Below are positions 1 to 64,000 of a stretch of DNA of 64,000 nucleotides, in pieces. Source of the stretch: a virus. Its lineage: Duplodnaviria > Heunggongvirae > Uroviricota > Caudoviricetes. The stretch lies in IMG/VR virus record IMGVR_UViG_3300036768_001066, one strand, 5' to 3'. How positions within the stretch are numbered: position 1 is the stretch's first letter; each line of letters opens with the position of its first letter. The notes beneath the pieces are model-generated. The model had not been told where the DNA came from. It saw only the letters and a program-made list of their open reading frames with translations, and ran no database searches. The position numbers and the translations under genes are program-made.

Positions 1-338
1 ACTTCCCGAGCCTTCTCGCGGATCATCACCTTGTTGACGTGATTGCCGACGTTGGATGTCTTGTGCGATCCGGTCCCACCCCAGTTCGCCATGATGTTGG
101 CTGCGGCGTTCTTGGATATTGTGGCTTGGATGCCGTGTATTCCTTTCTGTAGGTTCTCCTGTTCAGTCAACAGCGCGTTGACCTGAGAGTCGGCCTTAAG
201 ACCGTTTAGGCTCTCGAACAGCGAAGTTTCGGCGACTTTTGCAGGCTCTGCGCTCTGCAAGAAAGATTCGCAGATGGCCCTTACTTCTGCAGAAGTGGTG
301 CTGTTGCACAGAGCCTGGATTTTCTCTCTCAAATTCAT
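1..338 (-). CDS. hypothetical protein, 5' part only (gene continues past window start)
   Basis: ATG at 338..336 opens a minus-strand frame (MNLREKIQALCNSTTSAEVRAICESF...ANWGGTGSHKTSNVGNHVNKVMIREKAREV) that stays open to position 1. It is missing from the ORF track because no stop lies inside the window. It is co-oriented with its neighbours and has an AT-rich upstream region (TATATAAAAGG on the minus strand). Confidence 0.4.
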   Translation of the reverse strand, partial: MNLREKIQALCNSTTSAEVRAICESFLQSAEPAKVAETSLFESLNGLKADSQVNALLTEQENLQKGIHGIQATISKNAAANIMANWGGTGSHKTSNVGNHVNKVMIREKARE

Positions 339-409
339 CTTTTATAGAGTTTTTATTTTCCTTTTATATATATCGAGCAAACCGTCGAAAATTCCGTCCT
401 TTTACTTCA

Positions 410-1267
410 TCAGGCTGGTATTTGCGGGGGCGGCGGTCCGTTTATCCCCGATATTCCTGGTTCCACTGGGTTACCATTAGCATCGGTCTCATTCTTTATG
501 TCGGTCATTTGCGGGTCCACGTCCACAGACAACTTAGCGAACACGCCAGATACCCCAGAATACGAAAACATCTCGTTTCCAATACCGTGGTGCATTGTTT
601 TGCCCCTGAACATCTCCGTTGTGGCGTCAAGAACAGGCTGGTATGCCTCCATCTCGAGTGTGAACTTTATGGATATTGCCTTGCTGGTATCGTCCCCGTA
701 AGTGAAGGTTATCGGCTTCTCGATCGCGTAATCCTGGGAGAACCCCACCTGTAGGGGTATGCGCATTCCCTTGTAATCTACCGCGAAGGTGGCTGCCTTA
801 TAGAACGTAGCTATAGTCTCCTGAATTATCTTGTACGCCTCGACCAACGTGTTTGATAGAATCTCCACGTCGTAAGTCAAGGTCAGGGGTATGACATTCA
901 GGAAAGCCGAGAATGCCTGTATGCTGCCGTCAACCTCCTTGTTGTATGTACCGCGGTTGAACTTGTTGGTCAGGGCCGCCGTGTTTATGGTCATGGCGGT
1001 AAGATTGATGACGCCCCTCGGCACCGGATCGGTGTTGCCCTCTGTGAACGTAGGACCGTCGCAATTGGACTGGTAGTTTATGTAGAAGTCTTGCAAGAAC
1101 CTCTCGCTGCCGTACATCGCATAGAAGAACGGCACCGGGATCTGCCTCACGTCCTCGTCCGACACCACCTGGGTGATGTAGACCTTCTTATTCAGGAAGT
1201 CCAGGAGCCCAATTGCGATGCACCTAAGCAGCACATCGTCAGTATTATACTTATCATTGAATGGCAA
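410..1267 (-). CDS. hypothetical phage protein (285 aa), Pro/Gly-rich C-terminus
   Basis: Long ORF co-oriented with and immediately downstream of the gp46-like gene. No diagnostic motif recognised. C-terminus is NGNPVEPGISGINGPPPPQIPA. Confidence 0.5.
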   Translation of the reverse strand: MPFNDKYNTDDVLLRCIAIGLLDFLNKKVYITQVVSDEDVRQIPVPFFYAMYGSERFLQDFYINYQSNCDGPTFTEGNTDPVPRGVINLTAMTINTAALTNKFNRGTYNKEVDGSIQAFSAFLNVIPLTLTYDVEILSNTLVEAYKIIQETIATFYKAATFAVDYKGMRIPLQVGFSQDYAIEKPITFTYGDDTSKAISIKFTLEMEAYQPVLDATTEMFRGKTMHHGIGNEMFSYSGVSGVFAKLSVDVDPQMTDIKNETDANGNPVEPGISGINGPPPPQIPA

Positions 1268-1292
1268 GGTCTGTGAATATTTTCTTTATATA

Positions 1293-2966
1293 TCACGCCT
1301 TTTCTATTCGCAGGTTGGAGAACCCATCTTTCTTCTCTATTTCTATCTTGTAGTCGAATACCTCCTGCGGGAGCGGATTGTGTGATATTACGAAAATATT
1401 GAGGTTCAATTCGTGGCACAGCTTGTTTAAGATCTGCAAGATAGAGTGTATTCCGTCCTGGTCAACCGAGGAGAATATCTCGTCGAGGAACAACAGGTTT
1501 AGTGTCGGGAACTTCATCTTCATAAGCCTTATCCAGGCCACGAGTATTACGAAGTCCACCTTCTTACTCTCGCCGAAGCTGAGCGTCGCTGGCGAGATCT
1601 CCTCGCCGAGGTGGTACAGCTTTGCGTCGAAGTTCTCATCGAACGTCACCTGGTAGTCGAGGTGCATCTGGAGCATCATGCTGTATATCTCGTTATTGAA
1701 CGCGGGTATTATTCTCTGCATCACGAGTTTCTTTATGCCGTTCTCGCCAACCGCCTCTTCCACAACTTTGTTCCATGCGAGCTTCTCCTCGTCGATAGCT
1801 CGCTGGTCCGCCCATTCTTTCATCTCCGCTTCTACTCTCGCTATCACATTACGTAAGCCCTCTGTCGAAGTAGTCGAGTTCTTGTTAGACTCGAGATTTT
1901 TCAGCATGGTGTTAAGCCCGCTTATCTTGCTCTGAATTTTAGACCCCTTGTCCATGAGGTCACGTTCTTCCTGGTTTATTGCGTCCCTCCTCTCCTTGAC
2001 GGCCTTGGCTTCTTTTATCAGTTTGGCCTCCTCCTCTGCCGCAACGTCGCGATCCTTCTCGAGCCCATGCTTCAAAGACACATGGTATTCTGAATCGAGG
2101 TCCGCGCCACATTCTGGGCACTGATTGTTGTCGAATAACTTGAGCCTATCGTTCGCGTACTTGACAGTGCCTCTCGCCTTTGTTATCAGCTCCAGGTATT
2201 TGTTTGCTTCCTTCTCTACCTCTTCCTTTCTTATGCGAAACTCCTTGACCTTCTCCGACTGCAGGTTGAGAAGATTCTTGAAGCTCTCCAGTTGTTTTAC
2301 AACGTCCGCTATCTCCTCGTCGTTATTCTCCTGCAGCTTCTTCATCGTCTCCTCGAGCTGGGTCATCGAGCTATCGAGTGACACCTTGGCGCCTTGCAGT
2401 TTGCTGTGCAGGGAATCGATGCTGTCCTTGAGGCTCTTGCTGCTCTTGCCGAGTATCTCCTTCATCTCATTTAATATGGAGTAGCCAAGTACGCGGTCTA
2501 CTATCTCGCGCTTATCCTTGGCCCCCATGCTCATGAAACTCTTAAAGTCGTTTATGTTCAATGATATTACGTTGGTGAATACGTAGAACGGAATATCAAG
2601 CAGCTCCTCGCAGAGATACTCATTTGGTCCACGACCGCTATAGTTCGCCTTGTCGTATGCTTGTCCGTCTATGGACAGCTCCATACCGTTTGGCATAACG
2701 GTGCGTTCCGACACTATCTTGCGTCCCTTGCTGTCTATAGTTAATCTAACCCACCCGTTCTTGTTGGACCTGTTGGCGAGATCCTTCAGGCTTTTCTTGT
2801 CCACCTTGCCGTATGTACCAAACTTAATCGCATCCGATATTGTGGACTTGCCCGCGCCATTTTTGCCCAGTATCAAAAAGAACCCAGCAGGCCCACGAAG
2901 GTCTATTACCTGGTCCTTGTTGCCATAGCTTGCGAAGTTTCTGAATTCTATTGTTTCGTATCTCAT
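1293..2966 (-). CDS. sbcC: recombination/repair exonuclease ATPase subunit, SbcC/Rad50-like (T4 gp46-like)
   Basis: Walker A GKNGAGKST near the N-terminus. Long coiled-coil middle with a CPECG zinc-hook-like CxxC. C-terminal Walker B/D-loop LLFLDEIFSSVDQDG followed by the H-loop VISH. The C-terminal block aligns with the T4 gp46 tail (LILDEVFDGSFD...FIISH). Confidence 0.85.
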   Translation of the reverse strand: MRYETIEFRNFASYGNKDQVIDLRGPAGFFLILGKNGAGKSTISDAIKFGTYGKVDKKSLKDLANRSNKNGWVRLTIDSKGRKIVSERTVMPNGMELSIDGQAYDKANYSGRGPNEYLCEELLDIPFYVFTNVISLNINDFKSFMSMGAKDKREIVDRVLGYSILNEMKEILGKSSKSLKDSIDSLHSKLQGAKVSLDSSMTQLEETMKKLQENNDEEIADVVKQLESFKNLLNLQSEKVKEFRIRKEEVEKEANKYLELITKARGTVKYANDRLKLFDNNQCPECGADLDSEYHVSLKHGLEKDRDVAAEEEAKLIKEAKAVKERRDAINQEERDLMDKGSKIQSKISGLNTMLKNLESNKNSTTSTEGLRNVIARVEAEMKEWADQRAIDEEKLAWNKVVEEAVGENGIKKLVMQRIIPAFNNEIYSMMLQMHLDYQVTFDENFDAKLYHLGEEISPATLSFGESKKVDFVILVAWIRLMKMKFPTLNLLFLDEIFSSVDQDGIHSILQILNKLCHELNLNIFVISHNPLPQEVFDYKIEIEKKDGFSNLRIEKA

Positions 2967-4078
2967 AAGTCTGGCATCCTTTCTTTGTTCTTGCGTTCCT
3001 CGGCCTGGGTGTGCAAGAAATTTAGTGTGTTCAACAATCTGTTTTTTTCCGTATCACCGAATCCGGTGGCATCGACATAATTCTTTATGAGCGAGGGTAT
3101 ACTCAGTTCAGAGTCAAAGTTGTCGAGCTTATTTTCGTTCAGATCTATAAGGTTGTCCTGTGTCGGTCTGAAGTTAACCTCGCGGTAGCATCCCTCAACG
3201 TACGACAAGAACGTGCTTACCGGTACTTTGAACATATCGTTCGACTCTACGTGCAAGTCGACAAAATTATTCTTGAATCGCTGTCTCGCTTCTTCTGGCG
3301 TCATGTCAAGTAGCGAGTCCAACTTGTAAGATAAGAACCTTGGGGAATATGTGTTCTCTATCCAAGTTTCTTCGTCCGTAGATAAATCGAGAATGGTAAC
3401 ACCCTTAGCATTACCCGAGTCAGAACGCGTTAGCTGATAAGGCGCGCCAAGCATATTAACGTTTGCCTTCTTCTGTGCGAAATGTATGTGACCAGAGTAC
3501 ACGCGCTTGAACTGCTTGTACGTACTTATGTCACAACCGTGAGTGACTTCCACGTTCTTATTGAACTTCATACCGGCGATGTCTGCATGACACAATAAAA
3601 AGTCGTTTCCGATGCCGAGCTCTTGGACACACTTGCCTTCCTCCTCGTGGTTCTTCCTCCATGGCATCAATAACCATTTGGTGTGTCCGAGTTTCACAGA
3701 TACCGGCTCCTCATAAAGGTGGACGCCTGGGATGAAACCGATGGGCTTTAACGAGTTAATGTCGTTAGAAGACTTGAGGTAACAATCGTGGTTACCGAGT
3801 ATGCAGATTATGCCGTCCTTGAATATGCTGGACAGCTTCTGGAACACGGTCATGCCGAGATTGAGCACGCGCAGGTTTATGGCATTGCGGCTGTCGAACA
3901 CATCGCCGCCGACCATGAGTATGTCGCCAGGCTTATACTCGCGCTCGCACAGAGGTATGAACCAATTAAGGAAGTAGTCTTCCTGGATGTCCATCCACTC
4001 CACGAGGTTGCTCCGCACGCCAAAATGGATGTCCGTTATGAACCAGACACGCTTCGCTGCTGGGAAATTTGTAACCAT
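2963..4078 (-). CDS. sbcD: Mre11/SbcD-like nuclease subunit (T4 gp47-like)
   Basis: Calcineurin-like phosphoesterase motifs: FITDIHFG, MVGGDVFD, ILGNHD, GHIH. The start overlaps the gp46-like stop (ATGA-type coupling). Confidence 0.85.
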   Translation of the reverse strand: MVTNFPAAKRVWFITDIHFGVRSNLVEWMDIQEDYFLNWFIPLCEREYKPGDILMVGGDVFDSRNAINLRVLNLGMTVFQKLSSIFKDGIICILGNHDCYLKSSNDINSLKPIGFIPGVHLYEEPVSVKLGHTKWLLMPWRKNHEEEGKCVQELGIGNDFLLCHADIAGMKFNKNVEVTHGCDISTYKQFKRVYSGHIHFAQKKANVNMLGAPYQLTRSDSGNAKGVTILDLSTDEETWIENTYSPRFLSYKLDSLLDMTPEEARQRFKNNFVDLHVESNDMFKVPVSTFLSYVEGCYREVNFRPTQDNLIDLNENKLDNFDSELSIPSLIKNYVDATGFGDTEKNRLLNTLNFLHTQAEERKNKERMPDL

Positions 4079-4278
4079 TATTTTTCGAATATAGCTCGTC
4101 TAAGTATAGACGCGGAGTTCTTCAATGTTTCTGCCTTCGCCTCAATTTCTTCCGCGAGACGCAAAACGTCGGATTCATTTATGGCTGTCATGTAACTATC
4201 CTTTGCGGCAATGTACGAATCTTTGTCCACCACATTTACTCTCGTGATATGGTATTGTTCACCATCATTCACCATCAT
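4078..4278 (-). CDS. small hypothetical protein (66 aa)
   Basis: ORF packed tightly between neighbouring minus-strand genes and overlapping both ends. Charged helical composition. Confidence 0.35.
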   Translation of the reverse strand: MMVNDGEQYHITRVNVVDKDSYIAAKDSYMTAINESDVLRLAEEIEAKAETLKNSASILRRAIFEK

Positions 4279-4843
4279 TACTTACCTGGTACAAGTTCTC
4301 CGGCTCGCTGTTTCTATCCCAGAAATTTAGTCTGCATCTCATGTACAATTTGGGCGCGAGTGTGGTCTCAGATATTCTGCTGGATTCTGCCAGTAGGTAT
4401 ATTACTATTGTGTCAAATCTCCTTAGATTGAAGTTTATCATATCCGCCAGTTTCTTGGTCATAAGTTCTTCGGCAAGCGATGAACTAATTGGTTCTGTAA
4501 CTGGTATATTTATGGATACTTGGAATGTGTGAGTTTCACCAAATCCAATATTCTCTGTAACATCATCAATATACTCATAATTTGGTGCCGTCGTCAGCTG
4601 GACGTTTTTACCATTTATGTTAAGCATGGTAAGTATCTTAATTGCGACCGGCAACATAGATGGAGTTTCCTTTTGGTTCGAAAAAATACTGGTAGCATTA
4701 TTGTCCCTCAATGTGTGACAGTGAGCATAATTGGCGGCGAACTGCATCAAGTCCTCGCGCACTCCGGCCTTTTCCAAAACCGGTCTCCACGTATCCAGTA
4801 TCTTCGACTGGTCCCACGTGATGTTTGAATTTACCTTTATCAT
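4265..4843 (-). CDS. hypothetical protein (192 aa)
   Basis: Co-oriented ORF in the replication block. No recognised motif. Confidence 0.45.
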   Translation of the reverse strand: MIKVNSNITWDQSKILDTWRPVLEKAGVREDLMQFAANYAHCHTLRDNNATSIFSNQKETPSMLPVAIKILTMLNINGKNVQLTTAPNYEYIDDVTENIGFGETHTFQVSINIPVTEPISSSLAEELMTKKLADMINFNLRRFDTIVIYLLAESSRISETTLAPKLYMRCRLNFWDRNSEPENLYQVSNDGE

Positions 4844-5706
4844 TAGAATAGTCTGTTTCGTTTCTTTTTTGATAGTATGGCGTACTTGCCCTCGAGCTCC
4901 TGAATAACCATGGTCTTGACCTTCAGTCCTGCCGCCTCGTACACTTTCTCGTACGATGTGTCCATGAACTCGGCGATGGCTATAAACATGTCCATCGCGG
5001 AATACCCCGACCCATTGTTCAGTCCGTTCCAGAGGTCGTTGAATATGAACGGCGCCAGCTCCTTCGGGAACTTCTTGTCTTTAGGTAGTCCCTTCCACTG
5101 CGAGTTGTTGTATATCTCGTATACCTTGTTGAGCAACTCTCGCCTGACCATGTACTGTTCCGAGTTGTAGCAATCGTCGAGCCTCGCATCAGCATATTCA
5201 TCGTTGACCTTTATGTCGGGCAGTTTGTGAGTCTCAGTGCTGCCAGTGTTGTATGTGTTGCCGAAGATCTTATCCTCTTGGCGCGGCGCGGTCTTTGACG
5301 CGGTATTATTGCCCTTCTTACTTTCCTGTATATCAAACTCGTCGAAGCTAAGTTTAGAGTAGGAATACTTCTTGCCGTCCTTCATAAACTCGCGCCTGCC
5401 AGCGGAACCGCCCGACGCGGGTTCGTCGCCACCGAATACTGAGCGAGCCGTTGGCTTGGCCGGCTTCTTGTCTTTTTTGCTCTTTTTCATATTTAGGAGT
5501 ATTCCTATTCCTATTATATTTGGTTCTTCCAGATTGTTCCTTAGAACTCCATCCGGCCGCTTGCCAAATATGTGAATGGCGCCCTGATCAGATTCCAGAG
5601 CCTCCTCGAGAATCTCGTCCGAGTATGGATCGATATTGATGGCTCCGGTCTCTTCTCCGTAACCATTGTTTGCGTGCTGTTGCTTTCTGTCAGTTTCATT
5701 GTTCAT
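4843..5706 (-). CDS. hypothetical replication-module protein (287 aa), low-complexity N-half
   Basis: Sits directly downstream of the DnaB-like helicase, the position where T4-type genomes carry the primase or loader. No Toprim or zinc-finger motif visible. Lys/Gly-rich linker (KKSKKDKKPAKP). Confidence 0.45.
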   Translation of the reverse strand: MNNETDRKQQHANNGYGEETGAINIDPYSDEILEEALESDQGAIHIFGKRPDGVLRNNLEEPNIIGIGILLNMKKSKKDKKPAKPTARSVFGGDEPASGGSAGRREFMKDGKKYSYSKLSFDEFDIQESKKGNNTASKTAPRQEDKIFGNTYNTGSTETHKLPDIKVNDEYADARLDDCYNSEQYMVRRELLNKVYEIYNNSQWKGLPKDKKFPKELAPFIFNDLWNGLNNGSGYSAMDMFIAIAEFMDTSYEKVYEAAGLKVKTMVIQELEGKYAILSKKKRNRLF

Positions 5707-5716
5707 GTTGTTATTT

Positions 5717-7021
5717 TTAATCGAATGTGTCCTCCATGATACCCGTAGTAGGGTCCTCGCTTATCCTCATGTACTTGTAGTCTATGTCGAATATCTTGGA
5801 TGCGTTCTTGTACCCCTCGTGCCGGTTGGCGAGCACTTTCAGCTTGTACTTCTTGTTGGCGTACATGAGCGGGTCCTGGATTATACCCATCATGAGGTCG
5901 ACCGTGGCCACGAGCCCTGACGATTCGGACGCAGCGCCCATAGACATGTCATTGGTATCAAACACTGACTGCTTGACCTGCGTAGCCGAAATTACCGCCC
6001 ACTCGTTGGTCTGCGCCATGGCTCGCACGTCCTCCGCTATCTGCTTAATCTTCATGTAGGTGTTCTCCGTGTTAGGGTTCCGCCAGTTCTTCATGATGTT
6101 TATGTAGTCGATGATGACCACCTTGAACTTCATCTTGTAACGTTCCTCCATCCTCCTCAAGTACGCTTCGATGTCGAGCGAAGATGCGGTGGATGTCGGG
6201 AACTCCTTGATGAACAGCTTCCCCGGTAGTTGTAGCGTGTCGAAGCCCACCTGGCTTATCTTCTCCTTGATTAGTTCCTGATCCTTGGACGCCAACTTGT
6301 AGTCCGACACCGGTATGTTGAGCATGTTCGTGCCTATCCTCTTGACATAAAGAGCCTCGGACATCTCGAGCGATATTATCGCCACGTTGTGGCCGTTTTT
6401 GACGGCCTTGGCCGCAAGGTTGGCGAGCCATATAGACTTACCGACCTTGGCCTGACCGAGGAACACAGTGAGCGTTTTGGCGGAGAAACCGCCGTCGGTA
6501 ACGAGGTCTATGAACGGGTACCCAGTGGAGAACGTGTTGTACGTCGGCTGGACGTGAGAGGACGGGTTGAAGAAGTCTGAGCCCTCAGAGAAGCTGAAGT
6601 CTATATTGTTCCTGTCCACTATGAGGCTCTTCGCCTGCTGGACTATATTCTTGATGTTCTCGGAATTTACTGGCGTGGTCTTCAGGTAGTTCACCAAATC
6701 GACCGTGGATGTTTCGAGCGCCTTGTACTCGATGAACGTCTCTGTGTTGTCCGTGAGCCATTCGTCTTCATACTTCTCGAGGTTTACATCCCACAGAGTA
6801 TCTACTTGTCCAGGCGTAACGTCGACCCCCTTCAGCCTGAGTATCTCGCGTACCTGTGGTAGTGTAGGACATTCCTTGTACTTGTTCCAGAACTCCTTTA
6901 CCACGGGAAAAACTTTCTTAATTACTGGCTCCTCGAAGAACCTATTCTGCGAGGCGTCCATGTAGCCTGAATTGCGTACGATGTTGTGAAAAAATATCTT
7001 CTCTAACTGCGGGTTAACCAT
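5717..7021 (-). CDS. dnaB: DnaB-family replicative DNA helicase (T4 gp41-like)
   Basis: Walker A FLGQAKVGKS. H1a motif ISLEMS. Walker B VVIIDYINIM. RecA-like C-terminal domain with an N-terminal helical domain. Confidence 0.85.
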   Translation of the reverse strand: MVNPQLEKIFFHNIVRNSGYMDASQNRFFEEPVIKKVFPVVKEFWNKYKECPTLPQVREILRLKGVDVTPGQVDTLWDVNLEKYEDEWLTDNTETFIEYKALETSTVDLVNYLKTTPVNSENIKNIVQQAKSLIVDRNNIDFSFSEGSDFFNPSSHVQPTYNTFSTGYPFIDLVTDGGFSAKTLTVFLGQAKVGKSIWLANLAAKAVKNGHNVAIISLEMSEALYVKRIGTNMLNIPVSDYKLASKDQELIKEKISQVGFDTLQLPGKLFIKEFPTSTASSLDIEAYLRRMEERYKMKFKVVIIDYINIMKNWRNPNTENTYMKIKQIAEDVRAMAQTNEWAVISATQVKQSVFDTNDMSMGAASESSGLVATVDLMMGIIQDPLMYANKKYKLKVLANRHEGYKNASKIFDIDYKYMRISEDPTTGIMEDTFD

Positions 7022-7086
7022 CTCTAATTGTGCCTTTATTTTATCTCTTATACAGCGATGGCACTAAGATGTTTCTACGCGATGAG

Positions 7087-7114
7087 AAAATGAAAAAGGA
7101 CCCATGTGGGTCCT
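7087..7114 (-). terminator. rho-independent terminator (minus strand)
   Basis: Perfect hairpin AGGACCCA-tg-TGGGTCCT (7097-7114). On the minus-strand RNA it is followed by UUUUCAUUUU (top-strand AAAATGAAAA at 7087-7096). It lies between the small ORF 7154-7339 and the helicase start. Confidence 0.5.
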
Positions 7115-7153
7115 ATCTTCGTCTTCCTCGCCTGGGTCCTCCAGACGAATTAT

Positions 7154-7339
7154 TTATGATCGATCAACAGTATCAGTATGAAGAATATTAGTGCTGTCAT
7201 TTTGTGGAGTTTTCATTTGTGCCTCATTATTTTTAACTTCGTCGTTCACAGAGTTCCTGTATATAGTCATGCCAAACATGAACAAGAACAGCGCCACGAA
7301 GAACAGCTGTTCCGGATCTATGCGGTTTCCTTTACCCAT
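7154..7339 (-). CDS. small membrane protein (61 aa)
   Basis: Hydrophobic stretch FFVALFLFMFGMTIY. Overlaps the upstream HAD gene stop. Terminator immediately downstream. Confidence 0.35.
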   Translation of the reverse strand: MGKGNRIDPEQLFFVALFLFMFGMTIYRNSVNDEVKNNEAQMKTPQNDSTNILHTDTVDRS

Positions 7340-7920
7340 GGCGATTTAGCTTTTATTATATGGTCGTCAGTTATGTCCTGGATCTTCTTGACTATTGCGT
7401 GGATGCGCGGGTGGTGCTTTATTTTCCAGTTGTACTTAGTGTACTTATTGGACACCATTATGGTCGGCACGTGCAATGACAGCGCGTCTATTACGCCATG
7501 CGGCGCGTCGTCGACCCAGATCTCCACGCCCTTGTCCATTATCTTGTTGATCTTGGTCTCGTTAAAGTCGACGAAGTTTATGTCCTTGATCTCCGGGTAC
7601 AGCCTGTTGACCATGTCTATTGTCGGCGCGTGCAGAGCGGGGCCTCTGGCCGTTATCAACGATATGTGATGACCGGCATCGATCCAACGCTTGATGGTCT
7701 CCTGCGAGCCCTCAATCGGCTCAACAGCATCGCACATGATAACCGGATCTACAAACATCTCAAGCATGCGACGCTTCATGTCGTCCGGGAAGTTTGATTG
7801 GTACCAGTCGATAACGTCCACGTCAGTGTAGTCGTATCCAAGTTCCTTTGCGGCCTTACCGCATACAGTCATCGTTATGAGTGTCGAGTCGAGGTCGACT
7901 CCTATAATTTTTTTTTCCAT
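7318..7920 (-). CDS. HAD-superfamily 5'(3')-deoxyribonucleotidase-like phosphatase
   Basis: Motif I IIGVDLDSTL (DxDxT) at the N-terminus. HAD-like spacing with a later WVDD motif. About 200 aa, typical of NT5C-like phage nucleotidases. Confidence 0.6.
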   Translation of the reverse strand: MEKKIIGVDLDSTLITMTVCGKAAKELGYDYTDVDVIDWYQSNFPDDMKRRMLEMFVDPVIMCDAVEPIEGSQETIKRWIDAGHHISLITARGPALHAPTIDMVNRLYPEIKDINFVDFNETKINKIMDKGVEIWVDDAPHGVIDALSLHVPTIMVSNKYTKYNWKIKHHPRIHAIVKKIQDITDDHIIKAKSPWVKETA

Positions 7921-8007
7921 GTTCTTACTTATTATATTTACGGTCTTGCCTCCTTATCTTAACCTTAAGTCCGGAGTCATCGGTTATATTAAATGTAATC
8001 ATAACAA

Positions 8008-8027
8008 GTGGTGGGATTCGAACCCAC
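8008..8027 (-). other. tRNA T-arm-like perfect palindrome (GTGGG-TTCGAAT-CCCAC on minus strand); tRNA remnant or terminator hairpin
   Basis: Top strand reads GTGGGATTCGAACCCAC. The minus strand gives a canonical T-stem/T-loop (GTGGGTTCGAATCCCAC). No acceptor, D or anticodon arms could be built from flanking sequence. It lies 30 nt downstream of the stop of gene 8056-8421. Confidence 0.3.
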
Positions 8028-8055
8028 ATTTACTGCTCCGATTACGATTAACTGT

Positions 8056-8666
8056 TTAGAAAACAGACTCGGCCTCTTCAGCCTCTTTTTTAATTTGCTC
8101 CCAGGTCTTACCCGCGTGACTCATATACGTCCTCTTGAGCTTCTCGGTCTCTGCGTACTTACGCGTGTTGTAACCGTATGCTGCGTAGAGGTCGAGCTCC
8201 ACCTCGAGCAGGTCTATCAGTTTGTAGAACTGGAGTGACGTCATAGTCTTGATGTCGAGCGTCGAGTTATCGTCGTTGAGCGGGTTGTCCGACTCGAGTA
8301 TGTTGGTCTTCTTCTTGTTTTTTAATAGACCAGCAAAGAAGCCGACAGTCGATTTATCGCTGAGCCAATCAATGATCTCGTTGCGTTCATCAGCCGTGAA
8401 CTTTGTCTCATCGTATTCCATGAAAAGTTTGGTAACTTCCTTCTTGAACGACTCGACATGTGATGCAGCCTCGGTTAACGATTCTTTGACATCTGGTATC
8501 TTGTAGCCCTTGCGCTTGGCATAGCTATACGCTATGGCAGCGGCCTGTTTGGGATTCTTGCCCTCGCTTCTCAGCTTAGCTATTTTTTTTTGGATATGTA
8601 CGACTGAGCATCGGCGCTGAGCTTCTCGTCTACTTTATCAAAGTTGTTGAACTTGCCTATTGACAT
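8056..8666 (-). pseudogene. hypothetical protein gene interrupted at an A9 homopolymer (frameshift, sequencing error, or programmed slippage)
   Basis: ATG at 8666 gives MSIGKFNNFDKVDEKLSADAQSYISKKK followed by TAG, crossing the A9 run (top T9 at 8583-8591). The other frame continues protein-like with no ATG (IAKLRSEGKNPKQAAAIAYSYAKRKGYKIPDVKESLTEAASHVESFKKEVTKLF) straight into the listed ORF MEYDETKF... at 8056-8421. One extra A, or a -1 shift on A_AAA_AAA, fuses them into a single ~203-aa protein. Confidence 0.45.
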
Positions 8667-8710
8667 TTGGTGAAGATTTGTATCTCTAAAAAAGGATTTG
8701 ATGTATGATA

Positions 8711-8740
8711 AACATATCCGGCGTTGACTTTAATTCCGGC
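8711..8740. repeat. two 10-bp direct repeats TCCGGCGTTG spaced 20 bp centre-to-centre in an intergenic region
   Basis: tccggcgttg at 8711-8720 and 8731-8740. They lie upstream (minus sense) of the ATG at 8666, in the 150-bp gap before gene 8820-9347. Candidate protein-binding site. Confidence 0.4.
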
Positions 8741-8819
8741 GTTGTTTTCTTGAGGAAACGACCAAGTTTTGAGGCTTGTACGAATACCGAATAAATATAA
8801 CAATTTTTCTAACATGATG

Positions 8820-9347
8820 TTAGCTCATTTCCTCCTGTTTGACCGCGTCCCACATCGCGTGCTCCACGACAAACGGATTAACCTTGAGATACGCCTCCCT
8901 TGAAGATGTGGCCTGAACTCCTTTCACCACGTCAACCAGTTCGCCCACGCCAGAGTACAACAGCACGTTGTACATGCTGCTCTCGGTGTTCCTGCTGTAT
9001 ACAACGTGCGGATTGTCCGACCTGTCGATGTGGAGCACATCCACGTCCACGACCTCCTTGACGTGTACCTTCAGTTTGCGCTTCGCAAAATAAGCGCCCT
9101 TGGCCGGTATCGTTATATTGAACGGTCCAATGCACTGGGGGTTGTGTCCGTCGTCCACGATGATGTTGAACTCCATATAGTAGTCCTCGTCGTGTATCAG
9201 CTTGGACTCCTTGACTTTCCGCATCTTATATCGCTTGAGTCTCCACGTGCGGAACTGGTCCCGGATCTTTATTAGAAATCCGGGTGCGAGGTATGTCCAG
9301 AAAATTTCGGACAGATTTGGTACCTTATCTTTCGGTGATAGTTCCAT
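8820..9347 (-). CDS. hypothetical protein (175 aa)
   Basis: Co-oriented ORF. Overlaps the downstream HAD-like gene start. No motif recognised. Confidence 0.45.
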   Translation of the reverse strand: MELSPKDKVPNLSEIFWTYLAPGFLIKIRDQFRTWRLKRYKMRKVKESKLIHDEDYYMEFNIIVDDGHNPQCIGPFNITIPAKGAYFAKRKLKVHVKEVVDVDVLHIDRSDNPHVVYSRNTESSMYNVLLYSGVGELVDVVKGVQATSSREAYLKVNPFVVEHAMWDAVKQEEMS

Positions 9348-9861
9348 TCGGCATAACTTGAAGTATCCTTACCGTCATAGGAGACCCCCATGCTCTCCAG
9401 TCCTCGCGCATGGTGAGATAGTGCTGGATCTGGTCCTCCATGTCGTCGAGCACTATAATGTCAACGGGGTGAAATCCCTTGCCCCTGAGTTCCTCGAGAA
9501 AATATGACAGCCGTTGGGGCTTGGTCTGTCTCCCCTTCTCCGTGTCACCGAATGACTTGTTGTCGAACTTTACACCATGCTTGTCGAGATGGAACTGCAA
9601 CAGGTCCTCGAGTTTGGCGAGCCTGTTCGTCATCATTATCATTTGCGCCTCTGCGGCAACGGCCTCTCGATAGTGAGCGAGTACGGCCTCGTTCGGCTTA
9701 ATATCAAACTCCTGGTGCAAGCTTTCTCTCTTGCTCCACCATCCCTTATGTGGGTAGGCTTGTCCGAACTGTCTTTCGTACATTGCCTTGCCTTCCTCAG
9801 GCTCCGGCGATTGCATCAACGTTCCGTCGAAATCAAATACGTATACTTTTGTTTTTTTCAT
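9325..9861 (-). CDS. HAD-like hydrolase/phosphatase
   Basis: Motif I VYVFDFDGTL at the N-terminus. Later IIVLDDMEDQ resembles motif IV (DD). Confidence 0.55.
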   Translation of the reverse strand: MKKTKVYVFDFDGTLMQSPEPEEGKAMYERQFGQAYPHKGWWSKRESLHQEFDIKPNEAVLAHYREAVAAEAQMIMMTNRLAKLEDLLQFHLDKHGVKFDNKSFGDTEKGRQTKPQRLSYFLEELRGKGFHPVDIIVLDDMEDQIQHYLTMREDWRAWGSPMTVRILQVMPNGTITER

Positions 9862-10070
9862 TTTCTAAACGATAGGATCATTATGTATGACATCATAATA
9901 GCGAAGCCGGCTATGGCAATCGGGGCTATTGTCGGGGTGAATACCGCGAACCAATTCCACTCACCTATCGAGCCGACATCAAGAAGCTTAAGAATAACAA
10001 GTATTATCTGGGCTATAACCAATATGAGTAGAGTCAGCCCAAGTAAGAAATCTATATCCCGTTGCTTCAT
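9858..10070 (-). CDS. small membrane protein (70 aa, two predicted TM helices)
   Basis: Hydrophobic segments LLGLTLLILVIAQIILVILKLL and FAVFTPTIAPIAIAGFAIMMSYIMIL. Its ATG overlaps the stop of the upstream micro-ORF (ATGA). Confidence 0.45.
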   Translation of the reverse strand: MKQRDIDFLLGLTLLILVIAQIILVILKLLDVGSIGEWNWFAVFTPTIAPIAIAGFAIMMSYIMILSFRK

Positions 10071-10207
10071 CTATCAAAGATAGCAACTAATATAATTATG
10101 ATGTGCATCACCAGGAAGAATATTCCTACCAATGACAGCACCGATGCTGTGGTGCTCGTCTTCGCGCCGTTCTTGGCAAAGTTCTGGATCTTCTCTCTCT
10201 TTATCAT
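10067..10207 (-). CDS. unlisted micro-ORF, 46-aa single-TM peptide
   Basis: ATG at 10207..10205 translates to MIKREKIQNFAKNGAKTSTTASVLSLVGIFFLVMHIIIILVAIFDR then TGA. It is coupled to the genes on both sides by ATGA overlaps (10204-10207 and 10067-10070). Confidence 0.35.
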   Translation of the reverse strand: MIKREKIQNFAKNGAKTSTTASVLSLVGIFFLVMHIIIILVAIFDR

Positions 10208-10437
10208 TGTAATTGGTTTTGATAGAATTCGTCGAGCTTATTCGCCTCCTCCATTGGGAGCAAGTTGAATATAGCCGCATCGTCTGGATCCAGCACGAAT
10301 TTCTCGTCGTCTGGGCAATCCACCATCCCCTGCTTGTCGAGCTTGTAAAACATGACGAAAGAGTCCCACTCCTTCAATCTGATGAGCTCTGCCTTGGTTG
10401 TGACAACCTTCTTGACTCTGAATTCCTGTACGGTCAT
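10204..10437 (-). CDS. hypothetical protein (77 aa)
   Basis: ORF in the co-oriented operon-like array. Acidic C-terminal half. Confidence 0.45.
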   Translation of the reverse strand: MTVQEFRVKKVVTTKAELIRLKEWDSFVMFYKLDKQGMVDCPDDEKFVLDPDDAAIFNLLPMEEANKLDEFYQNQLQ

Positions 10438-10814
10438 AGCAATAAATAATATCGCCTGAACGCGTAAAGGTTTCGGATGTCGGAGTTAATTTTATCGATG
10501 TGGTGCGTTAATAAGCTGCTTATGAGTATCTGTCCGGTCCACACCAGCCGCCTCGAGGCAGCTACGTGTTTCTCGTAGAGTTTAGATATGGACGTTCCCT
10601 CACCATGAAAGTTGTCCAACCGGTTGCGCATGACAACGAACTTGTAACGGACCGGGTCCATTACTATTATCATATCGCATTCCTGGATGAAACGGTGCGG
10701 TATACTCTCGTTAGCCGCTGCCACGAGAAGAGTCAGGCGGCTCCCGAGGCCGTCGCTACCGACAACGTACTTGCGCCCTTCGGTATCATAATATGTCTTC
10801 TTCTCGTTAAACAT
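10434..10814 (-). CDS. hypothetical protein (126 aa)
   Basis: ORF whose start overlaps the upstream stop. No motif recognised. Confidence 0.45.
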   Translation of the reverse strand: MFNEKKTYYDTEGRKYVVGSDGLGSRLTLLVAAANESIPHRFIQECDMIIVMDPVRYKFVVMRNRLDNFHGEGTSISKLYEKHVAASRRLVWTGQILISSLLTHHIDKINSDIRNLYAFRRYYLLL

Positions 10815-11266
10815 TACGCGAGCACTTCTTTGAGCATTTTACTTACGAGGCTCATATCCGCGAGACCCTTGAATTTCTTCGAGAACTCGCCCATGGCTTT
10901 GCCTATGACAGCGTTCGGATTTCCACTCTTGCCCCCAACAGCCACAACTATGCATTCGAGCTCTTTGCGGATCTCATCTTCGGTCATCTGCTTCGGCAAG
11001 AACTTGTCGATATACTCCCGGATCACGGCAAGCTCGCGCCTCTCAGCTTCTGCGCGCTCGTTATCTGCGGCCAAAACAAATGCCTCTATGGACATCTTTC
11101 TCTGTGACTCAAGCGCCCGCAGAATCTTGGACTTGTCGATTTCCTGCCCCGGATTAGCTTTCTCATAATTAGTAACTGCAGTGTTTATAGACCTGATGGT
11201 CTCGAGCCTAAATTTATCACCGCTCTTCATTGCCGCTTTCAAATCGGCCATTATTGTCTCTTTCAT
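10814..11266 (-). CDS. GatB/YqeY-domain protein
   Basis: LKAAMKSGDKFRLETIRSINTAV ... QRKMSIEAFVLAADNERAEAERRELAVIREYIDKFLPKQMTEDEIRKEL ... GKAMGEFSKKFKGLADMSLVSKMLKEVL matches the YqeY/GatB C-terminal domain pattern. The start is taken at the internal ATG (11266) because the longer ORF would overlap the upstream gene by 80 nt. Confidence 0.65.
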   Translation of the reverse strand: MKETIMADLKAAMKSGDKFRLETIRSINTAVTNYEKANPGQEIDKSKILRALESQRKMSIEAFVLAADNERAEAERRELAVIREYIDKFLPKQMTEDEIRKELECIVVAVGGKSGNPNAVIGKAMGEFSKKFKGLADMSLVSKMLKEVLA

Positions 11267-11285
11267 TTCAAATTTTGTATTAAAG

Positions 11286-12200
11286 TTAATCACCGCCGCC
11301 GCCGCATCCGCCGCCGCCACACGAACTACCACACGAACTCGATCCGCCGCCGCCCGAATCCCCTCCACCTGATGATGAGGAACAACTGCTTGAACAACTG
11401 CTGTGACTTGAACAACTGCTGTGACTATGTCCGGAACACGACGAAGAACAGCTCGATATTATTGGTGACGACGAGCATCCACTATTGTTATTATCGTCAT
11501 CTTTCTTCTTTTTTTTACTCGAACACGATGAGTAGGATCTCGTGTACGAAGAGCTTCCGTACGAAGAACCGTAACTCTTGGAATTTCTGGAATTGGAACG
11601 CCTGTTGTTTCTGACGATTGAATTTATTATAGCGGCAACAATAACCCCGCCAAGTATCAACCCTAAAACGAGCATCCATGCTGTGCCGGATGTCATCAAC
11701 AGAACAGAGGAAATTCCGAGAACTGCCCTGACTCCGTTCGCGAACTTCGAGCGTTTTCTGACAGTGTCTACTATAATTTGACGCTCGTCACGCACAACCT
11801 CGTCGCCGCCCCAGATGTCAGATGGCGGAGTCTGTCCGAATTCCACCACGTAGGCTTCCTTAGTTTCCTTGTACACATCACGGAATTTAGCTTCTGCCAC
11901 CTCATTACCGTCACCTGGATTGTGGTGAATCTCGGTTCCGAGAATCCCTGCGCAGAGGTCCTTCCAGTATGATTTGGTATATTGCAGGTGCAGGTGCCAA
12001 ACCTCATCTATGCGTTTGGATGGAGTGACCTCCATAATTGTAGCCAAATACATGAACTTCTTGTATTCTTCAAATGCACGCGCAGCAAGCTCCATGCTCC
12101 ACCCGTTCTCCTTAGCGAGCTTCTTCAAGAAGCTGCGAGGAGCGCTATTGTCGTCCACCATGAACGACGCGAGCTTATCCCAGAGTTGTTTGTTTTTCAT
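11286..12200 (-). CDS. membrane protein: N-terminal conserved domain (WHLHLQYTKSYW motif), one TM helix, Ser/Cys/Gly-rich C-terminal tail
   Basis: TM segment VLGISSVLLMTSGTAWMLVLGLILGGVIVAAII. The tail is CSSSCSGHSHSSCSSHSSCSSSCSSSSGGGDSGGGGSSSCGSSCGGGGCGGGGD. The neighbouring TPM-domain protein has the same tail architecture. Confidence 0.55.
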   Translation of the reverse strand: MKNKQLWDKLASFMVDDNSAPRSFLKKLAKENGWSMELAARAFEEYKKFMYLATIMEVTPSKRIDEVWHLHLQYTKSYWKDLCAGILGTEIHHNPGDGNEVAEAKFRDVYKETKEAYVVEFGQTPPSDIWGGDEVVRDERQIIVDTVRKRSKFANGVRAVLGISSVLLMTSGTAWMLVLGLILGGVIVAAIINSIVRNNRRSNSRNSKSYGSSYGSSSYTRSYSSCSSKKKKKDDDNNNSGCSSSPIISSCSSSCSGHSHSSCSSHSSCSSSCSSSSGGGDSGGGGSSSCGSSCGGGGCGGGGD

Positions 12201-12220
12201 ATTAGGTTTTTAATAATTTT

Positions 12221-13942
12221 TTACCAATCTCCACTCGAGCTCCCACATCCAGAACTACAATCACCAAACGACGATGATGAACAGCTCGACGATGAACAGC
12301 TGCTCGAACCGAAGGAAGAACCGAACGATGAAGAAGAGCTGTTGCGTCTACGCCTGCGTTCCTCTTCCTCCCGCTTACGCTTAGCGTCAGAAATATCGGA
12401 ATCCATGGCCCTGTACGCCGAGTCAAATGCCGACAGTATAGCAAGCGCAGCTGCAGCGTCGACAAGCGGATGGCCCGTTTTTGTGAACCCCGCGTACTTG
12501 GTCTTAGCTTCGGTGAGTTTGCGCTTGGACGAGGATTCCACGTCAGAATCTTTAGACAGACGTTCCGCCTTAGTTATTTTGTTCTTGATGTCGGTTTCAA
12601 AATCCGTCATAACTTTCTCGGCCTTGTTCAATGAGTCTCTTAACTCATAAGGCGAACGTAAGTACGAATTAGACCTGCACAGTATAGAGGTCGCAGAGGT
12701 CGCACACTCGCGTGCCTGTGATATTTTACTGTCCTTCAGAAAATTGACGGCCTTCTCGTACAAGCGCTCGGCCTCCTTGAGATTGCTGTCGATGTACGAA
12801 GGTTCCTTCATGCGGCCGTCCCACACTTCACGCTTGTACTTCTTGGTGATCGAGTCGTACACAACTTTCGCGTCAAGCTGCTGCGATCTAAGCACTCCCG
12901 TCATCCGTGCAATAGAGTTTACCGCATGTTCAGTCTCTGTCGCGTTCTTCATCTTCACTTCATACTCGTGAATCGCATGTGTGGATTCCTTGACGATGTA
13001 TTTCAACCTGGTAAGAGTCTCCTGGAGTTCGAACTCTATGTCGCTGAGCTCCACAACCTCACGGTCAATCTCTTCACAGTCGGTGTTGAACACCTTCCGC
13101 ATGTTGGCCTGGCCGATGTCGTACTTGAATGATTCTATTATAGCTACCGTCGGCTCTGTGTTCCTCTTAAATTTCTTTAACTCGAGAATGTCAGACTTCA
13201 GCTTGGCAACTCTGGCCTTGCGAGCCGCTTCCTCGCGCTCTACCCGTTCGCGTTCCTCGCGCTCGCGTCTCTTTTTGCGGCGGTCGAGTGCTATCAGCAA
13301 TACGATGAAACCTATTATACCTGCAGCCCCAAGAAACCACATAAGGCCGTTGAGAAACGCCTCTTGTCTACGTTCGCTCTCTATCCTGTCTCTCTCCGCC
13401 TGTGCAGCCTGCTCGGCAGCAATTTCGGCCTGAGTCTTCTTATAGTTGGCAAGCATCAACTCGAACTTCTCGTTGCCAAGTTTGGCCATGAAGTCGCTTA
13501 ATAACGCATCCATGCCCTCGTAATATTTTTTCTGCTTGAAGTTCGGTTTAAGCAAGGCGTCACCGCGTCCCTTCGTGTAATAATCGGTCAAGAAAGGCTC
13601 AAGACCGTATCCGACCTCTATACGCCATTTCCTCTCCTTTGCACAAACCAGGAGAAGCAAACCGTTGTTGAGTTTCTTGTCGCCAATGCCCCACTTCTTG
13701 AACAGTTTGTTTCCGTAATCGGCCACATCGTATCCGTCGAGTGTCGGGACAATGGCTATGGCGAATTCGGTGGTAGTCTTCGCCCTGTAGTCGCGTATTT
13801 TCTGATCAAGAGCCACTCTCTCCTCGTACTGGAGGAGGTTGTCAAGGTCTGTCACGTAAAGTCGCGGGTCCTTTTCCGGAAGCTTTTGCGCCCACGCGAC
13901 CGCGTTAAGCAGCACCAGAAGTATCGATATAACTTTGCGCAT
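12221..13942 (-). CDS. TPM-domain (YgcG/TLP18.3-like) membrane protein with coiled coil and Ser/Cys/Gly-rich tail
   Basis: Signal peptide MRKVISILLVLLNAVAWA. TPM block YVTDLDNLL...IAIVPTLDGYDVADYGNKLFKKWGIGDKKLNNGLLLLVCAKERKWRIEVGYGLE. TM LMWFLGAAGIIGFIVLLIAL. Charged coiled-coil region. Tail SSSSSFGSSFGSSSCSSSSCSSSSFGDCSSGCGSSSGDW. Confidence 0.7.
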   Translation of the reverse strand: MRKVISILLVLLNAVAWAQKLPEKDPRLYVTDLDNLLQYEERVALDQKIRDYRAKTTTEFAIAIVPTLDGYDVADYGNKLFKKWGIGDKKLNNGLLLLVCAKERKWRIEVGYGLEPFLTDYYTKGRGDALLKPNFKQKKYYEGMDALLSDFMAKLGNEKFELMLANYKKTQAEIAAEQAAQAERDRIESERRQEAFLNGLMWFLGAAGIIGFIVLLIALDRRKKRREREERERVEREEAARKARVAKLKSDILELKKFKRNTEPTVAIIESFKYDIGQANMRKVFNTDCEEIDREVVELSDIEFELQETLTRLKYIVKESTHAIHEYEVKMKNATETEHAVNSIARMTGVLRSQQLDAKVVYDSITKKYKREVWDGRMKEPSYIDSNLKEAERLYEKAVNFLKDSKISQARECATSATSILCRSNSYLRSPYELRDSLNKAEKVMTDFETDIKNKITKAERLSKDSDVESSSKRKLTEAKTKYAGFTKTGHPLVDAAAALAILSAFDSAYRAMDSDISDAKRKREEEERRRRRNSSSSSFGSSFGSSSCSSSSCSSSSFGDCSSGCGSSSGDW

Positions 13943-13943
13943 T

Positions 13944-14441
13944 TTATCTAATTTTTAAGTTCAGCTCGTCATACGGATCGATTGCAGGCTCGAGCATCGA
14001 CATGGCGGTCTCGAGATCCGCGTACCATCTGAGTATCTTCACGTAATGAGAAGGTAAGAATTTACTTAGGTCCGCGTGCTGCATGACGAGCAAAATTTCC
14101 GAAGACTGTGTCTCCTTATCGCATGCCTCAAATTCTGCCGCGCTCCTTACGCTTGAACCAGATTGTTTAAGATTCCATATACTCTCGAATACCGTGGCCA
14201 CGGTGACTATGTTCGGATCGGAGAATCCGCCAGGTGGCGGTTTAAATTCTGGTAGAGTTGTTGATATTCTTATAGATTCTATCGGGGATAAGTCGGACGT
14301 CTTCGCCCTGACCGTCTGCTTTGGATTCACCAGCTTGGACATAACGGCTATGCCCATAGCCGCGCTGTAGCTCTTTATCTTCCACAGGCCAGGTTGCCCC
14401 GATACGGTGAATACTTCTCTTAGGCTGAATGGTTCTATCAT
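13944..14441 (-). CDS. hypothetical protein (165 aa)
   Basis: Co-oriented ORF. No motif recognised. Confidence 0.45.
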   Translation of the reverse strand: MIEPFSLREVFTVSGQPGLWKIKSYSAAMGIAVMSKLVNPKQTVRAKTSDLSPIESIRISTTLPEFKPPPGGFSDPNIVTVATVFESIWNLKQSGSSVRSAAEFEACDKETQSSEILLVMQHADLSKFLPSHYVKILRWYADLETAMSMLEPAIDPYDELNLKIR

Positions 14442-14574
14442 TTTGATACCAGGATGTCCATTTACGTTTTGTATTAGTTGTGGTTCTCTGCGAACTTCAC
14501 TTTATTCTCGAGCGACATGTTGTCCCATCCTTCCGGTTTCGTTGTTTGTTCCTCCTGTGTCTTGAGCGACTTCA

Positions 14575-15478
14575 TCATCTTGTGCACGAGCGCTCGATCT
14601 GCATCTGGTGGTACGCCTCGTTGGACAGTATGGTCTCTTCCGGATTGTCGTTGAACCAGTTCTCCTTGAATTTTTCCGCCGCTGCTTGGTCAACTACGAA
14701 CACGTTATCCACTTTATTGAGATTGATAACTGCCTGGACCTTGTCCGAATCATAGTGCCAGTTGTGATTATCCACTTTTCCGTCACCCCACTCTATCCCG
14801 CAGTAGATGAACCCGTCGTTCATCAGGCTGGCGTACTGATGATTCTTAGGCGGGGACACGCTCAAATCGAGCAACCTCCGACTCCCGTCTGTGCCATAAT
14901 TCCCATTGTGCTCCTTGCTCCTAATCCTGTTGGCCGTATCTCGGCTCACCGATGACGTGAATCGTGAACCTGCGAATATCGCATCGTGAACCTGCGAATA
15001 TCGCATTCGTGAGGTATGTCGGGTTCGGCTCGGCAAACAAGAAATGATCCACAACTTGCACTGGGTGGGACTCGATGTAGTCGAGCACATCGTAAAGGCC
15101 CTCGAGCATCTGTTTCTCCACGTACTGCAACTTGTACTCCGTTGGTTCAAACTCGCTGCCGCTCGGAAAATGACCGCGCCCCGCGTCATCGGTCGCGGTG
15201 AATATATCCCTGGTGTCAAAGTTGTACTGTAGCACGATCCTCGACTTACCGTCCATCTTGCGGTGAAAACGCTTTCCGTTTACGAACTCATTGCGATCCT
15301 TATCCCAATCATCACCACAATACACCTCCAGAGAGCCAGAGCCGTCCTCGTGCAGGCACATCTCCATGCCGCGCACGCGCATGGACCAGGAATTGATCAT
15401 GACGTCGGCGCATAGCCTGGGGTCGGTTTTTATTCTGGAGACTCTAAGCACGTGCTTATTTTTTATCAATATCGACAT
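14575..15478 (-). pseudogene. hypothetical protein gene split by a 22-bp perfect tandem duplication
   Basis: ORFs 14921-15511 and 14575-15219 overlap in different frames. Both encode the peptide AIFAGSR across the two copies of CGTGAACCTGCGAATATCGCAT (14963-14984 and 14985-15006). Removing one copy joins ...PNPTYLTNAIFAGSR to FTSSVSRDTANRIRSKEHNGNYGTDG... into a single ~300-aa ORF. The N-terminal half of ORF 14575-15219 is Arg/Ser/Cys-rich out-of-frame junk. Confidence 0.5.
14963..15006. repeat. 22-bp perfect tandem duplication (x2) inside a coding region
   Basis: CGTGAACCTGCGAATATCGCAT appears twice back-to-back. The length is not a multiple of 3, so it produces a frameshift. Confidence 0.8.
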
Positions 15479-15662
15479 CGTAAATGAATTCGACGGAGAT
15501 GCCAGGCACATTCCAGTTGCGCATTGATAGCGCGTCCTCGATACGCTTGCGCATGTCGTTGATGCGCTCAGTCAAGCAGTCTCCCTTGAACTCATAATGA
15601 AGCTTGTTGCCGTTTAGGCTACTGAGAGTAGCATCTTTGTCTTCCAGTTTAAAAAATCTCAT
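15456..15662 (-). CDS. hypothetical protein (68 aa)
   Basis: ORF whose 3' end overlaps the start of the disrupted downstream gene. Plausible composition, no motif recognised. Confidence 0.4.
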   Translation of the reverse strand: MRFFKLEDKDATLSSLNGNKLHYEFKGDCLTERINDMRKRIEDALSMRNWNVPGISVEFIYDVDIDKK

Positions 15663-15849
15663 GGTTCGTGCAATTTTATTCCGTTAACGTTTGTCTCTCC
15701 GGCGATAGCTTCTCAAAATGCTGGAACCTGTATTTTCCGGTTGTAGTGGTCTCTGGCACTTGTTGATGGTGGCAAGGGCCACCATCGAAATCGTCCGCAC
15801 CCCTGTAGACATACAGCAGACGAAAATCTTTGGCGTACTCCATCATATC

Positions 15850-16980
15850 CTACTTCTTTTTGACGATGTGAGACAACGCGTTTTTCTCATGCAAATTTGC
15901 AATCAACTCGATGTAGGTACCATACTCCGCGATCTCTTCTGCGCTGTAACCTTCGGTTTCACCGATGCTCTTGAAGTTATTTTGCCAATATTTTATAGAG
16001 TATTTCATGCAGCCGATTTGAATCTCATCTGAGCCCCAATACGACACGTGATGTCTTGATCCGTTGAAGCTGAGAGAGCGCACGATAACGCATTCCTCGA
16101 TGCTCGCGCCGTCGCCGATGATCGTGCCGTCGCCGATGATCGCGTACCGGCTGATTTTCGCGTCCCATCCGATGCTCGCGCCGTCGCCGATGATCGCGCC
16201 GTCGCCGATGCTCGCGCACCGGCCGATTTTCGCGCCTTCGCCGATTTTCGCGCCCCGGCCGATGTTCGCGCGGGGGCCGATGCTCGCGCCGTCGCCGATG
16301 ATCGCGCCGTCGCCGATGCTCGCGCGGGGGGCGATGATCGCGCCTTCGCCGATGATCGCGCGGGGGCCGATGTTCGCGCGGGGGGCGATGCTCGCGCCGT
16401 CGCCGATGCTCGCGCCCCGGCCGATGCTCGCGCCCCGGCCGATGTTCGCGCCTTCGCCGATGTTCGTGCGGGGGCCGATGCTCGCGTCCCATCCGATGTT
16501 CGCGCCGTCGCCGATGCTCGCGCCTTCGCCGATGTTCGTGCGGGGGCCGATGATCGCGCCGTCGCCGATGCTCGCGCGTGGGCCGATTTTCGCGCGTGGG
16601 GCGATGCTCGCGCCTTCGCCGATGATCGCGCCGTCGCCGATGATCGCGCCGTCGCCGATGTTCGTGCCCCGGCCGATGCTCGCGCCCCGGCCGATGCTCG
16701 CGCCTTCGCCGATGTTCGTGCGGGGGCCGATGCTCGCGTCCCATCCGATGCTCGCGCCTTCGCCGATGTTCGTGCGGGGGCCGATGCTCGCGCCTTCGCC
16801 GATGCTCGCGCCGTCGCCGATGCTCGCGCCCCGGCCGATGATCGCGCCGTCGCCGATGCTCACGCGCTGGCCGATGCTAATGCCACGCTTTTTGAACTCA
16901 GCGGAGATGTCGCTGAGTTTATCGTACTCGAATGTTTCCCACCGTGACTTTTCCAGTGTAAAAAGTTTTACCGATTTCAT
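15850..16980 (-). CDS. hexapeptide-repeat (left-handed beta-helix) protein, ~44 consecutive repeats of x-x-[SNIT]-I-G-x
   Basis: Repeats of the form GASIGD / GASIGP / RTNIGE / GASIGW / DASIGP fill ~270 aa, between a short N-terminal region (MKSVKLFTLEKSRWETFEYDKL...) and an ~80-aa non-repeat C-terminal domain. The start is set at the internal ATG 16980 because the longer ORF would overlap the upstream gene. The repeat DNA is visibly GC-richer than the flanks and has strict 18-bp periodicity. Confidence 0.7.
   Translation of the reverse strand: MKSVKLFTLEKSRWETFEYDKLSDISAEFKKRGISIGQRVSIGDGAIIGRGASIGDGASIGEGASIGPRTNIGEGASIGWDASIGPRTNIGEGASIGRGASIGRGTNIGDGAIIGDGAIIGEGASIAPRAKIGPRASIGDGAIIGPRTNIGEGASIGDGANIGWDASIGPRTNIGEGANIGRGASIGRGASIGDGASIAPRANIGPRAIIGEGAIIAPRASIGDGAIIGDGASIGPRANIGRGAKIGEGAKIGRCASIGDGAIIGDGASIGWDAKISRYAIIGDGTIIGDGASIEECVIVRSLSFNGSRHHVSYWGSDEIQIGCMKYSIKYWQNNFKSIGETEGYSAEEIAEYGTYIELIANLHEKNALSHIVKKK
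16064..16900. repeat. 18-bp periodic coding repeat array (GC-rich) underlying the hexapeptide-repeat gene
   Basis: Iterations of cgccgatgctcgcgcc[n]. The spurious long ORFs in other frames (16025-16744 minus, 16064-17140 plus) come from this periodicity. Confidence 0.7.
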
Positions 16981-17063
16981 CCTTATTGGTTTTATTGTAC
17001 AAATATACAATGAATATCTGAACGGGCGCTCAGGCCTGTTCAACTGGTCCCAAGTAACAACAT

Positions 17064-17702
17064 TCAGGGACGGACAGCTACGATTTTGCAACCGTTCTGA
17101 CGTGCAATCTCCAAGATTGGGTCGATGTTGTTCGAACTGATTTGGTTTGTAACGGCCACAACAGAACCATCCTTCAATTTGATGAACTGGTCCGCCTGGC
17201 AGAAGTAACGCTGCTTACCGCTCGCGTTCATCTTGCGGGCCGTGCTTGCCTCGGTGAACACACCGTAGTTGCGCACCAACTCAGAAGGGAAAATTTCAAG
17301 CAACTTCTTGAAACTGCATCCCTGTTTCTCAGCGATGAATTTCACAACGGCCAAAACTAATTTGCCCTTGCGAAATTCCTGTCCGTTGAATTGGTACTTG
17401 GAGAAATCGCGTCCGAAGTTCTTACCTTCCGACTTGTCGGTCTTGGCAGTTTTCTCAACCTCGGCTGCTTTTGCGGCTTTTGCGGCTTTTGCCTTTTCAA
17501 CAGAGGGCATAACTACCGAGAACAACTTCACACTCTTAGCCCCCTTTTGGAAAGTGTCAATTTGTTTACCAAGCTCACCGATAACGGCAAACACTTCGGA
17601 ACGTTTGATACCAGTTGCTTTCTCAATGGCCTTTGCATCGCTCTTCGGGTTCTTAGTTAAGAATGCTGTGACTTTAGCTTTGTTGTCTGTTGTTGTTTTC
17701 AT
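17064..17702 (-). CDS. lysine/alanine-rich putative DNA-binding protein, paralog A (shares a C-terminal ~100-aa domain with 23357-24109)
   Basis: N-terminal region then histone-H1-like AKAAKAAKAAEVEKTAKTDK. C-terminal domain YQFNGQEFRKGKLVLAVVKFIAEK...RYFCQADQFIKLKDGSVVAVTNQISSNNIDPILEIARQNGCKIV aligns with FKFNGIEYGKGPLVHAILTAHVEA...RYFLKESQIIKLADCSIAVCNQFTSDNIQAFLGAARKLGYSI of the paralog. Confidence 0.55.
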   Translation of the reverse strand: MKTTTDNKAKVTAFLTKNPKSDAKAIEKATGIKRSEVFAVIGELGKQIDTFQKGAKSVKLFSVVMPSVEKAKAAKAAKAAEVEKTAKTDKSEGKNFGRDFSKYQFNGQEFRKGKLVLAVVKFIAEKQGCSFKKLLEIFPSELVRNYGVFTEASTARKMNASGKQRYFCQADQFIKLKDGSVVAVTNQISSNNIDPILEIARQNGCKIVAVRP

Positions 17703-17786
17703 GGTCTTGTATTGATTATGGAGTAAAGTTAAGAGGTTTTTCCTATTCCGTAAAAATATTTCGGAAAATACTTACTAACAATTTCC

Positions 17787-17887
17787 GTAACTTATTGATT
17801 ATCAGCAAGATAGAGTATAAATGGAAAAGTCCTGGAAAACTTAATTTCCAGGACTTTTCCATAATGTATTGATAATCAATAAGTTAC
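17787..17887. repeat. nested inverted repeats in a 380-bp non-coding gap
   Basis: Outer 18-bp perfect IR: GTAACTTATTGATTATCA (17787-17804) and TGATAATCAATAAGTTAC (17870-17887). Inner 16-bp perfect hairpin: GGAAAAGTCCTGGAAA (17823-17838) and TTTCCAGGACTTTTCC (17845-17860). TATAAATG box at 17816-17823. Confidence 0.5.
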
Positions 17888-17935
17888 AAGTCACTCACCC
17901 TGAAGCATCTGCCGTGTGGTCACCTTTTGTTATCT

Positions 17936-18056
17936 CCTACGGTGACGGCGTACGCCGAGGTAGGAATCCACAGGTGCAAGTTCAAGGTCGGCGACCGTGA
18001 AGCCCAAGCCAAGACATTCCACAACAACAGGAACCTCGGCGTAGAGCCGCCTACGG
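17936..18056. other. GC-rich structured non-coding element (candidate small RNA or cis-regulatory structure)
   Basis: Local base composition is much GC-richer than the flanks. 12-bp palindrome CGGCGTACGCCG (17946-17957). 11-bp long-range complement TACGCCGAGGT (17951-17961) pairs with ACCTCGGCGTA (18033-18043). Repeated CCTACGG boxes. No ORF with a plausible start. Confidence 0.35.
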
Positions 18057-18080
18057 AAGGACTTGTCCACACAGATTTGT

Positions 18081-18908
18081 TTAAAGATTTTTGAATGCAC
18101 GCCGCACGTCTCTCGTGAACTTGCCGAAGTCTGTGTCGTCGAGTATCTCTGGGAATCGCCACGCGAACCCGCGGTCCATCATGTCCTCCTGGAACTTGAT
18201 GTATGCACCAGGCTCTGGGGTACCGTCCTCCCTGAAGTCATATCCCATGAACCAGAGATTGTTTGCTATGGAAGACGTAGAGTGGTAATCGTGGGATACC
18301 ACCACTATGGTGTTTAAGTCATCAAGATTTGCGACCTCCGTGATGACCTCGCATACCTCTTCAGTCATATTCGGGTCAAGTCCTGAGAACGGCTCATCCA
18401 TCAACAAGAAATTTTCCGAACACAACAACTGCTGAATAATCGCGATACGTTGCTTCTGTCCACCGGATAGTTGCGCCGGATAGAACTTATGCTTGTCGGC
18501 CAATTTGAATCGCTCGAGGTAGAACTCAATCTTATCCTTCTGCTCCGCCTTACTTAAGCGAGTGTTCTTTGCGGCCGCAAGCTGCAAGTTTCCGAGAATC
18601 GAACGATGTTGAAACAACGGATACGCTTGTGCGACTACGCCAACCATGCCAGGATAAACCGGCTTGCCATTTACGAGCACCTCGCCGGTTGTGGGTTTAC
18701 GTAATCCGGAAAGTATGTTGAACAGCATCGTCTTCCCACGACCGGATGGTCCGAGAAATCCGACGATCTGTCCGGTAGTCTTGACAGGACGTACAACGTC
18801 CTTAATCTCGAGATTTATATCTCGCAGGATTAGCTTATCGTCGAGCTTAAGCGAAACATCTGTGACCTTAAGGATAGTCTTTTCGAGTATTTGATATTCT
18901 TGCTTCAT
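18081..18908 (-). CDS. ABC transporter ATP-binding protein
   Basis: Walker A GPSGRGKT. Q-loop. ABC signature LSGGQKQR. Walker B LLMDEPFSGLD. H-loop VSHD. Stop/start overlap with the permease gene. Confidence 0.85.
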   Translation of the reverse strand: MKQEYQILEKTILKVTDVSLKLDDKLILRDINLEIKDVVRPVKTTGQIVGFLGPSGRGKTMLFNILSGLRKPTTGEVLVNGKPVYPGMVGVVAQAYPLFQHRSILGNLQLAAAKNTRLSKAEQKDKIEFYLERFKLADKHKFYPAQLSGGQKQRIAIIQQLLCSENFLLMDEPFSGLDPNMTEEVCEVITEVANLDDLNTIVVVSHDYHSTSSIANNLWFMGYDFREDGTPEPGAYIKFQEDMMDRGFAWRFPEILDDTDFGKFTRDVRRAFKNL

Positions 18909-19702
18909 TTTCTTTCAAGTGTTATGTATGCGTAAGGACAAAGAGTCTTGCGCACGAAGCCAAGCATCCAGTCAAAGAACATACCGAGTATCAAAATCAT
19001 TATCTGGATAGCGTAAACCGCATCGAGGTGGAATACTTTGTTCTGGTCGTTGAGTATCACACCGATACCGCCTTCCGACCGGCATAGGTTCTCTACCATT
19101 GCAAGCATCATCCACGCAATCGCAAAGTTCTGTCGTATCACATCAAGGACCTGGTCCGCCTTTCCGAGTATGATGACTTCCCACACCGTCTCCCACTCAC
19201 TCTTCTTGAGTGTTCTCGCGTAGTCAAGCTCCGCCTTGGTAACACTCGATATGATTGCCGAGATGGACGTAACGTGAAATACAGTTATGCCGAACACGAG
19301 CAGCGCCACCTTCTGTGACGTGGTGTCCTTGCATATAAGGGCAAATAGGAAAGTTAAGCCTATAGTTGTCATGAATCTCGCCTTACCAACGAACGCCGTG
19401 AACGGCCGGAAGAAAGGCATGACTGCCAGGTATGCTATCACCAATGATATGATGGTGGCCCAGAACATTCCCTTAGCGCATAGCCAGATACTCGACAGGA
19501 GCTCTGCGAGAAATCCGTTAGCGAATAAACCCTTGGTAGCTTCCCATATATTTGGTAAACTCGGGAGGAGTTGTGTGTGACTGAACGTCCAGTATATTAG
19601 GACGGTCGCCACCCATATTGTCAACACCAGGAGCTGCTTGTTTTGTTTGAGCTGCTTGTTTGGCGTGAATATGTCTTTGATGAATGCTGTAACTTTATTC
19701 AT
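18905..19702 (-). CDS. ABC transporter permease (binding-protein-dependent inner-membrane component)
   Basis: Six hydrophobic segments. EAA-like loop ELDYARTLKKSEWETVWEVIILGKA. The start is set at ATG 19702 (MNKVTAFIKD...) because the longer frame would run through the upstream terminator. Confidence 0.75.
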   Translation of the reverse strand: MNKVTAFIKDIFTPNKQLKQNKQLLVLTIWVATVLIYWTFSHTQLLPSLPNIWEATKGLFANGFLAELLSSIWLCAKGMFWATIISLVIAYLAVMPFFRPFTAFVGKARFMTTIGLTFLFALICKDTTSQKVALLVFGITVFHVTSISAIISSVTKAELDYARTLKKSEWETVWEVIILGKADQVLDVIRQNFAIAWMMLAMVENLCRSEGGIGVILNDQNKVFHLDAVYAIQIMILILGMFFDWMLGFVRKTLCPYAYITLERK

Positions 19703-19713
19703 GACGAATGGAT

Positions 19714-19741
19714 AAAAAAGAGCCGGTAAAATACCGGCTCT
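19714..19741 (-). terminator. rho-independent terminator (minus strand)
   Basis: Hairpin AGCCGGT-aaaat-ACCGGCT. On the minus-strand RNA it is followed by UUUUUU (top A6 at 19714-19719). It sits right after the stop of the OmpA-like gene and before the permease start. Confidence 0.55.
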
Positions 19742-19746
19742 CAATG

Positions 19747-20145
19747 TTAACGGCCAAGTTTGATTTCAACACGGCGGTTCTTCTTACGACCCGCATCAGT
19801 GTTGTTGTCCCCGATAGGAGTGGTCTCGCCAAAGCCCTGAGCAGACACCTTGTTACGGAATATCTTCTGGTCTTTGTTGATTAACCACTGACGAACCGCT
19901 TCAGCACGTTGCTGTGATAACTGCATGTTCATTCCATCGTCACCCTGATTATCCGTGTGACCCTCGATGGACACGAGGAGGTTCTCTGCGATAATCAAGT
20001 CGTTTGCCAACTGATTAAGAGTAGGGATAGATGCAGGTAAGATGGTGGCGGAGCCGGTCTGGAACTCGATAACGTACGACTTGTTAGACACAAGCTGCGA
20101 CATCTTCTGGTTCTCCGAGAACGTAGGCATAGAAGCCACTGTCAT
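19747..20145 (-). CDS. OmpA/MotB-family peptidoglycan-associated domain protein
   Basis: C-terminal OmpA-like signature: IEGHTDNQGDDGMNMQLSQQRAEAVRQWL...GFGETTPIGDNNTDAGRKKNRRVEIKL. Start ambiguous; the longer frame overlaps the upstream gene. Confidence 0.55.
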   Translation of the reverse strand: MTVASMPTFSENQKMSQLVSNKSYVIEFQTGSATILPASIPTLNQLANDLIIAENLLVSIEGHTDNQGDDGMNMQLSQQRAEAVRQWLINKDQKIFRNKVSAQGFGETTPIGDNNTDAGRKKNRRVEIKLGR

Positions 20146-21491
20146 GTTGGCGTTGTTTTTATTGTTTGTATACACTGACTGCACGTACTCAAGTCCACCA
20201 CCTCCTCGTAAGGGAAGTACGTAGGCATTACATCCGGGTATGCTTTAACACATAGGTCACCAAAAGTAACATACACGGCTTTGTACTTATCGGTGCTTCC
20301 GTTTAAGCCGTAATACTCCGCAAGGTCCGCAAGGTTGAACACGCGGGATCCACCGATTTCGTTTATGTTGCCCTGCGCATCTGTAAATTGCTTACCTACG
20401 AAGTACTGCTGCCAGTCATCAGCCGTCAAGCCAGCGTCTTGGTATATCGCATCCTGCACACGGCAAGCAAATGCCAATGCCGAAGTGTGGGACTTAACCT
20501 GGTCGCCACCTAAACAACCAGCAAGGATGAATTTCTCAACGCTCGCTTTGTTGTCCTGTAACCACTTCTTACAAGCCAACCACGTGTTAGGCATCTGCGC
20601 ACCATTATCCTTAGTCGAGAATACTGTTACACCACCACGACCCTCGAAACAGATTTTGTCTCCCGGAGTCCACGTAACGCAACCGTCCACTGTGACAGTT
20701 GTATCTCGGCCTGTCCTTTTACCATTGATAACGATAGGACGCTTCTCAGTGGTCTTAGACACGTAGATTTGGGCTGCTTTAATGTAGTCATCGATACCCA
20801 TCCAGTTGATGGCCGTAGGGTCGTACGTGGTAGGGTCGTTGTTGACGTCAATACCGTTAAGGTCGGCATACTTCATTAGAATATTCCAGTCGCCGTCACG
20901 CAACACACCAACCCAAAGGGAACCGCGCAATTTCTGCGGGTCTTGACGGAAGGAACCATCCTTATAGATGGCCTTGCCCTCACCGAATGAAGCACCGAAC
21001 GCTGTGAACGCCTGAATAATGTAATCGTCACCGAGTTGTTTTTTGATTTGGTCGTTAAGACCTGCGAGATAAGACGGAACCCCGTCTCCCATCCAAGCAA
21101 TCATGTGATAGCCCTTTGACGAGTTCTTGTTTCCGGAAGCGTAGTCCTGCGCGAAGGCGAACAATTGGTTGCCCTGCTCGGTACAGTTGTTCTGGCAGAT
21201 AAGACGCAATTTAACGCCTTGTTCCTCCATGATAGATCCCTTCATTGTTGAAGGACCACCGTTTGCGTAAGCCACACCGGCCTGCGCGTTCCAACCCATG
21301 ATACCCGCTCTCCATTCTGGAACTGCAAGGGTTGTCATTTGTGTAGTGTCGGGGAGCGCACGCTTTGGCGCGTTCGCGTTCTTGTCATACTGCAGTGGCG
21401 GAAGATCCGCTACCGTAATTTGTCCCGACTGTTTTGTTGGTTTTTGGAACCAGCCGAAGAATTTTGTATCCGACTCCAAGGGTTCCACCAA
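20142..21491 (-). CDS. putative periplasmic substrate-binding protein of the adjacent ABC transporter (assignment tentative)
   Basis: 449-aa ORF upstream of and co-oriented with the permease and ATPase. Mixed alpha/beta composition. No transmembrane segments. The listed start is a TTG. No clear signal peptide was found from either the TTG or internal ATGs, so its role is inferred from position only. Confidence 0.35.
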   Translation of the reverse strand: MVEPLESDTKFFGWFQKPTKQSGQITVADLPPLQYDKNANAPKRALPDTTQMTTLAVPEWRAGIMGWNAQAGVAYANGGPSTMKGSIMEEQGVKLRLICQNNCTEQGNQLFAFAQDYASGNKNSSKGYHMIAWMGDGVPSYLAGLNDQIKKQLGDDYIIQAFTAFGASFGEGKAIYKDGSFRQDPQKLRGSLWVGVLRDGDWNILMKYADLNGIDVNNDPTTYDPTAINWMGIDDYIKAAQIYVSKTTEKRPIVINGKRTGRDTTVTVDGCVTWTPGDKICFEGRGGVTVFSTKDNGAQMPNTWLACKKWLQDNKASVEKFILAGCLGGDQVKSHTSALAFACRVQDAIYQDAGLTADDWQQYFVGKQFTDAQGNINEIGGSRVFNLADLAEYYGLNGSTDKYKAVYVTFGDLCVKAYPDVMPTYFPYEEVVDLSTCSQCIQTIKTTPT

Positions 21492-21593
21492 CGATGATTA
21501 ACGCCAGGAAGAATATTCCCCCATTGTCAATCCTTTGAAAAAGTTACCGATTTTGCTCATAGCACTTTGTTTTTATATTTTTATTTTGTTCCA

Positions 21594-21609
21594 CAAAGTT
21601 ACAAAGTTA
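21594..21609 (-). promoter_or_regulatory. tandem TAACTTTG boxes (match to the Bacteroidota sigma-A -7 element TAnnTTTG)
   Basis: The minus strand reads GTAACTTTGTAACTTTGTGG. A TTCG box lies ~20 nt upstream (minus sense). It sits ~30-100 nt upstream of the start candidates for gene 20142-21491. Confidence 0.35.
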
Positions 21610-21635
21610 CGTAGTTTTTCTGATTTACGAAAATG

Positions 21636-22613
21636 TTATTTAAGTAAGTTGGAAAACTCCGTGTTCTTAGTTCCGCTTGCGAAAACTTCGACACTCGAGA
21701 ATTGCCTGAGGTCATCATCGTTCTCCGGGAGGAATAAGGAAGATCCGTTCGCGATGTATTGGTCGAGTAACTCGGTGCCCTCATTTTCCGTCATCTTGCG
21801 TTCAAGATCAAGTGAAGCCATGATGTTCTTCGAGTTCTTCTCGAATTCGTCAATAGCGGCAATCTTCTGAGACAACGATTCTTCGAACGCGTTAACCGAC
21901 ATGCGGTAGATTTTGGCCTCCTCTGTGTTGCCGTTGGCGAACTCCTCGGCTTGTCCAACAGCCTTGGCCATCTCAGACATGGTCTCGTACTGTGTGCGCA
22001 TGCGGTTCACCTCGTGCTTCAGCTTGTCGATACCGAGGGCCCAGTTGGTCTCAAGACGATCGAGGAAGCTGATATTGGCGTTCATCTTAGCGAGCATCGG
22101 TTTGTACACATCAAGTGTCTGCTTGTCGCTCGATGCGAGACTTGAATGGTGATTTGATAGAGTTTTGTCTCCGAGGTCCTTCGCGGCCTTCGCCTTCCTG
22201 AGATTCTCGTCGATGTTCTTAACCAGTCCGTTCATCTGATTTTCCAGCTTAACCTTCTTACCAACAAGATATGTTTTGCTCTTGCGAAGGTTAGCCAGCT
22301 TCTCGATGAGAGTGTCCACATAGCTGTCCATGTACGACAAGAAATCGAGCTTCACGAAAAAAGCTGTGATCTTGCGGCACAGGTTTGTGTATGACATCCA
22401 GATGAACTTTGGGTTCTTCATGACGTACAGCACAAGCATGGCCAACGGCACGCCTATTCCCAGGATCACCCAGATGTTTGTGAGGAAATCGATTATTGAC
22501 GGTGCGATGTAGTTGAAGAGCTTAATACCTCCCCAGATCAATCCTACCGGGATTGCAAGGCGAAGTACTTTCTCCAGCCAATGCGCTTTTTGCAGTTTAT
22601 CTAACGTTTGCAT
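21636..22613 (-). CDS. membrane-anchored coiled-coil protein (325 aa)
   Basis: Two N-terminal hydrophobic helices (LAIPVGLIWGGIKLF..., IWVILGIGVPLAMLVLYVM) followed by a long charged helical region. Confidence 0.5.
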   Translation of the reverse strand: MQTLDKLQKAHWLEKVLRLAIPVGLIWGGIKLFNYIAPSIIDFLTNIWVILGIGVPLAMLVLYVMKNPKFIWMSYTNLCRKITAFFVKLDFLSYMDSYVDTLIEKLANLRKSKTYLVGKKVKLENQMNGLVKNIDENLRKAKAAKDLGDKTLSNHHSSLASSDKQTLDVYKPMLAKMNANISFLDRLETNWALGIDKLKHEVNRMRTQYETMSEMAKAVGQAEEFANGNTEEAKIYRMSVNAFEESLSQKIAAIDEFEKNSKNIMASLDLERKMTENEGTELLDQYIANGSSLFLPENDDDLRQFSSVEVFASGTKNTEFSNLLK

Positions 22614-22634
22614 TTTTATTTATTTTAGGTTTAC

Positions 22635-23176
22635 TTACTGAATGTACTGCTCGATCTTTGTGGAGTTATCGGAAATCTCCTTCACCATGCGCTCGTACGT
22701 TGCGTTGAAGTCTGCGTGCTTCAACTTGAGACGGTTGGTCTCCTCACCAATCTCAGTTGTCAGCTTGGCGATGGTCTCGCCGTTCTTCATCTTCTTCTCG
22801 ACGAGCTTCTGCATCTCCTCGTCCAGCTTCTGGTTCTCCTCAGTCAGTCTCGCAACCTCGGTCTCGCGCTTGCCGACGGTCTCGTCGAAGCTCTGCTCGA
22901 GCGCGTCCTCAAACTTCTTCTTCTTATCAGCAAACAACCAATGTACGTCTGGGCGCTCTCGGTCAAGCGCTCTTTGGTGCATCCCTGCGCGGCGAACCCG
23001 GCAAAGATACTCACAAGCTTCATCTGCTCTGGAATGGATTTGAGCGCCGGATTTTCGAGTGCGTTGACGAACTCGAAATAATCGGGGCCCGGCAAGTTCG
23101 CCTCTTTGAATACCTCCTTGAAGTATTCTACGAATTCCGGCGGCTCTGTACCACCGCTCAGATTGCTCGGTGTCAC
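22635..23176 (-). pseudogene. coiled-coil protein gene with probable -1 frameshift near an AAG-repeat (two overlapping ORFs 22844-23176 and 22635-22982)
   Basis: The upstream ORF ends in an Arg/Ser-rich out-of-frame-looking tail (RRRSLRTRSSRASTRPSASARPRLRD). In the other frame those same nucleotides encode the protein-like ADKKKKFEDALEQSFDETVGKRETEVARL. The overlap is 139 nt around CTTCTTCTTCTT (22914-22925). Confidence 0.35.
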
Positions 23177-23195
23177 GATAGGAGTTGTGCTTACA

Positions 23196-23324
23196 TTAGT
23201 ACTTTCGAACGAGGGAATACTCTTGGATACTACCTTGCTTGAAAGAGTTCCATGCTCTGCTGAGGGTGTTCGTACCCTTCGATTCGGGCACGAACACCAC
23301 CAGTATTATGAGGAGCATCCACAT
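23196..23324 (-). CDS. small membrane peptide (start taken at MWMLLIILVVFV)
   Basis: The hydrophobic segment sits only in the C-terminal third of ORF 23196-23435. The upstream part is Arg/Gly/His-rich and probably untranslated. Confidence 0.3.
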   Translation of the reverse strand: MWMLLIILVVFVPESKGTNTLSRAWNSFKQGSIQEYSLVRKY

Positions 23325-23356
23325 TTTTGTAAAGTTAGATAAAAAACGGGCTCCTA

Positions 23357-24109
23357 TTACTGCTCTATGGAATAACCAAGCTTCCTGGCCGCGCCGAGGA
23401 ACGCCTGAATGTTGTCGCTCGTGAACTGGTTGCACACCGCGATGCTGCAGTCAGCCAACTTTATTATTTGCGACTCCTTCAAGAAATAACGCTTGCGATC
23501 CTTCGAAATCTCCTGTGCCTCTTCGAGCTTCTTGAATATCCCATAGCTGCGCAGCAATGCGTCTGGGAACGCGAGCTTCATCTGGTCGTGCTTGATGCCC
23601 TTGTTCGCCTCCACGTGGGCCGTGAGAATAGCATGGACAAGCGGGCCCTTGCCGTACTCGATGCCGTTGAATTTGAAGTTCGAGCGGTCGCGGGCGCCCT
23701 TCGGTCTCACGACCTTCGGTGTGAGGATCTTCACCTTCGCTATCCTGTCGCGGTTCACGCTTTTAGGTTTAGCGTCCGTAGGTCCTCTCTTAGAGCGCGG
23801 ACGGTCCTCGTCATCTCCGAAATCCCCCTCGTCTCCGTTGTTGTCGAGACCCGCGAGGATTCTCTCCATCTCTCTTTGAATGAGCTTCTCTTTGTTAACG
23901 CTTGACTTGTTGGGATATTTCTTGAAATACTCGGCAGCAATCGGCTTATATTCGTCAAGTAACTGGAGGTACTCCTCCTTATTGATGGACATTAGCTCAT
24001 GGAACATTCTCCCGATGCCTGAATTTTTTGGTGTGAGGTTTCCCTCTTTGATTTGAGCGATAGTGCCTGCTATCCGCTCCTTTAAGTTTGCTTCCGATGT
24101 TTCTGTCAT
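23357..24109 (-). CDS. putative DNA-binding protein, paralog B of 17064-17702
   Basis: Shares the C-terminal ~100-aa domain with paralog A. N-terminal helical region plus an acidic/basic linker (GDEGDFGDDEDRPRSKRGPTDAKPK). Confidence 0.55.
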   Translation of the reverse strand: MTETSEANLKERIAGTIAQIKEGNLTPKNSGIGRMFHELMSINKEEYLQLLDEYKPIAAEYFKKYPNKSSVNKEKLIQREMERILAGLDNNGDEGDFGDDEDRPRSKRGPTDAKPKSVNRDRIAKVKILTPKVVRPKGARDRSNFKFNGIEYGKGPLVHAILTAHVEANKGIKHDQMKLAFPDALLRSYGIFKKLEEAQEISKDRKRYFLKESQIIKLADCSIAVCNQFTSDNIQAFLGAARKLGYSIEQ

Positions 24110-24526
24110 GGTTAAATTATGTACTGCTAAATTAGAAACCGCAGATAAAATAAGTGACGGAAAACAGAATAATTACCAACGTGCATTTGTTTGAAACACT
24201 CCGTTATAATGGTGACAAGCGTTTCGGACCAAAATAAAAATTCCGACATAAATGAAAAAGCCCCGAACTGGTATCAATCGGATGTAATTTTTGGGGAGCG
24301 GCCAGGCGACTTTTTCTTTCAAGCTTTCCTTCCAGTTCTCAAATATATGAGGTTCTGCCCATTTGGGCACCAGAATGCAATTCTCCAACAACTTATTGCC
24401 GCCAGGTATCACCACGGCCTTGGTCTTCTATCGGGCGGACCTCACGGTTGTCAAAGTGTCAAGATCCGAATATCGTCTTGCGCATGACAGTGACGCTGCC
24501 GCCGCTCATTTGTGTAGTATTCCATT

Positions 24527-25522
24527 TTACATCGAGTATTTTGAGACGCACAGTCTTTGTCTGACGTGGTCCGCTATATGTTTAACTTTGAATCCGCAAT
24601 CCTTGTACACGACGAACCCCGCGATGGGCACATCCGTCTCAACGCACTTGCATATCTCGGCCATGACCTCGCGCGCCCTCGGGTGCGAGTCCGTCACCGT
24701 AATAGTCTTCACCTTGCCGGAATCGGCCATCTTCGCTACCGAGTTTCCCGGGAGCACTCCATGCGTCGCGACAACATGCACCTCCTTGGCACCTGCCTCG
24801 AGGTACTTCTCGGCCGCACCAATGACGGAACCGCCGGTGCGAATCATGTCGTCGTATATGATGACGATTCGATCCTTCACGTCAGCGTTAACGCTGGTCA
24901 CCTCGGTCTCGCTGCCGCTGATGCGGCGCTTGGTAATAATCGCGCAATTAACTTTCATGTCCTTGGCGAGAGACTCGATCCACTTGGCGCGTCCGGCATC
25001 CGTAGAGCCCAGAACGAAATCGTCTCCGGCAATCTCACGGCAAGCCTCAATAACGAGGTCCTTCGCGTACATGTGAATAGGCTGAACGTTGCCCTCGAGG
25101 TAGTGCGGGAGTCCTTCAGTATGCAGGTCGAGAAACACTATGCGATTTGGTCTTGCTCCGCTCGGAATGGTCGACAACAGCCTCGCTCTCGTCTTGGCCT
25201 TCACGATCTCCCCGGGCTTCAGCGCGCGCTCCATAGTGGAGTACCCGAAGTACGGGATGAACAGCGTGAGCGACTTCGCACCGTGCTTGACGGCAGAGCA
25301 TCCGAGGTCGTACAATTCGAGGGTCTCCTCAGCAGTATATGTGCCTCCGATTATGATGACATCCTTGTCCTCAATATCGGACAGGTTAAACTTGTGGTAG
25401 ATCTCGCCGTCGGCGAAAACTTTTCGTTCCAATCCGCCAGACATAATCGGCGCCTCAACTCTGCGGCCTACTATTTCGCCGAGGAGGTATGCGTAATTGG
25501 TTGTTGAGAAAGCTACGTACAT
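24527..25522 (-). CDS. prs: ribose-phosphate pyrophosphokinase (PRPP synthetase) homolog
   Basis: N-terminal LxxxIxxxLG...FxDGE block (YLLGEIVGRRVEAP...KVFADGEIY). Divalent-cation/ribose-5-P region VFLDLH. PRPP-binding loop IIYDDMIRTGGS. Overall ~320 aa with two Prs-type domains. Confidence 0.85.
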   Translation of the reverse strand: MYVAFSTTNYAYLLGEIVGRRVEAPIMSGGLERKVFADGEIYHKFNLSDIEDKDVIIIGGTYTAEETLELYDLGCSAVKHGAKSLTLFIPYFGYSTMERALKPGEIVKAKTRARLLSTIPSGARPNRIVFLDLHTEGLPHYLEGNVQPIHMYAKDLVIEACREIAGDDFVLGSTDAGRAKWIESLAKDMKVNCAIITKRRISGSETEVTSVNADVKDRIVIIYDDMIRTGGSVIGAAEKYLEAGAKEVHVVATHGVLPGNSVAKMADSGKVKTITVTDSHPRAREVMAEICKCVETDVPIAGFVVYKDCGFKVKHIADHVRQRLCVSKYSM

Positions 25523-25532
25523 ATTGCTGGAA

Positions 25533-25877
25533 TTATAGGTTACTTGGTATTTTGTTTACCTTGACAGTGATGTCATCGAACTTCTCGGCCGCTTTGAGGA
25601 TGCCTGTGACTATATCATTAGGTTCCCAGTAGTCGATGGTCAGTTCATAGTTTGTCAGGTGAACGTTTATTGTGTGGTCTTCCTGGAAGAAACACGCTTC
25701 TTCAAGCCACATTGGAATATCACGCGGCGGTATTTTGCTTGTACAAAGATCAATCAGCTTCTCTTTAGAAGGGTCCTTCATCATGAGCACAACCGAATCC
25801 CTGCAAACAAGCTCGATCCCAGTCTGACCAAGTAGCAACTGAGATACCCTCTCGGCGAGGCCGTTGTTTAATCCCAC
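25533..25877 (-). CDS. hypothetical protein (114 aa)
   Basis: ORF overlapping the next upstream ORF by 10 nt in a different frame. No motif recognised. Confidence 0.35.
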   Translation of the reverse strand: MGLNNGLAERVSQLLLGQTGIELVCRDSVVLMMKDPSKEKLIDLCTSKIPPRDIPMWLEEACFFQEDHTINVHLTNYELTIDYWEPNDIVTGILKAAEKFDDITVKVNKIPSNL

Positions 25878-26161
25878 GACATATTGATCTTTATGGACGA
25901 TGGTTCGGGAAGGACCGCAAGAATGCCCTTGATAGTTTCTAATGATGCTGGTTGTACCGATCTTACCATAGTTTCTAAATTATAGTTGTTTTCGTGAATG
26001 TAAATGTTGTCCTTATACTCCTGCCTGACACGGCTATTGTACATCACCAAGTAAGTTACATCCATTTTGAATTGGTCAACGATATGCTTGACGTCAGGCA
26101 TGTCAGCTATTAAGAATACGTGCTCGAACGGAGACTCCCCGCCTGGAACGGCCACGCGCAC
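25868..26161 (-). CDS. hypothetical protein (97 aa)
   Basis: ORF. Possibly the 5' part of a gene frameshifted into 25533-25877. Confidence 0.35.
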   Translation of the reverse strand: MRVAVPGGESPFEHVFLIADMPDVKHIVDQFKMDVTYLVMYNSRVRQEYKDNIYIHENNYNLETMVRSVQPASLETIKGILAVLPEPSSIKINMSWD

Positions 26162-26224
26162 CTCATCAAACTTCGAGAGTATGCGTCTGGTGATCTGTCT
26201 TCAATATGCCAGAGTCTACTTCCA

Positions 26225-26476
26225 TTACAGCATTACGTTCATGCTGGACAACGGGCCGGTCTCGTTTCTCACAGAAAATTCAACCCCCGAATACATTGTC
26301 TCTACTATAATCGGTCGGCACGCGATGCTCCACGAAAAGAAGTCGAGGCACAAAGGCCTGGACGGCTCTGACGTAAGCAGTGTACGAGGATGGTAAACCG
26401 CTTCCAGAACACCGAGCGTACTGTGATACCACAGCTCAAGGTTGTGCCCATTTATTTCGGCTTTGATTTTATTCAT
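26225..26476 (-). CDS. hypothetical protein (83 aa)
   Basis: ORF in the same frame as 25868-26161. It is separated from it by two stops (TAA at 26225, TAG at 26216). Confidence 0.3.
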   Translation of the reverse strand: MNKIKAEINGHNLELWYHSTLGVLEAVYHPRTLLTSEPSRPLCLDFFSWSIACRPIIVETMYSGVEFSVRNETGPLSSMNVML

Positions 26477-26494
26477 AGAGTAAAGTTACGAATA

Positions 26495-26523
26495 AAAATA
26501 CAAATAAAAAAGGGTCGCTGGAA
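26495..26523 (-). terminator. rho-independent terminator (minus strand)
   Basis: Hairpin GGGTCGC-tggaatt-GCGACCC (26502-26522). On the minus-strand RNA it is followed by a U7 tract (top A-run 26495-26501). Located 34 nt downstream of the stop of gene 26557-26739. Confidence 0.55.
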
Positions 26524-26556
26524 TTGCGACCCTCTTATTTCCGTACGAATAACTGC

Positions 26557-26739
26557 TTAAGAACCCTTCTTGGCATTCTTAGCTGCCTGGATGTCGGCGC
26601 GGCTCTCTTTGCAGAGAACGGCTATCTCCTGCAGGATTCCGCGCGCACGAGTTCCTGCAGAAGCGTTTCCACTTTCAAACTTAGCCACTTCCGGCTCTAA
26701 CGAAGCTACAAGCTCCTTGATCTTTTCGAACTTTTCCAT
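26557..26739 (-). CDS. small basic histone-H1-like / nucleoid-associated protein (60 aa)
   Basis: MEKFEKIKELVASLEPEVAKFESGNASAGTRARGILQEIAVLCKESRADIQAAKNAKKGS. The xGNxxAGTRAR core and Lys-rich tail match the small histone-H1-like proteins common in Bacteroidota. It has its own terminator. Confidence 0.5.
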   Translation of the reverse strand: MEKFEKIKELVASLEPEVAKFESGNASAGTRARGILQEIAVLCKESRADIQAAKNAKKGS

Positions 26740-26772
26740 TGTTTTTGTTTTTTGTTGGTTTTACTTACTTTA

Positions 26773-27660
26773 CTATATAATCGCCATAATTCGCGGCGCC
26801 CTGCGGGCCGCTACGTCGAATTCCTTAACTATCACAGACATCAACCTGCCGCCCGATCCGCACCCACATCCGCAATCGGCGAGCACCACCTGCTTGGGCA
26901 GTCCGCCGTGAACGTAGTTATGTATCCTTGGGAAGTTAATGCCCTGGCTCAACCTGTGGAAGTGCCCGTGAACGGACATCATCTTGTTGTTCGGGGTTAT
27001 GAAGCAGCCGTCGCCCTTCGGGTTGCTGTAGTCGGACTGCCTCCCCCATATAAGGCTGTTGTTCGTGTACTCATTTTTGCTCTGCGGCGCATGACTGAAG
27101 AACAGCGAGTCCGTCTCATGAAACAGCTTGGCGTGCTCTTTCAAGAACGCGTACTCCTCGCTATCGAGTATTTTTCCCCAGTAGACATTAACGTCCTCAC
27201 CGGTCGGTATTCCCATGTTCTCGTTTCTGAGCGGCTCTATATCCGTGGGCCTCGCGCCATACAGCTGGACGCAGGTCTTCCACCCGTGGTTTATCGACCA
27301 TAGGTGCGAATGATACGCCCACTTGCCGTTCTCGAACTGTGTCATCGACATGTCGCCTGTGCCAACGAGAAATGCGTCGTGATTGCCGAACAGGCATATA
27401 GCTCCGTTGTCCACGTACTCCTTAACCTTCATTATGACGGCTCGAGGCTCGGGCCCGCGGTCGATGAAGTCGCCGAGAAACACATACTGGGGGTTGTCCT
27501 TGGACACCTTGTTGTACTTGCGCCATGCCTCGATGGACGCGAGCACCCGCTCCAGCTCGCTTATCTCGCCGTGCACGTCCGCTATACATGCGTAGAACTT
27601 CCCCATCTCCCGCATGGTCTCCATCATCTTTAGCTGTTCTCTGAATTCTCTGTCTTCCAT
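26773..27660 (-). CDS. Ser/Thr protein phosphatase-family metallophosphoesterase (lambda-PPase/ApaH-like)
   Basis: Motifs ADVHG, FLGDFIDRGPE, FGNHD, HGH. C-terminal Cys/Gly cluster CGCGCGSGG. Confidence 0.75.
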   Translation of the reverse strand: MEDREFREQLKMMETMREMGKFYACIADVHGEISELERVLASIEAWRKYNKVSKDNPQYVFLGDFIDRGPEPRAVIMKVKEYVDNGAICLFGNHDAFLVGTGDMSMTQFENGKWAYHSHLWSINHGWKTCVQLYGARPTDIEPLRNENMGIPTGEDVNVYWGKILDSEEYAFLKEHAKLFHETDSLFFSHAPQSKNEYTNNSLIWGRQSDYSNPKGDGCFITPNNKMMSVHGHFHRLSQGINFPRIHNYVHGGLPKQVVLADCGCGCGSGGRLMSVIVKEFDVAARRAPRIMAII

Positions 27661-27941
27661 TACTTTATGTTGTGCACATTCGCGAGCTCTCCGAGGGTCT
27701 TCACCATCTCGTCGAACTTTGTCGGTCTTTCGTTCTTGCAGTACTCAAGGCACCTGACAGCCCTCTCGGATATTGCGCCCTCCGCGTTCTCTGATTGGAC
27801 ATGCCCAACGCACGGAATATCCACCTTTAACTCAGGGTCCGCAAGACCCATCATGGCATCCTTACCATTCGTGGTCGCGTGAAAAAAGGTATCTATCATG
27901 TGCCCGTACTTTCCAGGCGGAACGTAAACTATAGTAAGCAT
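27660..27941 (-). CDS. hypothetical protein (93 aa)
   Basis: ORF with stop/start abutting the phosphatase gene. Contains paired Cys (CVGH...CLEYC). Confidence 0.4.
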   Translation of the reverse strand: MLTIVYVPPGKYGHMIDTFFHATTNGKDAMMGLADPELKVDIPCVGHVQSENAEGAISERAVRCLEYCKNERPTKFDEMVKTLGELANVHNIK

Positions 27942-27968
27942 TTTATATCGTGTTTGTGTGTTTTAGTT

Positions 27969-28736
27969 TCAGTCCATTATCAACTCAAGTATCTGCTGAT
28001 AGTGCCACCTGCTCAGCAAGTACAGCATGTCAGTGCCGAACTGCACGCCATCCGTCGCCGAGTCTTTCAGCTCCTGGCTCTTGAACCGAATTAGCCGGAG
28101 GTTACGGTTGCTCGAGCTGAATGGGTTGCCCTCTATGGTCAACTGGTTCTCCCTGTACTTGAACGACTTCACCTTCGTCTCGCCGTCTTCGTTCCTCTCT
28201 ATGACCACGTTCTCCGGAAGTATCTCGACGAGCCTGAAGCATGCCGACGTGGGTGCGTAGTAGAAGTGCACCGGGTAATTGTTGAGCCTGCTCGCGTTTA
28301 TGTACGGGAGAACCTGCTCGAGCTTCTTGCCCTCGCCGTCTTCGAACTTGAACAGGTAGCTCTTCTCCGAGATCCTGCCGTACGCTTGCTGGAACTCCTC
28401 GACGATAAGGCTGTGCAAGCCCTCGAGTTCTGCTTCGGTGACCTCGACCGGGTCGGTGGCGCGGAACGTGTCGCCATCGCGCACCTCGTAGAGTTCGGTG
28501 CCCTTACCGTCGTCGTGCTTCATCACCAGGAATCCGCCGACGTAGTGCGAGTCGCCGTGCGATTTCATGGTGTTCACTTTGCACAGCACGTTCTTGCCGA
28601 ATTCCAGGGCGTTGTCCGCGTACACTTTGCCGGTCAGGCATCCGTACCGCTCGAACATTATTTTGCCTTGCTCCATCATTTCCGACTGGGTCAGGTGTGG
28701 TTTTGTCATTGGTGTGTCCATATCAACCTTTATCAT
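27969..28736 (-). CDS. hypothetical protein (255 aa)
   Basis: Co-oriented ORF. No motif recognised. Confidence 0.45.
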   Translation of the reverse strand: MIKVDMDTPMTKPHLTQSEMMEQGKIMFERYGCLTGKVYADNALEFGKNVLCKVNTMKSHGDSHYVGGFLVMKHDDGKGTELYEVRDGDTFRATDPVEVTEAELEGLHSLIVEEFQQAYGRISEKSYLFKFEDGEGKKLEQVLPYINASRLNNYPVHFYYAPTSACFRLVEILPENVVIERNEDGETKVKSFKYRENQLTIEGNPFSSSNRNLRLIRFKSQELKDSATDGVQFGTDMLYLLSRWHYQQILELIMD

Positions 28737-29789
28737 TTAATTACCGGCCGCAAATCCCGCTCGTCTTTTCTCTTCCAGTCCCTCGTTTTTCTGGCGCATG
28801 AACCCCACGTTTTTAATTGCGCCTCTTCCGTTCTTCGGACGCTTCATGTCCTCGAAGTGAGCTATCACCTCGTCAAACGCCTTCCCGAGTATCACCACTG
28901 ACACTATGAGTTCCTTTATGTGGGACAAACTAAGTCCGTCAGTGGCGTTCAGCCACTTCTCCATGTCGAGCTCGTCCACATCCTTCTGGTGAAGTTTGTG
29001 TCTTATGAAGTACTCACGAACCTCCCTGTTCGGCGCGTCCACGAGATACACACGGTCGAACCTGCTCGGCCTGTTCGAGATACGCTCTTGAAGTTTCTCC
29101 GGATAGTTGGTAGTTGCAAGATACACGACGTTGTCTATCTGGTTTACACCATCAAGGATGTTCATCAAGGCGGACAGCACGTTTGCACCCGCATCTATGA
29201 CGTTATCTATATCTTCAAGAATAACGACGAGCGGTCGCTCCGGTTCTATCTTCCTGAATTTCTGTGCGAATCCCACGAAAAGCTCGACGCAGTTCACGGT
29301 GTCGAGCGTGATCACGACGCCGTTCTGCTTGACGAGGTCGGATATTATTATCTGCATCATGTACGACTTGCCGTTGCCCGGAGGACCATACACTATGATG
29401 CCCCGCTTGTACACAGTATTATACTCCTTGAACTTGTGCTTGGTCGTCTCCTCCCAGAAGTTCTTGACGTCGTCTATGATCTCGTTGCATTCCTTGATCG
29501 GAAGCCTCAGCAACTTGTCGCTAAGTATAGTGTTGTTCTTGGACATGTATGTCCCAAGGTGTTGTGAGTAGCCGAGCCTGTAGACTCCTGCCGGCACTTT
29601 GCTCCTCGTCTCGTTACACGGAGAGAACACGGTCCCCGCATCGTGTACCGACCATTGCATTTCCGAGGGCTTCTGCTCGCTATCATTCTTGGACTCATCG
29701 ACCTTCCCCTCAATAGGTACTTCGTCGTTTCTTCTTGCATTTCTTCCCATGCTTTCTAATTTGAAAATAGGTTTAACAAACGATGACAT
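28737..29789 (-). CDS. AAA-family ATPase
   Basis: Walker A GIIVYGPPGNGKS. Walker B VVILEDIDN. Second region of homology NRPSRFDR. N-terminal non-ATPase domain of ~120 aa. Confidence 0.75.
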   Translation of the reverse strand: MSSFVKPIFKLESMGRNARRNDEVPIEGKVDESKNDSEQKPSEMQWSVHDAGTVFSPCNETRSKVPAGVYRLGYSQHLGTYMSKNNTILSDKLLRLPIKECNEIIDDVKNFWEETTKHKFKEYNTVYKRGIIVYGPPGNGKSYMMQIIISDLVKQNGVVITLDTVNCVELFVGFAQKFRKIEPERPLVVILEDIDNVIDAGANVLSALMNILDGVNQIDNVVYLATTNYPEKLQERISNRPSRFDRVYLVDAPNREVREYFIRHKLHQKDVDELDMEKWLNATDGLSLSHIKELIVSVVILGKAFDEVIAHFEDMKRPKNGRGAIKNVGFMRQKNEGLEEKRRAGFAAGN

Positions 29790-29932
29790 CCGCCATCACG
29801 CATAATCGTCTAACACCTACCTGGTGACCGCCGCCTCGAACTTAGGCCTTGGTGTGAAGGGCCGCGCTTCTATATCGACGCGCCACAACAATAATAACAA
29901 AAAATCAACGAATTTATTCTTGCCCTGCAGAA

Positions 29933-31174
29933 TTATTCCATCTTCCACTTTTTAAGCTGCGCATACATCTCTCTTCCGTCGTATCGCAACAAATAGTCGT
30001 ACAGATTGGCGGTCCTCGATTCCGGCGAGCGCACAGCCCTGGCGCCGCCGAGCATATTGAAGAAGTAAGCCTGGAAAGGGGTCAACCCCCTCCGCTTCGC
30101 CTCCTTTGATATAAACATTGCCGCGTCCTTTCTTGCGAGTCTCGATTCTGGAGATTCCGGGTCGCTCGCCCTCACTTTATCTGCGTGCGGCTTGACGTCC
30201 GCCGCCATCTCTTCCATCTTAGATATTAAGCTTTTCCATTTTGACTCAATATCGGACACCTCCTCCTTCCTTCCCGGGAAGTACGCGAGGTACTCGTCCA
30301 TCTCGCCGGAACGGACAACGTCGACTATCCTCCAGTAAGCGGTAGCTTTGCGCATGTGGTGAACCGATACGTATGCCGGGTTCTTCAGCTTGCGCCTGTT
30401 GAAGTTCGCGTCGCACGCCACCACGCCCTCCATGCTGAACGGCTGTTTCGCCACCATGACCATGAGCTCGTCGACATCGCTCACGTCGAACGTCCTCGGT
30501 CTAAGCACGCCAAGCGCCTCCGCCATCCTATTGAGGTCGTCGAAACCGACCTCCTCCATTGTGTCCAGCTTGCGAGCGCCGAGAAGGTACACGCGGAAAT
30601 CTGTGTGCGGCGTGACCACTATGTTGTACGGCGTGCACAGCTCGAACGCGAGCGTGTATCCGGACCACCGGGCGAACGCCTGCCTCCTGCTCTCGTATAC
30701 CATGCCGTCGGGGGCTACCGCCCGGTTGGTCTCGAGGAACGCCTTCCAGAAAAGATCGGCGAACGTGCCGAACGACCCCTCTGTCGCCCCGTCCGGGGAC
30801 CAATGGAAGTTATCCACAGATCCCTCCCCCTCAGCGGTGCCGGTTGTACCAAAACAAATATCATGGCCGTCGCTGTAGACGTGCACGAGCGTGCCGTCGA
30901 GCTTCTCGTAGATGCGCGCGGTCGACCAGTCTAATGGCTCGCCGTTGCCCTCGCCCACGTTGAAGAATTTTCTGAATGCAAGGGACAGGACGCTCCAGTC
31001 GGACTTGCGAAGAACGAGCCCCCTCGCGTCCTGCACCTCTGGCATGGACATAGGGGACTCTATCTGCTTGTACTTAAGCAGCACTTTGTGCGGATAGTCC
31101 TTGAAATCGAGCTTGAACTTCTCGATGGTCGCGTCGAGCCCGTGCTCTATTATGTGTTTCTGAATGGCGAGCAT
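29933..31174 (-). CDS. putative ATP-dependent RNA ligase-like nucleotidyltransferase
   Basis: Covalent nucleotidyltransferase motif I KLDGT in IYEKLDGTLVHVY at about residue 90. This matches the position and context of the Rnl/DNA-ligase adenylation lysine. 413 aa with a helical C-terminal domain. No other ligase motifs verified by eye. Confidence 0.5.
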   Translation of the reverse strand: MLAIQKHIIEHGLDATIEKFKLDFKDYPHKVLLKYKQIESPMSMPEVQDARGLVLRKSDWSVLSLAFRKFFNVGEGNGEPLDWSTARIYEKLDGTLVHVYSDGHDICFGTTGTAEGEGSVDNFHWSPDGATEGSFGTFADLFWKAFLETNRAVAPDGMVYESRRQAFARWSGYTLAFELCTPYNIVVTPHTDFRVYLLGARKLDTMEEVGFDDLNRMAEALGVLRPRTFDVSDVDELMVMVAKQPFSMEGVVACDANFNRRKLKNPAYVSVHHMRKATAYWRIVDVVRSGEMDEYLAYFPGRKEEVSDIESKWKSLISKMEEMAADVKPHADKVRASDPESPESRLARKDAAMFISKEAKRRGLTPFQAYFFNMLGGARAVRSPESRTANLYDYLLRYDGREMYAQLKKWKME

Positions 31175-31196
31175 GGACTTGAAAATCGTAGATCGG

Positions 31197-31550
31197 TTAG
31201 TTCTTGATCGGACCCTCTACCTCCACTTTCACGCCATAAACTCGGCTGTACACCGACTTGAGTTGGTCGTTAGACACGAAGAGGATCACCGGGCGATCCG
31301 GGTAGTTATTCATGTCCCACACCTCCTTGATGGTGTAGCAGATGGCCTCGTCCTTGTTGAAGAAAAGCGTGTCCTTCTTCATCGTCACCACAGCGATCAG
31401 CTGCGTGTCTGCCGGTATCATCTCGGCCGTCTGCTGCTCAGCGGTATTCTGCGTCACCGAGTTGATCTTCCTGGGCGACTTGGTCTCGCTCTGCGCCGAT
31501 CCAGCAGCAGCGAACGACAGCGCGAGCAGGACTAACATGAATTTTTTCAT
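31197..31550 (-). CDS. small secreted protein (signal peptide)
   Basis: Start taken at MKKFMLVLLALSFAAAGSAQS (cleavable signal peptide). The longer listed ORF adds 13 non-signal residues. Confidence 0.5.
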   Translation of the reverse strand: MKKFMLVLLALSFAAAGSAQSETKSPRKINSVTQNTAEQQTAEMIPADTQLIAVVTMKKDTLFFNKDEAICYTIKEVWDMNNYPDRPVILFVSNDQLKSVYSRVYGVKVEVEGPIKN

Positions 31551-31778
31551 GGTTATCTTTTTGTTTGTCAATCGGCCTAATATAGGCAAATTTTCGGGTC
31601 CGATCAGCGACGGCTGGAGATTCTTCCACCGCGTAAGTACTTAACCGGTTACAAACCCTGGGGTTTTTGGGATAATTTTTTTATGCGCGTTTCGAACTTT
31701 TGTTTCGGCCGAAGCGCCGTTTCGTCATTTTTTTTTAGGGACCCGCGACAAATGGGCGATCCGCCGGTAATAGATGGT

Positions 31779-33584
31779 ATGGTAGAATTCGAAAGGGTCA
31801 AGCTGCCCAAATACTCAATAATAATACCGACGTACAACCACTTCGAGGACTGCTTCAAGCCGTGCCTCGATTCGGTTATTACGTCGACCAAGGACCTGCT
31901 CGTATCCGGCGACGCCGAGGTGATAGTCGTGGCGAACGGCTGCACCGACGGAACCGTCGATTACGCGAGGGAGGCGCCGCATTACGCGGACGGGTATCGC
32001 ATAAGGATAGTCGAGATCGACGAGCCGCTCGGATACACCGTTGCAGTTAACATAGGGTTGGGGCTCGCCAGGGGCGAGTTCGTGGTTCTAATGAACAACG
32101 ATGCGCAGGTTCTCGAGTGGGGCAAGGACGGCAAGTGGCTCGAGATGCTCCGCGAGCCGTTTGACCTCGACCCGACCGTCGGCATCACCGGCCCAAAGAA
32201 GATAATGTCCAAGGAGACGGGCAGGCCATTCGTGATATTCTTCCTCGCCATGATAAGGCGCCGGACGTTCTATGAGATCGGATACCTTGACGAGACGTTC
32301 AACCCCGGTGGCGGAGAGGACATCGATTTCTGCATGAGGCTCGAGAAGAACGGGTACAGGTGCGTGTGTGTGCCGGACGACGGTCCGACGGCCGGCGATT
32401 ACGTCACGTCGTACCCGATCTACCACGTCGGCGAGGCGACGGTTCACTCAGAGGTGGCCGGTTGGGAGGAGAAGTTCGAGAGGCGCATGAAGCTGTTGGA
32501 GCATCGCACCAAGAATGCTTATTACGCTACGCACGCGGACGTGACCTGCTACATATCTACCAGGGGCAGGTACTTCTCAACGCTGCCGCTCGCCATAATG
32601 TCAGTGATAAACCAGAAGCTGAAGCCAAAGCGTCTGATCATATTCATGGACGACTACAACGAGAAGCCGGTCGACCTGCGCAAGTACAGCGTATACCAGC
32701 ATCTGTTCAAGATGCTCCTCGATGCCGGCATAAATTGGGACGTGGTGTTCGGCGAGGGAAAGGGTCAGGTGCTAAACCACCAGAAGGCCATCGACATGGC
32801 GGGCACCGAGTTTCTATGGAGGCTCGACGACGACAACTCCGCCGAGCCGGATGTCCTCGAGAAACTGATGGCATGCTTCGACGAAGGGGTAGGCGCCGTT
32901 GGGGGCAGCGTCCCGACTCCGGGGCAGAATGTGCCCGGCCCTTGCTCCACAAAAATATCGGAGATATGCTCGTCCAGCAACATACAGTGGTCTGTCGGAA
33001 CTGGCATTATACCGGCAGACCATCTGTACAGCACCTTCGTGTTCAGGAAGGTGGCAGCCGCGCACGGGTACTGTAAGGAGCTGTCTACAGTTGGCCACAG
33101 GGAGGAGACTATATTCACGCACGAGATGAAACGTGCGGGGTGGCAGCTCCTGATAGACCGCTCTGCCGTGACTCATCATTTGAGGGAGACCGTGGGTGGA
33201 ATACGCAGTTTCGACGATTCCAAACTATGGGAGGCCGACGAGGCCGTATTCAGGCGCAAGATGGAGGAGTGGGGGGTGAAGCTGAAGGGACGCAGATATA
33301 TCGTTCTCGATTGCGGGCTCGGAGATCACTGGAGCTTTAAGATGATTCTACCAGAGGTCAAGGCCAAGTACCCGGATGACCGCATAACCATAGCTGCGTG
33401 CTTCCCCCACGTGTTCGACGATTCCGGCGTGGATCTGATGAGCATCGCGGACGCCAAGCAGATGTTCGACGAAAAACGTATTAGCAAGATGAACGTGTAT
33501 CAGTTCGGGGTTGAAGAGAACTGGAACGGTACGTTGCTCGACGCATTCAGGGAGCTTTACGTGAAGGGGAGGGCCTGGTCATGA
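31779..33584 (+). CDS. multi-domain glycosyltransferase (GT2 domain + second GT2-like domain + C-terminal GT9/heptosyltransferase-like region)
   Basis: KYSIIIPTYNH then D-rich NNDAQV and GGGEDIDFCMRL (GT2 DxD/ED motifs). The second half has LIIFMDDYNE ... WRLDDDN. The C-terminal region has LDCGLGDHW. Start set at ATG 31779 (alternative 31752). The ORF-track start 31683 lies inside a poly-T/hairpin leader. Confidence 0.75.
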   Translation: MVEFERVKLPKYSIIIPTYNHFEDCFKPCLDSVITSTKDLLVSGDAEVIVVANGCTDGTVDYAREAPHYADGYRIRIVEIDEPLGYTVAVNIGLGLARGEFVVLMNNDAQVLEWGKDGKWLEMLREPFDLDPTVGITGPKKIMSKETGRPFVIFFLAMIRRRTFYEIGYLDETFNPGGGEDIDFCMRLEKNGYRCVCVPDDGPTAGDYVTSYPIYHVGEATVHSEVAGWEEKFERRMKLLEHRTKNAYYATHADVTCYISTRGRYFSTLPLAIMSVINQKLKPKRLIIFMDDYNEKPVDLRKYSVYQHLFKMLLDAGINWDVVFGEGKGQVLNHQKAIDMAGTEFLWRLDDDNSAEPDVLEKLMACFDEGVGAVGGSVPTPGQNVPGPCSTKISEICSSSNIQWSVGTGIIPADHLYSTFVFRKVAAAHGYCKELSTVGHREETIFTHEMKRAGWQLLIDRSAVTHHLRETVGGIRSFDDSKLWEADEAVFRRKMEEWGVKLKGRRYIVLDCGLGDHWSFKMILPEVKAKYPDDRITIAACFPHVFDDSGVDLMSIADAKQMFDEKRISKMNVYQFGVEENWNGTLLDAFRELYVKGRAWS

Positions 33585-35503
33585 TAAATGATATTGAGAG
33601 CCAGAGATGCGACAAGCCAGATCCGCCGTATTTTGCCGGACGCATTGCAATAGTCATGCCGTTCAAGAATACCAAAGACGCGGATGGCAACAGCCTAATT
33701 CTCAGGTCCGCCGCCGTGGCATTGAACCCCACCGAGATGCGCGGTCCGAACGAGATTATACTTCTCGCCATCGACGACGGAGCCACCGACGGGAGCCGGG
33801 AACTTCTCGAGAGTATCGTGCAAGAGCACACTCGGAGGCTCGTAATCCTTAATGGCAGCGGCCGCGGACCGGCCGCTGCACGAAATGTTGCACTCGAGTA
33901 CATAAGGAGTTTGGACAACACGCCGGAAGCTTTCACTCACGTGGCATTTTGTGATAGCGACGACATGTGGTTCCCATGGCACCTGGCCCGTAGCTTGCAG
34001 GCCATTGATGACGGGTATGATATGGTGTATTCGAACGTCGAGTGCGAGAACGAGAAGGGCGAGCCTTTGCAGATATTCGGCATACCGAATCCGGAGGAGT
34101 TCGATTATGAGTTGCTCAAGCAGGGCAATTATATCTTCATATCAACCGTGGTCATGAAGAGGGAGTGTATAGACGTCGGTCAGTTCTCCGAGGATGCCGT
34201 CCCGATGGAGGACTGGGAGTACTGGTTGCGCGTTGCCGCGAAGTATCGGGTCAAACACGTACACGCAAAGAAGCCGAGCATAATCTACACATGGAAGAGC
34301 ACGGGCTCGTACTATACGGCAGAGGACTCGCATGCCGCTAAATTAAGAATACAACGGAAGATGAATTTACAAGATCCAATGAATGTCGAGGGATGGCTCT
34401 CCAGGGCGGAGGGCGAGTTCCTCGCAAAAAACGCCGAGGGCCGCAGATGTATAGAGATAGGCTCGTACAAGGGCAAGAGCGCTTGTTTTATGGCGCCGAA
34501 GGCGACGAGCATCGTGTGCATAGACACGTTCAAGGCGGACAACGGCGGACAGACTCAGATGCAGTCGCTCACCACCTACGTTGATTTCGCAAGGAACACC
34601 GCGCATCTCAACAACGTCACACCGCTCATTGGTATGTCGCAGAACGTGCACCAGTTGCTGAAGAACGACGAGTTCGACTTCATATTCATAGATAGCATGC
34701 ACGATTACGAGTCGGTCATGAACGATGTAAAGAACTACCTGCCCAAGCTGAAGGACGGCGCCGTGATAATGTTTCACGACTACTTCGAGCGCGACTGGCC
34801 GGGTGTTGTCAGGTGCGTCAACGAGTTATTTGGCGGCCCTGACGAACTCGTCGATACAATAGCGAAGGTGACAGTTACCGCAGAGAGGAGGTTCGACCTC
34901 GCTATCAAGTTCGCTGGGATGACATCCAGCGTTGATACTATCCCGAGCAATGAACCAAAGTTAGAGTTGACTCCTGATGTATCGGATTTCGAGAAGGGCT
35001 CACTCGATGGTAAAGTCATAGTGATAGCCCCATGGGCTGCTAAGTTGCCGGGGATGGAAAACGCCAAGAATTACCAGGACTGGCCGGAGGTGGTTGGCAT
35101 GCTTCGCGCACTCGGCGCTTACACCATACAGGTAGGTGTTGCTGGCGAGAAGTTGGTCGGATGCGACGAAGTCATACTGAACGCGGCGCCCGATAAACTC
35201 CTAAAGATCCTCAACGCATGCGATACGTTCGTGTCGGTGGACTCGTTCTTCCCTCATTTTGCAGCGTACCACAACAAAAAAGGTGTGGTTATTTTTTCGA
35301 AGTCGGACCCAAAAATTTTTGGACATTCCATCCACCTAAACCTCTTAAAATCAAGAGAATATTTGCGCCCGGACCAGTTCAGATGGTGGCGCGATGTTGC
35401 CTTAGATAAATCAGCCTTTGTGACTCCAAATGAGGTAGTTGCGGGTGTTTTGGAAATCTTAAAAGATGCGGAAATATATACAGAGCTGCCCGAAAGAAAG
35501 TGA
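33581..35503 (+). CDS. tri-domain enzyme: GT2 glycosyltransferase, class-I SAM methyltransferase (TylF/MycF-like), GT9-like C-terminal domain
   Basis: N-terminus IAIVMPFKN...LAIDDGATDGS...DSDDMW (GT2). Middle CIEIGSYKGKSA...FDFIFIDSMHDYESV...MFHDY (Methyltransf_24-like). C-terminus VIVIAPWAAK...FVSVDSFFPHFAAY (heptosyltransferase-like). ATGA overlap with the upstream gene. Confidence 0.7.
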   Translation: MINDIESQRCDKPDPPYFAGRIAIVMPFKNTKDADGNSLILRSAAVALNPTEMRGPNEIILLAIDDGATDGSRELLESIVQEHTRRLVILNGSGRGPAAARNVALEYIRSLDNTPEAFTHVAFCDSDDMWFPWHLARSLQAIDDGYDMVYSNVECENEKGEPLQIFGIPNPEEFDYELLKQGNYIFISTVVMKRECIDVGQFSEDAVPMEDWEYWLRVAAKYRVKHVHAKKPSIIYTWKSTGSYYTAEDSHAAKLRIQRKMNLQDPMNVEGWLSRAEGEFLAKNAEGRRCIEIGSYKGKSACFMAPKATSIVCIDTFKADNGGQTQMQSLTTYVDFARNTAHLNNVTPLIGMSQNVHQLLKNDEFDFIFIDSMHDYESVMNDVKNYLPKLKDGAVIMFHDYFERDWPGVVRCVNELFGGPDELVDTIAKVTVTAERRFDLAIKFAGMTSSVDTIPSNEPKLELTPDVSDFEKGSLDGKVIVIAPWAAKLPGMENAKNYQDWPEVVGMLRALGAYTIQVGVAGEKLVGCDEVILNAAPDKLLKILNACDTFVSVDSFFPHFAAYHNKKGVVIFSKSDPKIFGHSIHLNLLKSREYLRPDQFRWWRDVALDKSAFVTPNEVVAGVLEILKDAEIYTELPERK

Positions 35504-35557
35504 GACTTTTTCGGGGATTGTTCTATAAAAAAAAACAAACAATTTTTCAGAAGAGAG

Positions 35558-38101
35558 ATGGAAGTAATCGAAACTAAAACAGAGAAAAAATCCTACAGCT
35601 ACGCTGAGGTGCTCGAGAAGGCAAAAAGCTACTTCGGTGGCGACGAGTTGGCGGCGAGTGTTTGGATTAACAAGTACGCATTGAAGGATTCCGATGGCAA
35701 CATCTACGAGCTGACCCCGGAGGACATGCACCGTAGGATTGCGTCGGAGATCGCCAGGGTCGAGGCCAAGTTCCCGAACCCTGTGAGTGAGGAAGAGTTC
35801 TTTTCTCTACTCGATAGGTTCAGGTACATAATACCTCAAGGCAGCCCGATGGCAGGTATCGGCAACAACCTGCAGAAGATTTCTTTGTCCAACTGTTTCG
35901 TGGTTGGTAACCCAGACGGAATGGGTGATTCTTACGGTGGCATCATGAGGATAGACGAGCGCATTGCACAGCTACAGAAGAGGCGTTGTGGCGTGGGCAC
36001 GGACTTGTCCGACATTAGGCCAGCGGGCACTGCCGTCAATAATGCAGCAATCACGTCCACTGGTATAGTTCCATTCATGCAGCGCTATTCGAACACAACC
36101 CGAGAGGTCGCGCAGGATGGGCGTCGTGGGGCACTTATGTTGTCCGTTTCTATCCGGCACCCGGAGTCCGAGGCTTTCATCGATGCTAAGATGGATAGCA
36201 CGAAGGTCACCGGAGCTAACGTTTCTGTGAAGATCCACGATGATTTCATGGATGCCGTACTTGCGGGCCGGATGTACAAGCAGCAGTGGCCGATATACGG
36301 CGATGGGCGCATTCACAAGGAGATCGACGCCGCTGCATTATGGAAGAAGATCATTCATAATGCGTGGAAGTCTGCGGAGCCGGGCGTTTTGTTCTGGGAT
36401 AAGATCATTAAGGAATCTCCGGCCGATTGCTATTCTGCATTCGGGTTCAGGACCGTATCTACTAACCCGTGTGGTGAGTTGCCATTATGTTCTGGCGATT
36501 CTTGCCGATTACTTGCTTTGAATCTTTATGCGTATGTTCGTAATCCGTTCACTCCGGATGCTTACTTCGATTTTGAGTTGTTCGACAAGCACGTTCGCAT
36601 AGCGCAGAGGATGATGGACAATATTGTCGAGCTTGAGCTCGAGAAGATTGATGATATTATAACCAAAATCAAATCTGATCCAGAGAGCGCAGAGATTAAG
36701 TTCAACGAGCTTTCTATGTGGGAGGAGATTCGTCAGAAGTGCGCTAATGGTCGCAGGACTGGAACTGGTGTTACGGCCGAGGGTGATATGCTTGCAGCGC
36801 TTGGACTTCGTTATGGTACAAAGGAGGCAACTGCATTTGCCGAGTCTGTGCACAAGGCACTCGCCATATCCGCATACAAGAGTTCGGCAATTATGGCGAA
36901 GGAACGCGGCGCGTTTCCTATTTATGATGAGAAGCTCGAGGTCAACAATCCGTTCTTGAACAGGCTCAAGGAAGCAGACCCGGAGTTGCGCGAATTGCTC
37001 GCCAAGTACGGTCGTAGAAATATCGCTCTGTTGACCATAGCTCCTACCGGCACTGTGTCTTTGATGACGCAGACAACGTCAGGTGTAGAGTGCGCGTTCA
37101 TGGCTGCGTACATGCGTCGTAAGAAGATCAACCCTAACGACAAGAGCGCGAGGGTCGATTTCGTTGATGAGGTCGGAGATAGCTGGGAGGAGTATAACGT
37201 GTTCCACCACCACTTCAAAACCTGGATGATTGTCAACGGATACGATCCAGATGCGGTTGCTCACATGTCTACCGAGGAGCTCAATAAAGTAATTGAGAAG
37301 TCACCTTACTACAAGGCCATGGCTAATGATGTTGACTGGGTGGAGAAGGTTAACATGCAGGGTGCGATACAGAAATGGATTGACCACTCAATATCGGTTA
37401 CGGTTAACCTGCCCAATCACGTGACGGAGGAACTCGTAAACGAGGTTTACGTCGCGGCTTGGAAGGCCGGCTGCAAGGGTTGCACCATATACAGGGACGG
37501 GTCACGTTCCGGAGTTCTTGTGGAGAAGAAGGAGAAGGAGGAGGACAAGCCTAAGGCCAAGGACAATAATGCGCCTCGCCGTCCGAAGACTCTCGAGTGC
37601 GACATTCACAGGTTCATGAACAAGGGCGAACAGTGGATAGGTTTTGTTGGGCTGTTTGATGGCAGACCTTATGAAGTGTTCACAGGTAAGGCCGAGCACA
37701 TAAAGGTGCCCGGAAAGATCGATACTGGCCGTATACGCAAAACCAAAACCGACAGTGGATCAAAGTACGACTTCATCTACGTGGACAAGGGTGAGGAAGT
37801 TGTGGTTGAGTGGTTGAACAAGTCTTTCGACCCGCATTACTGGAATTACGCCAAGATGCTGTCAGGAATTCTGAGGCATGGAATGCCCCTGCCTTATGTG
37901 GTAGATCTTATCACTTCATTGAATCTCGATGACGAGGTGATAACCACGTGGAAGGGTGGCATCCAGAGGATGATCAAGAAGTACATCCCGGACGGCACTC
38001 GGGCGACCGATAAGAAGTGCAAGGACTGCGGGTCCGAGTCTGTAATATTCCAGGAGGGGTGTTTGACCTGTACTTCGTGTGGAAGTTCGAAATGTTCGTA
38101 A
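35558..38101 (+). CDS. nrdJ: ribonucleotide reductase, class II (adenosylcobalamin-dependent, NrdJ-type) with C-terminal zinc ribbon
   Basis: Active-site NPCGE(L). IAPTGTVSLM block. 847 aa. C-terminus CKDCGSESVIFQEGCLTCTSCGSSKC (Cys4 ribbon). Confidence 0.85.
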   Translation: MEVIETKTEKKSYSYAEVLEKAKSYFGGDELAASVWINKYALKDSDGNIYELTPEDMHRRIASEIARVEAKFPNPVSEEEFFSLLDRFRYIIPQGSPMAGIGNNLQKISLSNCFVVGNPDGMGDSYGGIMRIDERIAQLQKRRCGVGTDLSDIRPAGTAVNNAAITSTGIVPFMQRYSNTTREVAQDGRRGALMLSVSIRHPESEAFIDAKMDSTKVTGANVSVKIHDDFMDAVLAGRMYKQQWPIYGDGRIHKEIDAAALWKKIIHNAWKSAEPGVLFWDKIIKESPADCYSAFGFRTVSTNPCGELPLCSGDSCRLLALNLYAYVRNPFTPDAYFDFELFDKHVRIAQRMMDNIVELELEKIDDIITKIKSDPESAEIKFNELSMWEEIRQKCANGRRTGTGVTAEGDMLAALGLRYGTKEATAFAESVHKALAISAYKSSAIMAKERGAFPIYDEKLEVNNPFLNRLKEADPELRELLAKYGRRNIALLTIAPTGTVSLMTQTTSGVECAFMAAYMRRKKINPNDKSARVDFVDEVGDSWEEYNVFHHHFKTWMIVNGYDPDAVAHMSTEELNKVIEKSPYYKAMANDVDWVEKVNMQGAIQKWIDHSISVTVNLPNHVTEELVNEVYVAAWKAGCKGCTIYRDGSRSGVLVEKKEKEEDKPKAKDNNAPRRPKTLECDIHRFMNKGEQWIGFVGLFDGRPYEVFTGKAEHIKVPGKIDTGRIRKTKTDSGSKYDFIYVDKGEEVVVEWLNKSFDPHYWNYAKMLSGILRHGMPLPYVVDLITSLNLDDEVITTWKGGIQRMIKKYIPDGTRATDKKCKDCGSESVIFQEGCLTCTSCGSSKCS

Positions 38102-38228
38102 AAATTATTCCATAATTTGTATGACCCTTACGGTGGCGGTGCTTAACGAAAAACGTGCCGCCGTCGATGAAACATCTAAGTTCTGCCTGCATATAATGAT
38201 CCAATAGTAACTTAAACCAAACGTTTCC

Positions 38229-38471
38229 ATGGAAAACAACGTTCAACAACCGGCGGCAAACAACCAGGTTCCTGAGAATCTGACGCCACAGCAAGCACTT
38301 GGTCTTCTTATCCAAGGCGTTCACTTCGCACAGTCTAAAGGAGTATACACCCTCAAGGATGCAGCTCTCCTCGACAAAGCGGTATCAGTGTTCGCTGTAG
38401 AGCAGAAGCCTGAGGCCACAGCAACTCCTGCGACAGCAGAAACAGCTCCTGTGGCAGAAGCTAAGGCTTAA
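38229..38471 (+). CDS. small conserved hypothetical protein (80 aa), Ala/Thr/Pro-rich C-terminus
   Basis: ORF with its own TATAAT box (38192-38197) and a strong downstream terminator. Confidence 0.45.
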   Translation: MENNVQQPAANNQVPENLTPQQALGLLIQGVHFAQSKGVYTLKDAALLDKAVSVFAVEQKPEATATPATAETAPVAEAKA

Positions 38472-38490
38472 GCGCCGGCTTTCAAGAAAC

Positions 38491-38524
38491 AAGCCCGATC
38501 TTAGCAGGTCGGGCTTTTCTCTTT
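38491..38524 (+). terminator. rho-independent terminator (plus strand)
   Basis: 8-bp stem AAGCCCGA / TCGGGCTT with a 10-nt loop. Followed by TTCTCTTTG. Confidence 0.65.
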
Positions 38525-38551
38525 GATATATAAGAAAACAAGAGTTCGTTA

Positions 38552-39688
38552 ATGAAAAAGTTGATGAAGTTTGGGGAGTATGCAACCCCGAAAGACTTGC
38601 GGAAAATATACCTGATTCCGCACTCGGATCGGTTCTCTTTCAGTCACATCGACCACCTTGTCCGACGTGTGGCGGAGAATCTGTTCGATCTCGTGATGGC
38701 GCCAGGTATTTTTAAAGACTCCATAAACTCCGAGCTGCCGGTTTACAACTATGGTAATCATGATGAGATATACGACCTGATAGAGAGCGGCGTTTTCAAA
38801 AAGAAGAACATATACAACCACCCCGATAACCTTAAGTACGCCAACGACAAGATAGAGTTCCACAAGGCGATGGATGGTCTTGACTTCGTGCCGAATACCG
38901 TGTTCAAGCAAGAGGACGTATCGAAGCTTAAGTTCCCCATAATAGCCAAACCCAAGGATGGTAGCAAAGGAGAGGGCATCACCGTATTTAAAACCAAGGA
39001 AGAACTTGACAGTTTTAAACCGGAGGACGAAGAATTCAAACTTGATTTGTTCAGCGAGAAGTTCGATCTGAAGAGGGAATTCAGGGTGATAACCGTAAAT
39101 GGCAAGAGGGTGTACATCGCCGAAAGGATCCCGATAAATGAGAAGGCCAAGAGTCTGAGGGAGAGTGCCAACATATTCCCGAGCAAGGACCTATTTGGTA
39201 AGAAGGGAACACTTGACGGTCGTAGCAGCTATAAGTGGGTCGAGATAAAGAACTCGGACCTCGACGATAAGGTGTGGAAGCAGATGGAGTCCATCATGCC
39301 GACTGTCTGTGAGAAACTGAAGCTGCAGGTTATGGGTCTCGACTTCGGTCTCGACTCGAAAGGCAAGGTGTGGATTATAGAAGCCAACACGTGCCCGGGT
39401 CTAAACAAGGACCAGATAGTCAGGATATACTTGGAGATATTTGAAGACTTCTATGGCCGCAAACCAGACGAGGTCACTATGAAGAAGATAAAGCAGATGC
39501 GCGACGAGCTTGTACGCGCGAGCAAGTCCAAGGTAAAGTTTTCGCACTCCGCATCGATGGGAAGAAGGATGGATTGGACCTATAAGGAGGACGGTCGCAA
39601 GACATCTAACGTTAAATTCGATGTTGAGAAGAGCTTTGGCCAGACGCTGAATAGTATTAAGGACCGCGCTAAAAAGAAGAAGATATGA
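38552..39688 (+). CDS. ATP-grasp domain enzyme (RimK-like ligase)
   Basis: PIIAKPKDGSKGEGI (ATP-binding loop), KREFRV, MGLDFGLD and WIIEANTCPGL (ATP-grasp C-terminal signature). Confidence 0.7.
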   Translation: MKKLMKFGEYATPKDLRKIYLIPHSDRFSFSHIDHLVRRVAENLFDLVMAPGIFKDSINSELPVYNYGNHDEIYDLIESGVFKKKNIYNHPDNLKYANDKIEFHKAMDGLDFVPNTVFKQEDVSKLKFPIIAKPKDGSKGEGITVFKTKEELDSFKPEDEEFKLDLFSEKFDLKREFRVITVNGKRVYIAERIPINEKAKSLRESANIFPSKDLFGKKGTLDGRSSYKWVEIKNSDLDDKVWKQMESIMPTVCEKLKLQVMGLDFGLDSKGKVWIIEANTCPGLNKDQIVRIYLEIFEDFYGRKPDEVTMKKIKQMRDELVRASKSKVKFSHSASMGRRMDWTYKEDGRKTSNVKFDVEKSFGQTLNSIKDRAKKKKI

Positions 39689-40371
39689 ACATTTCGGTTT
39701 TAATTCCGACCCGCGGCGACCGACCGCAATTTCTATCCAATGCACACAGGTTGCTCGAAGCTCAGACGCTGAAGCCGACCCACGTTGAAGTCGTTGACGA
39801 TCCGCCTAAGGACGCGGCCAAGAAGGATATTACCTGGAGATACCGCATTGGGTGTGAACGCATCCTCGCGGCCAACCCGAATACCGAGGCCATCGTGCTC
39901 ATAGAGGACGACGACTGGTATGCGCACAATTACATTGAGACCATGTACAACAACTGGATTAACGCAGGTCGCCCGCTCGTGTACGGCATAGGTGAGACAA
40001 TCTACTACCATCTCGGTATGCGCGCCTGGTTGAAGTACACGCATTTACCAAGGGCCTCGGCCATGAGCACGCTCATGTCTGCAGCTGGCGCCTCCAAGAT
40101 GCGGTGGCCTGATGATAACTACGTGTTCACCGACATAGAGATATGGAAGAAGTTGACTGGCAAGACATTCATTCCGGACAAGCCAATATCCATAGGTATT
40201 AAGGGATATAAAGAAGGTGCTTTATTTGGAGGTATAGGTCATAGATGGGACCTATGTCAGTATAAAATAAATGATGAAGAACTGAATTGGCTTAAAGATA
40301 AAGTAGATAGTACAAGTTTCGAGTTTTATAAAAAAATGTCCGATCTCGCCAGAAATACCGGTACCAAGTAG
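39685..40371 (+). CDS. GT2-like glycosyltransferase
   Basis: ISVLIPTRGDRPQFL ... VLIEDDDWY (DxD). ATGA overlap with the ATP-grasp gene. Confidence 0.55.
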   Translation: MNISVLIPTRGDRPQFLSNAHRLLEAQTLKPTHVEVVDDPPKDAAKKDITWRYRIGCERILAANPNTEAIVLIEDDDWYAHNYIETMYNNWINAGRPLVYGIGETIYYHLGMRAWLKYTHLPRASAMSTLMSAAGASKMRWPDDNYVFTDIEIWKKLTGKTFIPDKPISIGIKGYKEGALFGGIGHRWDLCQYKINDEELNWLKDKVDSTSFEFYKKMSDLARNTGTK

Positions 40372-40380
40372 ATATAAGAT

Positions 40381-41219
40381 ATGGAAATATATACGGGAGC
40401 AGCTGTTTATATAATTAAAAATTTAACTACCTCTAAATTTTATGTAGGTTCTGCTATAAACTATTATCAACGATTCTACCATAAAAGTTCTGGACATCTT
40501 GCTAAGTTAAATAAGGGATTACACCATAATATCTACCTACAACGTGCTTGGAACAAATACGGACAAATCGACTTCGTATTTGATATTATAGAAAAAATAG
40601 AAGATGTACATAAGTTGCTTGAACGCGAACAATTTTTTATAGATATACTGAGAGCATGTGAATATGGATATAATATAAACCCCACAGCCGGCAGCAGGTA
40701 TGGTACGATATTATCTGATGAGATAAAGAATAAAATTAGTAAATCGAGAACTGGTAAATGCGTTGGTACTGATAACGGATTTTTTGGTAAACAACATTCT
40801 GTAGAAACTAAGAAGATAATTAGTGATGCTAATAAAGGTCGGTTTATTGGTAGTGCTAATCCATTTTTGGTAAACAACATTCTGTAGAAACTAAGAAGAT
40901 AATTAGTGATGCTAATAAAGGTTGGGTTATGTCAGATGAAACAAAAACTAAAATATCAGAATCGATGTCGGGTACCAACAATCCAATGTTCGGTATTAAA
41001 AAATTTGGTAAAGCCAATCCATTTTATGGAAAAACTCATAATAAAGATACCAGAGATAAGATACGAAAAACTAAGAAAAATTTAATGCCGATTGACATGC
41101 GTACCGAAGATGACCAAATAATTCACTTCGATAGTTTAAATCTTGCTGTTAAGCACAGTGGTTTACATAAAAATACTATAAAAAATTGTGTGTTTCCGGT
41201 AAATCTAAAAATGGTATGA
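40381..41219 (+). pseudogene. GIY-YIG homing endonuclease with NUMOD3-like repeats, reading frame broken by an 83-bp insertion carrying a 59-bp direct repeat
   Basis: N-terminus VYIIKNLTTSKFYVGSAINYYQRFYHKSSGH (GIY-YIG). ORF1 stops at 40887. ORF2 (frame 0) is open from 40860 and re-encodes FGKQHSVETKKIISDANKG from the second repeat copy. Deleting 83 bp (40781-40863) restores one ~250-aa ORF with NUMOD3-type motifs (GKQHSVETKKIIS, GKTHNKDTRDKIRKT). Confidence 0.55.
40781..40922. repeat. 59-bp perfect direct repeat (40781-40839 and 40864-40922) separated by 24 bp
   Basis: TTTTTGGTAAACAACATTCTGTAGAAACTAAGAAGATAATTAGTGATGCTAATAAAGGT occurs twice. Period is 83 bp, not a multiple of 3. Confidence 0.8.
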
Positions 41220-41229
41220 CTTTTAAATT

Positions 41230-42012
41230 ATGCGTTTAGGAGTGGCATACAACGTTTTTGACGGTATCGAACTACTCGAATCGTCGATCGACAGTGTTCG
41301 TCCGGTTGCCGATTATATCTGTGTAATATACCAGACAACCTCGAACCTCGGCAATTTCATAAACGCGGATGTAGAGGCGGAAGTGCGCAGACTGAGGATG
41401 TCTGGCAAGATAGATGAGATGGCTCGGTACGTTCCTAAGGTTAATGGGGGTCACGTTAACGAACTGGCCAAGCGCAACTGGGGGCTCGACCTCGCCAAGT
41501 CAGTCGGGTGCACACACTTCATGACGATGGACGTGGACGAGCTGTACGATAAGGACGAGCTCATGTTCGCCAGGCAGATGGTCGAGGCAGGCGGGTTCCA
41601 ATCGAGCGCGTGCAAGATGCTCACGTACTACCGGTCCGGAGAGTTCATAGTGGATCCGCCCGAAGAATATTACGTCCCGCTGATATATAAAATAGACGGT
41701 CGTGTATTCTCGATGAGTTCGCGGTGGCCGGTTGCTGCAGATCCTACAAGAAGGATGCTGCCAGGCAACATCAAGCTGTTTGAGCGAAATGAGATACAGA
41801 TGCACCACTTCTCGTATGTTCGCAAGGATATACGTGCAAAGCTGATAAACTCGTCCGCTTCTGTTAATTTCAAGGACAGGATTGAGGAGATAGCCCAGCA
41901 CTACGAGAACTGGCAGTACGGGCAGAAGTGCCTGTTCGCCGGCAAGGAGAGAAGGATGTACGACGTCAAGAGAGTGGACAATAAATTCAACATACAGGAC
42001 CAATGCGCATAA
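41230..42012 (+). CDS. putative glycosyltransferase (GT-A fold, DxD)
   Basis: FMTMDVDELYD DxD-like motif. 260 aa. Sits in the glycan island. Fold assignment not certain. Confidence 0.45.
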   Translation: MRLGVAYNVFDGIELLESSIDSVRPVADYICVIYQTTSNLGNFINADVEAEVRRLRMSGKIDEMARYVPKVNGGHVNELAKRNWGLDLAKSVGCTHFMTMDVDELYDKDELMFARQMVEAGGFQSSACKMLTYYRSGEFIVDPPEEYYVPLIYKIDGRVFSMSSRWPVAADPTRRMLPGNIKLFERNEIQMHHFSYVRKDIRAKLINSSASVNFKDRIEEIAQHYENWQYGQKCLFAGKERRMYDVKRVDNKFNIQDQCA

Positions 42013-42458
42013 AAGACCTAAGAGATTTACTCGCACAGCTTCCGGCCGAACTCGACGAGAAGACCGTAGTTATACGGGAATTTGGACATCTTGACGAAGG
42101 CAAGTATTTCAAGCTTGACAAACCGATAGGCCTCGCGCACTACGACGAGGAGACCGGTGAACTCGCTGTCACAGAATCCGAAATGTTCGAGAAATTCAAG
42201 AACGAGGGATGGTTCCCAGTTAAAGAGGGATACGTGAATAAGTACGACGAAGTTAAACACGAAGTTAGCGAAGACGGAGAAGGCGGAGGTCCTGGACCAG
42301 ATTCCGGATTCGGTACTGTTGATTCAGTAAATGGAATGGGTGCTCCGGTTCTTGCATCTCGAGGCGTGACTGGTTCTGGTGACGTTCCAAGTGTTGCACC
42401 GACAAAGAAGAAGAAGAAGCGCAAGATATTGTCGTTCGACAAGTTCTTTACTCGATAA
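42003..42458 (+). CDS. hypothetical protein (151 aa) with Gly-rich linker and poly-Lys C-terminus
   Basis: ORF ending in convergent overlap with the minus-strand block. EDGEGGGPGPDSGFG linker. KKKKKRK near the C-terminus. Confidence 0.4.
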   Translation: MRIKDLRDLLAQLPAELDEKTVVIREFGHLDEGKYFKLDKPIGLAHYDEETGELAVTESEMFEKFKNEGWFPVKEGYVNKYDEVKHEVSEDGEGGGPGPDSGFGTVDSVNGMGAPVLASRGVTGSGDVPSVAPTKKKKKRKILSFDKFFTR

Positions 42459-43098
42459 TCTCTGGCACGATTTCTATGGGTTCGTCGACGCCTTTCAACC
42501 GCCATACGCCGTCGCCCTCCCACCAGTCGTTGACCGTATGGTATGCTATGAAGTCGTAGTTTTCAGATAGCAGTTCCATGAAATCTTTCATTTTGTTGCC
42601 GCCAAGCCCATCGTAAATGTTTGGCTTGTCATCCTTTTCAACCTCGCATTGTATATTCACAATGCGTTTTTCTTTTATCCAAGACTCCATGGTCTTTAGT
42701 ACGGTCAAGTCCATACCCTGTAGATCGGTGACGAGAAGGTCTATCTTCTCTATTCCACGACGCTTTAGGTACTCTGACAAGTTTATGCAAGGAACTTTCA
42801 ACTTCTTTATACCCGTATTGTATAACACCGAGTTGGGATCTTTCATGTGGTGAAACTCTGGGTTGAACGTGCCCATGGATGATGATGCGTCCCACTTCTT
42901 CATTATGTTGAACTCGATATGTCCGGTATCTTTGTCGCACAGGGCGCCGAATACCTTCTTCACCTTTGGTGGGAGTATCTTGGCTGCGCGCGCAATCTTT
43001 CGGGGATTAGCATCGAATCCAATGATGACGTCAAACTTATCTATGAGCTGCATGATGGTATTGCAATTATGAATACCACAGTAAACGAGTGTCTTCAT
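42448..43098 (-). CDS. FkbM-family methyltransferase-like protein
   Basis: VIIGFDANPRK near the N-terminus (FkbM GxDxGAN-type motif). 216 aa. Confidence 0.55.
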   Translation of the reverse strand: MKTLVYCGIHNCNTIMQLIDKFDVIIGFDANPRKIARAAKILPPKVKKVFGALCDKDTGHIEFNIMKKWDASSSMGTFNPEFHHMKDPNSVLYNTGIKKLKVPCINLSEYLKRRGIEKIDLLVTDLQGMDLTVLKTMESWIKEKRIVNIQCEVEKDDKPNIYDGLGGNKMKDFMELLSENYDFIAYHTVNDWWEGDGVWRLKGVDEPIEIVPEIIE

Positions 43099-43099
43099 A

Positions 43100-44755
43100 T
43101 TAGTAGAAATACTTGCTGACTATTTTGTAGTCGGCAAACTGGTTGGCAATATCAGAAAAGTCCTCCTTTACTTTGACCAAGAATGGTATGGTCGTATACA
43201 CCTTGTGACCAGGTTGTACCCTGTAGCACAGGTAATCGTCGAGCGTCATCTCCTCTCCCTTAGTGACTTCGTATATCCTCTGTAGCATGTGCTGACCGCG
43301 TATCAATACGCCGAACACTCCGAAGCAGTTGAGCGAATATACGTTATTGCCTATGTGTCTCGGGTTTGGTAGTCCGTGCCAGTGGCATCCAATGTACAGC
43401 ATTTCCCAGTCTTTGGGAACAGTGGACATTAGCTTCACGAATCTTTTGTTGAAGTCGGGCTGCAGTACAACGTCATCCTCAAACACACATATAGAATTGT
43501 GACCTTTGTCGAGCGCGTCCTTTATGGCATTGCGATGCGAACGCAGACATCCGACGGCACCTTTTATCTTGTCGCCTTGCATATCTCCGTGCCTCATGTG
43601 GTGCGTGCCCTCGATCTTCCATCCGTCCACCGCAAGCCAGCGCGTCACCTTGATGTTGTGCACGTCAAATTGCTGAGAAACCTCGAGCCATCTATCGTGC
43701 CTTCTCTCGAGGTTTATGCAGTACACTTCGTCCACCACATCGTTTAATGGACTTGGAGAAGACCCGAGTCCGAACAGAAGTTCAGGGTAGTTGAAGTACA
43801 TGAAGTCTTCGTATGATAGGAACTGCCTTATGCAGCGCTCATAGTTGTCCCTTATCGCCGGCAGCATCTTCTGGTACATATCAGGCGTCAGGGAGTTAAG
43901 CATCGTCTCGGCCTCGGCCAGGTTGTCTATCTGTATTATGCCGTTCGGATTAAAGAACTGAGCAATGGACGGGCATCCGTAGTATATCGGAACAGTGCCG
44001 GTCATGAAGCAATCTATCAGCTTCTCCGTGAAGTAATAATCCTCCTTCGTGTTCTCTATCGCAAAGGAGAACATGTAATCTTTCAAACCCTCTATCTTAT
44101 CCGGTATGTCGTTGAACCCGCGCCCGTATAAGTCAATCTTAGAGCGCAGGCGTTGCACGATTCTGTGGCGTAGATGATGTCCGCTTGTGAAGTTCTTGTT
44201 TGACGTTATCATCGACACCAGTTTGGTCTTGGGGTGCAGTCCCCAATCCTTCTCCTTTATCCAGCATGACCCGCCCGGAACAAACTTGAACCTGACAGGA
44301 TCGGAGTCGAGCAATGATCGCTTGAACGTAAATACCTTGTTGAACTGCGTTGCATTCTGAGCAAGCCACCCATACTCGTCTGTTGTTATCTCTGGTGACT
44401 CAATCATCCATGCGTACTTAGTCTTGCCGTTAAACATCCCGTGATTCTTGATGCTCGCATCCGTCATGAACACATAGTTGTACGCGTTAACGTTACGATC
44501 CCAGTCGAAATAACGTCTGTCGTCCGGCACGTGCCCGAACAGAGTGTCGGCAAGCGGCACCTTCTTCTTAGTTGCCGGCGGGGTTAGCGGAGCCGGCAAG
44601 CTGCCGACTACCTGCTCTGGCTTGAAATCATCCAAATCCTCCTGGCTGACTGGTGATTGTGGTGTGCTCACTTCTTCTTGTTTTTGTTGCTGGTTCAGTT
44701 TCTTCTGTACAAAATGTACCAACTTGCTTTTGTACTGTTTGCTGAAATATCCCAT
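43100..44755 (-). CDS. bifunctional glycosyltransferase: N-terminal GT10-like (alpha-1,3-fucosyltransferase motifs) + C-terminal GT25 domain
   Basis: FAIENTKEDYYFTEKLIDCFMTGTVPIYYG matches the FucT FxxEN...TEK motifs. C-terminal VYCINLERRHDRW ... GAVGCLRSH ... VFEDDVVL matches GT25 (LPS glycosyltransferase) hallmarks. Confidence 0.65.
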   Translation of the reverse strand: MGYFSKQYKSKLVHFVQKKLNQQQKQEEVSTPQSPVSQEDLDDFKPEQVVGSLPAPLTPPATKKKVPLADTLFGHVPDDRRYFDWDRNVNAYNYVFMTDASIKNHGMFNGKTKYAWMIESPEITTDEYGWLAQNATQFNKVFTFKRSLLDSDPVRFKFVPGGSCWIKEKDWGLHPKTKLVSMITSNKNFTSGHHLRHRIVQRLRSKIDLYGRGFNDIPDKIEGLKDYMFSFAIENTKEDYYFTEKLIDCFMTGTVPIYYGCPSIAQFFNPNGIIQIDNLAEAETMLNSLTPDMYQKMLPAIRDNYERCIRQFLSYEDFMYFNYPELLFGLGSSPSPLNDVVDEVYCINLERRHDRWLEVSQQFDVHNIKVTRWLAVDGWKIEGTHHMRHGDMQGDKIKGAVGCLRSHRNAIKDALDKGHNSICVFEDDVVLQPDFNKRFVKLMSTVPKDWEMLYIGCHWHGLPNPRHIGNNVYSLNCFGVFGVLIRGQHMLQRIYEVTKGEEMTLDDYLCYRVQPGHKVYTTIPFLVKVKEDFSDIANQFADYKIVSKYFY

Positions 44756-44756
44756 G

Positions 44757-45374
44757 TTATTTTAGTTTCCAATTTTCCCAAACAAAATCGTAATTGTATG
44801 TAAGTACGTGTGTCCTTGATAGGCGTGTCCTTATAGCGTCCCTGCGCTGCTGGCACTCCGGATAAAACGTATGGAATTGTACTTGAATATTATCGAGCTT
44901 CAAAAGTTCATCTGTAGTCAGGCAGTCAAGTAGGTCGTATTCGGCGCCCTCTATGTTTATCTTTATCAGGTCCACCTTCTGTATGTTTGCGAGGAACTCG
45001 TGCACCGAGTCTATAGTTATAGGCACCTTCTCGTCGCCCTCCGCGAACATGCCCGATCCATCTGCCGACATCGTTATGGTTGCATCGCTTTTCTCGTGAC
45101 CGAGCGCGGTCTGGTAAACGTGCACCTTTGGGCTGTTGGCGAACATCGCTTTGATGTTCTGGCAGAACGAGGCCACTGGCTCGAACACGTGTATCGTGCA
45201 TCCGTACATGTCGCTGATGGTCTTACCCCATTTGCCCTCGTACCCGCCGAGATCGATGACTACAGAATCCTGCGTTAGCGCATAGTTTACCCTGTGCGTC
45301 TGGTCTCCCCTGTTGTCGAACCACCTTCGTATCTCCGACATGAAGTGGTTGTGTAGCTGTTCTGGTGTCATCAT
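44757..45374 (-). CDS. FkbM-family methyltransferase
   Basis: VVIDLGGYEGKW and DLIKINIEGAEYDLL (FkbM signature). Confidence 0.65.
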   Translation of the reverse strand: MMTPEQLHNHFMSEIRRWFDNRGDQTHRVNYALTQDSVVIDLGGYEGKWGKTISDMYGCTIHVFEPVASFCQNIKAMFANSPKVHVYQTALGHEKSDATITMSADGSGMFAEGDEKVPITIDSVHEFLANIQKVDLIKINIEGAEYDLLDCLTTDELLKLDNIQVQFHTFYPECQQRRDAIRTRLSRTHVLTYNYDFVWENWKLK

Positions 45375-45892
45375 AGTTTTGCGACTAAAATATCATTCGG
45401 TATGTGTCCGTCCTCGTACGAGAATTTGTATCCTTCATTTATTTGTAGGATTTTCTCCTTTATGTCGTTCTCTCCGAACTTGATCTCCGGGTCCTCTACC
45501 TGCCAGCAGCGCATATCGTCCACGAGAATTATGTGGTTCTTGATGCCGTGCCGCTGGATCTGCTCGAACTCCTCTATGAGCGGGCAGTTCTTCTTGCCGT
45601 ACGCAGTCTCACCGGCGGACCAGTGCCCGTCGAGCCAGAACGTTATGGGAGTATCGACATCCTTTATCGCATCGTATAGCACGTCGGCGGAGTCGCCCTG
45701 CACTATCTTGACGTTTGGATTATCCTTGAATCTTGCAACGCAGTGGTTGTAGAATTTCTCGGACAGCTCTATAGATATGACCCTTTTGAACCCGGCGTCA
45801 AGCGCCCCTTGTATACCATCACCCATGTAAGAACCCGTTTCTACGAGGCAGGGATTTAGGTATTTCTTGAATGTATCTTTCTTTATTGGCAT
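45371..45892 (-). CDS. class-I SAM-dependent methyltransferase-like protein
   Basis: Motif I LVETGSYMGDG. Acidic motif ILVDD. Start set at internal ATG 45892 to avoid overlap with the upstream gene. Confidence 0.5.
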   Translation of the reverse strand: MPIKKDTFKKYLNPCLVETGSYMGDGIQGALDAGFKRVISIELSEKFYNHCVARFKDNPNVKIVQGDSADVLYDAIKDVDTPITFWLDGHWSAGETAYGKKNCPLIEEFEQIQRHGIKNHIILVDDMRCWQVEDPEIKFGENDIKEKILQINEGYKFSYEDGHIPNDILVAKL

Positions 45893-45906
45893 AGTATATT
45901 TATTCT

Positions 45907-46650
45907 TTATATTTTTGACCAGTTCTCTGGCAACAAGTCCTTTGTATCGAGGTTGTCGTACGCAGGTCCGAACCATTTGCCAGGCGCTATAACTCGTTTG
46001 TTGGGGTTTTTATTAAGGTACGCGCCCCACCAGCTGAAGCTCGAGTTTGCTATGACGTTGTGCTTGCACTTGGACATCAACATCAGGTCGTATACGTCCG
46101 GGTGCTGCTCGTCTACAAAAACAAACTTATTACCTACAAAATTCTCCCTACACCAGTTTATATCGTCAGAGAATATGACAAACGTACAATCACCCATCAC
46201 CTCCATAGCCCTGGTGTAATATGCCATGGGCATGACCGGATGGTGTTGCGACAGATTCACATAGTCCGTCCTCCTTATATGCAAAGAACAGGTATTGTCT
46301 CCGAACGATGCCGCGAGCGCGTCTATTTTTTCGGCGTGCTCTGGCTTTAGCTCGAAGTACCCGAGAGCCTCCTCTTTGTACTTGTCGAAGTACCGCCATG
46401 ACTGCAGGTATCCTACAATATCAAAGATGCCCTCGCCGACCTTTATCTCGCCGTAATGAAACCCTACCTCGTCCACCTTCGTAGCCGGCACTATTCCGGC
46501 AGGGAGCTCTTTTTTCATGTAGTGTGAGTACTTCCACTCTGGGAATATGTATTCGTGTCCGTTGGCGCGAGCTATTCCAATAACGGATGCTATCTGGAAC
46601 ATCTGGTTGCCGAGGCGGCCGTATTTGCCGAGATTGCTGAATGTTATCAT
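45907..46650 (-). CDS. alpha-1,2-fucosyltransferase (GT11 family)
   Basis: Canonical GT11 motif I GRLGNQMFQIAS at the N-terminus. HIRRTDY motif. C-terminal SSFSWWGAYL motif. Confidence 0.8.
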   Translation of the reverse strand: MITFSNLGKYGRLGNQMFQIASVIGIARANGHEYIFPEWKYSHYMKKELPAGIVPATKVDEVGFHYGEIKVGEGIFDIVGYLQSWRYFDKYKEEALGYFELKPEHAEKIDALAASFGDNTCSLHIRRTDYVNLSQHHPVMPMAYYTRAMEVMGDCTFVIFSDDINWCRENFVGNKFVFVDEQHPDVYDLMLMSKCKHNVIANSSFSWWGAYLNKNPNKRVIAPGKWFGPAYDNLDTKDLLPENWSKI

Positions 46651-47552
46651 AGACCTCTAATGTATTTCTTAGTTTTATCGTCAAGCTCTCCAGTTATGTC
46701 CATGCCGTTATCCGATTGCCACTGTATTATGGCCGCTCTTGTCTGTTCGTCGTATACACCAGTGCAGGACACGTTCATGCCGAGATGTATCATTCGGTTT
46801 TGCATTATTATTATATCGGTGTTACAGTCTCCGAACTTTGGGATGTATTCTGAAGGTTGTTCGTACGGGTAGAACTTGTAGTACGAATTGTTTATTATGC
46901 CGTCATCGTCCGGGTAGAAGTGGAAGTAGTCCCACGCGTATAATTTTTTAATTCGTTCAACCTGCTCCGGGAATGGGACGTACGAGTCCTTGTCAGATAT
47001 GTTCTCCCTGAAGTCCGGAACGTTTGTGCCGAGGATCTGGTTTATTCGTGGTATGACAGGGCCGTCTTCTATCCGCAGTATGTGGTTGAACCGGTCCCTT
47101 ATCGGTCCTTTGTGGCAGTTGTGGTTGTCCGGAAACAGGCACTGCAGATTTAGATGGTGCTCTATATTGGAGTCCATGTCCCGTTCTTCCAGAAACCTCA
47201 GCAGGTCCTCCATCCGCTCAATCTTGTGTTTGTTCAGGTTTGTCACACCGAGCACTTCAAGAACAGAATGGTTCAAAACCGACACAAGTCTGTCCACTGG
47301 GTTGCGGGTCACGAGGATGCTTACGTAGTCCTTTAAATTTTCGTCGTTGGATATTTTGAACGGGATTTCTATGTAGGGTACGACCATGTGCACCCTGTTG
47401 GAGGGCAGAGAAACCCCGTTGCCGTTTATCAATGCCACGTGCGAGTAGGTATCGCGGTCGACGAAGTAGAACCAGTTTTTGAGAGACGTGCAGGCGCACC
47501 TCGCGTTCCAGTACAGTATGAATTTTCTATTGCCGTTTATCAGTGGATACAT
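46647..47552 (-). CDS. sulfotransferase-like domain fused to a C-terminal peptidoglycan-binding (PG_binding_1-like) domain
   Basis: ILVTRNPVDRLVS matches the sulfotransferase 3'-phosphate-binding motif (RxPxxRxxS). C-terminus TGVYDEQTRAAIIQWQSDNGMDITGELDDKTKKYI matches the PG-binding helix repeats. Start at ATG 47552 overlapping the upstream stop (TAATG). Confidence 0.5.
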   Translation of the reverse strand: MYPLINGNRKFILYWNARCACTSLKNWFYFVDRDTYSHVALINGNGVSLPSNRVHMVVPYIEIPFKISNDENLKDYVSILVTRNPVDRLVSVLNHSVLEVLGVTNLNKHKIERMEDLLRFLEERDMDSNIEHHLNLQCLFPDNHNCHKGPIRDRFNHILRIEDGPVIPRINQILGTNVPDFRENISDKDSYVPFPEQVERIKKLYAWDYFHFYPDDDGIINNSYYKFYPYEQPSEYIPKFGDCNTDIIIMQNRMIHLGMNVSCTGVYDEQTRAAIIQWQSDNGMDITGELDDKTKKYIRGL

Positions 47553-48172
47553 TATTGTCCTGGAGGTTTCATTAGTCTGGTGTAGTCCATATATGCGTTC
47601 TGTATGTCGCTGTGCCCCGGCTTCTGCCACGCTATGCTCGGATTGAACACGTAGCAGTTGTGTGTTTTCTGAAAATCGGTATACGTGACGTCTATCTGGG
47701 ATTTGAACTTCTCCACCTCTGCTATCACCTCGGCCGCCATCTTCTTGGTTATGCCGTAGTGGCTCGTCGTGTACGTCCTAACTATCTTGGACACATTTTG
47801 CGTCACCGGTATCGGGTGGGCTATGTGGTTGCCCCCGAGATACAGCATGTCCCAATCGGCAGGCACCTGACCGATCCATTGGTGGAACTGGGCCGGCGCG
47901 TGCACGGAGAACTCTATGTCGTCCTCGAGGATCAGAATCCTCTCCCATCCCTCGTGCAGCATTCTCTTTAGAATGGTGGTGTGACTTAGCGAACACCCGA
48001 CTTCGCCAGGCGTTATTGCACAGTTTGGCGGCAATGCAATGGTGCTTCCGTCGACTGCGGAGAACCGTACGACGTCGATGCCGGCCTGCTCGAATTCCTT
48101 CAGGCACAGTTCCCATTTGTCAGTACGCTTATCAAGGTTGACGCAGAATATCTTGTCGAAGTACTTATTCAT
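47552..48172 (-). CDS. GT25-family glycosyltransferase
   Basis: IFCVNLDKRTDKW ... EVGCSLSHTTIL ... ILEDDIEF, typical of the GT25 family. Confidence 0.7.
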   Translation of the reverse strand: MNKYFDKIFCVNLDKRTDKWELCLKEFEQAGIDVVRFSAVDGSTIALPPNCAITPGEVGCSLSHTTILKRMLHEGWERILILEDDIEFSVHAPAQFHQWIGQVPADWDMLYLGGNHIAHPIPVTQNVSKIVRTYTTSHYGITKKMAAEVIAEVEKFKSQIDVTYTDFQKTHNCYVFNPSIAWQKPGHSDIQNAYMDYTRLMKPPGQ

Positions 48173-48482
48173 CTTTGTCTTTTATTCTTTTTATCAGATC
48201 CACCATTTTATTGACCGTATCAAAGTTCTCCGGTATCGCGAGAGCGTCCGGCACCTGTATGTCGAACTCATTCTCTATGAACACCAGCACGACCACCATC
48301 GAAAACGAGTCGATGTATCCGCCGTTTATCAGTGACGTATCATAATTGACATCGAACAAATCGTTGCACGTACACTTCTCAAATGGAGCATAGCAGTACG
48401 AGTAGTGGTGCCTCCTGTTTTCGCTGCGGTCTTGACTACCGAATTCTTTCTTTATGTAGTTAAGGATTATATCCTTCATCAC
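48165..48482 (-). CDS. acyl/aminoacyl carrier protein-like (ACP/DltC-like)
   Basis: GGYIDSFSMVVVLVFIENEFDIQVPD resembles the ACP helix-II motif with a DSxS phosphopantetheine site. Four-helix-length C-terminal 70 aa. N-terminal 35-aa extension is atypical. Confidence 0.45.
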   Translation of the reverse strand: MMKDIILNYIKKEFGSQDRSENRRHHYSYCYAPFEKCTCNDLFDVNYDTSLINGGYIDSFSMVVVLVFIENEFDIQVPDALAIPENFDTVNKMVDLIKRIKDKDE

Positions 48483-49063
48483 ACTATATTATTTTTTACG
48501 AACTCCCTTATGTACACAGGGTCTTGTATGTGTATCATGTTGTCGCTAAGTTCCTTCTGAAGGAACCCGTATTTGTCCGCATAATCATTGTAAACATCCA
48601 CAAATAAGAAATCGTTGGCGCCACACAGTTCTTTGTACCTTTCGTTCATGTACCTTATGTACTCTGCGCGCTCCGCATCTTCCCCATAAAATGGGAAATC
48701 CACGTTCTCTTTAGCATCCGCCTTCCTGAGGGTCGGAGGGATGTTGTACACCATGACCTTCACCCCTGGCATCTTTTCGATGTTGGCATTTATGGCCTCG
48801 AAGTAATTTTTTGCGATACTGTCCATCAGCATCCTGCTGCTCGACCTGAATTTGCCTATGTGGCACCTGCAGTCTATCTCTCCGAACGAGAAGCATACGT
48901 AATCGCCGGGCGCCACATTGAACCTCGGCTCGGATATATCCAGTATCTCCAATTTCTTACGGCCGAAACTCTGCGCCGTTATCGGTCCTATCCTGTTTGT
49001 AGAAACCCCCTCGATCTGGTCCCAGGCGAACCAAGCGTGACTATCTCCGAACGTATGAATCAT
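48479..49063 (-). CDS. SGNH/GDSL-family hydrolase or acyltransferase
   Basis: Block I IHTFGDSHAW (GDS-H) at the N-terminus. About 190 aa, typical of single-domain SGNH proteins. Immediately downstream of the carrier-protein gene. Confidence 0.5.
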   Translation of the reverse strand: MIHTFGDSHAWFAWDQIEGVSTNRIGPITAQSFGRKKLEILDISEPRFNVAPGDYVCFSFGEIDCRCHIGKFRSSSRMLMDSIAKNYFEAINANIEKMPGVKVMVYNIPPTLRKADAKENVDFPFYGEDAERAEYIRYMNERYKELCGANDFLFVDVYNDYADKYGFLQKELSDNMIHIQDPVYIREFVKNNIV

Positions 49064-49997
49064 TAGTTACCAGGTTTTTAATTTTGTCCGCCATGTGGTT
49101 CCACGTATAGTTGCGGTGAACCAGTTCGCAACCTGCCTGCGATATTCTTATCCTCTCGTCCTTGTTCCTCTCGTCAAGGTAGTATTCTATAAGTTCATCG
49201 AGTTCATCCAAATCGTGCCATACTCTTATATTGATCTTGTCTTCAAAATCGAGTTCTATGCCGGGGTACCACTTAGACAAGCACAGTGCCCCGCTGCCCA
49301 TTAGGCGTAGCATGCGGTCTGATGTGTACCTGAGCGCGTCGAAGTGTGACACGTTTATGGCCACCTTAGAGCTCCTGTAGCACTCGGCCTCCTTGGCCTC
49401 CCTGTACATGAAGTTACGCATGTCGTTACCCCACCCGAATCCGTACACTCCGAAATTTGTACCGTACTTGGACGACAGCGTGTTGACCATCTTGATTCTA
49501 TAGTCTGCCAGGGGGAAATCGTAGTCTTCCTTTGGGTAGTTGTTGCCCATGAAAACTATCTGTGGGTATTCTCCCACGCCACCGTCTGGCCTGAATATAT
49601 CATCGTTGAATCCGCTCTGGATGAACTCGGCGTTCATGCCGAGGGCGCGCATGAACATAACATCCTCATCGTTGGTGAACGCGGTTACGTCCACGGACCT
49701 CCCACAATCAATCATCCACTGAGGCGTAAGTTTTCGAAAGTCCCAGGTCCAGTTCACCTTAAACCCCGGTAGCTTGGCGAGCACCTCCGGCGTGTAGACA
49801 CCCGGTGATTGCACGTGCAGGAATATCAGGTCTGGTTTGAACCGCTCGGCCGTCTCTAACGTCTTCGCGTGAAGAGCCGCCGTGTTGTTGGGCACGGAGG
49901 TCCACAGAGTCCAGTCGAGGAACAGGTATTCGCTCGATGCGTCCGATAACGCCTTGCAGAGTGCGGGTACGGTAAATCCTATGTGCAGGGTCCTCAT
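49041..49997 (-). CDS. glycosyltransferase (CgeB/GT4-like C-terminal domain)
   Basis: About 320 aa. C-terminal half with ...VAINVSHFDALRYTSDRMLRLMGSGALCL... resembles CgeB-type GT-B domains. First gene of the minus-strand glycan block. Confidence 0.5.
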   Translation of the reverse strand: MRTLHIGFTVPALCKALSDASSEYLFLDWTLWTSVPNNTAALHAKTLETAERFKPDLIFLHVQSPGVYTPEVLAKLPGFKVNWTWDFRKLTPQWMIDCGRSVDVTAFTNDEDVMFMRALGMNAEFIQSGFNDDIFRPDGGVGEYPQIVFMGNNYPKEDYDFPLADYRIKMVNTLSSKYGTNFGVYGFGWGNDMRNFMYREAKEAECYRSSKVAINVSHFDALRYTSDRMLRLMGSGALCLSKWYPGIELDFEDKINIRVWHDLDELDELIEYYLDERNKDERIRISQAGCELVHRNYTWNHMADKIKNLVTNDSYVRR

Positions 49998-50004
49998 CTA
50001 TCTA

Positions 50005-50086
50005 TAAGTTATGGCTTTTATTATATACTGCTCACCAAATAAGTTACGGCTTTTATTATATACTGCTCACCAAACATTAAGTTTTA
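50005..50086. repeat. 35-bp tandem direct repeat (2.3 copies) in a divergent intergenic region
   Basis: TAAGTTA[T/C]GGCTTTTATTATATACTGCTCACCAAA at 50005-50039 and 50040-50074, then a partial CATTAAGTTTTA. It lies between the divergently oriented gene blocks, with starts at 49997 (minus) and 50138 (plus). Confidence 0.75.
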
Positions 50087-50114
50087 CAGCCGGCGCAACA
50101 AAGTTTCAAGGACA

Positions 50115-50122
50115 TGTATAAT
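50115..50122 (+). promoter_or_regulatory. extended -10-like box TGTATAAT upstream of the guanylate kinase gene
   Basis: TGTATAAT lies 16 nt upstream of ATG 50138. Sequence-only call. Confidence 0.3.
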
Positions 50123-50137
50123 ATCAAAAGCATTTAG

Positions 50138-50719
50138 ATGAAAAGGGTAATACTCATCGGTCCGGGCGCATCCGGCAAGGATTTTTTGAAACACGAGCTC
50201 GAACGGAAGGGGTTCAAGTGCTCCGTATCGTTCACGACGAGGCCGCCGAGGCCTGGCGAGGTGGAGGGCGTAAACTATTACTACATATCCGAGGAGCAGT
50301 TTCTGGGGATGATAAATAACGATGAGTTCCGTGAGTGGAACAAGTTCGCCGATAAGTGGTATTACGGCACGCCAAAGAAGCACTTCGACGGCGCCAACCT
50401 GTTCATAATGACCCCGTCGGGGATCAAGGCGTTGACCGACGAGGAGCGCTCGGAATCGTTGGTTATATACATCGACGCGCCCGAGGATGTGCGCAGACAG
50501 AGACTTGCATCAAGGAAGGACGCTGACGACCCGGAAAGGCGTCTTGCTACCGACCGTGCTGATTTTGCCGGGTTCAAGGATTTCGATTGGCACATAACGG
50601 ACCCCGAGTTCAGCGCGGACGAGATGTACGAGAAGATAGAGTCGCACAGACGCTGGTCCATGCTCGCCGACAAAGATCCAAAGGCCGGCAGCACAGTACT
50701 CACAAGACCTCGAAAATAG
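50138..50719 (+). CDS. gmk: guanylate kinase
   Basis: P-loop ILIGPGASGKDFL. Signature SVSFTTRPPRPGEVEGVNYYYIS (TTRxxRxxExxGxxYxF). Confidence 0.75.
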   Translation: MKRVILIGPGASGKDFLKHELERKGFKCSVSFTTRPPRPGEVEGVNYYYISEEQFLGMINNDEFREWNKFADKWYYGTPKKHFDGANLFIMTPSGIKALTDEERSESLVIYIDAPEDVRRQRLASRKDADDPERRLATDRADFAGFKDFDWHITDPEFSADEMYEKIESHRRWSMLADKDPKAGSTVLTRPRK

Positions 50720-50734
50720 TCTTAAACGGATAAG

Positions 50735-51301
50735 ATGAAATGGTTAAGGAATTTATTAAAAAAAGATACAAATAAGATGACGCCAGAACAATTACAATCT
50801 CTGCGCGAAACCTTATCGGCGGTGCCTCTTTACCAGTGGGTGAAGACGGAGCGCGCGGGTACGGTTTGCCGATTCCAGGATGTTATGGAGGATGATGGTC
50901 TTCTGTTCGTAGGGTTCGACGATGGCAGCAGGGTAAACTACAATCTGCTCGAGGAGATGCTCGTGAAGCTCAATTCGGAGCAAGAAGCCATGCAACTGGG
51001 AGGAGACCCAATATCTCTTGACCAGCCGTTGAACACAATAGGAAAAGCAACCATACGCAACGCGTCGGTCGCTACTGTAAAGGATAGTCCCATACACAGC
51101 CTGCTTAAGAAGCAAAAGCCAAACAGGGTGGGCGTTGACATATCGCTCGACCTCAATATGCCGCCCAAGGAGCTCTACAAGGTTTTGGAGAACTCTTTTG
51201 AGAACGCGCAGGAGGAGATAGTTGAGTACATCGTGGCCGATATAAATATAGAAAATATCCGTGCTGCGGTCAAGGACGCGATAAAAAAATTCTACGAATA
51301 A
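50735..51301 (+). CDS. hypothetical protein (188 aa)
   Basis: ORF. No motif recognised. Confidence 0.45.
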   Translation: MKWLRNLLKKDTNKMTPEQLQSLRETLSAVPLYQWVKTERAGTVCRFQDVMEDDGLLFVGFDDGSRVNYNLLEEMLVKLNSEQEAMQLGGDPISLDQPLNTIGKATIRNASVATVKDSPIHSLLKKQKPNRVGVDISLDLNMPPKELYKVLENSFENAQEEIVEYIVADINIENIRAAVKDAIKKFYE

Positions 51302-51906
51302 TGGAAAAAGAGATTTTACATTCAAACGATTGGTTCTCCGTCATAAAGAAGGACGGACGTGTTGGTACCGAGATGAACGGTCTCAGCATAGTGATAATGC
51401 CGTATACTTCTGTACGCGGGCTCCCCGCGACAATAGGCGTTGTAGAAGAGACGAACCCATTTAGGGACGGAGGTAAGTCGGTTACGCTGCTTACTGGATC
51501 GTCCACTGACGAGGACCCCGATGTATTGAGCACTGCACAGAGGATGCTCAAGGAGGACGGCGGCTTTGATGTGCTTGATCCCGATAGGTGGACGTTCCTC
51601 GGGTTTCTCACAACGAGCAAGCATGACGCATGCTCGCATCCGTGCTTCGCATGCGATGTTACCGGCCTCGAGCGTCTGGCGACAGAGGGCGAAGACAAAT
51701 CAGGTTTCAGCATGGTCCCGGTCAAGGACGCATTAAATACCGACGACTGCTTCATACCCTCGTTGTTTATGAAGGTGTTCAGGTACATATTCGGATTCAC
51801 CGGACAGCAACAGCCGGAAGAAGAAACAAAAACAAAAACAAAAACAACGGCGAAACAGCCGCTGCCTGCCGACGTAAAAGATGATGTTCTCAAGAGGGCA
51901 TCATAG
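51301..51906 (+). CDS. hypothetical protein (201 aa)
   Basis: ORF with ATG overlapping the upstream stop (TAATGG). No motif recognised. Confidence 0.45.
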   Translation: MEKEILHSNDWFSVIKKDGRVGTEMNGLSIVIMPYTSVRGLPATIGVVEETNPFRDGGKSVTLLTGSSTDEDPDVLSTAQRMLKEDGGFDVLDPDRWTFLGFLTTSKHDACSHPCFACDVTGLERLATEGEDKSGFSMVPVKDALNTDDCFIPSLFMKVFRYIFGFTGQQQPEEETKTKTKTTAKQPLPADVKDDVLKRAS

Positions 51907-52055
51907 GCGCTGGAGTAGGTATCGACAACGTGGCTGTGGTTTACTCAAAGGTGGAGCCATCCGAGGAGAACAAGGCGGCGCTCGACGGGATCTTTTCTAA
52001 ACTCGGGCAAGAATACAAGGTTGAAGTTGTAGGAGAAATTAACACTCACTAAATA

Positions 52056-52367
52056 ATGGAACAGAAAAAAGAACAGCCCAATTTCGTAGGTGGGCACGCA
52101 AACGGGGAGAAGGGGTTTGGAGATTCTGTATTTCTCGAGGGATTGATGCAGAACGACGAGAACAAGGACGGGTTCCTCGATCCGGATAAGAACGCCGCGG
52201 ACATAAACCCGCAATCTAATTTGGAGGTGCTTGCTGAGCCTAAGTCCGTGTCCTTTAATCCTTTCAGGAGGAGTGTGCCTAAAAAGCAGATGTCCAAAAA
52301 AACCGAGCAGAAGCGCAAGAAGAACCGCCGCATGCAGAAGCAAGCACGAAGAAAAAACCGTAAATAA
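52056..52367 (+). CDS. small protein with highly basic C-terminal tail
   Basis: The C-terminus KKQMSKKTEQKRKKNRRMQKQARRKNRK suggests nucleic-acid binding, possibly a virion internal or packaged protein. Confidence 0.4.
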   Translation: MEQKKEQPNFVGGHANGEKGFGDSVFLEGLMQNDENKDGFLDPDKNAADINPQSNLEVLAEPKSVSFNPFRRSVPKKQMSKKTEQKRKKNRRMQKQARRKNRK

Positions 52368-52375
52368 AGATACAG

Positions 52376-52846
52376 ATGCACTACAACAGAAGAGAACGTC
52401 GCAGATTGGCCAAGCAGCTTGGCCTCCTGTCAACTAAGAATGAAAACCAGGCGCAAGCGGCCGAGAGACGCAAGCGTTCAAGAGAGGCTGGCGACCAGAT
52501 ACACAGGCAGTTTCTGGCGGAGAACGAGGTACGCTTAAGGGAGGCCCGTGCTGACAGGGAGGCCCGCATGCTCGAGAATCTCACCGCCACGTACGGGTCC
52601 GACCGTGCCAAGGAGATAATGGCGAACAATCTCGCACACGATAGGGCGCGTCAGGAGGAGCGTTCTAAATCGAGGCAGGCGACGTTGACTCTGGCCAAAG
52701 AATCCGTCGAGAGACAGAAGGCTGCCAAGGCTGCCGAGCAGGTTAAAGCAGGCGAGAGGCGAAAGAGGGCTGTGGCAAGAAAGCGTCAGAAAGAGTCCGA
52801 GAAGAGGGACCGCATCAAAATAATGCGCGCCGGAAAGCGCAGATAA
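52376..52846 (+). CDS. highly basic, Arg/Glu-rich coiled-coil protein (156 aa)
   Basis: RERRRLAKQ...ERRKRSREAGD...RAKEIMANNLAHDRARQEERSKSRQ...KRAVARKRQKESEKRDRIKIMRAGKRR. No hydrophobic core. Histone-like or internal-protein-like composition. Confidence 0.5.
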   Translation: MHYNRRERRRLAKQLGLLSTKNENQAQAAERRKRSREAGDQIHRQFLAENEVRLREARADREARMLENLTATYGSDRAKEIMANNLAHDRARQEERSKSRQATLTLAKESVERQKAAKAAEQVKAGERRKRAVARKRQKESEKRDRIKIMRAGKRR

Positions 52847-52849
52847 ATA

Positions 52850-53251
52850 ATGTGCCGGGCGTGGATAAGGCGTCCGGCACCTATTTACATGAGATTCATA
52901 TTCACCAAGGAGGACAGGAAGACCGTCCGTAAGCAGGTCGACAACTTCAGGCAGAGCTATATCATAGATGCCCGTGAGATTATATTGGAGTCCGACTACA
53001 CGGACGCCGGCATAATATCGACGGCCCAGGACTTCATATCTAACAATGAGATAGAGAAGCGCCTGATGCAGGCCATGAATAATAAGAAGTCTACCCAGGT
53101 GATATACTTCCACTACAACATCACCGGTACCCTCGTAAAGAACGTAAAGGCCTTCTTCAGGGCCAACGGGACCAAATTCGAATATATCTTGTTCGACCCT
53201 GGACAAGAACTTAAACCCATCTACCGTCTATTCGACGAAATACAGCCTTAA
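52850..53251 (+). CDS. hypothetical protein (133 aa; start may be internal ATG 52889)
   Basis: ORF. No motif recognised. Confidence 0.4.
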   Translation: MCRAWIRRPAPIYMRFIFTKEDRKTVRKQVDNFRQSYIIDAREIILESDYTDAGIISTAQDFISNNEIEKRLMQAMNNKKSTQVIYFHYNITGTLVKNVKAFFRANGTKFEYILFDPGQELKPIYRLFDEIQP

Positions 53252-53310
53252 ATTGGTGAGAATATATAATAGTAAGGACCGCAAAGGACCCGAAATTAAA
53301 TATTTTAACC

Positions 53311-55044
53311 ATGGCAGGAGAAGGCACAAACGTAACAACAACGGCTAACGCAACCTCACCGGATCCTAAGAAGAGTGTATTCTCTTCTCAGAACTTCGAG
53401 AGCAGGAGCGTTAAGTCGCTTGATTTTTTCAGCTACGCTTACTCGGACAACCTCACTTTAAAGGAAATGCCGGGTCAAGGCACCAAGTCTTTATTTAATG
53501 ACTATTCGGTATTCAGGTACTCATCGGCAGCGGGAGATTTCAACGCCCTATACGATAAGAACAATGCCAAGCTGACACCGGTAGAATCAAGGAATCCGTC
53601 GGCAAGCCAAATAATTACTTGGTCGCAGGAGAACTCCAATGGTTACAGCCCGTTTGGCTCGACCCCGTACGCATACGCCGATTTCTTATATTGTAAATAC
53701 TACGGTCTGATCCCAAACAATTACCTGGTGACGCTCAGACGCTTCCCAATTCCGATGCTCGATAACTTGCGCACACCTGACGAGAAGAAGGTTCCGCCAA
53801 TAGCACAGGCCGTCACATGGATGGGAGAGGAGACAGGCAATAAGGTTGGGGACATTTTGAAATTTGCCGCAGGTCTTAACTGGAAGGAGATAGAGGCCAA
53901 GGTTCAGGAGGTTACCGGTAATGAACGTGGATTCGAGTCGAGCCCGTTCGCTACGGTGCCTGGCGGTAATATCCTCGCGGGTATAAAGGGGTTCCTTAAT
54001 CCGAAAGAATATTCTGGACAGGCGCAGGCCGAATCCGATTATGCTAAGCAGGTTTATGGATCGGAAGGCCCGTACGCCAATAAAGTTTACGGACCGGTTA
54101 ACTCCGTTAACAAGACTATGGCAAGAGACATGGGTCTCAAGTTCGAGCACGACATAGCGCTAAACTTCCACTATAGCTTGAAGTCTATAGGCGGCATCAA
54201 CCCGAAGGCGGCGATGCTCGACATACTCGCCAACATATTGACACTCACTTACAACAACGCCAAGTTCTGGGGCGGTGCCATCAGGTACTTCCCGCAGCAC
54301 CCCAATGTTAGTTTCTTCGGCGATCAGAAAGCGTTCTACGCCGGTGATGTCGAAGGATATATCGACTCCGTGATCAAGGAATTCAAAAGTCTCGGAAACA
54401 CATTCATGGACACCTTCTCTAAATTGCTACAGGACCCCATCAGCGCGCTCAAGGAGCTTGCGACCGGTGGAGCTAAGTTCGCTATGGGCGAGATAGCCGC
54501 TAAGGACCGTCCGCAGATCCTCGCCATGAACTCGCTGTTGACCGGTAGGCCGGTGGGCGAGTGGCACCTCGTGGTTGGTAACCCGATGAACCCGATAGCG
54601 ATGATTGGCAACCTTATATGCACAGACGTCGAGTTTGAATTCGGCGAATTGCTCGGTGCTGATGATTTCCCTACGGAGATGAAGGTCACTATAAAGCTGA
54701 AGCACGGTAAGCCGCGTGACAAGGGCGATATTGAATCTATGTTCAACCTCGGTAACGGTCGTCTATATTATGGTATCAAGGACGACTCAGTATTCTCATC
54801 CACACACAACTCTGTTATAGACACGTCCGGCACCAAGGGTGAGGTGGCCAATAATACAGAAACCGGACGCAGAGGATTCCAGACCTCTACCGCCATAAAT
54901 GAAGTTTATGCTAACGGAGGAAACAACGCCAAGATACAAGGCTCGTCAATGTACGGCAACAAGTTCGACATAACTGAGATCAACATAGCCCGCACGTGGG
55001 CTGGTGAAGGTTTCAAAGATTCTAAAACAAACGGTAACAAATAA
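53311..55044 (+). CDS. putative virion structural protein (577 aa), baseplate-type module
   Basis: Long Gly/Asn/Thr/Ser-rich ORF. First of five co-directional ATGA/TAATG-coupled genes ending with the gp5-like spike. Confidence 0.5.
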   Translation: MAGEGTNVTTTANATSPDPKKSVFSSQNFESRSVKSLDFFSYAYSDNLTLKEMPGQGTKSLFNDYSVFRYSSAAGDFNALYDKNNAKLTPVESRNPSASQIITWSQENSNGYSPFGSTPYAYADFLYCKYYGLIPNNYLVTLRRFPIPMLDNLRTPDEKKVPPIAQAVTWMGEETGNKVGDILKFAAGLNWKEIEAKVQEVTGNERGFESSPFATVPGGNILAGIKGFLNPKEYSGQAQAESDYAKQVYGSEGPYANKVYGPVNSVNKTMARDMGLKFEHDIALNFHYSLKSIGGINPKAAMLDILANILTLTYNNAKFWGGAIRYFPQHPNVSFFGDQKAFYAGDVEGYIDSVIKEFKSLGNTFMDTFSKLLQDPISALKELATGGAKFAMGEIAAKDRPQILAMNSLLTGRPVGEWHLVVGNPMNPIAMIGNLICTDVEFEFGELLGADDFPTEMKVTIKLKHGKPRDKGDIESMFNLGNGRLYYGIKDDSVFSSTHNSVIDTSGTKGEVANNTETGRRGFQTSTAINEVYANGGNNAKIQGSSMYGNKFDITEINIARTWAGEGFKDSKTNGNK

Positions 55045-55652
55045 TGCTGCTGATTGACACACTAAGAAGGAAGAGCGAGTTCACCAACCCGGTGAGCAAC
55101 GAAATAATCATAGACCTGACCGAGGCGTCTTTCAAGTTCACCGGTCAGCAGCTGATTACAGGTACCGTGCTGGTCACTGAGGATTTTGCTATGCGCCCGG
55201 ACCTGGTAGCAAAGCACGTCCTGGGCAATCAGAATAACTTTGACTACCTGTTAAAGTTTAACAGTGTATCCAATCCGTTCTCTGTTGACGCGGGTGACAT
55301 CCTGCTACTCATAGACGAATCGAGCATGAAACTTTCGAGGGCATCCACAGGAACAGAGAACAAGAAAGAGGATATAAGGAAGAGGTTCTTCGACCCTAAG
55401 AGGCTCAGCAAGAAGGACCAGAAGAGGCTCGATTTCATAAAGAAGAAATCAAGCACCTTGCCAAATGCTTCCGCCCAGGCCCTTCCGCCTAATTTTGCGG
55501 AACCGGGATCGCAGGAGATGAAGGTCGTGGACGGCAAGATAATATTTGGTGGGGATGTGGTTGTAAACAAAAACAATTGTCCGGAACCCGCATCGCGCGC
55601 CAGAGTCAAGGCCAAATTGCTCGAGAACAAGATCTTTAAGAAGAACTCATAA
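55044..55652 (+). CDS. putative structural protein (202 aa)
   Basis: Start overlaps the upstream stop (TAATG). Basic middle region (KKEDIRKRFFDPKRLSKKDQKRLDFIKKK). Confidence 0.45.
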   Translation: MLLIDTLRRKSEFTNPVSNEIIIDLTEASFKFTGQQLITGTVLVTEDFAMRPDLVAKHVLGNQNNFDYLLKFNSVSNPFSVDAGDILLLIDESSMKLSRASTGTENKKEDIRKRFFDPKRLSKKDQKRLDFIKKKSSTLPNASAQALPPNFAEPGSQEMKVVDGKIIFGGDVVVNKNNCPEPASRARVKAKLLENKIFKKNS

Positions 55653-57109
55653 TGGCAGTAGAGAAGAAAATAATAAAACTCGCCAAGCCGACCATCGCGC
55701 TTGACCAGATGGACCACATCAATACGGACGATCCAAACTCGCCCGTGCAGTCCACAGAGCGCAAGCACAAGCAGATGGGCTCGCTGTTCCCGCTCGTGCA
55801 AATAAACAAGTACAAGTTTACCGAGAACGAGCTAACGCGGTTCAGGCTCGATGAGACCGGGGAATATCCCACCTTGTCGGTGACCGTAGTGAGTTCTGAT
55901 GGTGTTTTTCTATCGAAGTCGTACCCCAAGGACGGCGACCCAATATCCATATTCGTACGAAGCAAGCTGGACGAGTTCAACCCAATACGCCTCGACTTCG
56001 AGATAACCAATGTTCAGTCAGGCAAGAGCACAGATAGTGACGGTGAGGTCGCTAAGTATACTTTTAATGGTGTGTTGCGGGTTCCGGGTTTGTATTACGA
56101 CCATTGCAGGGCTTTCAAGGATAAGGGTTCCATGGACGTGTTGATGGACGTGGCCACAGAATTGCAGCTCGGTTTCGCCTCGAATGAAACGATGACTGAT
56201 GACAAGATGACTTGGATCTGCCCGTTCGACACGTACTTGAAGTTCATAAATGACGTGACTCTGGCATCGTATAAGGACGAGGACAGCTTCTTCGATTTCT
56301 TCATAGACAAGTACTACAACCTGAACTTCGTAAACGTAAACAACCAGTTCGGCGAAGAGTTCGAGCTTGACGAAGCGCTTGATAACTTCCAGGCACAGCG
56401 TGACTATAACGCTGGCCACGTGCTTGAGAAGTTCGATACTAAGTTGCTACTGAGCAACCACAAGAATCTGAGGGGTCAGGGTAACTGGATTTCTAATTAT
56501 ACGCTTGTCAGCAATGCGGGCGAAGTGATAATAACAAACGGCTACAGGAGATACGTGCAATTCTACGATGCACATGGCTCTGCGAGTAATCCTGCGGACA
56601 AATACCAGTCGCACTTCATAGAGCCGTCCAATACTAAGAATGTGGGTGACGACAAGATACTACAGAGGGGCAGGATGAAGGAGCCGGAGATATACAAGAA
56701 CACCAACAAGTACAAGTGGCTCGGCATACACGAGTCGCTGCCGGATGGCAACGCCCATAAGAATTACATGCACGCGATTATTCAAAATTGGCAGAACCGT
56801 CAGGAGATAGACAAGTATGAACTGAGGGTGTGGTTGCCAAGATGCAACTTTAACCTTTACCGTGGCATGCGGGTTCCTGTATTGATATTGAATACGGGGT
56901 CTCAATCGAGGCTGCAGGTTACAAAGCAGCCAGAGCAGGCTGAGGAGGAGCGTTTGACATTTGATAGGTTCCTCAGCGGATACTATTACATAAAGGGTAT
57001 GACCGTATCCTGGAACGCGGACGATACTGTGTTCAGGCAAGAGCTCATACTAACAAGGAGGGAGTGGCCTATTCCGCCGCAGACCTCTGAAAATATAGCA
57101 CAAGGATAA
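55652..57109 (+). CDS. putative structural protein (485 aa)
   Basis: Translationally coupled to neighbours. No catalytic motif. Confidence 0.5.
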   Translation: MAVEKKIIKLAKPTIALDQMDHINTDDPNSPVQSTERKHKQMGSLFPLVQINKYKFTENELTRFRLDETGEYPTLSVTVVSSDGVFLSKSYPKDGDPISIFVRSKLDEFNPIRLDFEITNVQSGKSTDSDGEVAKYTFNGVLRVPGLYYDHCRAFKDKGSMDVLMDVATELQLGFASNETMTDDKMTWICPFDTYLKFINDVTLASYKDEDSFFDFFIDKYYNLNFVNVNNQFGEEFELDEALDNFQAQRDYNAGHVLEKFDTKLLLSNHKNLRGQGNWISNYTLVSNAGEVIITNGYRRYVQFYDAHGSASNPADKYQSHFIEPSNTKNVGDDKILQRGRMKEPEIYKNTNKYKWLGIHESLPDGNAHKNYMHAIIQNWQNRQEIDKYELRVWLPRCNFNLYRGMRVPVLILNTGSQSRLQVTKQPEQAEEERLTFDRFLSGYYYIKGMTVSWNADDTVFRQELILTRREWPIPPQTSENIAQG

Positions 57110-57110
57110 G

Positions 57111-58424
57111 ATGTTTGCAAGCTACGACCAAATAGTACAGAACTTTCACAAGGGGTTCAAGAATACACCACAAGGAGAGACCGAGGACCCGACTTACCTT
57201 GGGTTTAAATTCATATTTGAATTCCATCCGTCGCATAGGGATCCGCTCGATAAAATGACGCATGACGCGCTATTTGCCGAGGCTGACAACCCACACGGTC
57301 TTGAGTCCGCCGAAGAATACTTGATGAACATTGGATATGTGGAGAAGGCAAAAATGCTGAGAGCGTTCAAACAAAACCTCGAGTACATAAACAACAAGAC
57401 GCCTTATTATTTCCAATCAGTTGAGGGTGTCGGCGATCTATGGAAGGTCGAGAAGGGCGAGACGTTCAATAGTTTCAGGGGTAAGGACAAGGTGCTAACC
57501 ATCAATTGTCTGGAGAGTATAGACATGAGGATAACCTCGCTTGCCGATATGTACAGGAAAGCTACATTTGATTATGTGGCCATGAGAGAACTGCTCCCTG
57601 AAAATTTGAGGCACTTTACCATGGTGTTGCAGGTGGCGGAGATGCGTAAGTTTCACAGGATTAAGAGCGCGGTAGAAAATGTATCGACGACCGATCAGGG
57701 CGTTATAGAAAACCCAACCAATGGCACCTTACAGGTATCGCTCGAGGAGGTCACCGATCTAATATCCATATTACAGTTCAAGCTCGAGTACTGCGAGTTT
57801 GATTTCGACGAGAGCTGGCCGACCGAAAACCTTTCACATGCGGAGATGGAGATGGCAAAGCAGAAATTCAAAATCAAGGTTGGTAGAATACGCGAGTACA
57901 ACATGTATTCCCAAATAAAGAGCTTTGATGACTCATACGTGGCCCTTGCCGATTCATACGGTGTTGATGACCGAAGCCGGGTAAACATCAAGGACGGCAA
58001 CGTTCCAGATCGCACATTGCTTAAGGACCAGATCAAGAGCCCCAACGAGCTCGGCTCTGCCTTCAGTAAGTCGTCAAATTACAGCACGCTCGGCACGCTC
58101 GTCGGCGGTTCCATAAGTGACCTTCAGAAGAAACTCGAGAGAGCCCCTGGCGACTTGGTCGCGCGTGGATTGAACCAATTACAAGAGCGGGTGAGAGATC
58201 GGGTTCTCGGTAATGTATACGGCGACGCCCGCAGCCAGTCATCACTCGGCGCCATACTTAACGGGTTCCTAAATAGGGAGGATCAGTTCACGGTACCAGC
58301 AGGTGACAACGTCTATCCGGCGCAACAGCCTGTGCCGCCTACACTTGGCAAGGAGGACGTGTACCCTAACGTACCGGAACCTCCTAAGGACAGTCCGACA
58401 GATTTAGGCAACGTATTCAAATAA
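57111..58424 (+). CDS. putative baseplate hub-type protein (437 aa), immediately upstream of the gp5-like spike
   Basis: Position-based inference only. In many contractile-tail phages and T6SS the gp27-like hub gene directly precedes the gp5/VgrG spike gene. Confidence 0.5.
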   Translation: MFASYDQIVQNFHKGFKNTPQGETEDPTYLGFKFIFEFHPSHRDPLDKMTHDALFAEADNPHGLESAEEYLMNIGYVEKAKMLRAFKQNLEYINNKTPYYFQSVEGVGDLWKVEKGETFNSFRGKDKVLTINCLESIDMRITSLADMYRKATFDYVAMRELLPENLRHFTMVLQVAEMRKFHRIKSAVENVSTTDQGVIENPTNGTLQVSLEEVTDLISILQFKLEYCEFDFDESWPTENLSHAEMEMAKQKFKIKVGRIREYNMYSQIKSFDDSYVALADSYGVDDRSRVNIKDGNVPDRTLLKDQIKSPNELGSAFSKSSNYSTLGTLVGGSISDLQKKLERAPGDLVARGLNQLQERVRDRVLGNVYGDARSQSSLGAILNGFLNREDQFTVPAGDNVYPAQQPVPPTLGKEDVYPNVPEPPKDSPTDLGNVFK

Positions 58425-58430
58425 TAAATC

Positions 58431-59204
58431 ATGAAAGTAAGAGAACTAAAGAACGACGACCTCAAGAGCATGGTGTTCATGGGTGAGGTTGTGGACATAG
58501 AGGACCCCATCAAGCAGGGTCGCGCCAGGGTGCGCGTGTTCGGAAAGTTCGACGACCTCGCGGACGACGAGATACCTTGGGCCAACCAGCAGATGGGTAT
58601 AACGTTTGGGACGGCCGGCGGTAGCGGCGCCATATCCATACCGAGGAAGGGCGCTGTCGTCAACGTCATGTTCGACAACGGAAATCTGTATTCGCCATAT
58701 TTCTATAACATACAGGAGGCGTCGCCGGATCTGCTCGAAGAGATAAAGAATTCCTACGAAGGTGCGCACGCGCTCATATATGATAAAGACGAGAAGGGTC
58801 TGAAGGTTTTTTACACCAGGGAGAAGGGTCTCAATTTCATCCTCGATGAATCGAGGGTGACAATAGAGAGCGATAACGCAATAGTCATAGAGCACAAGGG
58901 CACAAGTGCTATCATAGAACTCAGGGGCAACAACATCACGATAACGGCGGATTCCGAGATAAACGCGACAGCCGGATCGAGGGTCAAGGTCACCGCCCCA
59001 GAGGTCTGGATTGACGGCAAAGAGACTAAAACCGGTCACGTTGCATCGTACAGCCAGGTTCTTGGCGAGCCTCTGTTTGCCTTTCTGAAGACGTTATCGG
59101 CAGCTGTCGACGCTAAGCTTTACCCGACACCATCGGCCATGGCCTCGGCCTGTGCCTTGGCAGAACAGCTTACTCTGTCGCAGACTTGCAAAATATCCAA
59201 ATAA
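58431..59204 (+). CDS. baseplate central spike protein, gp5-like N-terminal OB-fold (no lysozyme domain)
   Basis: The N-terminus FMGEVVDIEDPIKQGRARVRVFGKFDD...IPWA matches the gp5/VgrG OB-fold signature (GxVxDxxDPxxxGRVRVRV...LPWA). C-terminal beta-rich segment. 257 aa. Confidence 0.55.
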   Translation: MKVRELKNDDLKSMVFMGEVVDIEDPIKQGRARVRVFGKFDDLADDEIPWANQQMGITFGTAGGSGAISIPRKGAVVNVMFDNGNLYSPYFYNIQEASPDLLEEIKNSYEGAHALIYDKDEKGLKVFYTREKGLNFILDESRVTIESDNAIVIEHKGTSAIIELRGNNITITADSEINATAGSRVKVTAPEVWIDGKETKTGHVASYSQVLGEPLFAFLKTLSAAVDAKLYPTPSAMASACALAEQLTLSQTCKISK

Positions 59205-59238
59205 AGCCGGATATATAAATAAAATATCGCCACGTTCG

Positions 59239-59613
59239 ATGAAAAAAATACAATCACTTGATAAGTTTGAAACTGTCAACGAGAAAGTTAAGTCACCTAA
59301 GGTCAGCGGCAGCTTCGAGATTTCCGACAACCTGAAGAAGGTAGCCAAAATCCAGAAGACCCTCATTGACCTCTCGCAGCTCCTAACGGAGATGTCGGAC
59401 GAAATAGTCCTACTCAAGACGACTTACACCAACCTGGATCCTGAGTCTATGAATATCCTCACCAACATGAAGTACAACATAGACAATATGGTCGGCGCAC
59501 TCAAGCGCGAGCGCAAGAGCGGCACAAACACAGGGGTTATTGACAACTCCAAAAGGCTGCAGAGAAATCTGGAGCGACTCAAGAAGGACTTCCTCGAGAG
59601 AAAGTCGGTATAA
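59239..59613 (+). CDS. coiled-coil protein (124 aa), start at internal ATG after the spike gene stop
   Basis: MKKIQSLDKFETVNEKVKSPK... is helical and charged. The longer listed ORF (59152) overlaps the spike gene. Confidence 0.45.
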   Translation: MKKIQSLDKFETVNEKVKSPKVSGSFEISDNLKKVAKIQKTLIDLSQLLTEMSDEIVLLKTTYTNLDPESMNILTNMKYNIDNMVGALKRERKSGTNTGVIDNSKRLQRNLERLKKDFLERKSV

Positions 59614-59635
59614 AATCCGCGGTAATAATTCACAG

Positions 59636-59666
59636 AACCCTCGCTAAGTCGAGGGTTTTTTATTTC
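59636..59666 (+). terminator. rho-independent terminator (plus strand)
   Basis: 8-bp stem AACCCTCG / CGAGGGTT with loop ctaagt. Followed by TTTTATTTC. Confidence 0.6.
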
Positions 59667-59708
59667 TTCCATTACGAGCTTTTTGTTATTATTGTAACAA
59701 ACGCACAG

Positions 59709-60524
59709 ATGAAGAAGACTGTACTAAATAAAGCTTGGCTCACCAACGAGAAAGGTGAGTTCTGCGGGGTGGACCTTGGGTCTGACTTTTGCGCCGAGCA
59801 CGAGTCGGGCATCGACCTGATCAAGGCAGCCTTTAATATCGACGGCATCGTCAAGAAAAAGGTCACCAAGATATTCGGCCTGCCCGTGCGCACCAAGGAC
59901 GAGCCGAACTTCGGACTGTCCGCGAGATTGATAAACACCATACCAAAGCAGTTCGTCCATGGTATAGCAGGCAAGCACAGGTTCATAGGATTCTACGACT
60001 CAATGTTCGCCAAGTGGATAGATACGCTCGTCAAGGACGCGGTTCGCGACATGCGGTTGCGCAAGGGATCTGATTTCGTGGCGTACTGGTGCGACAGGGG
60101 ATTCTTAATAGTATCGGACGACCAGTCAAAAATACTCGAACTCAAAGAGGCGTTTTACGCCCGCAACATCGCGATATTTCTCGGTAACAGCAACTTCATA
60201 AGCAATCGCGGGTTCGTTATAGCAATAGCGACCAAGCTTGACAAATCTATAACGGATGCCATGTATGTGGCCGACAAATCATCGTTCGAGTTGAGTAAGA
60301 AGGTAGAGGCTATGGGAATCTACGAAAAGCTGAAGACCGCCGGCAAAGATTATTATGCGTTGTCTCCGAGTTGGAACGACGACAAAACTGACGTAATATT
60401 CTGGTTGAATCCGGTCGAGCAGAGAAAGCACCATTACGGGTGGTTCACGCTCGCGGACCTCGAAGCGTGGATAAATGATGAAGGACCTATAATTAAAAAA
60501 GATAATGAAGAAGGAAAGGATTAA
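59709..60524 (+). CDS. hypothetical protein (271 aa)
   Basis: ORF opening a new transcription unit after the terminator. No motif recognised. Confidence 0.45.
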   Translation: MKKTVLNKAWLTNEKGEFCGVDLGSDFCAEHESGIDLIKAAFNIDGIVKKKVTKIFGLPVRTKDEPNFGLSARLINTIPKQFVHGIAGKHRFIGFYDSMFAKWIDTLVKDAVRDMRLRKGSDFVAYWCDRGFLIVSDDQSKILELKEAFYARNIAIFLGNSNFISNRGFVIAIATKLDKSITDAMYVADKSSFELSKKVEAMGIYEKLKTAGKDYYALSPSWNDDKTDVIFWLNPVEQRKHHYGWFTLADLEAWINDEGPIIKKDNEEGKD

Positions 60525-61035
60525 ATACAGGATGTACGGGTTCGTCCCGTACAACATCTCCGACATACAGAAGGGGATCCAGTTCGGCCACGCGGTGGTC
60601 GAGTACGCGTTCCAATACTCCGGAACCAAGGAGTTCAAGGAGTTCGCAAGGGAAGACAAGACGTTCATCATCTTGAACGGCGGGACCACGAACAACAACG
60701 AGCCGAGCGGCATGAGCAATATCGCGGAGGAGCTGAGCCAGCTGCCTGCCAAATTCAAGTTCGCCGTGTTCAACGAACCGGACTTAAATGACGCGCTCAG
60801 TGGCATAGCGTTTCTCGTCGACTCAAGGGTGTGGGACCGCGAGACATACCCGTGTCCGGTAGACGATATTTCAGGATTCCACGGGGTGCCGTATGCGGAC
60901 CGTGAGCGCTGGCTGAAGAATCAGGTCATCGATCAGCGAGATCCTGTCGGAGAGTACAAAAATTGGGTCAAGTCGGTCGGCGGCGAGACGAACGCGTTTC
61001 TCCGTTATTTTCTATCACAGTTCAAATTAGCGTAA
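60505..61035 (+). CDS. hypothetical protein (176 aa); weak resemblance to PTH2-type hydrolase N-terminal strand (QFGHAVVE), unverified
   Basis: ORF overlapping the upstream gene by 20 nt. Sits directly upstream of the Thg1-like gene, with a 1-nt gap. Confidence 0.45.
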   Translation: MKKERIKYRMYGFVPYNISDIQKGIQFGHAVVEYAFQYSGTKEFKEFAREDKTFIILNGGTTNNNEPSGMSNIAEELSQLPAKFKFAVFNEPDLNDALSGIAFLVDSRVWDRETYPCPVDDISGFHGVPYADRERWLKNQVIDQRDPVGEYKNWVKSVGGETNAFLRYFLSQFKLA

Positions 61036-61036
61036 T

Positions 61037-61846
61037 ATGATAAACATAAGGGACGTATATACCGAGGATGAGGTGAGGGCATTGTCGCTTGGCGACAGGA
61101 TGAAGTGGTACGAGAAGAACGTTGGCAAGGTGCTCTCGGAAGGTTATCCCGCCATAATAAGAATAGACGGCAAGGCCTTCCATACATACACCAACGGGTT
61201 CGAGAAGCCGTTCGACGAGCACATATCCGGTGCTATGCTTTACACCACTATAAAATTGTGCGAGGAGATACAGAACGTTAAGATTGCGTACATGCAGTCT
61301 GACGAGATTTCCTTGCTGATGACCACGCACCAGAACCCAGAAGCGGAGCACTGGTTCAAGGGCAAGGTCGACAAGATAGTGTCAGTGTCCGCATCGATGG
61401 CATCTGCGCACTTCAACGATTACATGGACAAGATGTACTGGAACCCGCGGATACTTGCCGCCGAGGTGGTAGGTGACGCGCCGAAACGCAAGCTCGCAGT
61501 ATTCGACGCTCGCGCGTGGAGCGTCCCTTTCGACGAAGTCAACAACGTATTCGTGTGGAGGCAGCAGGACGCCATAAGAAACTCGGTTTCGGCGTTGGCA
61601 CAATCCGAATTCTCGCACAAAGAACTCAACAAAAAGAACGTGGAGACCATGAAACAGATGCTCGCGGAAAGGGGTATACTCTGGCACGAACTGCCAGAGG
61701 TTCTGCAACGCGGTCACATAGTGGAGAGAGAGTACTACGAAAAGGACGGGGCGACCAGAAGTCATTGGGTTTCAAGCAAGACGATCCCTATATTTTCCGT
61801 TGATCGTTCCAAGGTATCCAAGTTCGTGGAAGTTACCGCGACCTAA
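61037..61846 (+). CDS. Thg1-like protein (tRNA-His guanylyltransferase / 3'-5' polymerase family)
   Basis: Family hallmarks AIIRIDGKAFHTYT (vs. RxDGRxFHxF) and AYMQSDEISLLM (vs. GQSDEYSF) at the expected spacing. About 270 aa. Confidence 0.75.
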   Translation: MINIRDVYTEDEVRALSLGDRMKWYEKNVGKVLSEGYPAIIRIDGKAFHTYTNGFEKPFDEHISGAMLYTTIKLCEEIQNVKIAYMQSDEISLLMTTHQNPEAEHWFKGKVDKIVSVSASMASAHFNDYMDKMYWNPRILAAEVVGDAPKRKLAVFDARAWSVPFDEVNNVFVWRQQDAIRNSVSALAQSEFSHKELNKKNVETMKQMLAERGILWHELPEVLQRGHIVEREYYEKDGATRSHWVSSKTIPIFSVDRSKVSKFVEVTAT

Positions 61847-61883
61847 GTTTTCGTTAATCAATTTTTATTCGTACCTTTGAACC

Positions 61884-63074
61884 ATGGAGAATAATGATAA
61901 ACCTAAAGTTGCACTGGCCCTAATCATCAACAAGGATGGTCAGGTGCTGGCCGTGTCGAGGAAGAACGACCTGTACGATTTTGGATTTCCTGGAGGGAAG
62001 GCCGAACCGAATGAGACGCCTGAGGACACACTCCGCCGCGAAGTATATGAGGAGACTGGACTCCACGTGGTCAATCCGAGGTACTTGACCGAACAAACCG
62101 ATGAGCACGGGTACGTATGCGGATTGTTTGTCTGCGATTACTACGCACCCAATAACTATTTCGATCCACATTTGTGGCCGACCAAGAACAACGAGACGGG
62201 CCGTGTCAAGTGGATGGATTGGCCAGAGTTCATTAGGATGTCCAAATCTCACCCTGGATACAACAAGGACGCTTATGAATTATATCAAAAATTCATCAAC
62301 GATTCCAAGCTGCAGGCAGGCAACTACTACATTCACAAAAGAACCGGCGAACTCTACCACATTTTACACCGCACGGATAACGATTGGTTGATGGTGATGT
62401 CGAGCTTCACGTCGAGACCGATAACAATGCCGGCGCAATTCATAGAGAATCGCGTCAAGCTCGCACCCCGCGTAATGTTTGAGTACAGCGCTTCGCGTAC
62501 AGCGGACATGGAGGTGAATCCCGAAAAATACCCGGTTGACGAGCGAGCCATGGTGTTTGCCATAGGCGCGCACAACTCAGTACTTCAAGATTATGACGAC
62601 CACATGTATTCAAAACATTTGTTTGATGTGCTGGATGTCTTTGATAAGTTTTCTCATTTGATACCGGTCAAGTACCACAGGTTGGTAAAGGCTGCGTTGT
62701 GGAACCACGATGTAATTGAGGACACCCGCAAAACGTACAACGACGTCAAGAAGCGGTTTGGCGAGTTCGTTGCCGACGGCGCTTACGCCATGAGCAACGA
62801 CAAGGACAAGAACAGACAGCAGAGAGCCGGGAAGAAGTATTACGATGGCCTACTCGAGTTCGAGTTCGGTGAGTTTAAGAAATTGTGCGACCGCATAGCA
62901 AATGTAACTAACGGCTTGAGGAATGGTAAGATGATCGACGGCTACCGCAAGGAGCAGCCAGACTTCAGGAATAAGCTCAGAAGCGGCGACAAGTACAAGG
63001 AGATGTGGGACTATCTCGATAATTTACTCGAAGGAAAAATTCAACCAATCTTAGAATATGAGCAGCATAGTTAA
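61884..63074 (+). CDS. Nudix hydrolase - HD-domain phosphohydrolase fusion protein
   Basis: Perfect Nudix box GKAEPNETPEDTLRREVYEETGL (Gx5Ex7REVxEExGL) at the N-terminus. C-terminal half has H...HD motif KFSHLIPVKYHRLVKAALWNHDVIEDT plus downstream D residues. Confidence 0.7.
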   Translation: MENNDKPKVALALIINKDGQVLAVSRKNDLYDFGFPGGKAEPNETPEDTLRREVYEETGLHVVNPRYLTEQTDEHGYVCGLFVCDYYAPNNYFDPHLWPTKNNETGRVKWMDWPEFIRMSKSHPGYNKDAYELYQKFINDSKLQAGNYYIHKRTGELYHILHRTDNDWLMVMSSFTSRPITMPAQFIENRVKLAPRVMFEYSASRTADMEVNPEKYPVDERAMVFAIGAHNSVLQDYDDHMYSKHLFDVLDVFDKFSHLIPVKYHRLVKAALWNHDVIEDTRKTYNDVKKRFGEFVADGAYAMSNDKDKNRQQRAGKKYYDGLLEFEFGEFKKLCDRIANVTNGLRNGKMIDGYRKEQPDFRNKLRSGDKYKEMWDYLDNLLEGKIQPILEYEQHS

Positions 63075-63735
63075 GAACATAGACAGCATCAACAAGTTGC
63101 TTGCTGATGTATCGTACAAGAACTGGACGTTTAAGGTGCGTGAGGGCTCTGGCGGTTTCATCCTGTCCGTAATCCCTGACATGGGGACGTTGACTGAAGT
63201 CGAGCGAGTGGAACTCAGGTTCAAAAAACCGCTGGCGATAAAGGAGTGGTACATATCCAGGTTCGCCACAGACACCGAGGTTGTACGCACGGCTTACAAG
63301 GCCGTAATGTTCATCGAGATGTTCATAGTCGAACACGCCCAATTCATCGACCTCGATACGTTCACGGAGATGACTTTCGACACGGAGCTCGGTGATAAAG
63401 AGAGGACTGCGATAATGCTCGTGTCATTCAAGTACAAGAACTGGAAGGTCCGTACCGAAGAGCGCGATGGCGGCCTGATGGTGCAAATAATTTTCGAGGC
63501 GGCAGATAACGACAATCCCGAAGTCGTAGAGGAGCAACATTGCCGGAAATTCATATACAACTACGAATCCGGACTGAACGAGCTGTTCCTAACGCTCCAT
63601 TACGCGGTGAAGACCGCAGAGGAACACGAGTGCAACGAACAGTTCACATACAAGGGCAAACAGATATACAACCCGCACATGGACCTCGACGCCATTGTGG
63701 AATTCATTAACACAAACGAGTTCGACCACCGATGA
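63058..63735 (+). CDS. hypothetical protein with internal tandem domain duplication (225 aa)
   Basis: YKNWTFKVREGSGGFILSVIP repeats as YKNWKVRTEERDGGLMVQIIF about 110 aa later. Confidence 0.45.
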   Translation: MSSIVKNIDSINKLLADVSYKNWTFKVREGSGGFILSVIPDMGTLTEVERVELRFKKPLAIKEWYISRFATDTEVVRTAYKAVMFIEMFIVEHAQFIDLDTFTEMTFDTELGDKERTAIMLVSFKYKNWKVRTEERDGGLMVQIIFEAADNDNPEVVEEQHCRKFIYNYESGLNELFLTLHYAVKTAEEHECNEQFTYKGKQIYNPHMDLDAIVEFINTNEFDHR

Positions 63736-64000
63736 ATTTCAAAGAGAAGTTTAAAGACAACTCCTCACACAACGAGGACGGAACCAAGAAGTTCGAGACT
63801 TACGGTTTCAGAGAGCCTGTATCCGCCGTAGAATCATATTCTGCGGATTTCGCCATCTCCTCCGTGCTAACAAAGACGGAAGGCGGCTGGCACGGCAGCT
63901 TCAGTATAAACCTCAACAATCTCAAACTCGACGAAATGACTGTGGAGGAGGCTAAGACAGAGCTTGAGGCGCTTGTCAATCAAACATTAAAGACCCTTAG
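63732..64000 (+). CDS. hypothetical protein, N-terminal part (continues past window end)
   Basis: ATG at 63732 overlaps the upstream TGA (ATGA). The frame is open to the window end. Confidence 0.4.
   Translation, partial: MNFKEKFKDNSSHNEDGTKKFETYGFREPVSAVESYSADFAISSVLTKTEGGWHGSFSINLNNLKLDEMTVEEAKTELEALVNQTLKTL

Follow-up and report, generated by a model that had tools for sequence, protein, structure and literature searches.

Can a small gene with a histone-like annotation, carried by a tailed phage, tell which bacteria that phage infects, and what would its product do there? The question is raised by a 60-codon open reading frame in a stretch of 64,000 nucleotides from a tailed virus (Caudoviricetes; IMG/VR record IMGVR_UViG_3300036768_001066), the whole of which was analysed and is hereafter named the window. 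The original prediction, made from the letters of the window, described a "histone-H1-like small basic protein" typical of Bacteroidota, gene starts that almost all lack a Shine-Dalgarno (SD) sequence, and TAnnTTTG boxes, and took the three together as signs of a Bacteroidota host. The features discussed below are collected in Table 1.

Table 1. Position, strand and basis of the features of the window discussed in the text
Feature	Position	Strand	Basis
Tandem TAACTTTG TAACTTTG, candidate Bacteroidota-type -7 promoter box	21594-21601 and 21602-21609	-	Located in a 297-nt non-coding stretch
PRPP-synthetase-like gene, conserved downstream neighbour of Hc1 in the same block	24527..25522	-	Pfam and synteny
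TTTTTATTCGTAACTTTA box, -7 consensus variant, after the Hc1 terminator and before gene 26225..26476	26481..26498	-	Shared 18-mer
Intrinsic terminator, straight after the Hc1 stop codon	26498..26536 (hairpin 26508-26536, then T-run)	-	Terminator scan
Hc1 CDS, 60-aa stand-alone N-terminal-domain protein	26557..26739	-	PF07432; encodes MEKFEKIKELVASLEPEVAKFESGNASAGTRARGILQEIAVLCKESRADIQAAKNAKKGS
Hc1 leader, A-rich, G-poor, SD-less, …AAAACCAACAAAAAACAAAAACA-ATG	26740..26772	-	Sequence
Calcineurin-like metallophosphatase, immediately upstream of Hc1	26773..27660	-	Pfam and synteny
NrdJ, class II ribonucleotide reductase	35558..38101	+	Pfam Ribonuc_red_lgC, E=5e-84

The predicted protein is an Hc1 domain without a histone-like tail

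The reading frame described as H1-like was present, and its 60-residue product showed a full-length match to the Pfam family PF07432 (Hc1; E=1.8e-17, 63.4 bits for a cut-off of 23.5), in which protein residues 1-55 were aligned with profile positions 1-56 of 57. The C-terminal end (…AKNAKKGS) extends five residues beyond the domain. No matching model was found in PHROGs or NCBIfam, and the Pfam family Linker_histone gave no match at E<=1. Of the earlier description, membership of the Hc1 family was borne out, but "small basic" was generous, because the net charge is +2 and the pI 8.9, and the H1-like tail is absent.

All residues of the family signature K…GN-x-x-AGTR-x-R…R (K20, G24, N25, A28, G29, T30, R31, R33 and R47) are found in the window protein. 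R33 and R47 are invariant in the two alignments analysed, comprising 75 and 67 sequences, and M1, K20, N25, A28, G29 and R31 are invariant as well across the 67-sequence alignment. With the latter alignment as input, AlphaFold2 predicted a two-helix hairpin (helices 2-22 and 26-59, mean pLDDT 94.9), with the conserved residues grouped around its turn. A sequence search of the PDB revealed no relative of the protein. Foldseek comparison of the model with the PDB returned generic helical hairpins, with a best E of 0.77; the likenesses to uL29 and CDK2AP1 were dismissed as belonging to this class (E>0.7).

In a Pfam scan of a Chlamydia trachomatis HctA sequence, PF07432 matched residues 4-58 only. 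This protein is 125 residues long, with a lysine/alanine-rich tail at residues 59-125. Because the profile covers only the first part of HctA, the window protein is equivalent to the dimerisation domain without the H1-like tail. BLASTP gave no significant alignment between the window protein and this HctA sequence, and their kinship is visible at the profile level only. [quoted passage not shown] Since this lysine-rich tail is absent, the window protein is not histone-like in the functional sense of the Chlamydia protein. The name "histone-H1-like" is therefore borrowed and misleading: on a 60-residue protein, the label "histone H1" implies neither a histone-like function nor a host phylum.

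Hc1 is a conserved gene at the end of a transcription unit

Related loci allowed the evolution of the gene to be followed. Compared with the locus L001, which encodes an identical protein, the Hc1 coding sequence carries nine synonymous and no non-synonymous changes. The dN/dS ratio is about 0.06 in the comparison with L087 (protein 72% identical) and about 0.12 with L084 (60% identical). The gene is under strong purifying selection. An identical protein is encoded on three further assembled contigs, one of them of 0.2-1 Mb. The gene order NrdJ-GT2-GT2-RNA ligase-AAA ATPase-…-metallophosphatase-Hc1-…-PRPP synthetase is kept where the Hc1 proteins are 60-100% identical, and the metallophosphatase gene keeps its place next to Hc1 in L001, L002, L084, L085 and L087. 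Hc1 therefore belongs to the stable core of genes in this lineage, and it is positioned in a replication and nucleotide-metabolism block, not in the structural block.

The analysis showed that Hc1 ends a transcription unit inside this block. On its upstream side, the leader corresponds to the 33-nt spacer between the metallophosphatase stop codon and the Hc1 start codon, and the two genes are probably co-transcribed; a comparable AAACAAAAACAAA leader is kept before Hc1 in L084 and L087. On its downstream side, the terminator combines a GC-rich stem of 11 bp with a loop of 7 nt and ends in a T-run; its predicted RNA folding energy is -22.8 kcal/mol (z=-6.3). A hairpin followed by a U-tract was found at the equivalent site in L084, L087 and L003 (LR756500.1 locus). 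Since the stems differ in sequence between these lineages, the terminator is conserved as a structure and not as a sequence. Just past it lies a box whose 18-mer recurs at 61862-61879 on the plus strand (0.19 occurrences expected); in L084 and L087, the site that follows the Hc1 terminator holds an exact TATATTTG, in place of the TAACTTTA of the window.

The reading frame has just 60 codons and lacks PHROG and NCBIfam matches, as a chance frame or a functionless decaying remnant might, but this explanation is effectively refuted by the full-length Pfam match to Hc1, by the pattern of substitutions in L001 and in the more distant relatives, and by the kept position and terminator of the gene.

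Hc1-type proteins are widely distributed in cells and viruses

Such proteins, described as typical of Bacteroidota, proved not to be specific to this phylum. The distribution in cells was assessed by a pattern-limited scan of one genome per prokaryotic species, and the following figures refer to the 58 best loci among the matches listed. Bacteroidota account for 25 of these loci, to which can be added one Alistipes-labelled locus that encodes a Fibrobacter-type protein and looks like a mis-binned Fibrobacter contig. Fibrobacterota contribute 12 loci, Rickettsiales or other Alphaproteobacteria nine, Chloroflexota two, and Rhodothermales, Chlamydiota, Melainabacteria and Verrucomicrobiota one each; a few contigs in this set are probably mis-binned. 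About 19 loci of Poseidoniales archaea come after the best 58 among the matches listed. The translated cellular homologs are 55-72 residues long, apart from two ORFs of 80 and 90 aa whose calls are over-extended, and carry net charges from -1 to +8, mostly from +1 to +5. The short tail-less form was also found in most of the 195 clusters (50% identity) of an exhaustive search. More than 7,000 sequence clusters make up the family of PF07432-type small proteins, which spans bacteria, archaea and phages.

The homology search that the original prediction had proposed for the H1-like protein favoured Bacteroidota by a small margin. The six cellular proteins nearest in full-length distance all belong to this phylum, but the highest identity reached there is 54%, versus 51% in Fibrobacter and Rickettsiales. 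In a profile search, all 11 organism-named matches among the top 120 came from Bacteroidota or Balneolaceae.

In viruses, relatives of Hc1 were found on at least 222 IMG/VR contigs, and the "histone H1" of the Synechococcus phage S-SRM01 is an Hc1 homolog with 52% identity to the window protein. An SD motif precedes 31% of the genes flanking viral Hc1 copies, a rate significantly above that of the window (P=0.0003). Phage Hc1 genes are thus not confined to SD-less hosts, and many of the SD-using viral contigs with Hc1 probably have other hosts. Given the wide spread seen in the genome and IMG/VR scans, Hc1 was rejected as a phylum marker; it points to Bacteroidota only weakly.

Gene starts in the window lack a Shine-Dalgarno signature

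The near absence of SD sequences that had been reported for the window was confirmed. An SD motif was defined as GGAG, GAGG or AGGA at positions -18 to -4, and 75 window genes were called by codon usage. The motif was present upstream of six of them (8%), compared with 11% at random positions. Both examples of SD-less starts that had been quoted, …tttaacc ATG and …gttcgtta ATG, are present in the window. In the 20 nt before the window starts, A reaches 33-55%, and G falls to 8-17% at positions -16 to -9, for a window-wide content of about 25% each. Positions -16 to -9 are the G-rich region in SD-using genomes.

The window and the cellular loci that had been fetched were then scored identically for the SD rate and for the G and A content at positions -16 to -5. 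The window showed an SD rate of 9.4% (14% at random positions) with 13.8% G and 40% A, and the Bacteroidota loci a rate of 8.2% (random 7.1%) with 15% G and 40% A. The corresponding values were 25% (random 10%), 26% G and 29% A in Fibrobacterota loci, 23.5% (random 6.9%), 25% G and 28% A in Alphaproteobacteria loci, and 30% (random 11.5%), 28% G and 24% A in Poseidoniales loci. The SD rate of the window was indistinguishable from that of Bacteroidota (Fisher P=0.79) and lower than those of Fibrobacterota (Fisher P=0.04) and Poseidoniales (P=0.005); compared with Alphaproteobacteria, the contrast was of borderline significance (P=0.07).

TAnnTTTG boxes were less informative. The tandem box noticed earlier at 21594-21609 does exist, on the minus strand, and the TAACTTTG pair lies upstream of a minus-strand gene block starting at about 21338-21491. 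The motif is not enriched window-wide (39 occurrences versus 31.4 +/- 5.5 expected, with 39 or more in 14 of 100 shuffles). Curated non-coding segments upstream of genes held seven sense and no antisense occurrences for 1.75 expected (P about 0.0025); with cruder automatic gene calls, the excess shrank to two to six for 0.9-2.1 expected (P 0.015-0.21). Comparison lends the boxes some support, through the exact TATATTTG of L084 and L087 behind the Hc1 terminator. No clear instance of the -33 TTTG element was found upstream of window genes. When the same test was applied to control loci, those of Bacteroidota were not enriched and those of Fibrobacter, which are partly redundant, were. Because the positive control failed and the Fibrobacter loci were enriched, TAnnTTTG was dropped as a phylum marker, and these boxes are only suggestive as a clue to the host.

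NrdJ and related phages point to a host in Bacteroidota

The phage genes identified in the window include those for a baseplate hub, SbcC/SbcD, a DnaB-type helicase and a T4-type RNA ligase, together with Thg1 (tRNA-His guanylyltransferase), NrdJ, a GIY-YIG endonuclease and many glycosyltransferases. A fucosyl/sulfo-glycan gene island and ABC/OmpA/TPM envelope genes are also present. No tRNA genes, which were sought as host clues, were found within the window.

A megablast search of a phage collection with 20 kb of the window found nothing. At the protein level, the top phage matches of NrdJ were MT835965.1, LR745206.1 (61% identity) and LR756500.1 (53%); the identity is about 40% with crAss-like Bacteroides phages and 41% with a Leptolyngbya phage. 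The DnaB-SbcC-SbcD block is nearest to LR756500.1 (37%), followed by Prevotella Lak phages (30%, E=6e-48). LR745206.1 is 634,780 bp long. Al-Shayeb et al. predicted that genomes larger than 634 kb all replicate in Bacteroidetes, and found them to cluster with Lak phages (PMC7162821). LR745206.1 is placed in this set, and hence in a size class predicted to infect Bacteroidetes, from its length alone. The window is best explained as a fragment of a very large tailed phage with kinship to the Mahaphage/Lak group, a likeness seen in NrdJ and the replication block only, since the terminase and capsid genes lie outside the window.

The NrdJ homology search, another check proposed by the original prediction, gave a clear answer. 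The first matches are phage relatives (94-65% identity); beyond them, each of the 12 homologs with a named organism among the top 120 belongs to Bacteroidota. They are 62-64% identical to the window protein over the full length, several are located on contigs of 1-2 Mb, and the named sources include Phocaeicola plebeius, Thermonema, Chitinophagales and Flavobacteriales. NrdJ, the sole gene checked for host-type affinity, is the window's most informative marker of the host. The gene could be an ancient acquisition, made by a forerunner of the phage clade.

As signals of the host, the lack of SD sequences and the host-like NrdJ of this window far outweigh Hc1 and exact TAnnTTTG matches. On this evidence, the host of the window phage very probably belongs to Bacteroidota. 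The conclusion of the original prediction is upheld, by the start-site signature, NrdJ and the related phages, which lie mostly beyond its three clues; its reasoning from Hc1 and TAnnTTTG was weaker than the conclusion drawn.

A host from another Hc1-bearing or SD-poor lineage, for example Fibrobacterota, Cyanobacteria (including Melainabacteria) or Chlamydiota, seems improbable. Such a host would be compatible with the Hc1 homologs found in Fibrobacter, Rickettsiales, Melainabacteria, Parachlamydiaceae and Poseidoniales, with the Synechococcus phage Hc1 at 52% identity, with the NrdJ of the Leptolyngbya phage (41%), which is no farther than that of crAss-like Bacteroides phages, and with the enrichment of TAnnTTTG upstream of genes in Fibrobacter and not in Bacteroidota loci. 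However, Fibrobacterota and Poseidoniales show SD rates of 25-30% for 10-11.5% at random positions and about 26-28% G upstream of their genes, a signature that the window lacks; the Alphaproteobacteria rate (23.5% for 6.9% at random) goes in the same direction, at P=0.07 only. The uniform assignment of the named cellular NrdJ proteins and the position of the Prevotella Lak phages as the nearest characterised phages also argue against it.

With a Bacteroidota host, one more lineage of very large phages is added to those assigned to this phylum. The host phylum helps in reading the glycan island and the ABC/OmpA/TPM envelope genes, and in calling SD-less gene starts.

Possible functions of the phage Hc1 protein

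The results presented above underlie what is said of the gene, its predicted fold, its conservation and the host phylum; dimerisation, nucleic-acid binding and a role in infection are inferred. Two Hc1 hairpins may pair into a four-helix bundle, by analogy with the N-terminal domain of Chlamydia Hc1, which is reported to dimerise. The dimer would offer nucleic acid a set of family-invariant basic residues near the GN-x-x-AGTR-x-R turn, namely K20, R31, R33 and R47. It could then serve in infection as an abundant nucleoid-associated protein of small size, by which DNA is organised or silenced, and would be the phage version of a small protein that free-living Bacteroidota very commonly have. 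This mode of action, from the four-helix dimer to the nucleic-acid contact and the nucleoid role, is put forward tentatively, as a possibility that falls short of being probable. The broader explanation, a very large Bacteroidota phage with a core Hc1 hairpin gene encoding a small nucleoid-associated protein, is the one towards which we lean, with limited confidence.

Several observations speak against the nucleoid role. The DNA-binding and condensing part of Chlamydia Hc1 is the C-terminal tail, which is absent here, and the net charge is only +2. Solved structures and significant fold matches give no functional precedent. A literature search found no experimental work on the stand-alone Hc1 domain.

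The main rival to nucleic-acid binding is that the phage protein has no nucleic-acid binding of its own and pairs with a host Hc1-domain protein, as a mimic or dominant-negative partner that remodels or disables a nucleoid or regulatory function of the host during infection. It is consistent with the fact that the only domain present is the one reported to dimerise in Chlamydia Hc1, and that Bacteroidota commonly encode homologs of 57-60 aa with 44-54% identity; a net charge of +2 also suits an interaction module more than a DNA-coating protein. We nevertheless consider it unlikely: the stand-alone proteins of cells share its architecture, with similar charges from +2 to +5, and act without a tail, and the invariant basic residues suggest a conserved ligand and not merely a protein interface.

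A more general form of this idea, which we regard as decidedly unlikely, would make the stand-alone Hc1 domain a dimerisation module and not a histone-like DNA compactor at all, with phages encoding it to co-assemble with the very abundant Hc1-domain protein of the host and so hijack or poison it. If true, it would reveal a phage-encoded mimic of a nucleoid protein and provide the first functional handle on an uncharacterised family of more than 7,000 clusters.

Highly improbable, in our view, is a role mainly in RNA binding or in modulating translation, and not in organising DNA. The structural neighbours of the model include the helical hairpin of uL29, at a non-significant level, and the title of Pedersen et al. 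1994, as cited in PMC12619734, names both DNA and RNA as partners of Hc1 and gives repression of transcription and of translation as its effect in vitro. But these fold matches are of a generic kind (E>0.7), the Chlamydia measurements of RNA binding used the full-length protein including the tail, and the phage gene is located among genes of DNA metabolism.

Comparison with known systems

The eukaryotic linker histone H1 and the window protein have the name alone in common. The former combines a winged helix with a long basic tail; the latter is predicted to be a two-helix hairpin and has no such tail. With Chlamydia HctA, the window protein shares the conserved N-terminal domain, but HctA also carries the DNA-binding tail.

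The closest architecture is that of the stand-alone Hc1 proteins of Bacteroidota, annotated as "histone H1" at NCBI. Like the window protein, they consist of a single domain, with 57-60 residues, the GN-x-x-AGTR-x-R motif and charges from +2 to +5, and they are 44-54% identical to it. Differences in detail exist: the loop of the window protein (KF-ESGN) has one residue fewer than most Bacteroidota copies (KFFEKGN), and its helix 2 has the "LCK" variant, which is seen more often in marine viral copies and in those of Rickettsiales and Melainabacteria.

Among the 80 IMG/VR relatives listed, none exceeds 65% identity with the window Hc1, the top value being reached over residues 11-58 only. The window phage therefore represents a lineage different from those of the moraphages, S-SRM01 and these IMG/VR contigs. 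Within the Mahaphage/Lak group, Hc1 homologs were found in LR756500.1 and, with a weaker match, in LR745206.1, as in the window, whereas Lak phages gave no Hc1 match at E<=0.01. The LR756500.1 locus has a GC content of 23.5%, compared with 49% in the window, and no similarity at the nucleotide level links the window to the Mahaphage/Lak huge phages. A small Hc1-domain gene in a large genome is also known from other phages: four moraphages, likewise predicted to infect Bacteroidota, are reported to encode PF07432 (PMC12619734). Phage-borne PF07432 proteins are thus already published and widespread, and the assignment of huge phages to Bacteroidota is established practice.

Distribution of Hc1 in viruses and cellular genomes

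Relatives of the stand-alone Hc1-domain protein encoded in the window were found on IMG/VR viral contigs. Within one group of these (L090, L093-L096 and L099-L101), the Hc1 proteins share 60-65% identity with residues 11-58 of the window protein and are nearer to it than every cellular homolog. Shine-Dalgarno (SD) sites precede 37% of the genes flanking Hc1 in this group. The closeness of these viral copies, despite the SD usage of the genes around them, suggests that the Hc1 gene passed between phages with different hosts.

The scan of cellular genomes also detected 59-aa Hc1-domain proteins in about 19 metagenome-assembled genomes (MAGs) of Poseidoniales, or Marine Group II archaea (within loci L062-L083), so that this bacterial-type small protein family occurs in an archaeal order. 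Hc1 loci almost identical to those of Fibrobacter were present in MAGs labelled Alistipes, Senegalimassilia, Oscillospiraceae and Methanomethylophilaceae. A Bifidobacterium bin carried Hc1 of apparent Bacteroidota type, and a Flavobacteriales bin carried Hc1 of apparent Poseidoniales type. The loci classed as suspect bins were L034, L036, L038, L042, L060 and L075, and mis-binning probably explains these label-discordant contigs.

Candidate promoter boxes close to start codons

At three genes of the window, the 3' end of a TAnnTTT[G/A] box lies exactly 4 nt ahead of the ATG. Two of the three boxes have in common the 18-mer TTTTTATTCGTAMCTTTR, for which 0.19 matches were expected by chance. If these boxes are -7 promoter boxes, the corresponding mRNAs would be leaderless or near-leaderless.

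Other gene content of the window

The window carries a large glycan-modification island and an envelope-type gene block whose content is uncommon for a phage. The Thg1-like tRNA-His guanylyltransferase was assigned by its PHROG match (E=2.5e-88). NrdJ, the class II ribonucleotide reductase, is 847 aa long and lacks an intein; several close relatives contain intein or LAGLIDADG insertions and reach 1180-1230 aa (loci concerned: L087 1-109, P0284, P0296 and P0298), and the match in the related huge phage LR756500.1 (256368-260494) is split across 4.1 kb. Downstream of NrdJ, directly past an ATP-grasp gene, a homing-endonuclease gene is located in low-GC, gene-poor surroundings.

Positions and content of features in the window
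Feature	Position	Strand	Sequence or content
TAnnTTT[G/A] box	10075-10082	-	TATCTTTGatagATG
TAnnTTT[G/A] box	26481-26498	-	TAACTTTActctATG
TAnnTTT[G/A] box	61862-61879	+	TACCTTTGaaccATG
Envelope-type block	12221-21338	-	TPM-domain protein (573 aa); hexapeptide-repeat transferase; ABC ATPase; permease; OmpA-domain protein; family-unassigned protein of 398-449 aa
Glycan-modification island	31683-35503; 42448-49997	+; -	two long GT2 proteins, one with methyltransferase fusion; GT10-fucosyltransferase/GT25 fusion; GT11 fucosyltransferase; sulfotransferase and peptidoglycan-binding domain fusion; two FkbM methyltransferases; additional GT25; GDSL hydrolase; GT1-like protein
NrdJ	35558-38101	+	
Homing-endonuclease gene	40381-40887	+	GIY-YIG and NUMOD3
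tRNA-His guanylyltransferase region	61037-63074	+	Thg1-like gene, then Nudix-HD phosphohydrolase fusion

Follow-up and report, generated by a model that had tools for sequence, protein, structure and literature searches.

Positions 31683-49997 of a 64,000-nucleotide stretch of phage DNA (the window) hold an island of glycan-assembly genes, which raises the question of what their products decorate. For this interval, 20 ORFs of 80 aa or longer were listed, ten on the plus strand up to 42458 and ten on the minus strand from 42448, and the single strand switch foreseen in the original prediction lies at 42448-42458. That prediction counted 16 glycan-type genes among 23; the first figure stands, with 15 or 16 glycan enzymes, and the second falls to the 20 ORFs listed. 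Gene calls on an identical public contig match the listing for the shared part. Pfam profile matches were judged against curated cut-offs, weaker ones being reported as below cut-off. The plus arm contains:

31683..33584, plus strand: p1, 633 aa, two GT2 (GT-A) domains and a C-terminal extension of about 95 aa
33581..35503, plus strand: p2, 640 aa, GT2, Methyltransf_24 (sugar O-methyltransferase type) and a weakly GT9-like C-terminal domain
35558..38101, plus strand: ribonucleotide reductase (RNR) large subunit, class II type (Pfam 5e-84)
38229..38471, plus strand: conserved 80-aa protein, in the alignment a helical core with a variable Ala/Pro/Thr/Glu tail
38552..39688, plus strand: ATP-grasp amino-acid/amide ligase of YheC/D and 'sugar-transfer-associated' type (Pfam 2e-9, 5e-9)
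39685..40371, plus strand: probable GT-A glycosyltransferase, 228 aa (motifs 'IPTRGDR...' and 'EDDDWY')
40381..41219, plus strand: broken GIY-YIG/NUMOD3 homing endonuclease (Pfam), two ORFs in different frames
41230..42012, plus strand: GT-A glycosyltransferase, 260 aa, of a family without a Pfam model
42003..42458, plus strand: small GSGD/poly-Lys protein, invariant motif 'PGMGxP...R..GSGDV.S', C-terminus poly-Lys/amphipathic

The minus arm, which is transcribed from the last entry towards the first, contains:

42448..43098, minus strand: FkbM-family methyltransferase, variable gene (Pfam 6e-11)
43100..44755, minus strand: fusion of GT10 (alpha-1,3-fucosyltransferase type) and GT25 (Pfam 8e-13, 1e-12)
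44757..45374, minus strand: FkbM-family methyltransferase (Pfam 1e-8; NCBIfam TIGR01444, 54 bits, above cut-off)
45371..45976, minus strand: possible SAM methyltransferase, variable gene (only weak matches, E = 0.03-0.06)
45907..46650, minus strand: GT11, alpha-1,2-fucosyltransferase family (Pfam 3e-24; phrog_2644, 3e-66)
46647..47552, minus strand: Sulfotransfer_2 with C-terminal PG_binding_1 (Pfam 2e-7, 5e-10; phrog_3347)
47552..48172, minus strand: GT25 glycosyltransferase, core gene (Pfam 2e-15)
48165..48482, minus strand: DltC-like carrier protein with an 'IDSFS' serine (NCBIfam DltC 2e-9 and ACP models, all under cut-offs)
48479..49063, minus strand: SGNH/GDSL-like protein, 'FGDSH', variable gene (Pfam 3e-6, 28 bits against a cut-off of 33)
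49041..49997, minus strand: Glyco_trans_1_2 (CgeB-like, GT-B), core gene and first of the arm (Pfam 2e-18)

Nine glycosyltransferase (GT) domains are well supported (three GT2, two GT25, GT10, GT11, the CgeB-like GT and, by structure, a new GT-A), and Pfam upheld all those of them that had been predicted; two further domains are weak. The island thus has about ten soluble, Leloir-type GT domains, next to three or four SAM methyltransferases, a PAPS-type sulfotransferase, the ATP-grasp ligase, the DltC-like carrier and the SGNH-like protein. The predicted fucosyl-, methyl- and sulfotransferase repertoire is real, with Pfam matches above cut-off and motifs in the translations. GT9-like domains had been claimed in the plural and shrink to the p2 C-terminus (16-19 bits, under the cut-off of 22). 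Among the predicted tailoring enzymes both FkbM proteins, Methyltransf_24, the sulfotransferase and the ATP-grasp ligase hold, and the second class-I methyltransferase, the ACP-like carrier (PP-binding 17.5 bits, cut-off 20.8) and the SGNH protein remain below cut-off.

In the plus arm, p1 matches PF00535 in two stretches (4e-27) and a PglI-like model at residues 300-405, its best PDB match being K4 chondroitin polymerase (6e-8), and p2 matches GT2 (1e-12) and Methyltransf_24 (3e-19). Residues 287-627 of p1 resemble gp25 of Methylophilaceae phage P19250A (38% identity) and residues 479-620 of p2 its gp26 (41%); in a small siphophage the homologues of both C-terminal parts lie directly 3' of the tape-measure gene. 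The RNR, correctly predicted as an NrdJ embedded in the island, is 40% identical over its full length to genes of crAss-like phages that carry the annotation B12-dependent RNR. The 80-aa protein, without a match in the Pfam search, is encoded directly 5' of the ATP-grasp gene in every case, and the ligase itself matches phrog_2599 and, in the PDB, cyanophycin synthetase, Ddl and TTL. The 228-aa ORF reaches 18 bits for GT2 against a cut-off of 23 and gave no match in the PDB sequence search, but is kept in five of five syntenic relatives. The homing endonuclease is indeed broken, being split over two frames with the coding stretch FGKQHSVETKKIISDANKG duplicated at the break; its GC and GC3 (0.31 and 0.25, against about 0.49 and 0.63 in its neighbours) and the failure to find it in the islands of relatives L035, L038 and L042 mark it as a recent insertion.

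In the minus arm, the fusion protein matches H. pylori FucT in its GT10 half (1e-11) and COLGALT1 and mimivirus R655 in its GT25 half, and carries the GT10 motif FSFAIENTKEDYYFTEK (pattern 'FENxxxxxYxTEK'). GT11 has both family motifs ('GRLGNQMFQ' and 'HIRRTDY') and 33-38% identity to cyanophage genes, some of them annotated as alpha-1,2-fucosyltransferase. The sulfotransferase motifs ('ARCACTS' and 'RNPVDRLVS') are kept as R-C-A-C-T-S and RxPxxRxxS across 16 homologues; its fusion to PG_binding_1 is confined to sub-clade P0001-P0004, the other homologues being stand-alone proteins of about 200 aa. GT25, GT10 and GT11 are also the three families with which Helicobacter pylori makes Lewis-type Gal-GlcNAc/fucose epitopes.

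The Pfam search gave no match for the 260-aa ORF at 41230-42012. Its predicted structure (AF2, pLDDT 95.3) has the fold of a GT-A glycosyltransferase, with Foldseek matches to CgT, SunS/ThuS, TarS/TarP and SpsA (E 3e-8 to 1e-6), and on this model the protein is a member of that class. At about 50% identity the family falls into at least 388 protein clusters, and no Pfam domain was assigned to any of them; one bacterial homologue sits in an rmlBDA-sulfotransferase-GT4-RgpF-GT2 polysaccharide cluster. The start of the GSGD protein gene overlaps the stop of this GT-A gene. The small protein is predicted to be mostly disordered. Its 39 homologues are 50-98 aa long and stand alone, without fusion to other domains; invariant residues are G111, P115, G124, S125, G126 and D127. 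Acceptor peptides are usually disordered, and we take GSGD to resemble acceptor sites, a likeness of four residues only; from its sequence the protein is a candidate acceptor or adaptor.

Bacterial polysaccharide loci typically contain these enzyme families, and the GC content of p1 is somewhat higher (0.56), as might be expected had a host locus been mis-joined to phage DNA or very recently captured. This explanation is effectively refuted. An identical island between the same phage flanks occurs on Logan SRR11727984, an independent assembly, and on a 373,759-bp JGI contig; its genes do not depart in GC or GC3 from the range seen in the phage genes beside it; and phage genes stand both inside it (RNR, homing endonuclease) and on both sides (T4-type RNA ligase, PRPP synthetase, guanylate kinase, baseplate hub, Thg1-like enzyme). 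The island is therefore phage DNA. Structural genes match PAU, Tenacibaculum, Chryseobacterium, Flavobacterium and Lak jumbo phages; the phage is a megaphage (genome contig of at least 374 kb) related to PAU, Tenacibaculum and Lak phages, and its host probably belongs to the Bacteroidota.

The arrangement moreover shows synteny with at least five contigs of related phages that come from different samples (L035, L038, L042, L043 and L045), where an ordered core recurs at 40-90% identity: GT2-GT2, GT2-methyltransferase, RNR (in place in L035, L038, L042 and L045), small protein, ATP-grasp, two GT-A proteins, the small disordered GSGD/poly-Lys protein (in all five), CgeB-like GT, GT25 (in all relatives), GT11 and GT10/GT25. 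Homologues of p1 are present in L042 and L045. Tailoring and nucleotide-sugar genes vary, the latter being Gmd/DegT/hexapeptide in L042, Fcl-like in L045 and a dTDP-sugar set in L044. Only L035 carries a homologue of the FkbM gene at 42448..43098, the possible methyltransferase at 45371..45976 has homologues in L038 and cyanophage clusters, the SGNH-like gene was not found in L035 and has a 35% match in L038, and the DltC-like carrier was found in none of the relatives compared. We regard the island as an ancestral, lineage-conserved glycan-assembly locus with variable tailoring genes.

The original prediction read the island as a complete pathway for a branched glycan, and went too far. In the scanned ORFs of the 64-kb window, out of at least 374 kb, we found no synthesis of GDP-fucose, other nucleotide sugars or PAPS, and no phosphopantetheinyl transferase or carrier-loading enzyme. 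The island ORFs and about 35 larger flanking ORFs yielded no priming phosphoglycosyltransferase, flippase, polymerase, ligase or exporter, the sole transporter (18081-19744) being of importer type. Transmembrane helices and signal peptides are missing from all island proteins. Family membership does not tell which donors and linkages are used or whether the glycan is branched, and the proposed Bacteroidota sequons are not enriched. The implied novelty was overstated as well: GT10/GT11/GT25/methyltransferase clusters with up to 13 GTs are known from descriptions of cyanomyoviruses and from a review of jumbo phages. These T4-like cyanophage 'LPS' clusters are the closest known analogues, the closest isolate-phage matches being those of S-SCSM2R, S-SSM7, S-SRM01 and P-SSM2.

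The island adjoins a baseplate/virion module, and the following elements concern their transcription:

38491..38516, plus strand: terminator-like hairpin, 11 pairs and a T-rich tail
38527..38535, plus strand: promoter-like TATATAAGA, 17 nt before the start of the ATP-grasp gene
50011..50078, minus strand: tandem duplication, two copies of about 35 bp, each with TTGGTGAGCAGTATATAATA
53253..53271, plus strand: composite element TTGGTGAG-AA-TATATAATA, 40 nt upstream of a 577-aa virion-module gene

The hairpin would split the plus arm into two transcription units. TATATAA[GT]A has four sites in the window, all intergenic, which precede two island operons and the 577-aa gene and nothing else; the site before the ATP-grasp gene is kept in position in L035, L038 and L042. 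The minus-arm start codon is preceded by the TTGGTGAGCAGTATATAATA copies at distances of 22 and 57 nt, and the composite motif, expected 0.13 times by chance, was found twice. The window has three exact TATATAATA sites, each with TTGGTGAG 2-3 nt upstream, and the full 17-nt element is common to the minus arm and the 577-aa gene. L035 has TATATAA-type elements at the matching places, but the upstream half is not conserved there. As the motif includes a plain TATAAT and degenerate versions precede a helicase gene, it is no proof of late timing.

We slightly favour, at a probability of roughly 0.42, that the island glycosylates a phage-made acceptor (a virion or small protein) over a remodelling of the host envelope. 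The enzymes would be cytoplasmic and use nucleotide sugars, SAM and PAPS supplied by the host, building stepwise an oligosaccharide that may be fucosylated, O-methylated, sulfated and possibly aminoacylated, on virion proteins and/or the invariant G-S-G-D serine of the disordered small protein; the DltC-like carrier and the SGNH-like protein may form an acyl-transfer pair in this strain only. The conserved GT core argues for a conserved acceptor. Further support comes from the lack of transmembrane helices and signal peptides in the island proteins and of priming or export genes in the scanned ORFs, the adjoining virion module with its common promoter-like element, the tight linkage of the GSGD protein to a GT-A gene and the siphophage tape-measure neighbourhood; domain calls, motifs and GT-A structure are solid, as are the recurrent core order and flank-like composition. 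Glycan-bearing viruses for comparison are chloroviruses, mimivirus with its fibrils and glycosylated mycobacteriophages. The virion of jumbo phage XacN1 contains glycoproteins, and glycosylation of mycobacteriophage capsids and tails has been reported. Counting against a phage-made acceptor are the bacterial homologues in cell-surface polysaccharide clusters, the GT25, GT9, GT10 and GT11 annotations, which derive mostly from LPS/LOS enzymes that are also soluble or peripheral, the TATAAT-like character and partial conservation of the motif, and the assignment of the 577-aa protein to the virion module by synteny alone.

Several of these points fit soluble GTs acting at the inner membrane face on host lipid-linked LPS, LOS, O-antigen or capsule intermediates, which the host's own flippase and ligase would export. 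This is possible, if somewhat doubtful. It is the standard reading of the cyanophage clusters that match best, although that literature gives no experimental demonstration of host-surface function, and it would accommodate the polysaccharide-cluster homologue of the 260-aa GT-A, the O-antigen-type nucleotide-sugar pathways of the relatives, variable outer genes that recall O-antigen diversity, and the PG_binding_1 fusion and DltC-like/SGNH pair, which suggest the cell envelope. Gtr-like, Wzx, Wzy, WaaL, priming and membrane proteins were, however, not found in the island, a GT core constant across phages of different habitats fits poorly with hypervariable host acceptors, the phage looks lytic (no integrase or repressor domain among the window ORFs scanned), and the promoter-like element is common to a virion-module gene, not to replication genes.

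A glycoconjugate (glycopeptide, glycolipid or secondary metabolite) that is free or linked to a small molecule and acts on host or competitors is unlikely: the ATP-grasp ligase, carrier, SGNH and L038 radical-SAM genes follow natural-product logic, a small peptide beside a SunS/ThuS-like GT-A recalls glycocin clusters, and a jumbo-phage review proposes secondary-metabolite clusters in cyanophages, but the carrier, SGNH and radical-SAM genes lie outside the conserved core, the SunS match is to a generic GT-A fold (TM-score about 0.5), and no leader-peptide protease, exporter or immunity gene was found. More improbable still is that some or all GTs add oligosaccharides to hydroxymethylated phage bases to evade restriction. 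Nucleotide-metabolism genes are interleaved (RNR inside, guanylate kinase, NUDIX and PRPP synthetase beside the island), PAU DNA is reported to be extensively modified, and phage GT-A and GT-B enzymes can build DNA glycans; the study describing the latter, however, mentions neither fucose nor GT2, and ties its GTs to neighbouring C5-methyltransferase, 5mYOX or thymidylate-synthase genes. The scanned window ORFs include no thymidylate-synthase-like hydroxymethylase, TET/JBP-type dioxygenase, C5-methyltransferase or T4-type DNA GT, and the island genes are absent from PAU, pT24 and Lak. We know of no fucosyl (GT10/GT11) or sulfo DNA modification.

Were the host envelope the target, the changed surface could block superinfection, mask the receptor or alter grazer recognition, during long or pseudolysogenic infections. 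With a phage-made acceptor, as we slightly favour, the product would be a glycan coat or glycoconjugate on the phage particle, whose exposed glycan end the variable outer enzymes may diversify.

The island at 31683-49997 contains 20 open reading frames (ORFs) of at least 80 aa, ten on the plus strand (31683-42458, the plus arm) and ten on the minus strand (42448-49997, the minus arm), a listing that is concordant, over the shared part, with the gene calls on the identical public contig. Fifteen to sixteen of these genes are glycan-related, so that the number of glycan genes in the original prediction stands but belongs to a total of 20 ORFs and not 23; its change of strand, its broken homing endonuclease and the RNR that lies within the island were likewise confirmed. 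Pfam matches were counted as solid only above the curated cut-offs, as is the case for the following genes.

Island genes with Pfam matches above the curated cut-offs
31683-33584, plus strand: p1, two GT2 stretches
33581-35503, plus strand: p2, GT2 and Methyltransf_24
35558-38101, plus strand: RNR large subunit
38552-39688, plus strand: ATP-grasp ligase
40381-41219, plus strand: GIY-YIG/NUMOD3 homing endonuclease
42448-43098, minus strand: FkbM methyltransferase
43100-44755, minus strand: GT10 and GT25 fusion
44757-45374, minus strand: FkbM methyltransferase
45907-46650, minus strand: GT11
46647-47552, minus strand: Sulfotransfer_2 and PG_binding_1
47552-48172, minus strand: GT25
49041-49997, minus strand: Glyco_trans_1_2

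Nine glycosyltransferase (GT) domains are solid, and up to eleven are reached when weak ones are counted. The GT11 protein (CAZy GT11/PF01531) scores 86.4 bits against a cut-off of 23.9, matches phrog_2644 (3e-66) and shows both family motifs in its translation, 'GRLGNQMFQ' and 'HIRRTDY' (GxLGNQMFQ-type and HxRRxD). The GT10 domain (PF00852, alpha-1,3/4-fucosyltransferase family; 48.9 bits, cut-off 23.9) matches the H. pylori FucT structures in the PDB at 1e-11 and carries the motif FxxxFENxxxxxYxTEK as FSFAIENTKEDYYFTEK. Both GT25 domains (PF01755; 48.9 and 57.5 bits, cut-off 24) possess acidic motifs, 'FEDDV' and 'LEDDI', and the GT25 half of the GT10/GT25 fusion has a PDB match to mimivirus R655. 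A GT2 or GT-A fold was recognized in p1 and p2 by Pfam and in a 260-aa protein by AF2 modelling with Foldseek. The two FkbM proteins (PF05050) reach 43.3 and 35.7 bits against 22.7; with TIGR01444 (cut-off 37.7) the protein at 44757-45374 scores 54.2 and that at 42448-43098 just under, at 36.3. Full-length homologues of the RNR carry the annotation B12-dependent. Read from sequence, membership of GT10, GT11 or GT25 does not fix donor, linkage or acceptor. Five assignments fell below their cut-offs and are weaker than in the original prediction: the GT9-like C-terminus of p2 (16.5-19.1 bits against CAZy GT9, cut-off 22, with the match confined to the C-terminal motif), the GT2 match of the 228-aa protein (39685-40371, plus strand), the second class-I methyltransferase, the carrier protein (PF00550, 17.5 against 20.8; best match DltC, 37 bits against 68; 'IDSFS' serine in place) and the SGNH/GDSL protein (28.2 bits against 32.9; N-terminal 'FGDSH' block in place). 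The GT11, sulfotransferase, 260-aa and 228-aa proteins gave no matches in PDB sequence and profile searches. Outside the island, a 413-aa ORF (15850-17091, minus strand) at a local GC peak of 0.62 consists nearly entirely of hexapeptide (left-handed beta-helix) repeats; its best matches, all below cut-offs, are LpxD, NeuD and LpxA-type acyl/acetyltransferases, and it could be a further sugar acyltransferase or a structural beta-helix.

The sulfotransferase (Sulfotransfer_2, PF03567; 31.6 bits, cut-off 22) contains the motifs ARCACTS and RNPVDRLVS. Among 16 homologues, R83, P85, R88 and S91 of the 3'-phosphate-binding RxPxxRxxS motif are invariant, and the 5'-phosphosulfate-binding loop 'R-C-A-C-T-S' is conserved, with Arg where Lys is usual. 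Its fusion to PG_binding_1 is confined to the island's own sub-clade, the other homologues being stand-alone proteins of about 200 aa. Capture of the PG_binding_1 domain from the Amidase_2 endolysin that lies beside the island in relatives was considered and rejected, as the two show zero similarity and the window is without an amidase homologue.

The claim that the locus forms a complete pathway does not hold, as the window is without genes for donor synthesis, PAPS synthesis, carrier loading, priming, flippase, polymerase, ligase or exporter; searches of the window found no PAPS-synthesis gene, no PPTase or loading enzyme for the carrier protein and no nucleotide-sugar supply genes (epimerases, dehydratases, nucleotidyltransferases). 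Nor did any translated island protein show a transmembrane helix or signal peptide, and at sequence level the locus is thereby shown to be a set of soluble enzymes. Elsewhere in the window lies an ABC importer-like pair (18081-19744, with 20142-21491, both minus strand), an ATPase (ABC_tran, 1e-25) with a BPD_transp_1-type permease, whose best NCBIfam matches, all sub-threshold, are the TauC and TauB sulfonate/taurine, SaoA/SaoP, phosphonate and CysA sulfate transporters. An upstream 449-aa ORF without matches could be the binding protein, and, speculatively, the pair might supply sulfur towards PAPS for the sulfotransferase.

Missing from the original prediction were two small conserved proteins, the restriction of the sulfotransferase-PG_binding_1 fusion to one sub-clade and a promoter-like element that the island shares with a virion-module gene. 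The 260-aa ORF (41230-42012, plus strand) has no match in Pfam, NCBIfam, PHROG or PDB sequences; its AF2 model is very confident (pLDDT 95.3), contains a 'DVDE' motif and resembles the GT-A enzymes CgT, SunS/ThuS, TarS/TarP and SpsA with Foldseek E-values down to 3e-8; for this protein the structure route alone worked. Its family is large, splitting into more than 388 clusters when grouped at about 50% identity, and no member cluster contains a Pfam domain. In Pseudovibrio japonicus (L057), a true bacterial genome, a homologue sits inside a polysaccharide cluster (7231-15254) in the order rmlB-rmlD-rmlA, GT-A, Sulfotransfer_3, GT4, RgpF, GT2, which looks like a candidate sulfated rhamnan locus.

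The stop of the 260-aa GT-A gene is overlapped by the start of a small ORF (42003-42458, plus strand), which we refer to as the small GSGD protein and which always follows this GT-A gene, as seen in five related phage contigs (L035, L038, L042, L043 and L045). It measures 151 aa in the window phage and 57-98 aa elsewhere, was never found fused to another domain, and is laid out as 'TEDGE', a Gly/Ala/Pro linker, an invariant 'PGMGxP...R..GSGDV.S', a poly-Lys run and an amphipathic end. Its AF2 model is of low confidence and mostly coil, with no fold to search, and the protein is predicted to be largely disordered. A conserved 80-aa protein (38229-38471, plus strand) with a helical core and a variable tail rich in Ala, Pro, Thr and Glu is located immediately upstream of the ATP-grasp gene in every case and could be a substrate or partner of this ligase. 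In the 38.7-kb siphophage P19250A of Methylophilaceae (L046, 5992-7400), gp25 and gp26 are adjacent directly after the annotated tape-measure gene and resemble the C-terminal half of p1 (38%) and the p2 C-terminal domain (41%), respectively. This adjacency implies that the p1 and p2 C-terminal modules travel together, and they may constitute one split enzyme; for a split GT9-like GT-B, a virtual profile fusing both C-termini reaches heptosyltransferase II only at E = 0.71. The homing endonuclease is broken over two frames, and two coding copies of the peptide FGKQHSVETKKIISDANKG at the break point to a short tandem duplication. The element has a GC of 0.31 and a GC3 of 0.25, and its insertion site is the exact junction of two GT genes that adjoin each other in relatives.

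Related contigs, found by exact-protein look-ups and viral-contig scans, separate the island into a conserved core and a variable periphery. In L035-L037 the same island recurs at 66-98% protein identity; what it lacks there is the carrier and SGNH pair, the homing endonuclease and the 201-aa gene that resembles a methyltransferase. At 35-72% identity, L038 has all genes on one strand in the order RNR, 81-aa protein, ATP-grasp, GT-A, GT-A, radical SAM, small protein, CgeB-like GT, GT25, stand-alone sulfotransferase, GT11, two ORFs, FkbM, GT10/GT25, Amidase_2 and guanylate kinase. The closest large relative, L042 (within a 482-kb contig), contains p1-like and p2-like genes, RNR, a small protein, ATP-grasp, GT-A genes, a second small protein, a 685-aa CgeB-like GT and FkbM, and adds Gmd (E 1e-109), a DegT-like aminotransferase and a hexapeptide acetyltransferase, adjoining GT11 and GT25. 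L043, L044 and L045 are similar, with GT6, cytidylyltransferase, an Fcl-like gene, a dTDP-sugar set, WecB, GT10 and sulfotransferase as extras. Nucleotide-sugar supply genes are therefore present in relatives (L042, L044 and L045), with Gmd within four genes of GT11 in L042 and the Fcl-like gene directly before GT11 in L045.

According to the presence/absence table, the core set consists of p1, p2, RNR, the 80-aa protein, ATP-grasp, the 228-aa and 260-aa GT-A proteins, the small GSGD protein, the CgeB-like GT, GT25, GT11 and the GT25-containing fusion, and the variable set of the first FkbM, the 201-aa gene, the sulfotransferase, the SGNH protein, the carrier and the nucleotide-sugar genes; the carrier gene is unique to the window phage. 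The window minus arm is inverted relative to L038, L043 and L045. The phages PAU, pT24 and Lak are without the island; all that Lak retains of it is the 260-aa GT-A, at 27% identity, and LR745206 and LR756500 have the RNR (and ATP-grasp) without GT genes. A location of the island beside homologous genes in Lak-A1, LR745206 and LR756500 was accordingly rejected, only the single GT-A (Lak) or ATP-grasp (LR756500) being found there. In LR756500.1 (L094, 20001-24127), a 462-kb huge phage, the RNR homologue matches in two pieces about 1.6 kb apart, which suggests an intein or intron insertion.

A contiguous host polysaccharide locus on a mis-assembled contig had been named as what would overturn the prediction. 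The source contig measures 373,759 bp, and the identical island with the same flanks occurs on an independent Logan assembly. The flanks encode a T4-type RNA ligase, an AAA ATPase, a PRPP synthetase, a DnaB-like helicase, SbcC/D-like proteins, a guanylate kinase, a gp5/gp27-like baseplate hub, a Thg1-like enzyme and a NUDIX protein. Island genes have a GC of 0.43-0.56 and a GC3 of 0.43-0.75, within the range of the flanking genes, with the homing endonuclease as sole outlier. Together, the phage flanks, the second assembly, the matching composition and the phage genes within the island effectively exclude a host locus that was mis-assembled or freshly captured. No match to the island came up in a megablast search of 50,697 phage records. 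Two further genes of the window are a Thg1-like tRNA-His guanylyltransferase (61037-61846, plus strand; phrog_4717, 2.5e-88), in a window without a tRNA gene, and a 573-aa protein (12221-13942, minus strand) with an N-terminal TPM-phosphatase domain (7e-35) that is unusual for a phage.

Next to the island, a 577-aa protein (53311-55044) has homologues of 32-40% identity in Sphingomonas phage PAU, Tenacibaculum phages pT24, PTm1 and PTm5, Chryseobacterium phage MA9V, Flavobacterium phage MaF61, Lak megaphages and the huge-phage assembly LR756500. It has no PDB, Pfam or PHROG match; its homologues, including those of PTm1 and MaF61, sit among neck, sheath and baseplate genes, and from this synteny the protein probably belongs to a virion module. 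The 9-mer TATATAA[GT]A occurs at four sites in 64 kb, all intergenic and 17-57 nt upstream of start codons: one lies ahead of the ATP-grasp operon and immediately follows a strong terminator-like hairpin, two lie before the minus arm, and one, within 53253-53271, before the 577-aa gene. Those before the minus arm lie inside a 35-bp tandem duplication (50011-50078) that contains TTGGTGAGCAGTATATAATA, and the same composite element is present at 53253-53271, so that the minus arm and the 577-aa gene have the full TTGGTGAG-N2-3-TATATAATA in common; exact TATATAATA sites in the window are limited to these two places. TATATAA-type elements are found at the same three positions in L035 and ahead of island operons in L038 and L042. 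This distribution suggests that island and virion genes are co-regulated, timing left aside. A plain TATAAT forms part of the motif, a helicase gene is preceded by looser versions of it, and L035 has not kept the upstream half; a reading as late promoter was downgraded on account of the TATAAT and the helicase sites. Scanning for the sigma-70 consensus gave 34 sites where 22 +/- 5.5 were expected, an uninformative outcome.

Among known systems, the nearest are the 'LPS'/cell-wall synthesis-and-modification clusters of large T4-like cyanomyoviruses (P-SSM2, S-SSM7, S-SRM01, S-SCSM1 and S-SCSM2R), in which GT11, GT10, GT25, GT2 and FkbM or other methyltransferases are likewise grouped, with 29-39% identity for the GT11, GT10, GT25 and methyltransferase genes. 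These clusters comprise up to 13 GTs in one phage and differ in gene content among relatives, and a sulfotransferase family is already included in PHROGs. In contrast, the island phage belongs to a PAU/Lak-related lineage (contig of at least 374 kb), and the island has a syntenic core with RNR, ATP-grasp, two Pfam-less GT-A proteins and the small GSGD/poly-Lys protein, the fusions GT2-GT2, GT2-methyltransferase, GT10-GT25 and sulfotransferase-PG_binding_1, and a DltC-like carrier, whereas cyanomyovirus clusters carry epimerases, UGDH and similar genes of the nucleotide-sugar type that the window is without. As in the 'LPS-capsule modification' clusters of jumbo phages and cyanophages reviewed by Iyer et al. 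2021, the island is contiguous and phage-borne, combines several paralogous GT families with sugar-tailoring enzymes and is polymorphic among related phages; host surface polysaccharide modification by such clusters is a hypothesis in the literature as well. GT orthologous groups are also core genes of the 'moraphages', another Bacteroidota-linked jumbo-phage lineage.

In chloroviruses (PBCV-1 Vp54) and the fibril clusters of Mimiviridae, soluble multi-domain GT and GT-methyltransferase enzymes act in the cytoplasm on virion proteins and produce fucose-containing, methylated glycans, the clusters including rare-sugar pathways and differing between clades. These are eukaryotic giant viruses, and the resemblance is limited to shared families. 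H. pylori uses the same three CAZy families, a GT25 beta-1,4-GalT, GT10 FutA/B and GT11 FutC, to make Lewis-type epitopes; its acceptor is a lipid-linked O-antigen, and the island functions are read from sequence. Temperate phages alter a surface glycan by means of seroconversion modules (gtrABC, Oac, Wzy inhibitors), as the island may do; these rely on a GtrA flippase, GtrB, an integral GT and an acyltransferase-3, all membrane proteins, and on lysogeny, features that the island does not show, being without transmembrane proteins and without such Pfam families. In mycobacteriophages, capsid or tail proteins are modified by GTs that the phage itself encodes (Freeman et al. 2023), and the jumbo phage XacN1 has glycoproteins in its virions and encodes GTs. 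These systems have 1-4 GTs and, in the available text of both sources, methyl, sulfo or acyl tailoring is not described, compared with about ten GT domains plus tailoring enzymes here; as context for virion glycosylation, the island adjoins the virion module and has a promoter-like element in common with it.

In the mechanism we propose, Leloir GTs would assemble an oligosaccharide stepwise in the cytoplasm from host nucleotide sugars, to which phage-made sugars would contribute in relatives; a GDP-6-deoxyhexose donor fits, since Gmd and Fcl-like genes lie near GT11 there. Methyl, sulfate and amide-linked amino acid (ATP-grasp) groups would decorate the glycan, as would, in the window phage alone, an acyl or aminoacyl ester from the carrier and SGNH proteins. 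Our slight preference is for an acceptor that the phage makes itself, be it virion proteins or the small GSGD protein, because the core is conserved across phages of different habitats, all enzymes are soluble, the island adjoins the virion module and has the promoter-like element in common with it, the p1/p2 C-terminal modules recur in the tail region of a small siphophage, and precedents exist in chloroviruses, mimiviruses, mycobacteriophages and XacN1. The main rival, remodelling of host LPS or capsule, is how homologous cyanophage clusters are read in the literature and agrees with the bacterial genomic context of homologues and the envelope flavour of the PG-binding domain and DltC-like carrier; yet membrane components are absent from the island, and a conserved GT core fits poorly with hypervariable host acceptors. 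That the product is instead a soluble glycoconjugate seems to us quite improbable, and DNA hypermodification more so, as a ThyA-like hydroxymethylase and a C5-MTase with 5mYOX dioxygenase are absent among the scanned window ORFs. The Bacteroidota sequon D(S/T)(A/I/L/V/M/T), proposed as a signature of glycosylated structural proteins, was not enriched in the five virion-module proteins at 53311-59204 (2, 1, 1, 0 and 0 occurrences against shuffle means of 0.6-1.4). The Bacteroidota O-glycosylation system is periplasmic, so this test is of doubtful relevance.

One elaboration of the phage-made acceptor, joining GT-A/GSGD priming, extension, capping and the shared promoter-like element, is that the core makes a phage-encoded 'proteoglycan-like' glycoconjugate coating or accompanying the virion, which we regard as unlikely. 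The 260-aa GT-A would glycosylate the invariant serine of G-S-G-D in the adjacent disordered, poly-lysine-tailed protein, CgeB-like, GT25, GT11 and GT10 enzymes would extend this primer, and methyl-, sulfo- and acyl-transferases would cap the glycan, with the operons driven from the promoter-like element also used by the virion-module gene. The product would be cytoplasmic in origin, sulfated and fucosylated and would be found across a large megaphage clade; if true, the unexplained cyanophage 'LPS clusters' would by extension gain a virion-directed function.

Ever since the first cyanomyovirus genomes, big lytic phages have been known to carry extensive clusters of glycan genes, whose usual account is a hypothesis, namely a change of host LPS for superinfection exclusion; this kind of locus is thus already known, as is the question of its target. 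New are the phage lineage, the ordered inherited core with its variable periphery, the widespread Pfam-less GT-A family, the linked small GSGD/poly-Lys protein, the sulfotransferase-PG_binding_1 fusion, the strain-specific carrier/SGNH module and the promoter-like element common to the island and a virion gene. The locus shows this enzyme set in a megaphage lineage that is unrelated, with an ordered, vertically inherited core of soluble proteins beside a virion module, and it offers two concrete handles, the Pfam-less GT-A family and the small disordered protein tightly linked to it, which has an invariant serine. Should the virion prove to be the target, aquatic and gut phage particles may bear self-made fucosylated or sulfated coats, which would matter for adsorption, grazing, particle stickiness and immune recognition; should it be the host envelope, the island would be a further well-defined case of surface remodelling by a lytic phage.

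Follow-up and report, generated by a model that had tools for sequence, protein, structure and literature searches.

The junction between a GT2-like gene and its downstream neighbour, p260, in a 64,000-nt stretch of phage DNA (hereafter the window; the source phage contig is 373,759 bp long) appears to hold a free-standing GIY-YIG homing gene that was imported together with its flanks and was later inactivated by two mutations of the slippage type. From comparison of the sequences, we put the probability of this reading at approximately 0.78. Judged by its predicted frames, the gene is now a pseudogene and represents a known kind of element, that of T4 Seg-like "intronless homing". Features of the region are listed in Table 1.

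Table 1. Features of the endonuclease gene and its surroundings (positions in the window).
Feature	Position	Strand	Remarks
GT2-like gene, upstream neighbour	39685..40371	+	228 aa; weak Pfam Glycos_transf_2 match; 132 homologues
Left co-converted flank (predicted)	39804..40344	+	~540 nt; L008 identity 0.47-0.80
Low-GC block	40185..41230	+	31.4% GC vs 53.6% left and 51.0% right; GT tail and endonuclease gene
Endonuclease ORF1	40381..40887	+	GIY-YIG catalytic domain and first NUMOD3 units; ends at frameshift-induced TAG
Repeat copy 1	40781..40839	+	59 nt; one extra T before it, making a T6 run
Spacer	40840..40863	+	unique 24 nt, CGGTTTATTGGTAGTGCTAATCCA; NUMOD3 linker RFIGSANP in ORF1 frame
Repeat copy 2	40864..40922	+	59 nt; first five bases (40864-40868) form the T5 run, lesion 1
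Endonuclease middle part, ORF2	40866..41219	+	second frame; NUMOD3 units and first two thirds of C-terminal helix-turn-helix-like module
(TG)3 run	41187..41192	+	lesion 2 (an additional TG) probably lies here
Endonuclease last 14 codons and stop	41195..41239	+	third frame; 10-nt overlap with ATG of next gene
p260, downstream neighbour	41230..42012	+	260 aa; conserved family, no Pfam match
Right co-converted flank (predicted)	41236..41398	+	~160 nt; mismatch 34% to 5% at ~41392-41398

The original prediction, made from the sequence and its open reading frames, had named the gene a GIY-YIG/NUMOD3 homing endonuclease, and both Pfam matches and alignment to the I-TevI catalytic domain bear this out. 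The 168-aa product of ORF1 matches the Pfam GIY-YIG domain (PF01541; 1e-8; 35.8 bits, with a cut-off of 22.6) and NUMOD3 (8.7e-10). The catalytic domain of I-TevI (1LN0/1MK0) aligns over residues 8-100 (E=5.6e-11). All of its Tyr, Tyr, Arg, His, Glu and Asn positions are conserved: Y10, Y21, R31, H48, E81 and N98 correspond to the catalytic residues Y6, Y17, R27, H40, E75 and N90 of I-TevI. The second frame, open from position 40860 just past a TAA at 40857-40859, contains three NUMOD3 matches (PF07460; 2.9e-21; 75.5 bits). Pfam offered no model detecting the C-terminal module; a profile built from 12 homologues was used instead, and this profile matches a helix-turn-helix-like module, aligning to the ORF2 frame as ...HFDSLNLAVKHSGLHKNTIKNC. 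The predicted make-up is that of the I-TevI/T4-Seg type, in which a nuclease domain at the N-terminus is followed by NUMOD3 units in tandem and, at the C-terminus, by a helix-turn-helix-like module. The nuclease and DNA-binding parts do not lie in one continuous ORF, the frame changing at 40864-40868 and again near 41187-41195; for this reason the gene was filed as a pseudogene of the family rather than as an active member. The disruption itself had been recognized from the start.

Among 1373 homologues of the endonuclease the closest are 37-44% identical, and no full-length relative closer than these was found. Scans of viral and metagenome contigs with patterns for the T5/T6 junction, the repeat core or the N-terminal sequence shared with L011 (see below) all came out empty, and megablast of 39600-42100 against the phage collection gave no match. 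The gene is the sole endonuclease copy within the 64-kb window. It stands free between two complete genes, in neither an intron nor an intein; the JGI annotation names the N-terminal product "group I intron endonuclease" despite the lack of a match to a group I intron or any other Rfam family in 39000-42500 at E≤1. The same annotation lists ORF2, from its own ATG at 40929 to 41219 (96 aa), as a separate hypothetical protein (P0241); in principle it might give rise to a DNA-binding fragment on its own.

The first two frames part at an exact 59-nt direct repeat with an offset of 83 nt (67 nt at 97% identity), a length far above chance. As originally described, the second frame re-encodes the same 19 aa, FGKQHSVETKKIISDANKG, and deletion of 83 nt yields a single ORF, of 251 aa. 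The accompanying claim that the gene was broken by an 83-bp insertion is probably wrong. Only 59 of the 83 nt are duplicated (67 if two mismatches are allowed). The remaining 24 nt, the spacer, match neither flank at an offset of 83, and no second copy of them within 3 mismatches is present in the 64-kb window. Read in the ORF1 frame they specify RFIGSANP followed by F, a NUMOD3 inter-unit linker, the DNA of which is 79% identical to 41005-41032 (FGKANPFYGK) and 71% identical to 40763-40790. Repeat copy 1 and the spacer together measure exactly 28 codons (NGFFGKQHSVETKKIISDANKGRFIGSA), which is the period of the preceding NUMOD3 unit, and this spacing recurs in homologues. The copies differ at their heads, copy 1 being headed by a T6 run (GGATTTTTTGG) and copy 2 beginning with a T5 run (CCATTTTTGG), so that 83 is 84 minus 1. 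Addition of a single T gives ...SANPFFGKQHS... in frame and a 279-aa protein, restoring the frame as well as the 83-nt deletion does and with a higher NUMOD3 score (104.1 vs 83.2 bits); all 37 positions of the NUMOD3 model are then matched across the junction.

These observations make it unlikely that a 251-aa gene was interrupted by an 83-bp insertion or duplication, excision of which would restore the original. To be sure, the 251-aa product, which would correspond to an ancestor with one NUMOD3 unit fewer, has core spacings (28 and 17 aa) that are normal for the family, and an identity extending over 59 nt denotes a recent duplicative event. However, slippage should copy 83 contiguous bases, and 40840-40863 has no donor in the window and encodes a well-formed linker; moreover, the unit is exactly one base short of 84, the missing base falls in a homopolymer, and the one-T repair is better by 21 bits. 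Because the spacer is unduplicated and encodes a proper linker, and because it is the presence of T5 in place of T6 that breaks the frame, the insertion is considered unlikely, and lesion 1 is best described, as read from these alignments, as the shortening of a T6 run by one base within a tandem array of NUMOD3 units. Exact internal NUMOD3 repeats of at least 10 aa are found in 7 of 119 intact homologues, reaching 26 aa in P0002; duplication or conversion of units is thus normal for the family and does not constitute a lesion per se. The identity of 59/59 in the core as against ~70% in the linkers suggests that two neighbouring NUMOD3 units, which would have existed beforehand, recently underwent in-register conversion or partial duplication. 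The base presumed lost would have stood at the left border of the stretch of identity, and its loss could possibly belong to the same event. The unduplicated spacer, the T6/T5 difference, the frame change near 41190 and the start of the low-GC tract within the upstream gene had all been overlooked originally.

Other tandem repeats occur in the window. TRF reported two-copy duplications at 50004-50074 (35 nt, 97%), 14961-15012 (22 nt, 96%) and 11389-11426 (18 nt, 100%), which are probably the further cases of "slippage" counted in the original prediction. A GC-rich array at 16098-16878, within overlapping long ORFs on both strands, consists of ~43 copies of an 18-nt unit (76% matches) with a higher-order period of 108 nt (~7 copies, 80%).

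A second frame change lies near the end of the gene. Homologues with a matching C-terminal module finish in ...I..C.G..K...G[FY].W. The ORF2 frame fits the C-terminal profile up to ...NTIKNC, and the continuation, SGKSKNGMTFKLCV followed by a stop codon, is found in the third frame. Removing one TG from TTGTGTGTTTCC (41186-41197) joins the two as ...IKNCVSGKSKNGMTFKLCV and a stop, raising the profile score to 18.5 bits, compared to 9.8 for the unrepaired sequence and 10.5 for the head alone; a score of 18.5 was reached by 2 of 5000 composition-matched shuffles. The alternative of a one-base insertion gains only 1.6 bits. Going by these scores, the existence of lesion 2 is better established than its exact form. 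Once the two repairs are combined, a single ORF of 285 aa is obtained which retains all the I-TevI catalytic residues and terminates at a TAG (41237-41239), overlapping the ATG of p260 by 10 nt. Since the predicted nuclease residues are intact, the inactivation would be recent.

It seems very unlikely that the gene is intact and that the two frame breaks are sequencing or assembly errors arising at the repeat, the homopolymer and the dinucleotide run. Error-prone contexts are certainly involved (T5/T6 and (TG)3), and a 59-nt repeat is a known assembly hazard. The Logan assembly of SRR11727984 contains two contigs that match the window with 100% identity over 33685-40810 and 40893-48012 and whose ends (40810 and 40893) each fall exactly 30 nt into a copy of the repeat. 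With k, presumably, of 31, and with two left and two right contexts for the 59-mer, breakage of the contigs within the repeat is what one expects. The repeat is therefore not the artefact of one assembler, since an independent assembly breaks at it. A k=31 graph cannot separate one copy, two copies or a mixture, and the T5 and TG sites are given as outside the Logan contig coverage. However, the spacer is joined to the repeat on both sides, so that the succession repeat-spacer-repeat must exist in the reads, and the truncated products of 168 and 96 aa are both encoded on the same two JGI contigs (which may not be independent). A T5 run is seldom the site of consensus errors in Illumina data. 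Of the 185 homopolymer runs of at least 5 nt that the window contains, 49 lie in long ORFs, spanning 24.7 kb, that show no break at all. It would be odd for two unlike errors to fall within 330 nt with none elsewhere nearby, and the two lesions, which differ in type, both affect the one gene that is expected to be under relaxed selection.

Still less credible is the idea that the split is functional, through either a programmed -1 frameshift on A_UUU_UUG or separate action of a 168-aa nuclease and a 96-aa DNA-binding protein. A -1 slip at CCA_UUU_UUG would yield exactly ...NPF(F/L)GKQHS..., ORF2 has an ATG of its own with AAGG 9-12 nt ahead of it, and the catalytic residues have been preserved. 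Against this, A_UUU_UUG is not a canonical X_XXY_YYZ heptamer, downstream structure is absent (fold z=-0.02), a further recoding event would be required near 41190, where the frame changes again, and no orthologue spanning the frameshift site was found. Recoding of TAG, as known from some huge phages, was considered as well and discarded, as a TAA follows 5 codons further on in the ORF1 frame.

The site occupied by the endonuclease gene is empty in related phages, as a comparison proposed with the original prediction has now revealed. Homologues of the GT2-like protein with 64-75% identity are encoded on long Logan contigs having the same gene order as the window (GT2/methyltransferase, ribonucleotide reductase, 80-aa ORF, ATP-grasp, GT2-like, p260, p150). 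In five lineages (L008, L009, L012-14, L015-16 and L017-18), the stop codon of the GT2-like gene overlaps the start codon of p260 as ATGA, with nothing between. The site is occupied in the window and in L011, a contig from another sample (ERR6221073). The GT2-like protein of L011 has 228 aa and the same 7-aa C-terminal extension; an 11-nt gap follows, then an endonuclease ORF of which 29 residues are visible before the contig ends, 25 of these being identical to the window (83% at the nucleotide level). L011 was considered as a direct donor and rejected, since its identity to the window across the divergent block described below is only 70-83%. Relatives on viral contigs, found through p260 (L001-L006), have 36-48% amino acid identity and are too distant to define the site.

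The gene thus lies exactly at the junction of two normally overlapping genes, in a glycosylation cluster. Its placement between glycosyltransferase-type genes, as first described, agrees with Pfam matches showing the cluster to be rich in glycosyltransferase, methyltransferase and sulfotransferase genes. The p260 family comprises 180 proteins at E≤1e-60 and always adjoins a GT2-like gene. In L005 (5413-8001), p260 is fused inside an 862-aa multi-domain protein. The adjoining ribonucleotide reductase is 61-62% identical to those encoded by uncultured huge phages (LR745206, 635 kb) and by a phage contig from human faeces. In L009 (837-4481) this enzyme has 1214 aa, compared to 847-848 aa elsewhere, and matches Pfam Intein_splicing and LAGLIDADG_3, which suggests that a second, different homing element resides in the same neighbourhood of a relative.

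Comparison with L008 delimits the footprint of the putative import. The window and L008 are 94.5-94.7% identical over 33625-38094 and 41236-47243. In bins of 60 nt, identity runs at 0.92-1.00 up to ~39800 and drops to 0.47-0.80 for 39800-40340; the endonuclease block is missing from L008; and to the right identity is 0.70-0.72 for 41240-41420 and 0.97 beyond. The maximum-likelihood breakpoints lie at 39804, where mismatch jumps from 3.1% to 37.8%, and at ~41392-41398, where it falls back from 34% to 5%. Similarity to L008 collapses only between 39804 and ~41398, in a background that is ~95-99% identical around the divergent block. Codons ~40-228 of the GT2-like gene and the first ~55 codons of p260 fall within this block. 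Double-strand-break repair with co-conversion of flanks yields a pattern of this sort in the homing of free-standing endonuclease genes (PMC2988022).

The third lineage, L017, was used to polarize the exchange. In the flanks L017 is ~80% identical to both the window and L008. Within most of the block, L008 and L017 retain an identity of 0.70-0.84, and the window is at 0.49-0.72 relative to both of them, most clearly in the tail of the GT2-like gene and the start of p260. This three-way profile, combined with the five empty-site lineages, suggests that the window carries the derived, imported allele. In the head of the GT2-like gene (39812-40170) the three sequences are about equally distant (0.63-0.80), with the flanks of the window and L008 at 93-99% identity. 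The direction of exchange would be given by the GT tail and the p260 start rather than by this head. Alleles of the GT2-like gene may be exchanged repeatedly. It had been suggested that the endonuclease gene explains the shuffling of the island. This was overstated: the genes of the window are arranged in the same order as those of relatives with an empty site, and what can be shown is a local replacement of a 1.6-kb allele.

Nested within the putatively imported block is a tract of low GC content, the only such island in the 64-kb window. Its limits were set by a maximum-likelihood fit of two change points together with the composition profile. The tract takes in the last ~62 codons of the GT2-like gene, the GC3 of which falls from 0.70 to 0.26 after codon 166 (Fisher p=3.6e-9). 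A corresponding shift, from 0.77 to 0.31, occurs at codon 164 in L011 and none is seen in the genes at empty sites. The low-GC GT tail is still of the family type, with 66-70% identity to P0122/P0123. On these compositional grounds the tract is presumably an older foreign segment, common to the window and L011. Because the shift is common to L011 and absent from the empty-site genes, it suggests an earlier event, preceding the split between the donor lineage and L011. In that event the endonuclease gene and ~186 nt of homologous GT tail would have been brought in from a low-GC genome.

It seems likely, then, that a phage carrying the endonuclease gene co-infected a cell with an endonuclease-less phage of the L008 type and served as the template for repair of a double-strand break in the latter's genome. 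Repair would have copied the endonuclease gene along with ~540 nt of the donor GT2-like gene and ~160 nt of the donor p260 gene, giving rise to the imported block from 39804 to ~41398. The donor lineage would already have borne the older low-GC segment (40185-41230). Decay would have followed, with one T lost at 40864-40868 and one TG gained at 41187-41192.

Homing genes reportedly undergo a cycle of invasion, fixation and decay, as proposed by Goddard and Burt in 1999, and decay is expected once empty targets run out. As in other defunct homing genes, the frame is lost in the window and the surrounding genes are intact; unlike in those, decay is at a very early stage, with two slippage lesions and intact motifs. 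I-TevIII of T4 is presented as a degenerate or defunct homing endonuclease gene in PMC2790892 and PMC2988022.

The free-standing GIY-YIG endonucleases of T4, SegA-G, among which the term "intronless homing" was defined for SegF (PMC2988022), offer the closest analogy. Like the window gene, they combine a GIY-YIG nuclease with a C-terminal DNA-binding region and are encoded between phage genes without an intron or intein; their presence varies among related phages, their flanks are co-converted in a manner that fits double-strand-break repair, and they show small overlaps or short gaps with their neighbours (in the window, the gene starts 9 nt past the upstream stop codon and, in its repaired form, overlaps the downstream ATG by 10 nt). 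Unlike them, the window gene is distant in sequence, without a close Seg orthologue, is located in the glycosylation cluster of an uncultured huge phage (374 kb or more) and is frameshifted. I-TevI, the td intron endonuclease, is likewise modular, its nuclease domain being attached by a tether to a DNA-binding domain, and its catalytic domain is alignable. It differs in being intron-encoded, the window gene having no Rfam match, and the DNA-binding part of the window gene is a longer NUMOD3 array (4-5 units), to which the I-TevI DNA-binding domain gave no match at E≤0.01.

The mechanism itself is textbook and the general significance of the case accordingly modest. The region nonetheless provides an unusually clear natural case of the whole life history of a free-standing homing gene, drawn from metagenomes of uncultured huge phages: sites with and without the gene, two co-conversion tracts, one nested in the other, whose breakpoints are placed to the base, and the onset of decay. 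An annotation trap is corrected as well. Near-identical adjacent NUMOD3 units can make the loss of one base from a homopolymer resemble a large insertion, and the annotation had split the gene into a "group I intron endonuclease" and a "hypothetical protein" as if these were unrelated ORFs. A more speculative idea, to which we attach a rather small chance of being right, is that homing acts as an allele-swapping device for phage glycosylation genes. If so, each homing event would exchange ~80% of the GT2-like enzyme, counted from its C-terminus, and the first ~55 codons of p260 for versions that are ~30-35% divergent at the DNA level. A selfish element would then drive the diversification of glycans in huge phages, and might be retained for that.
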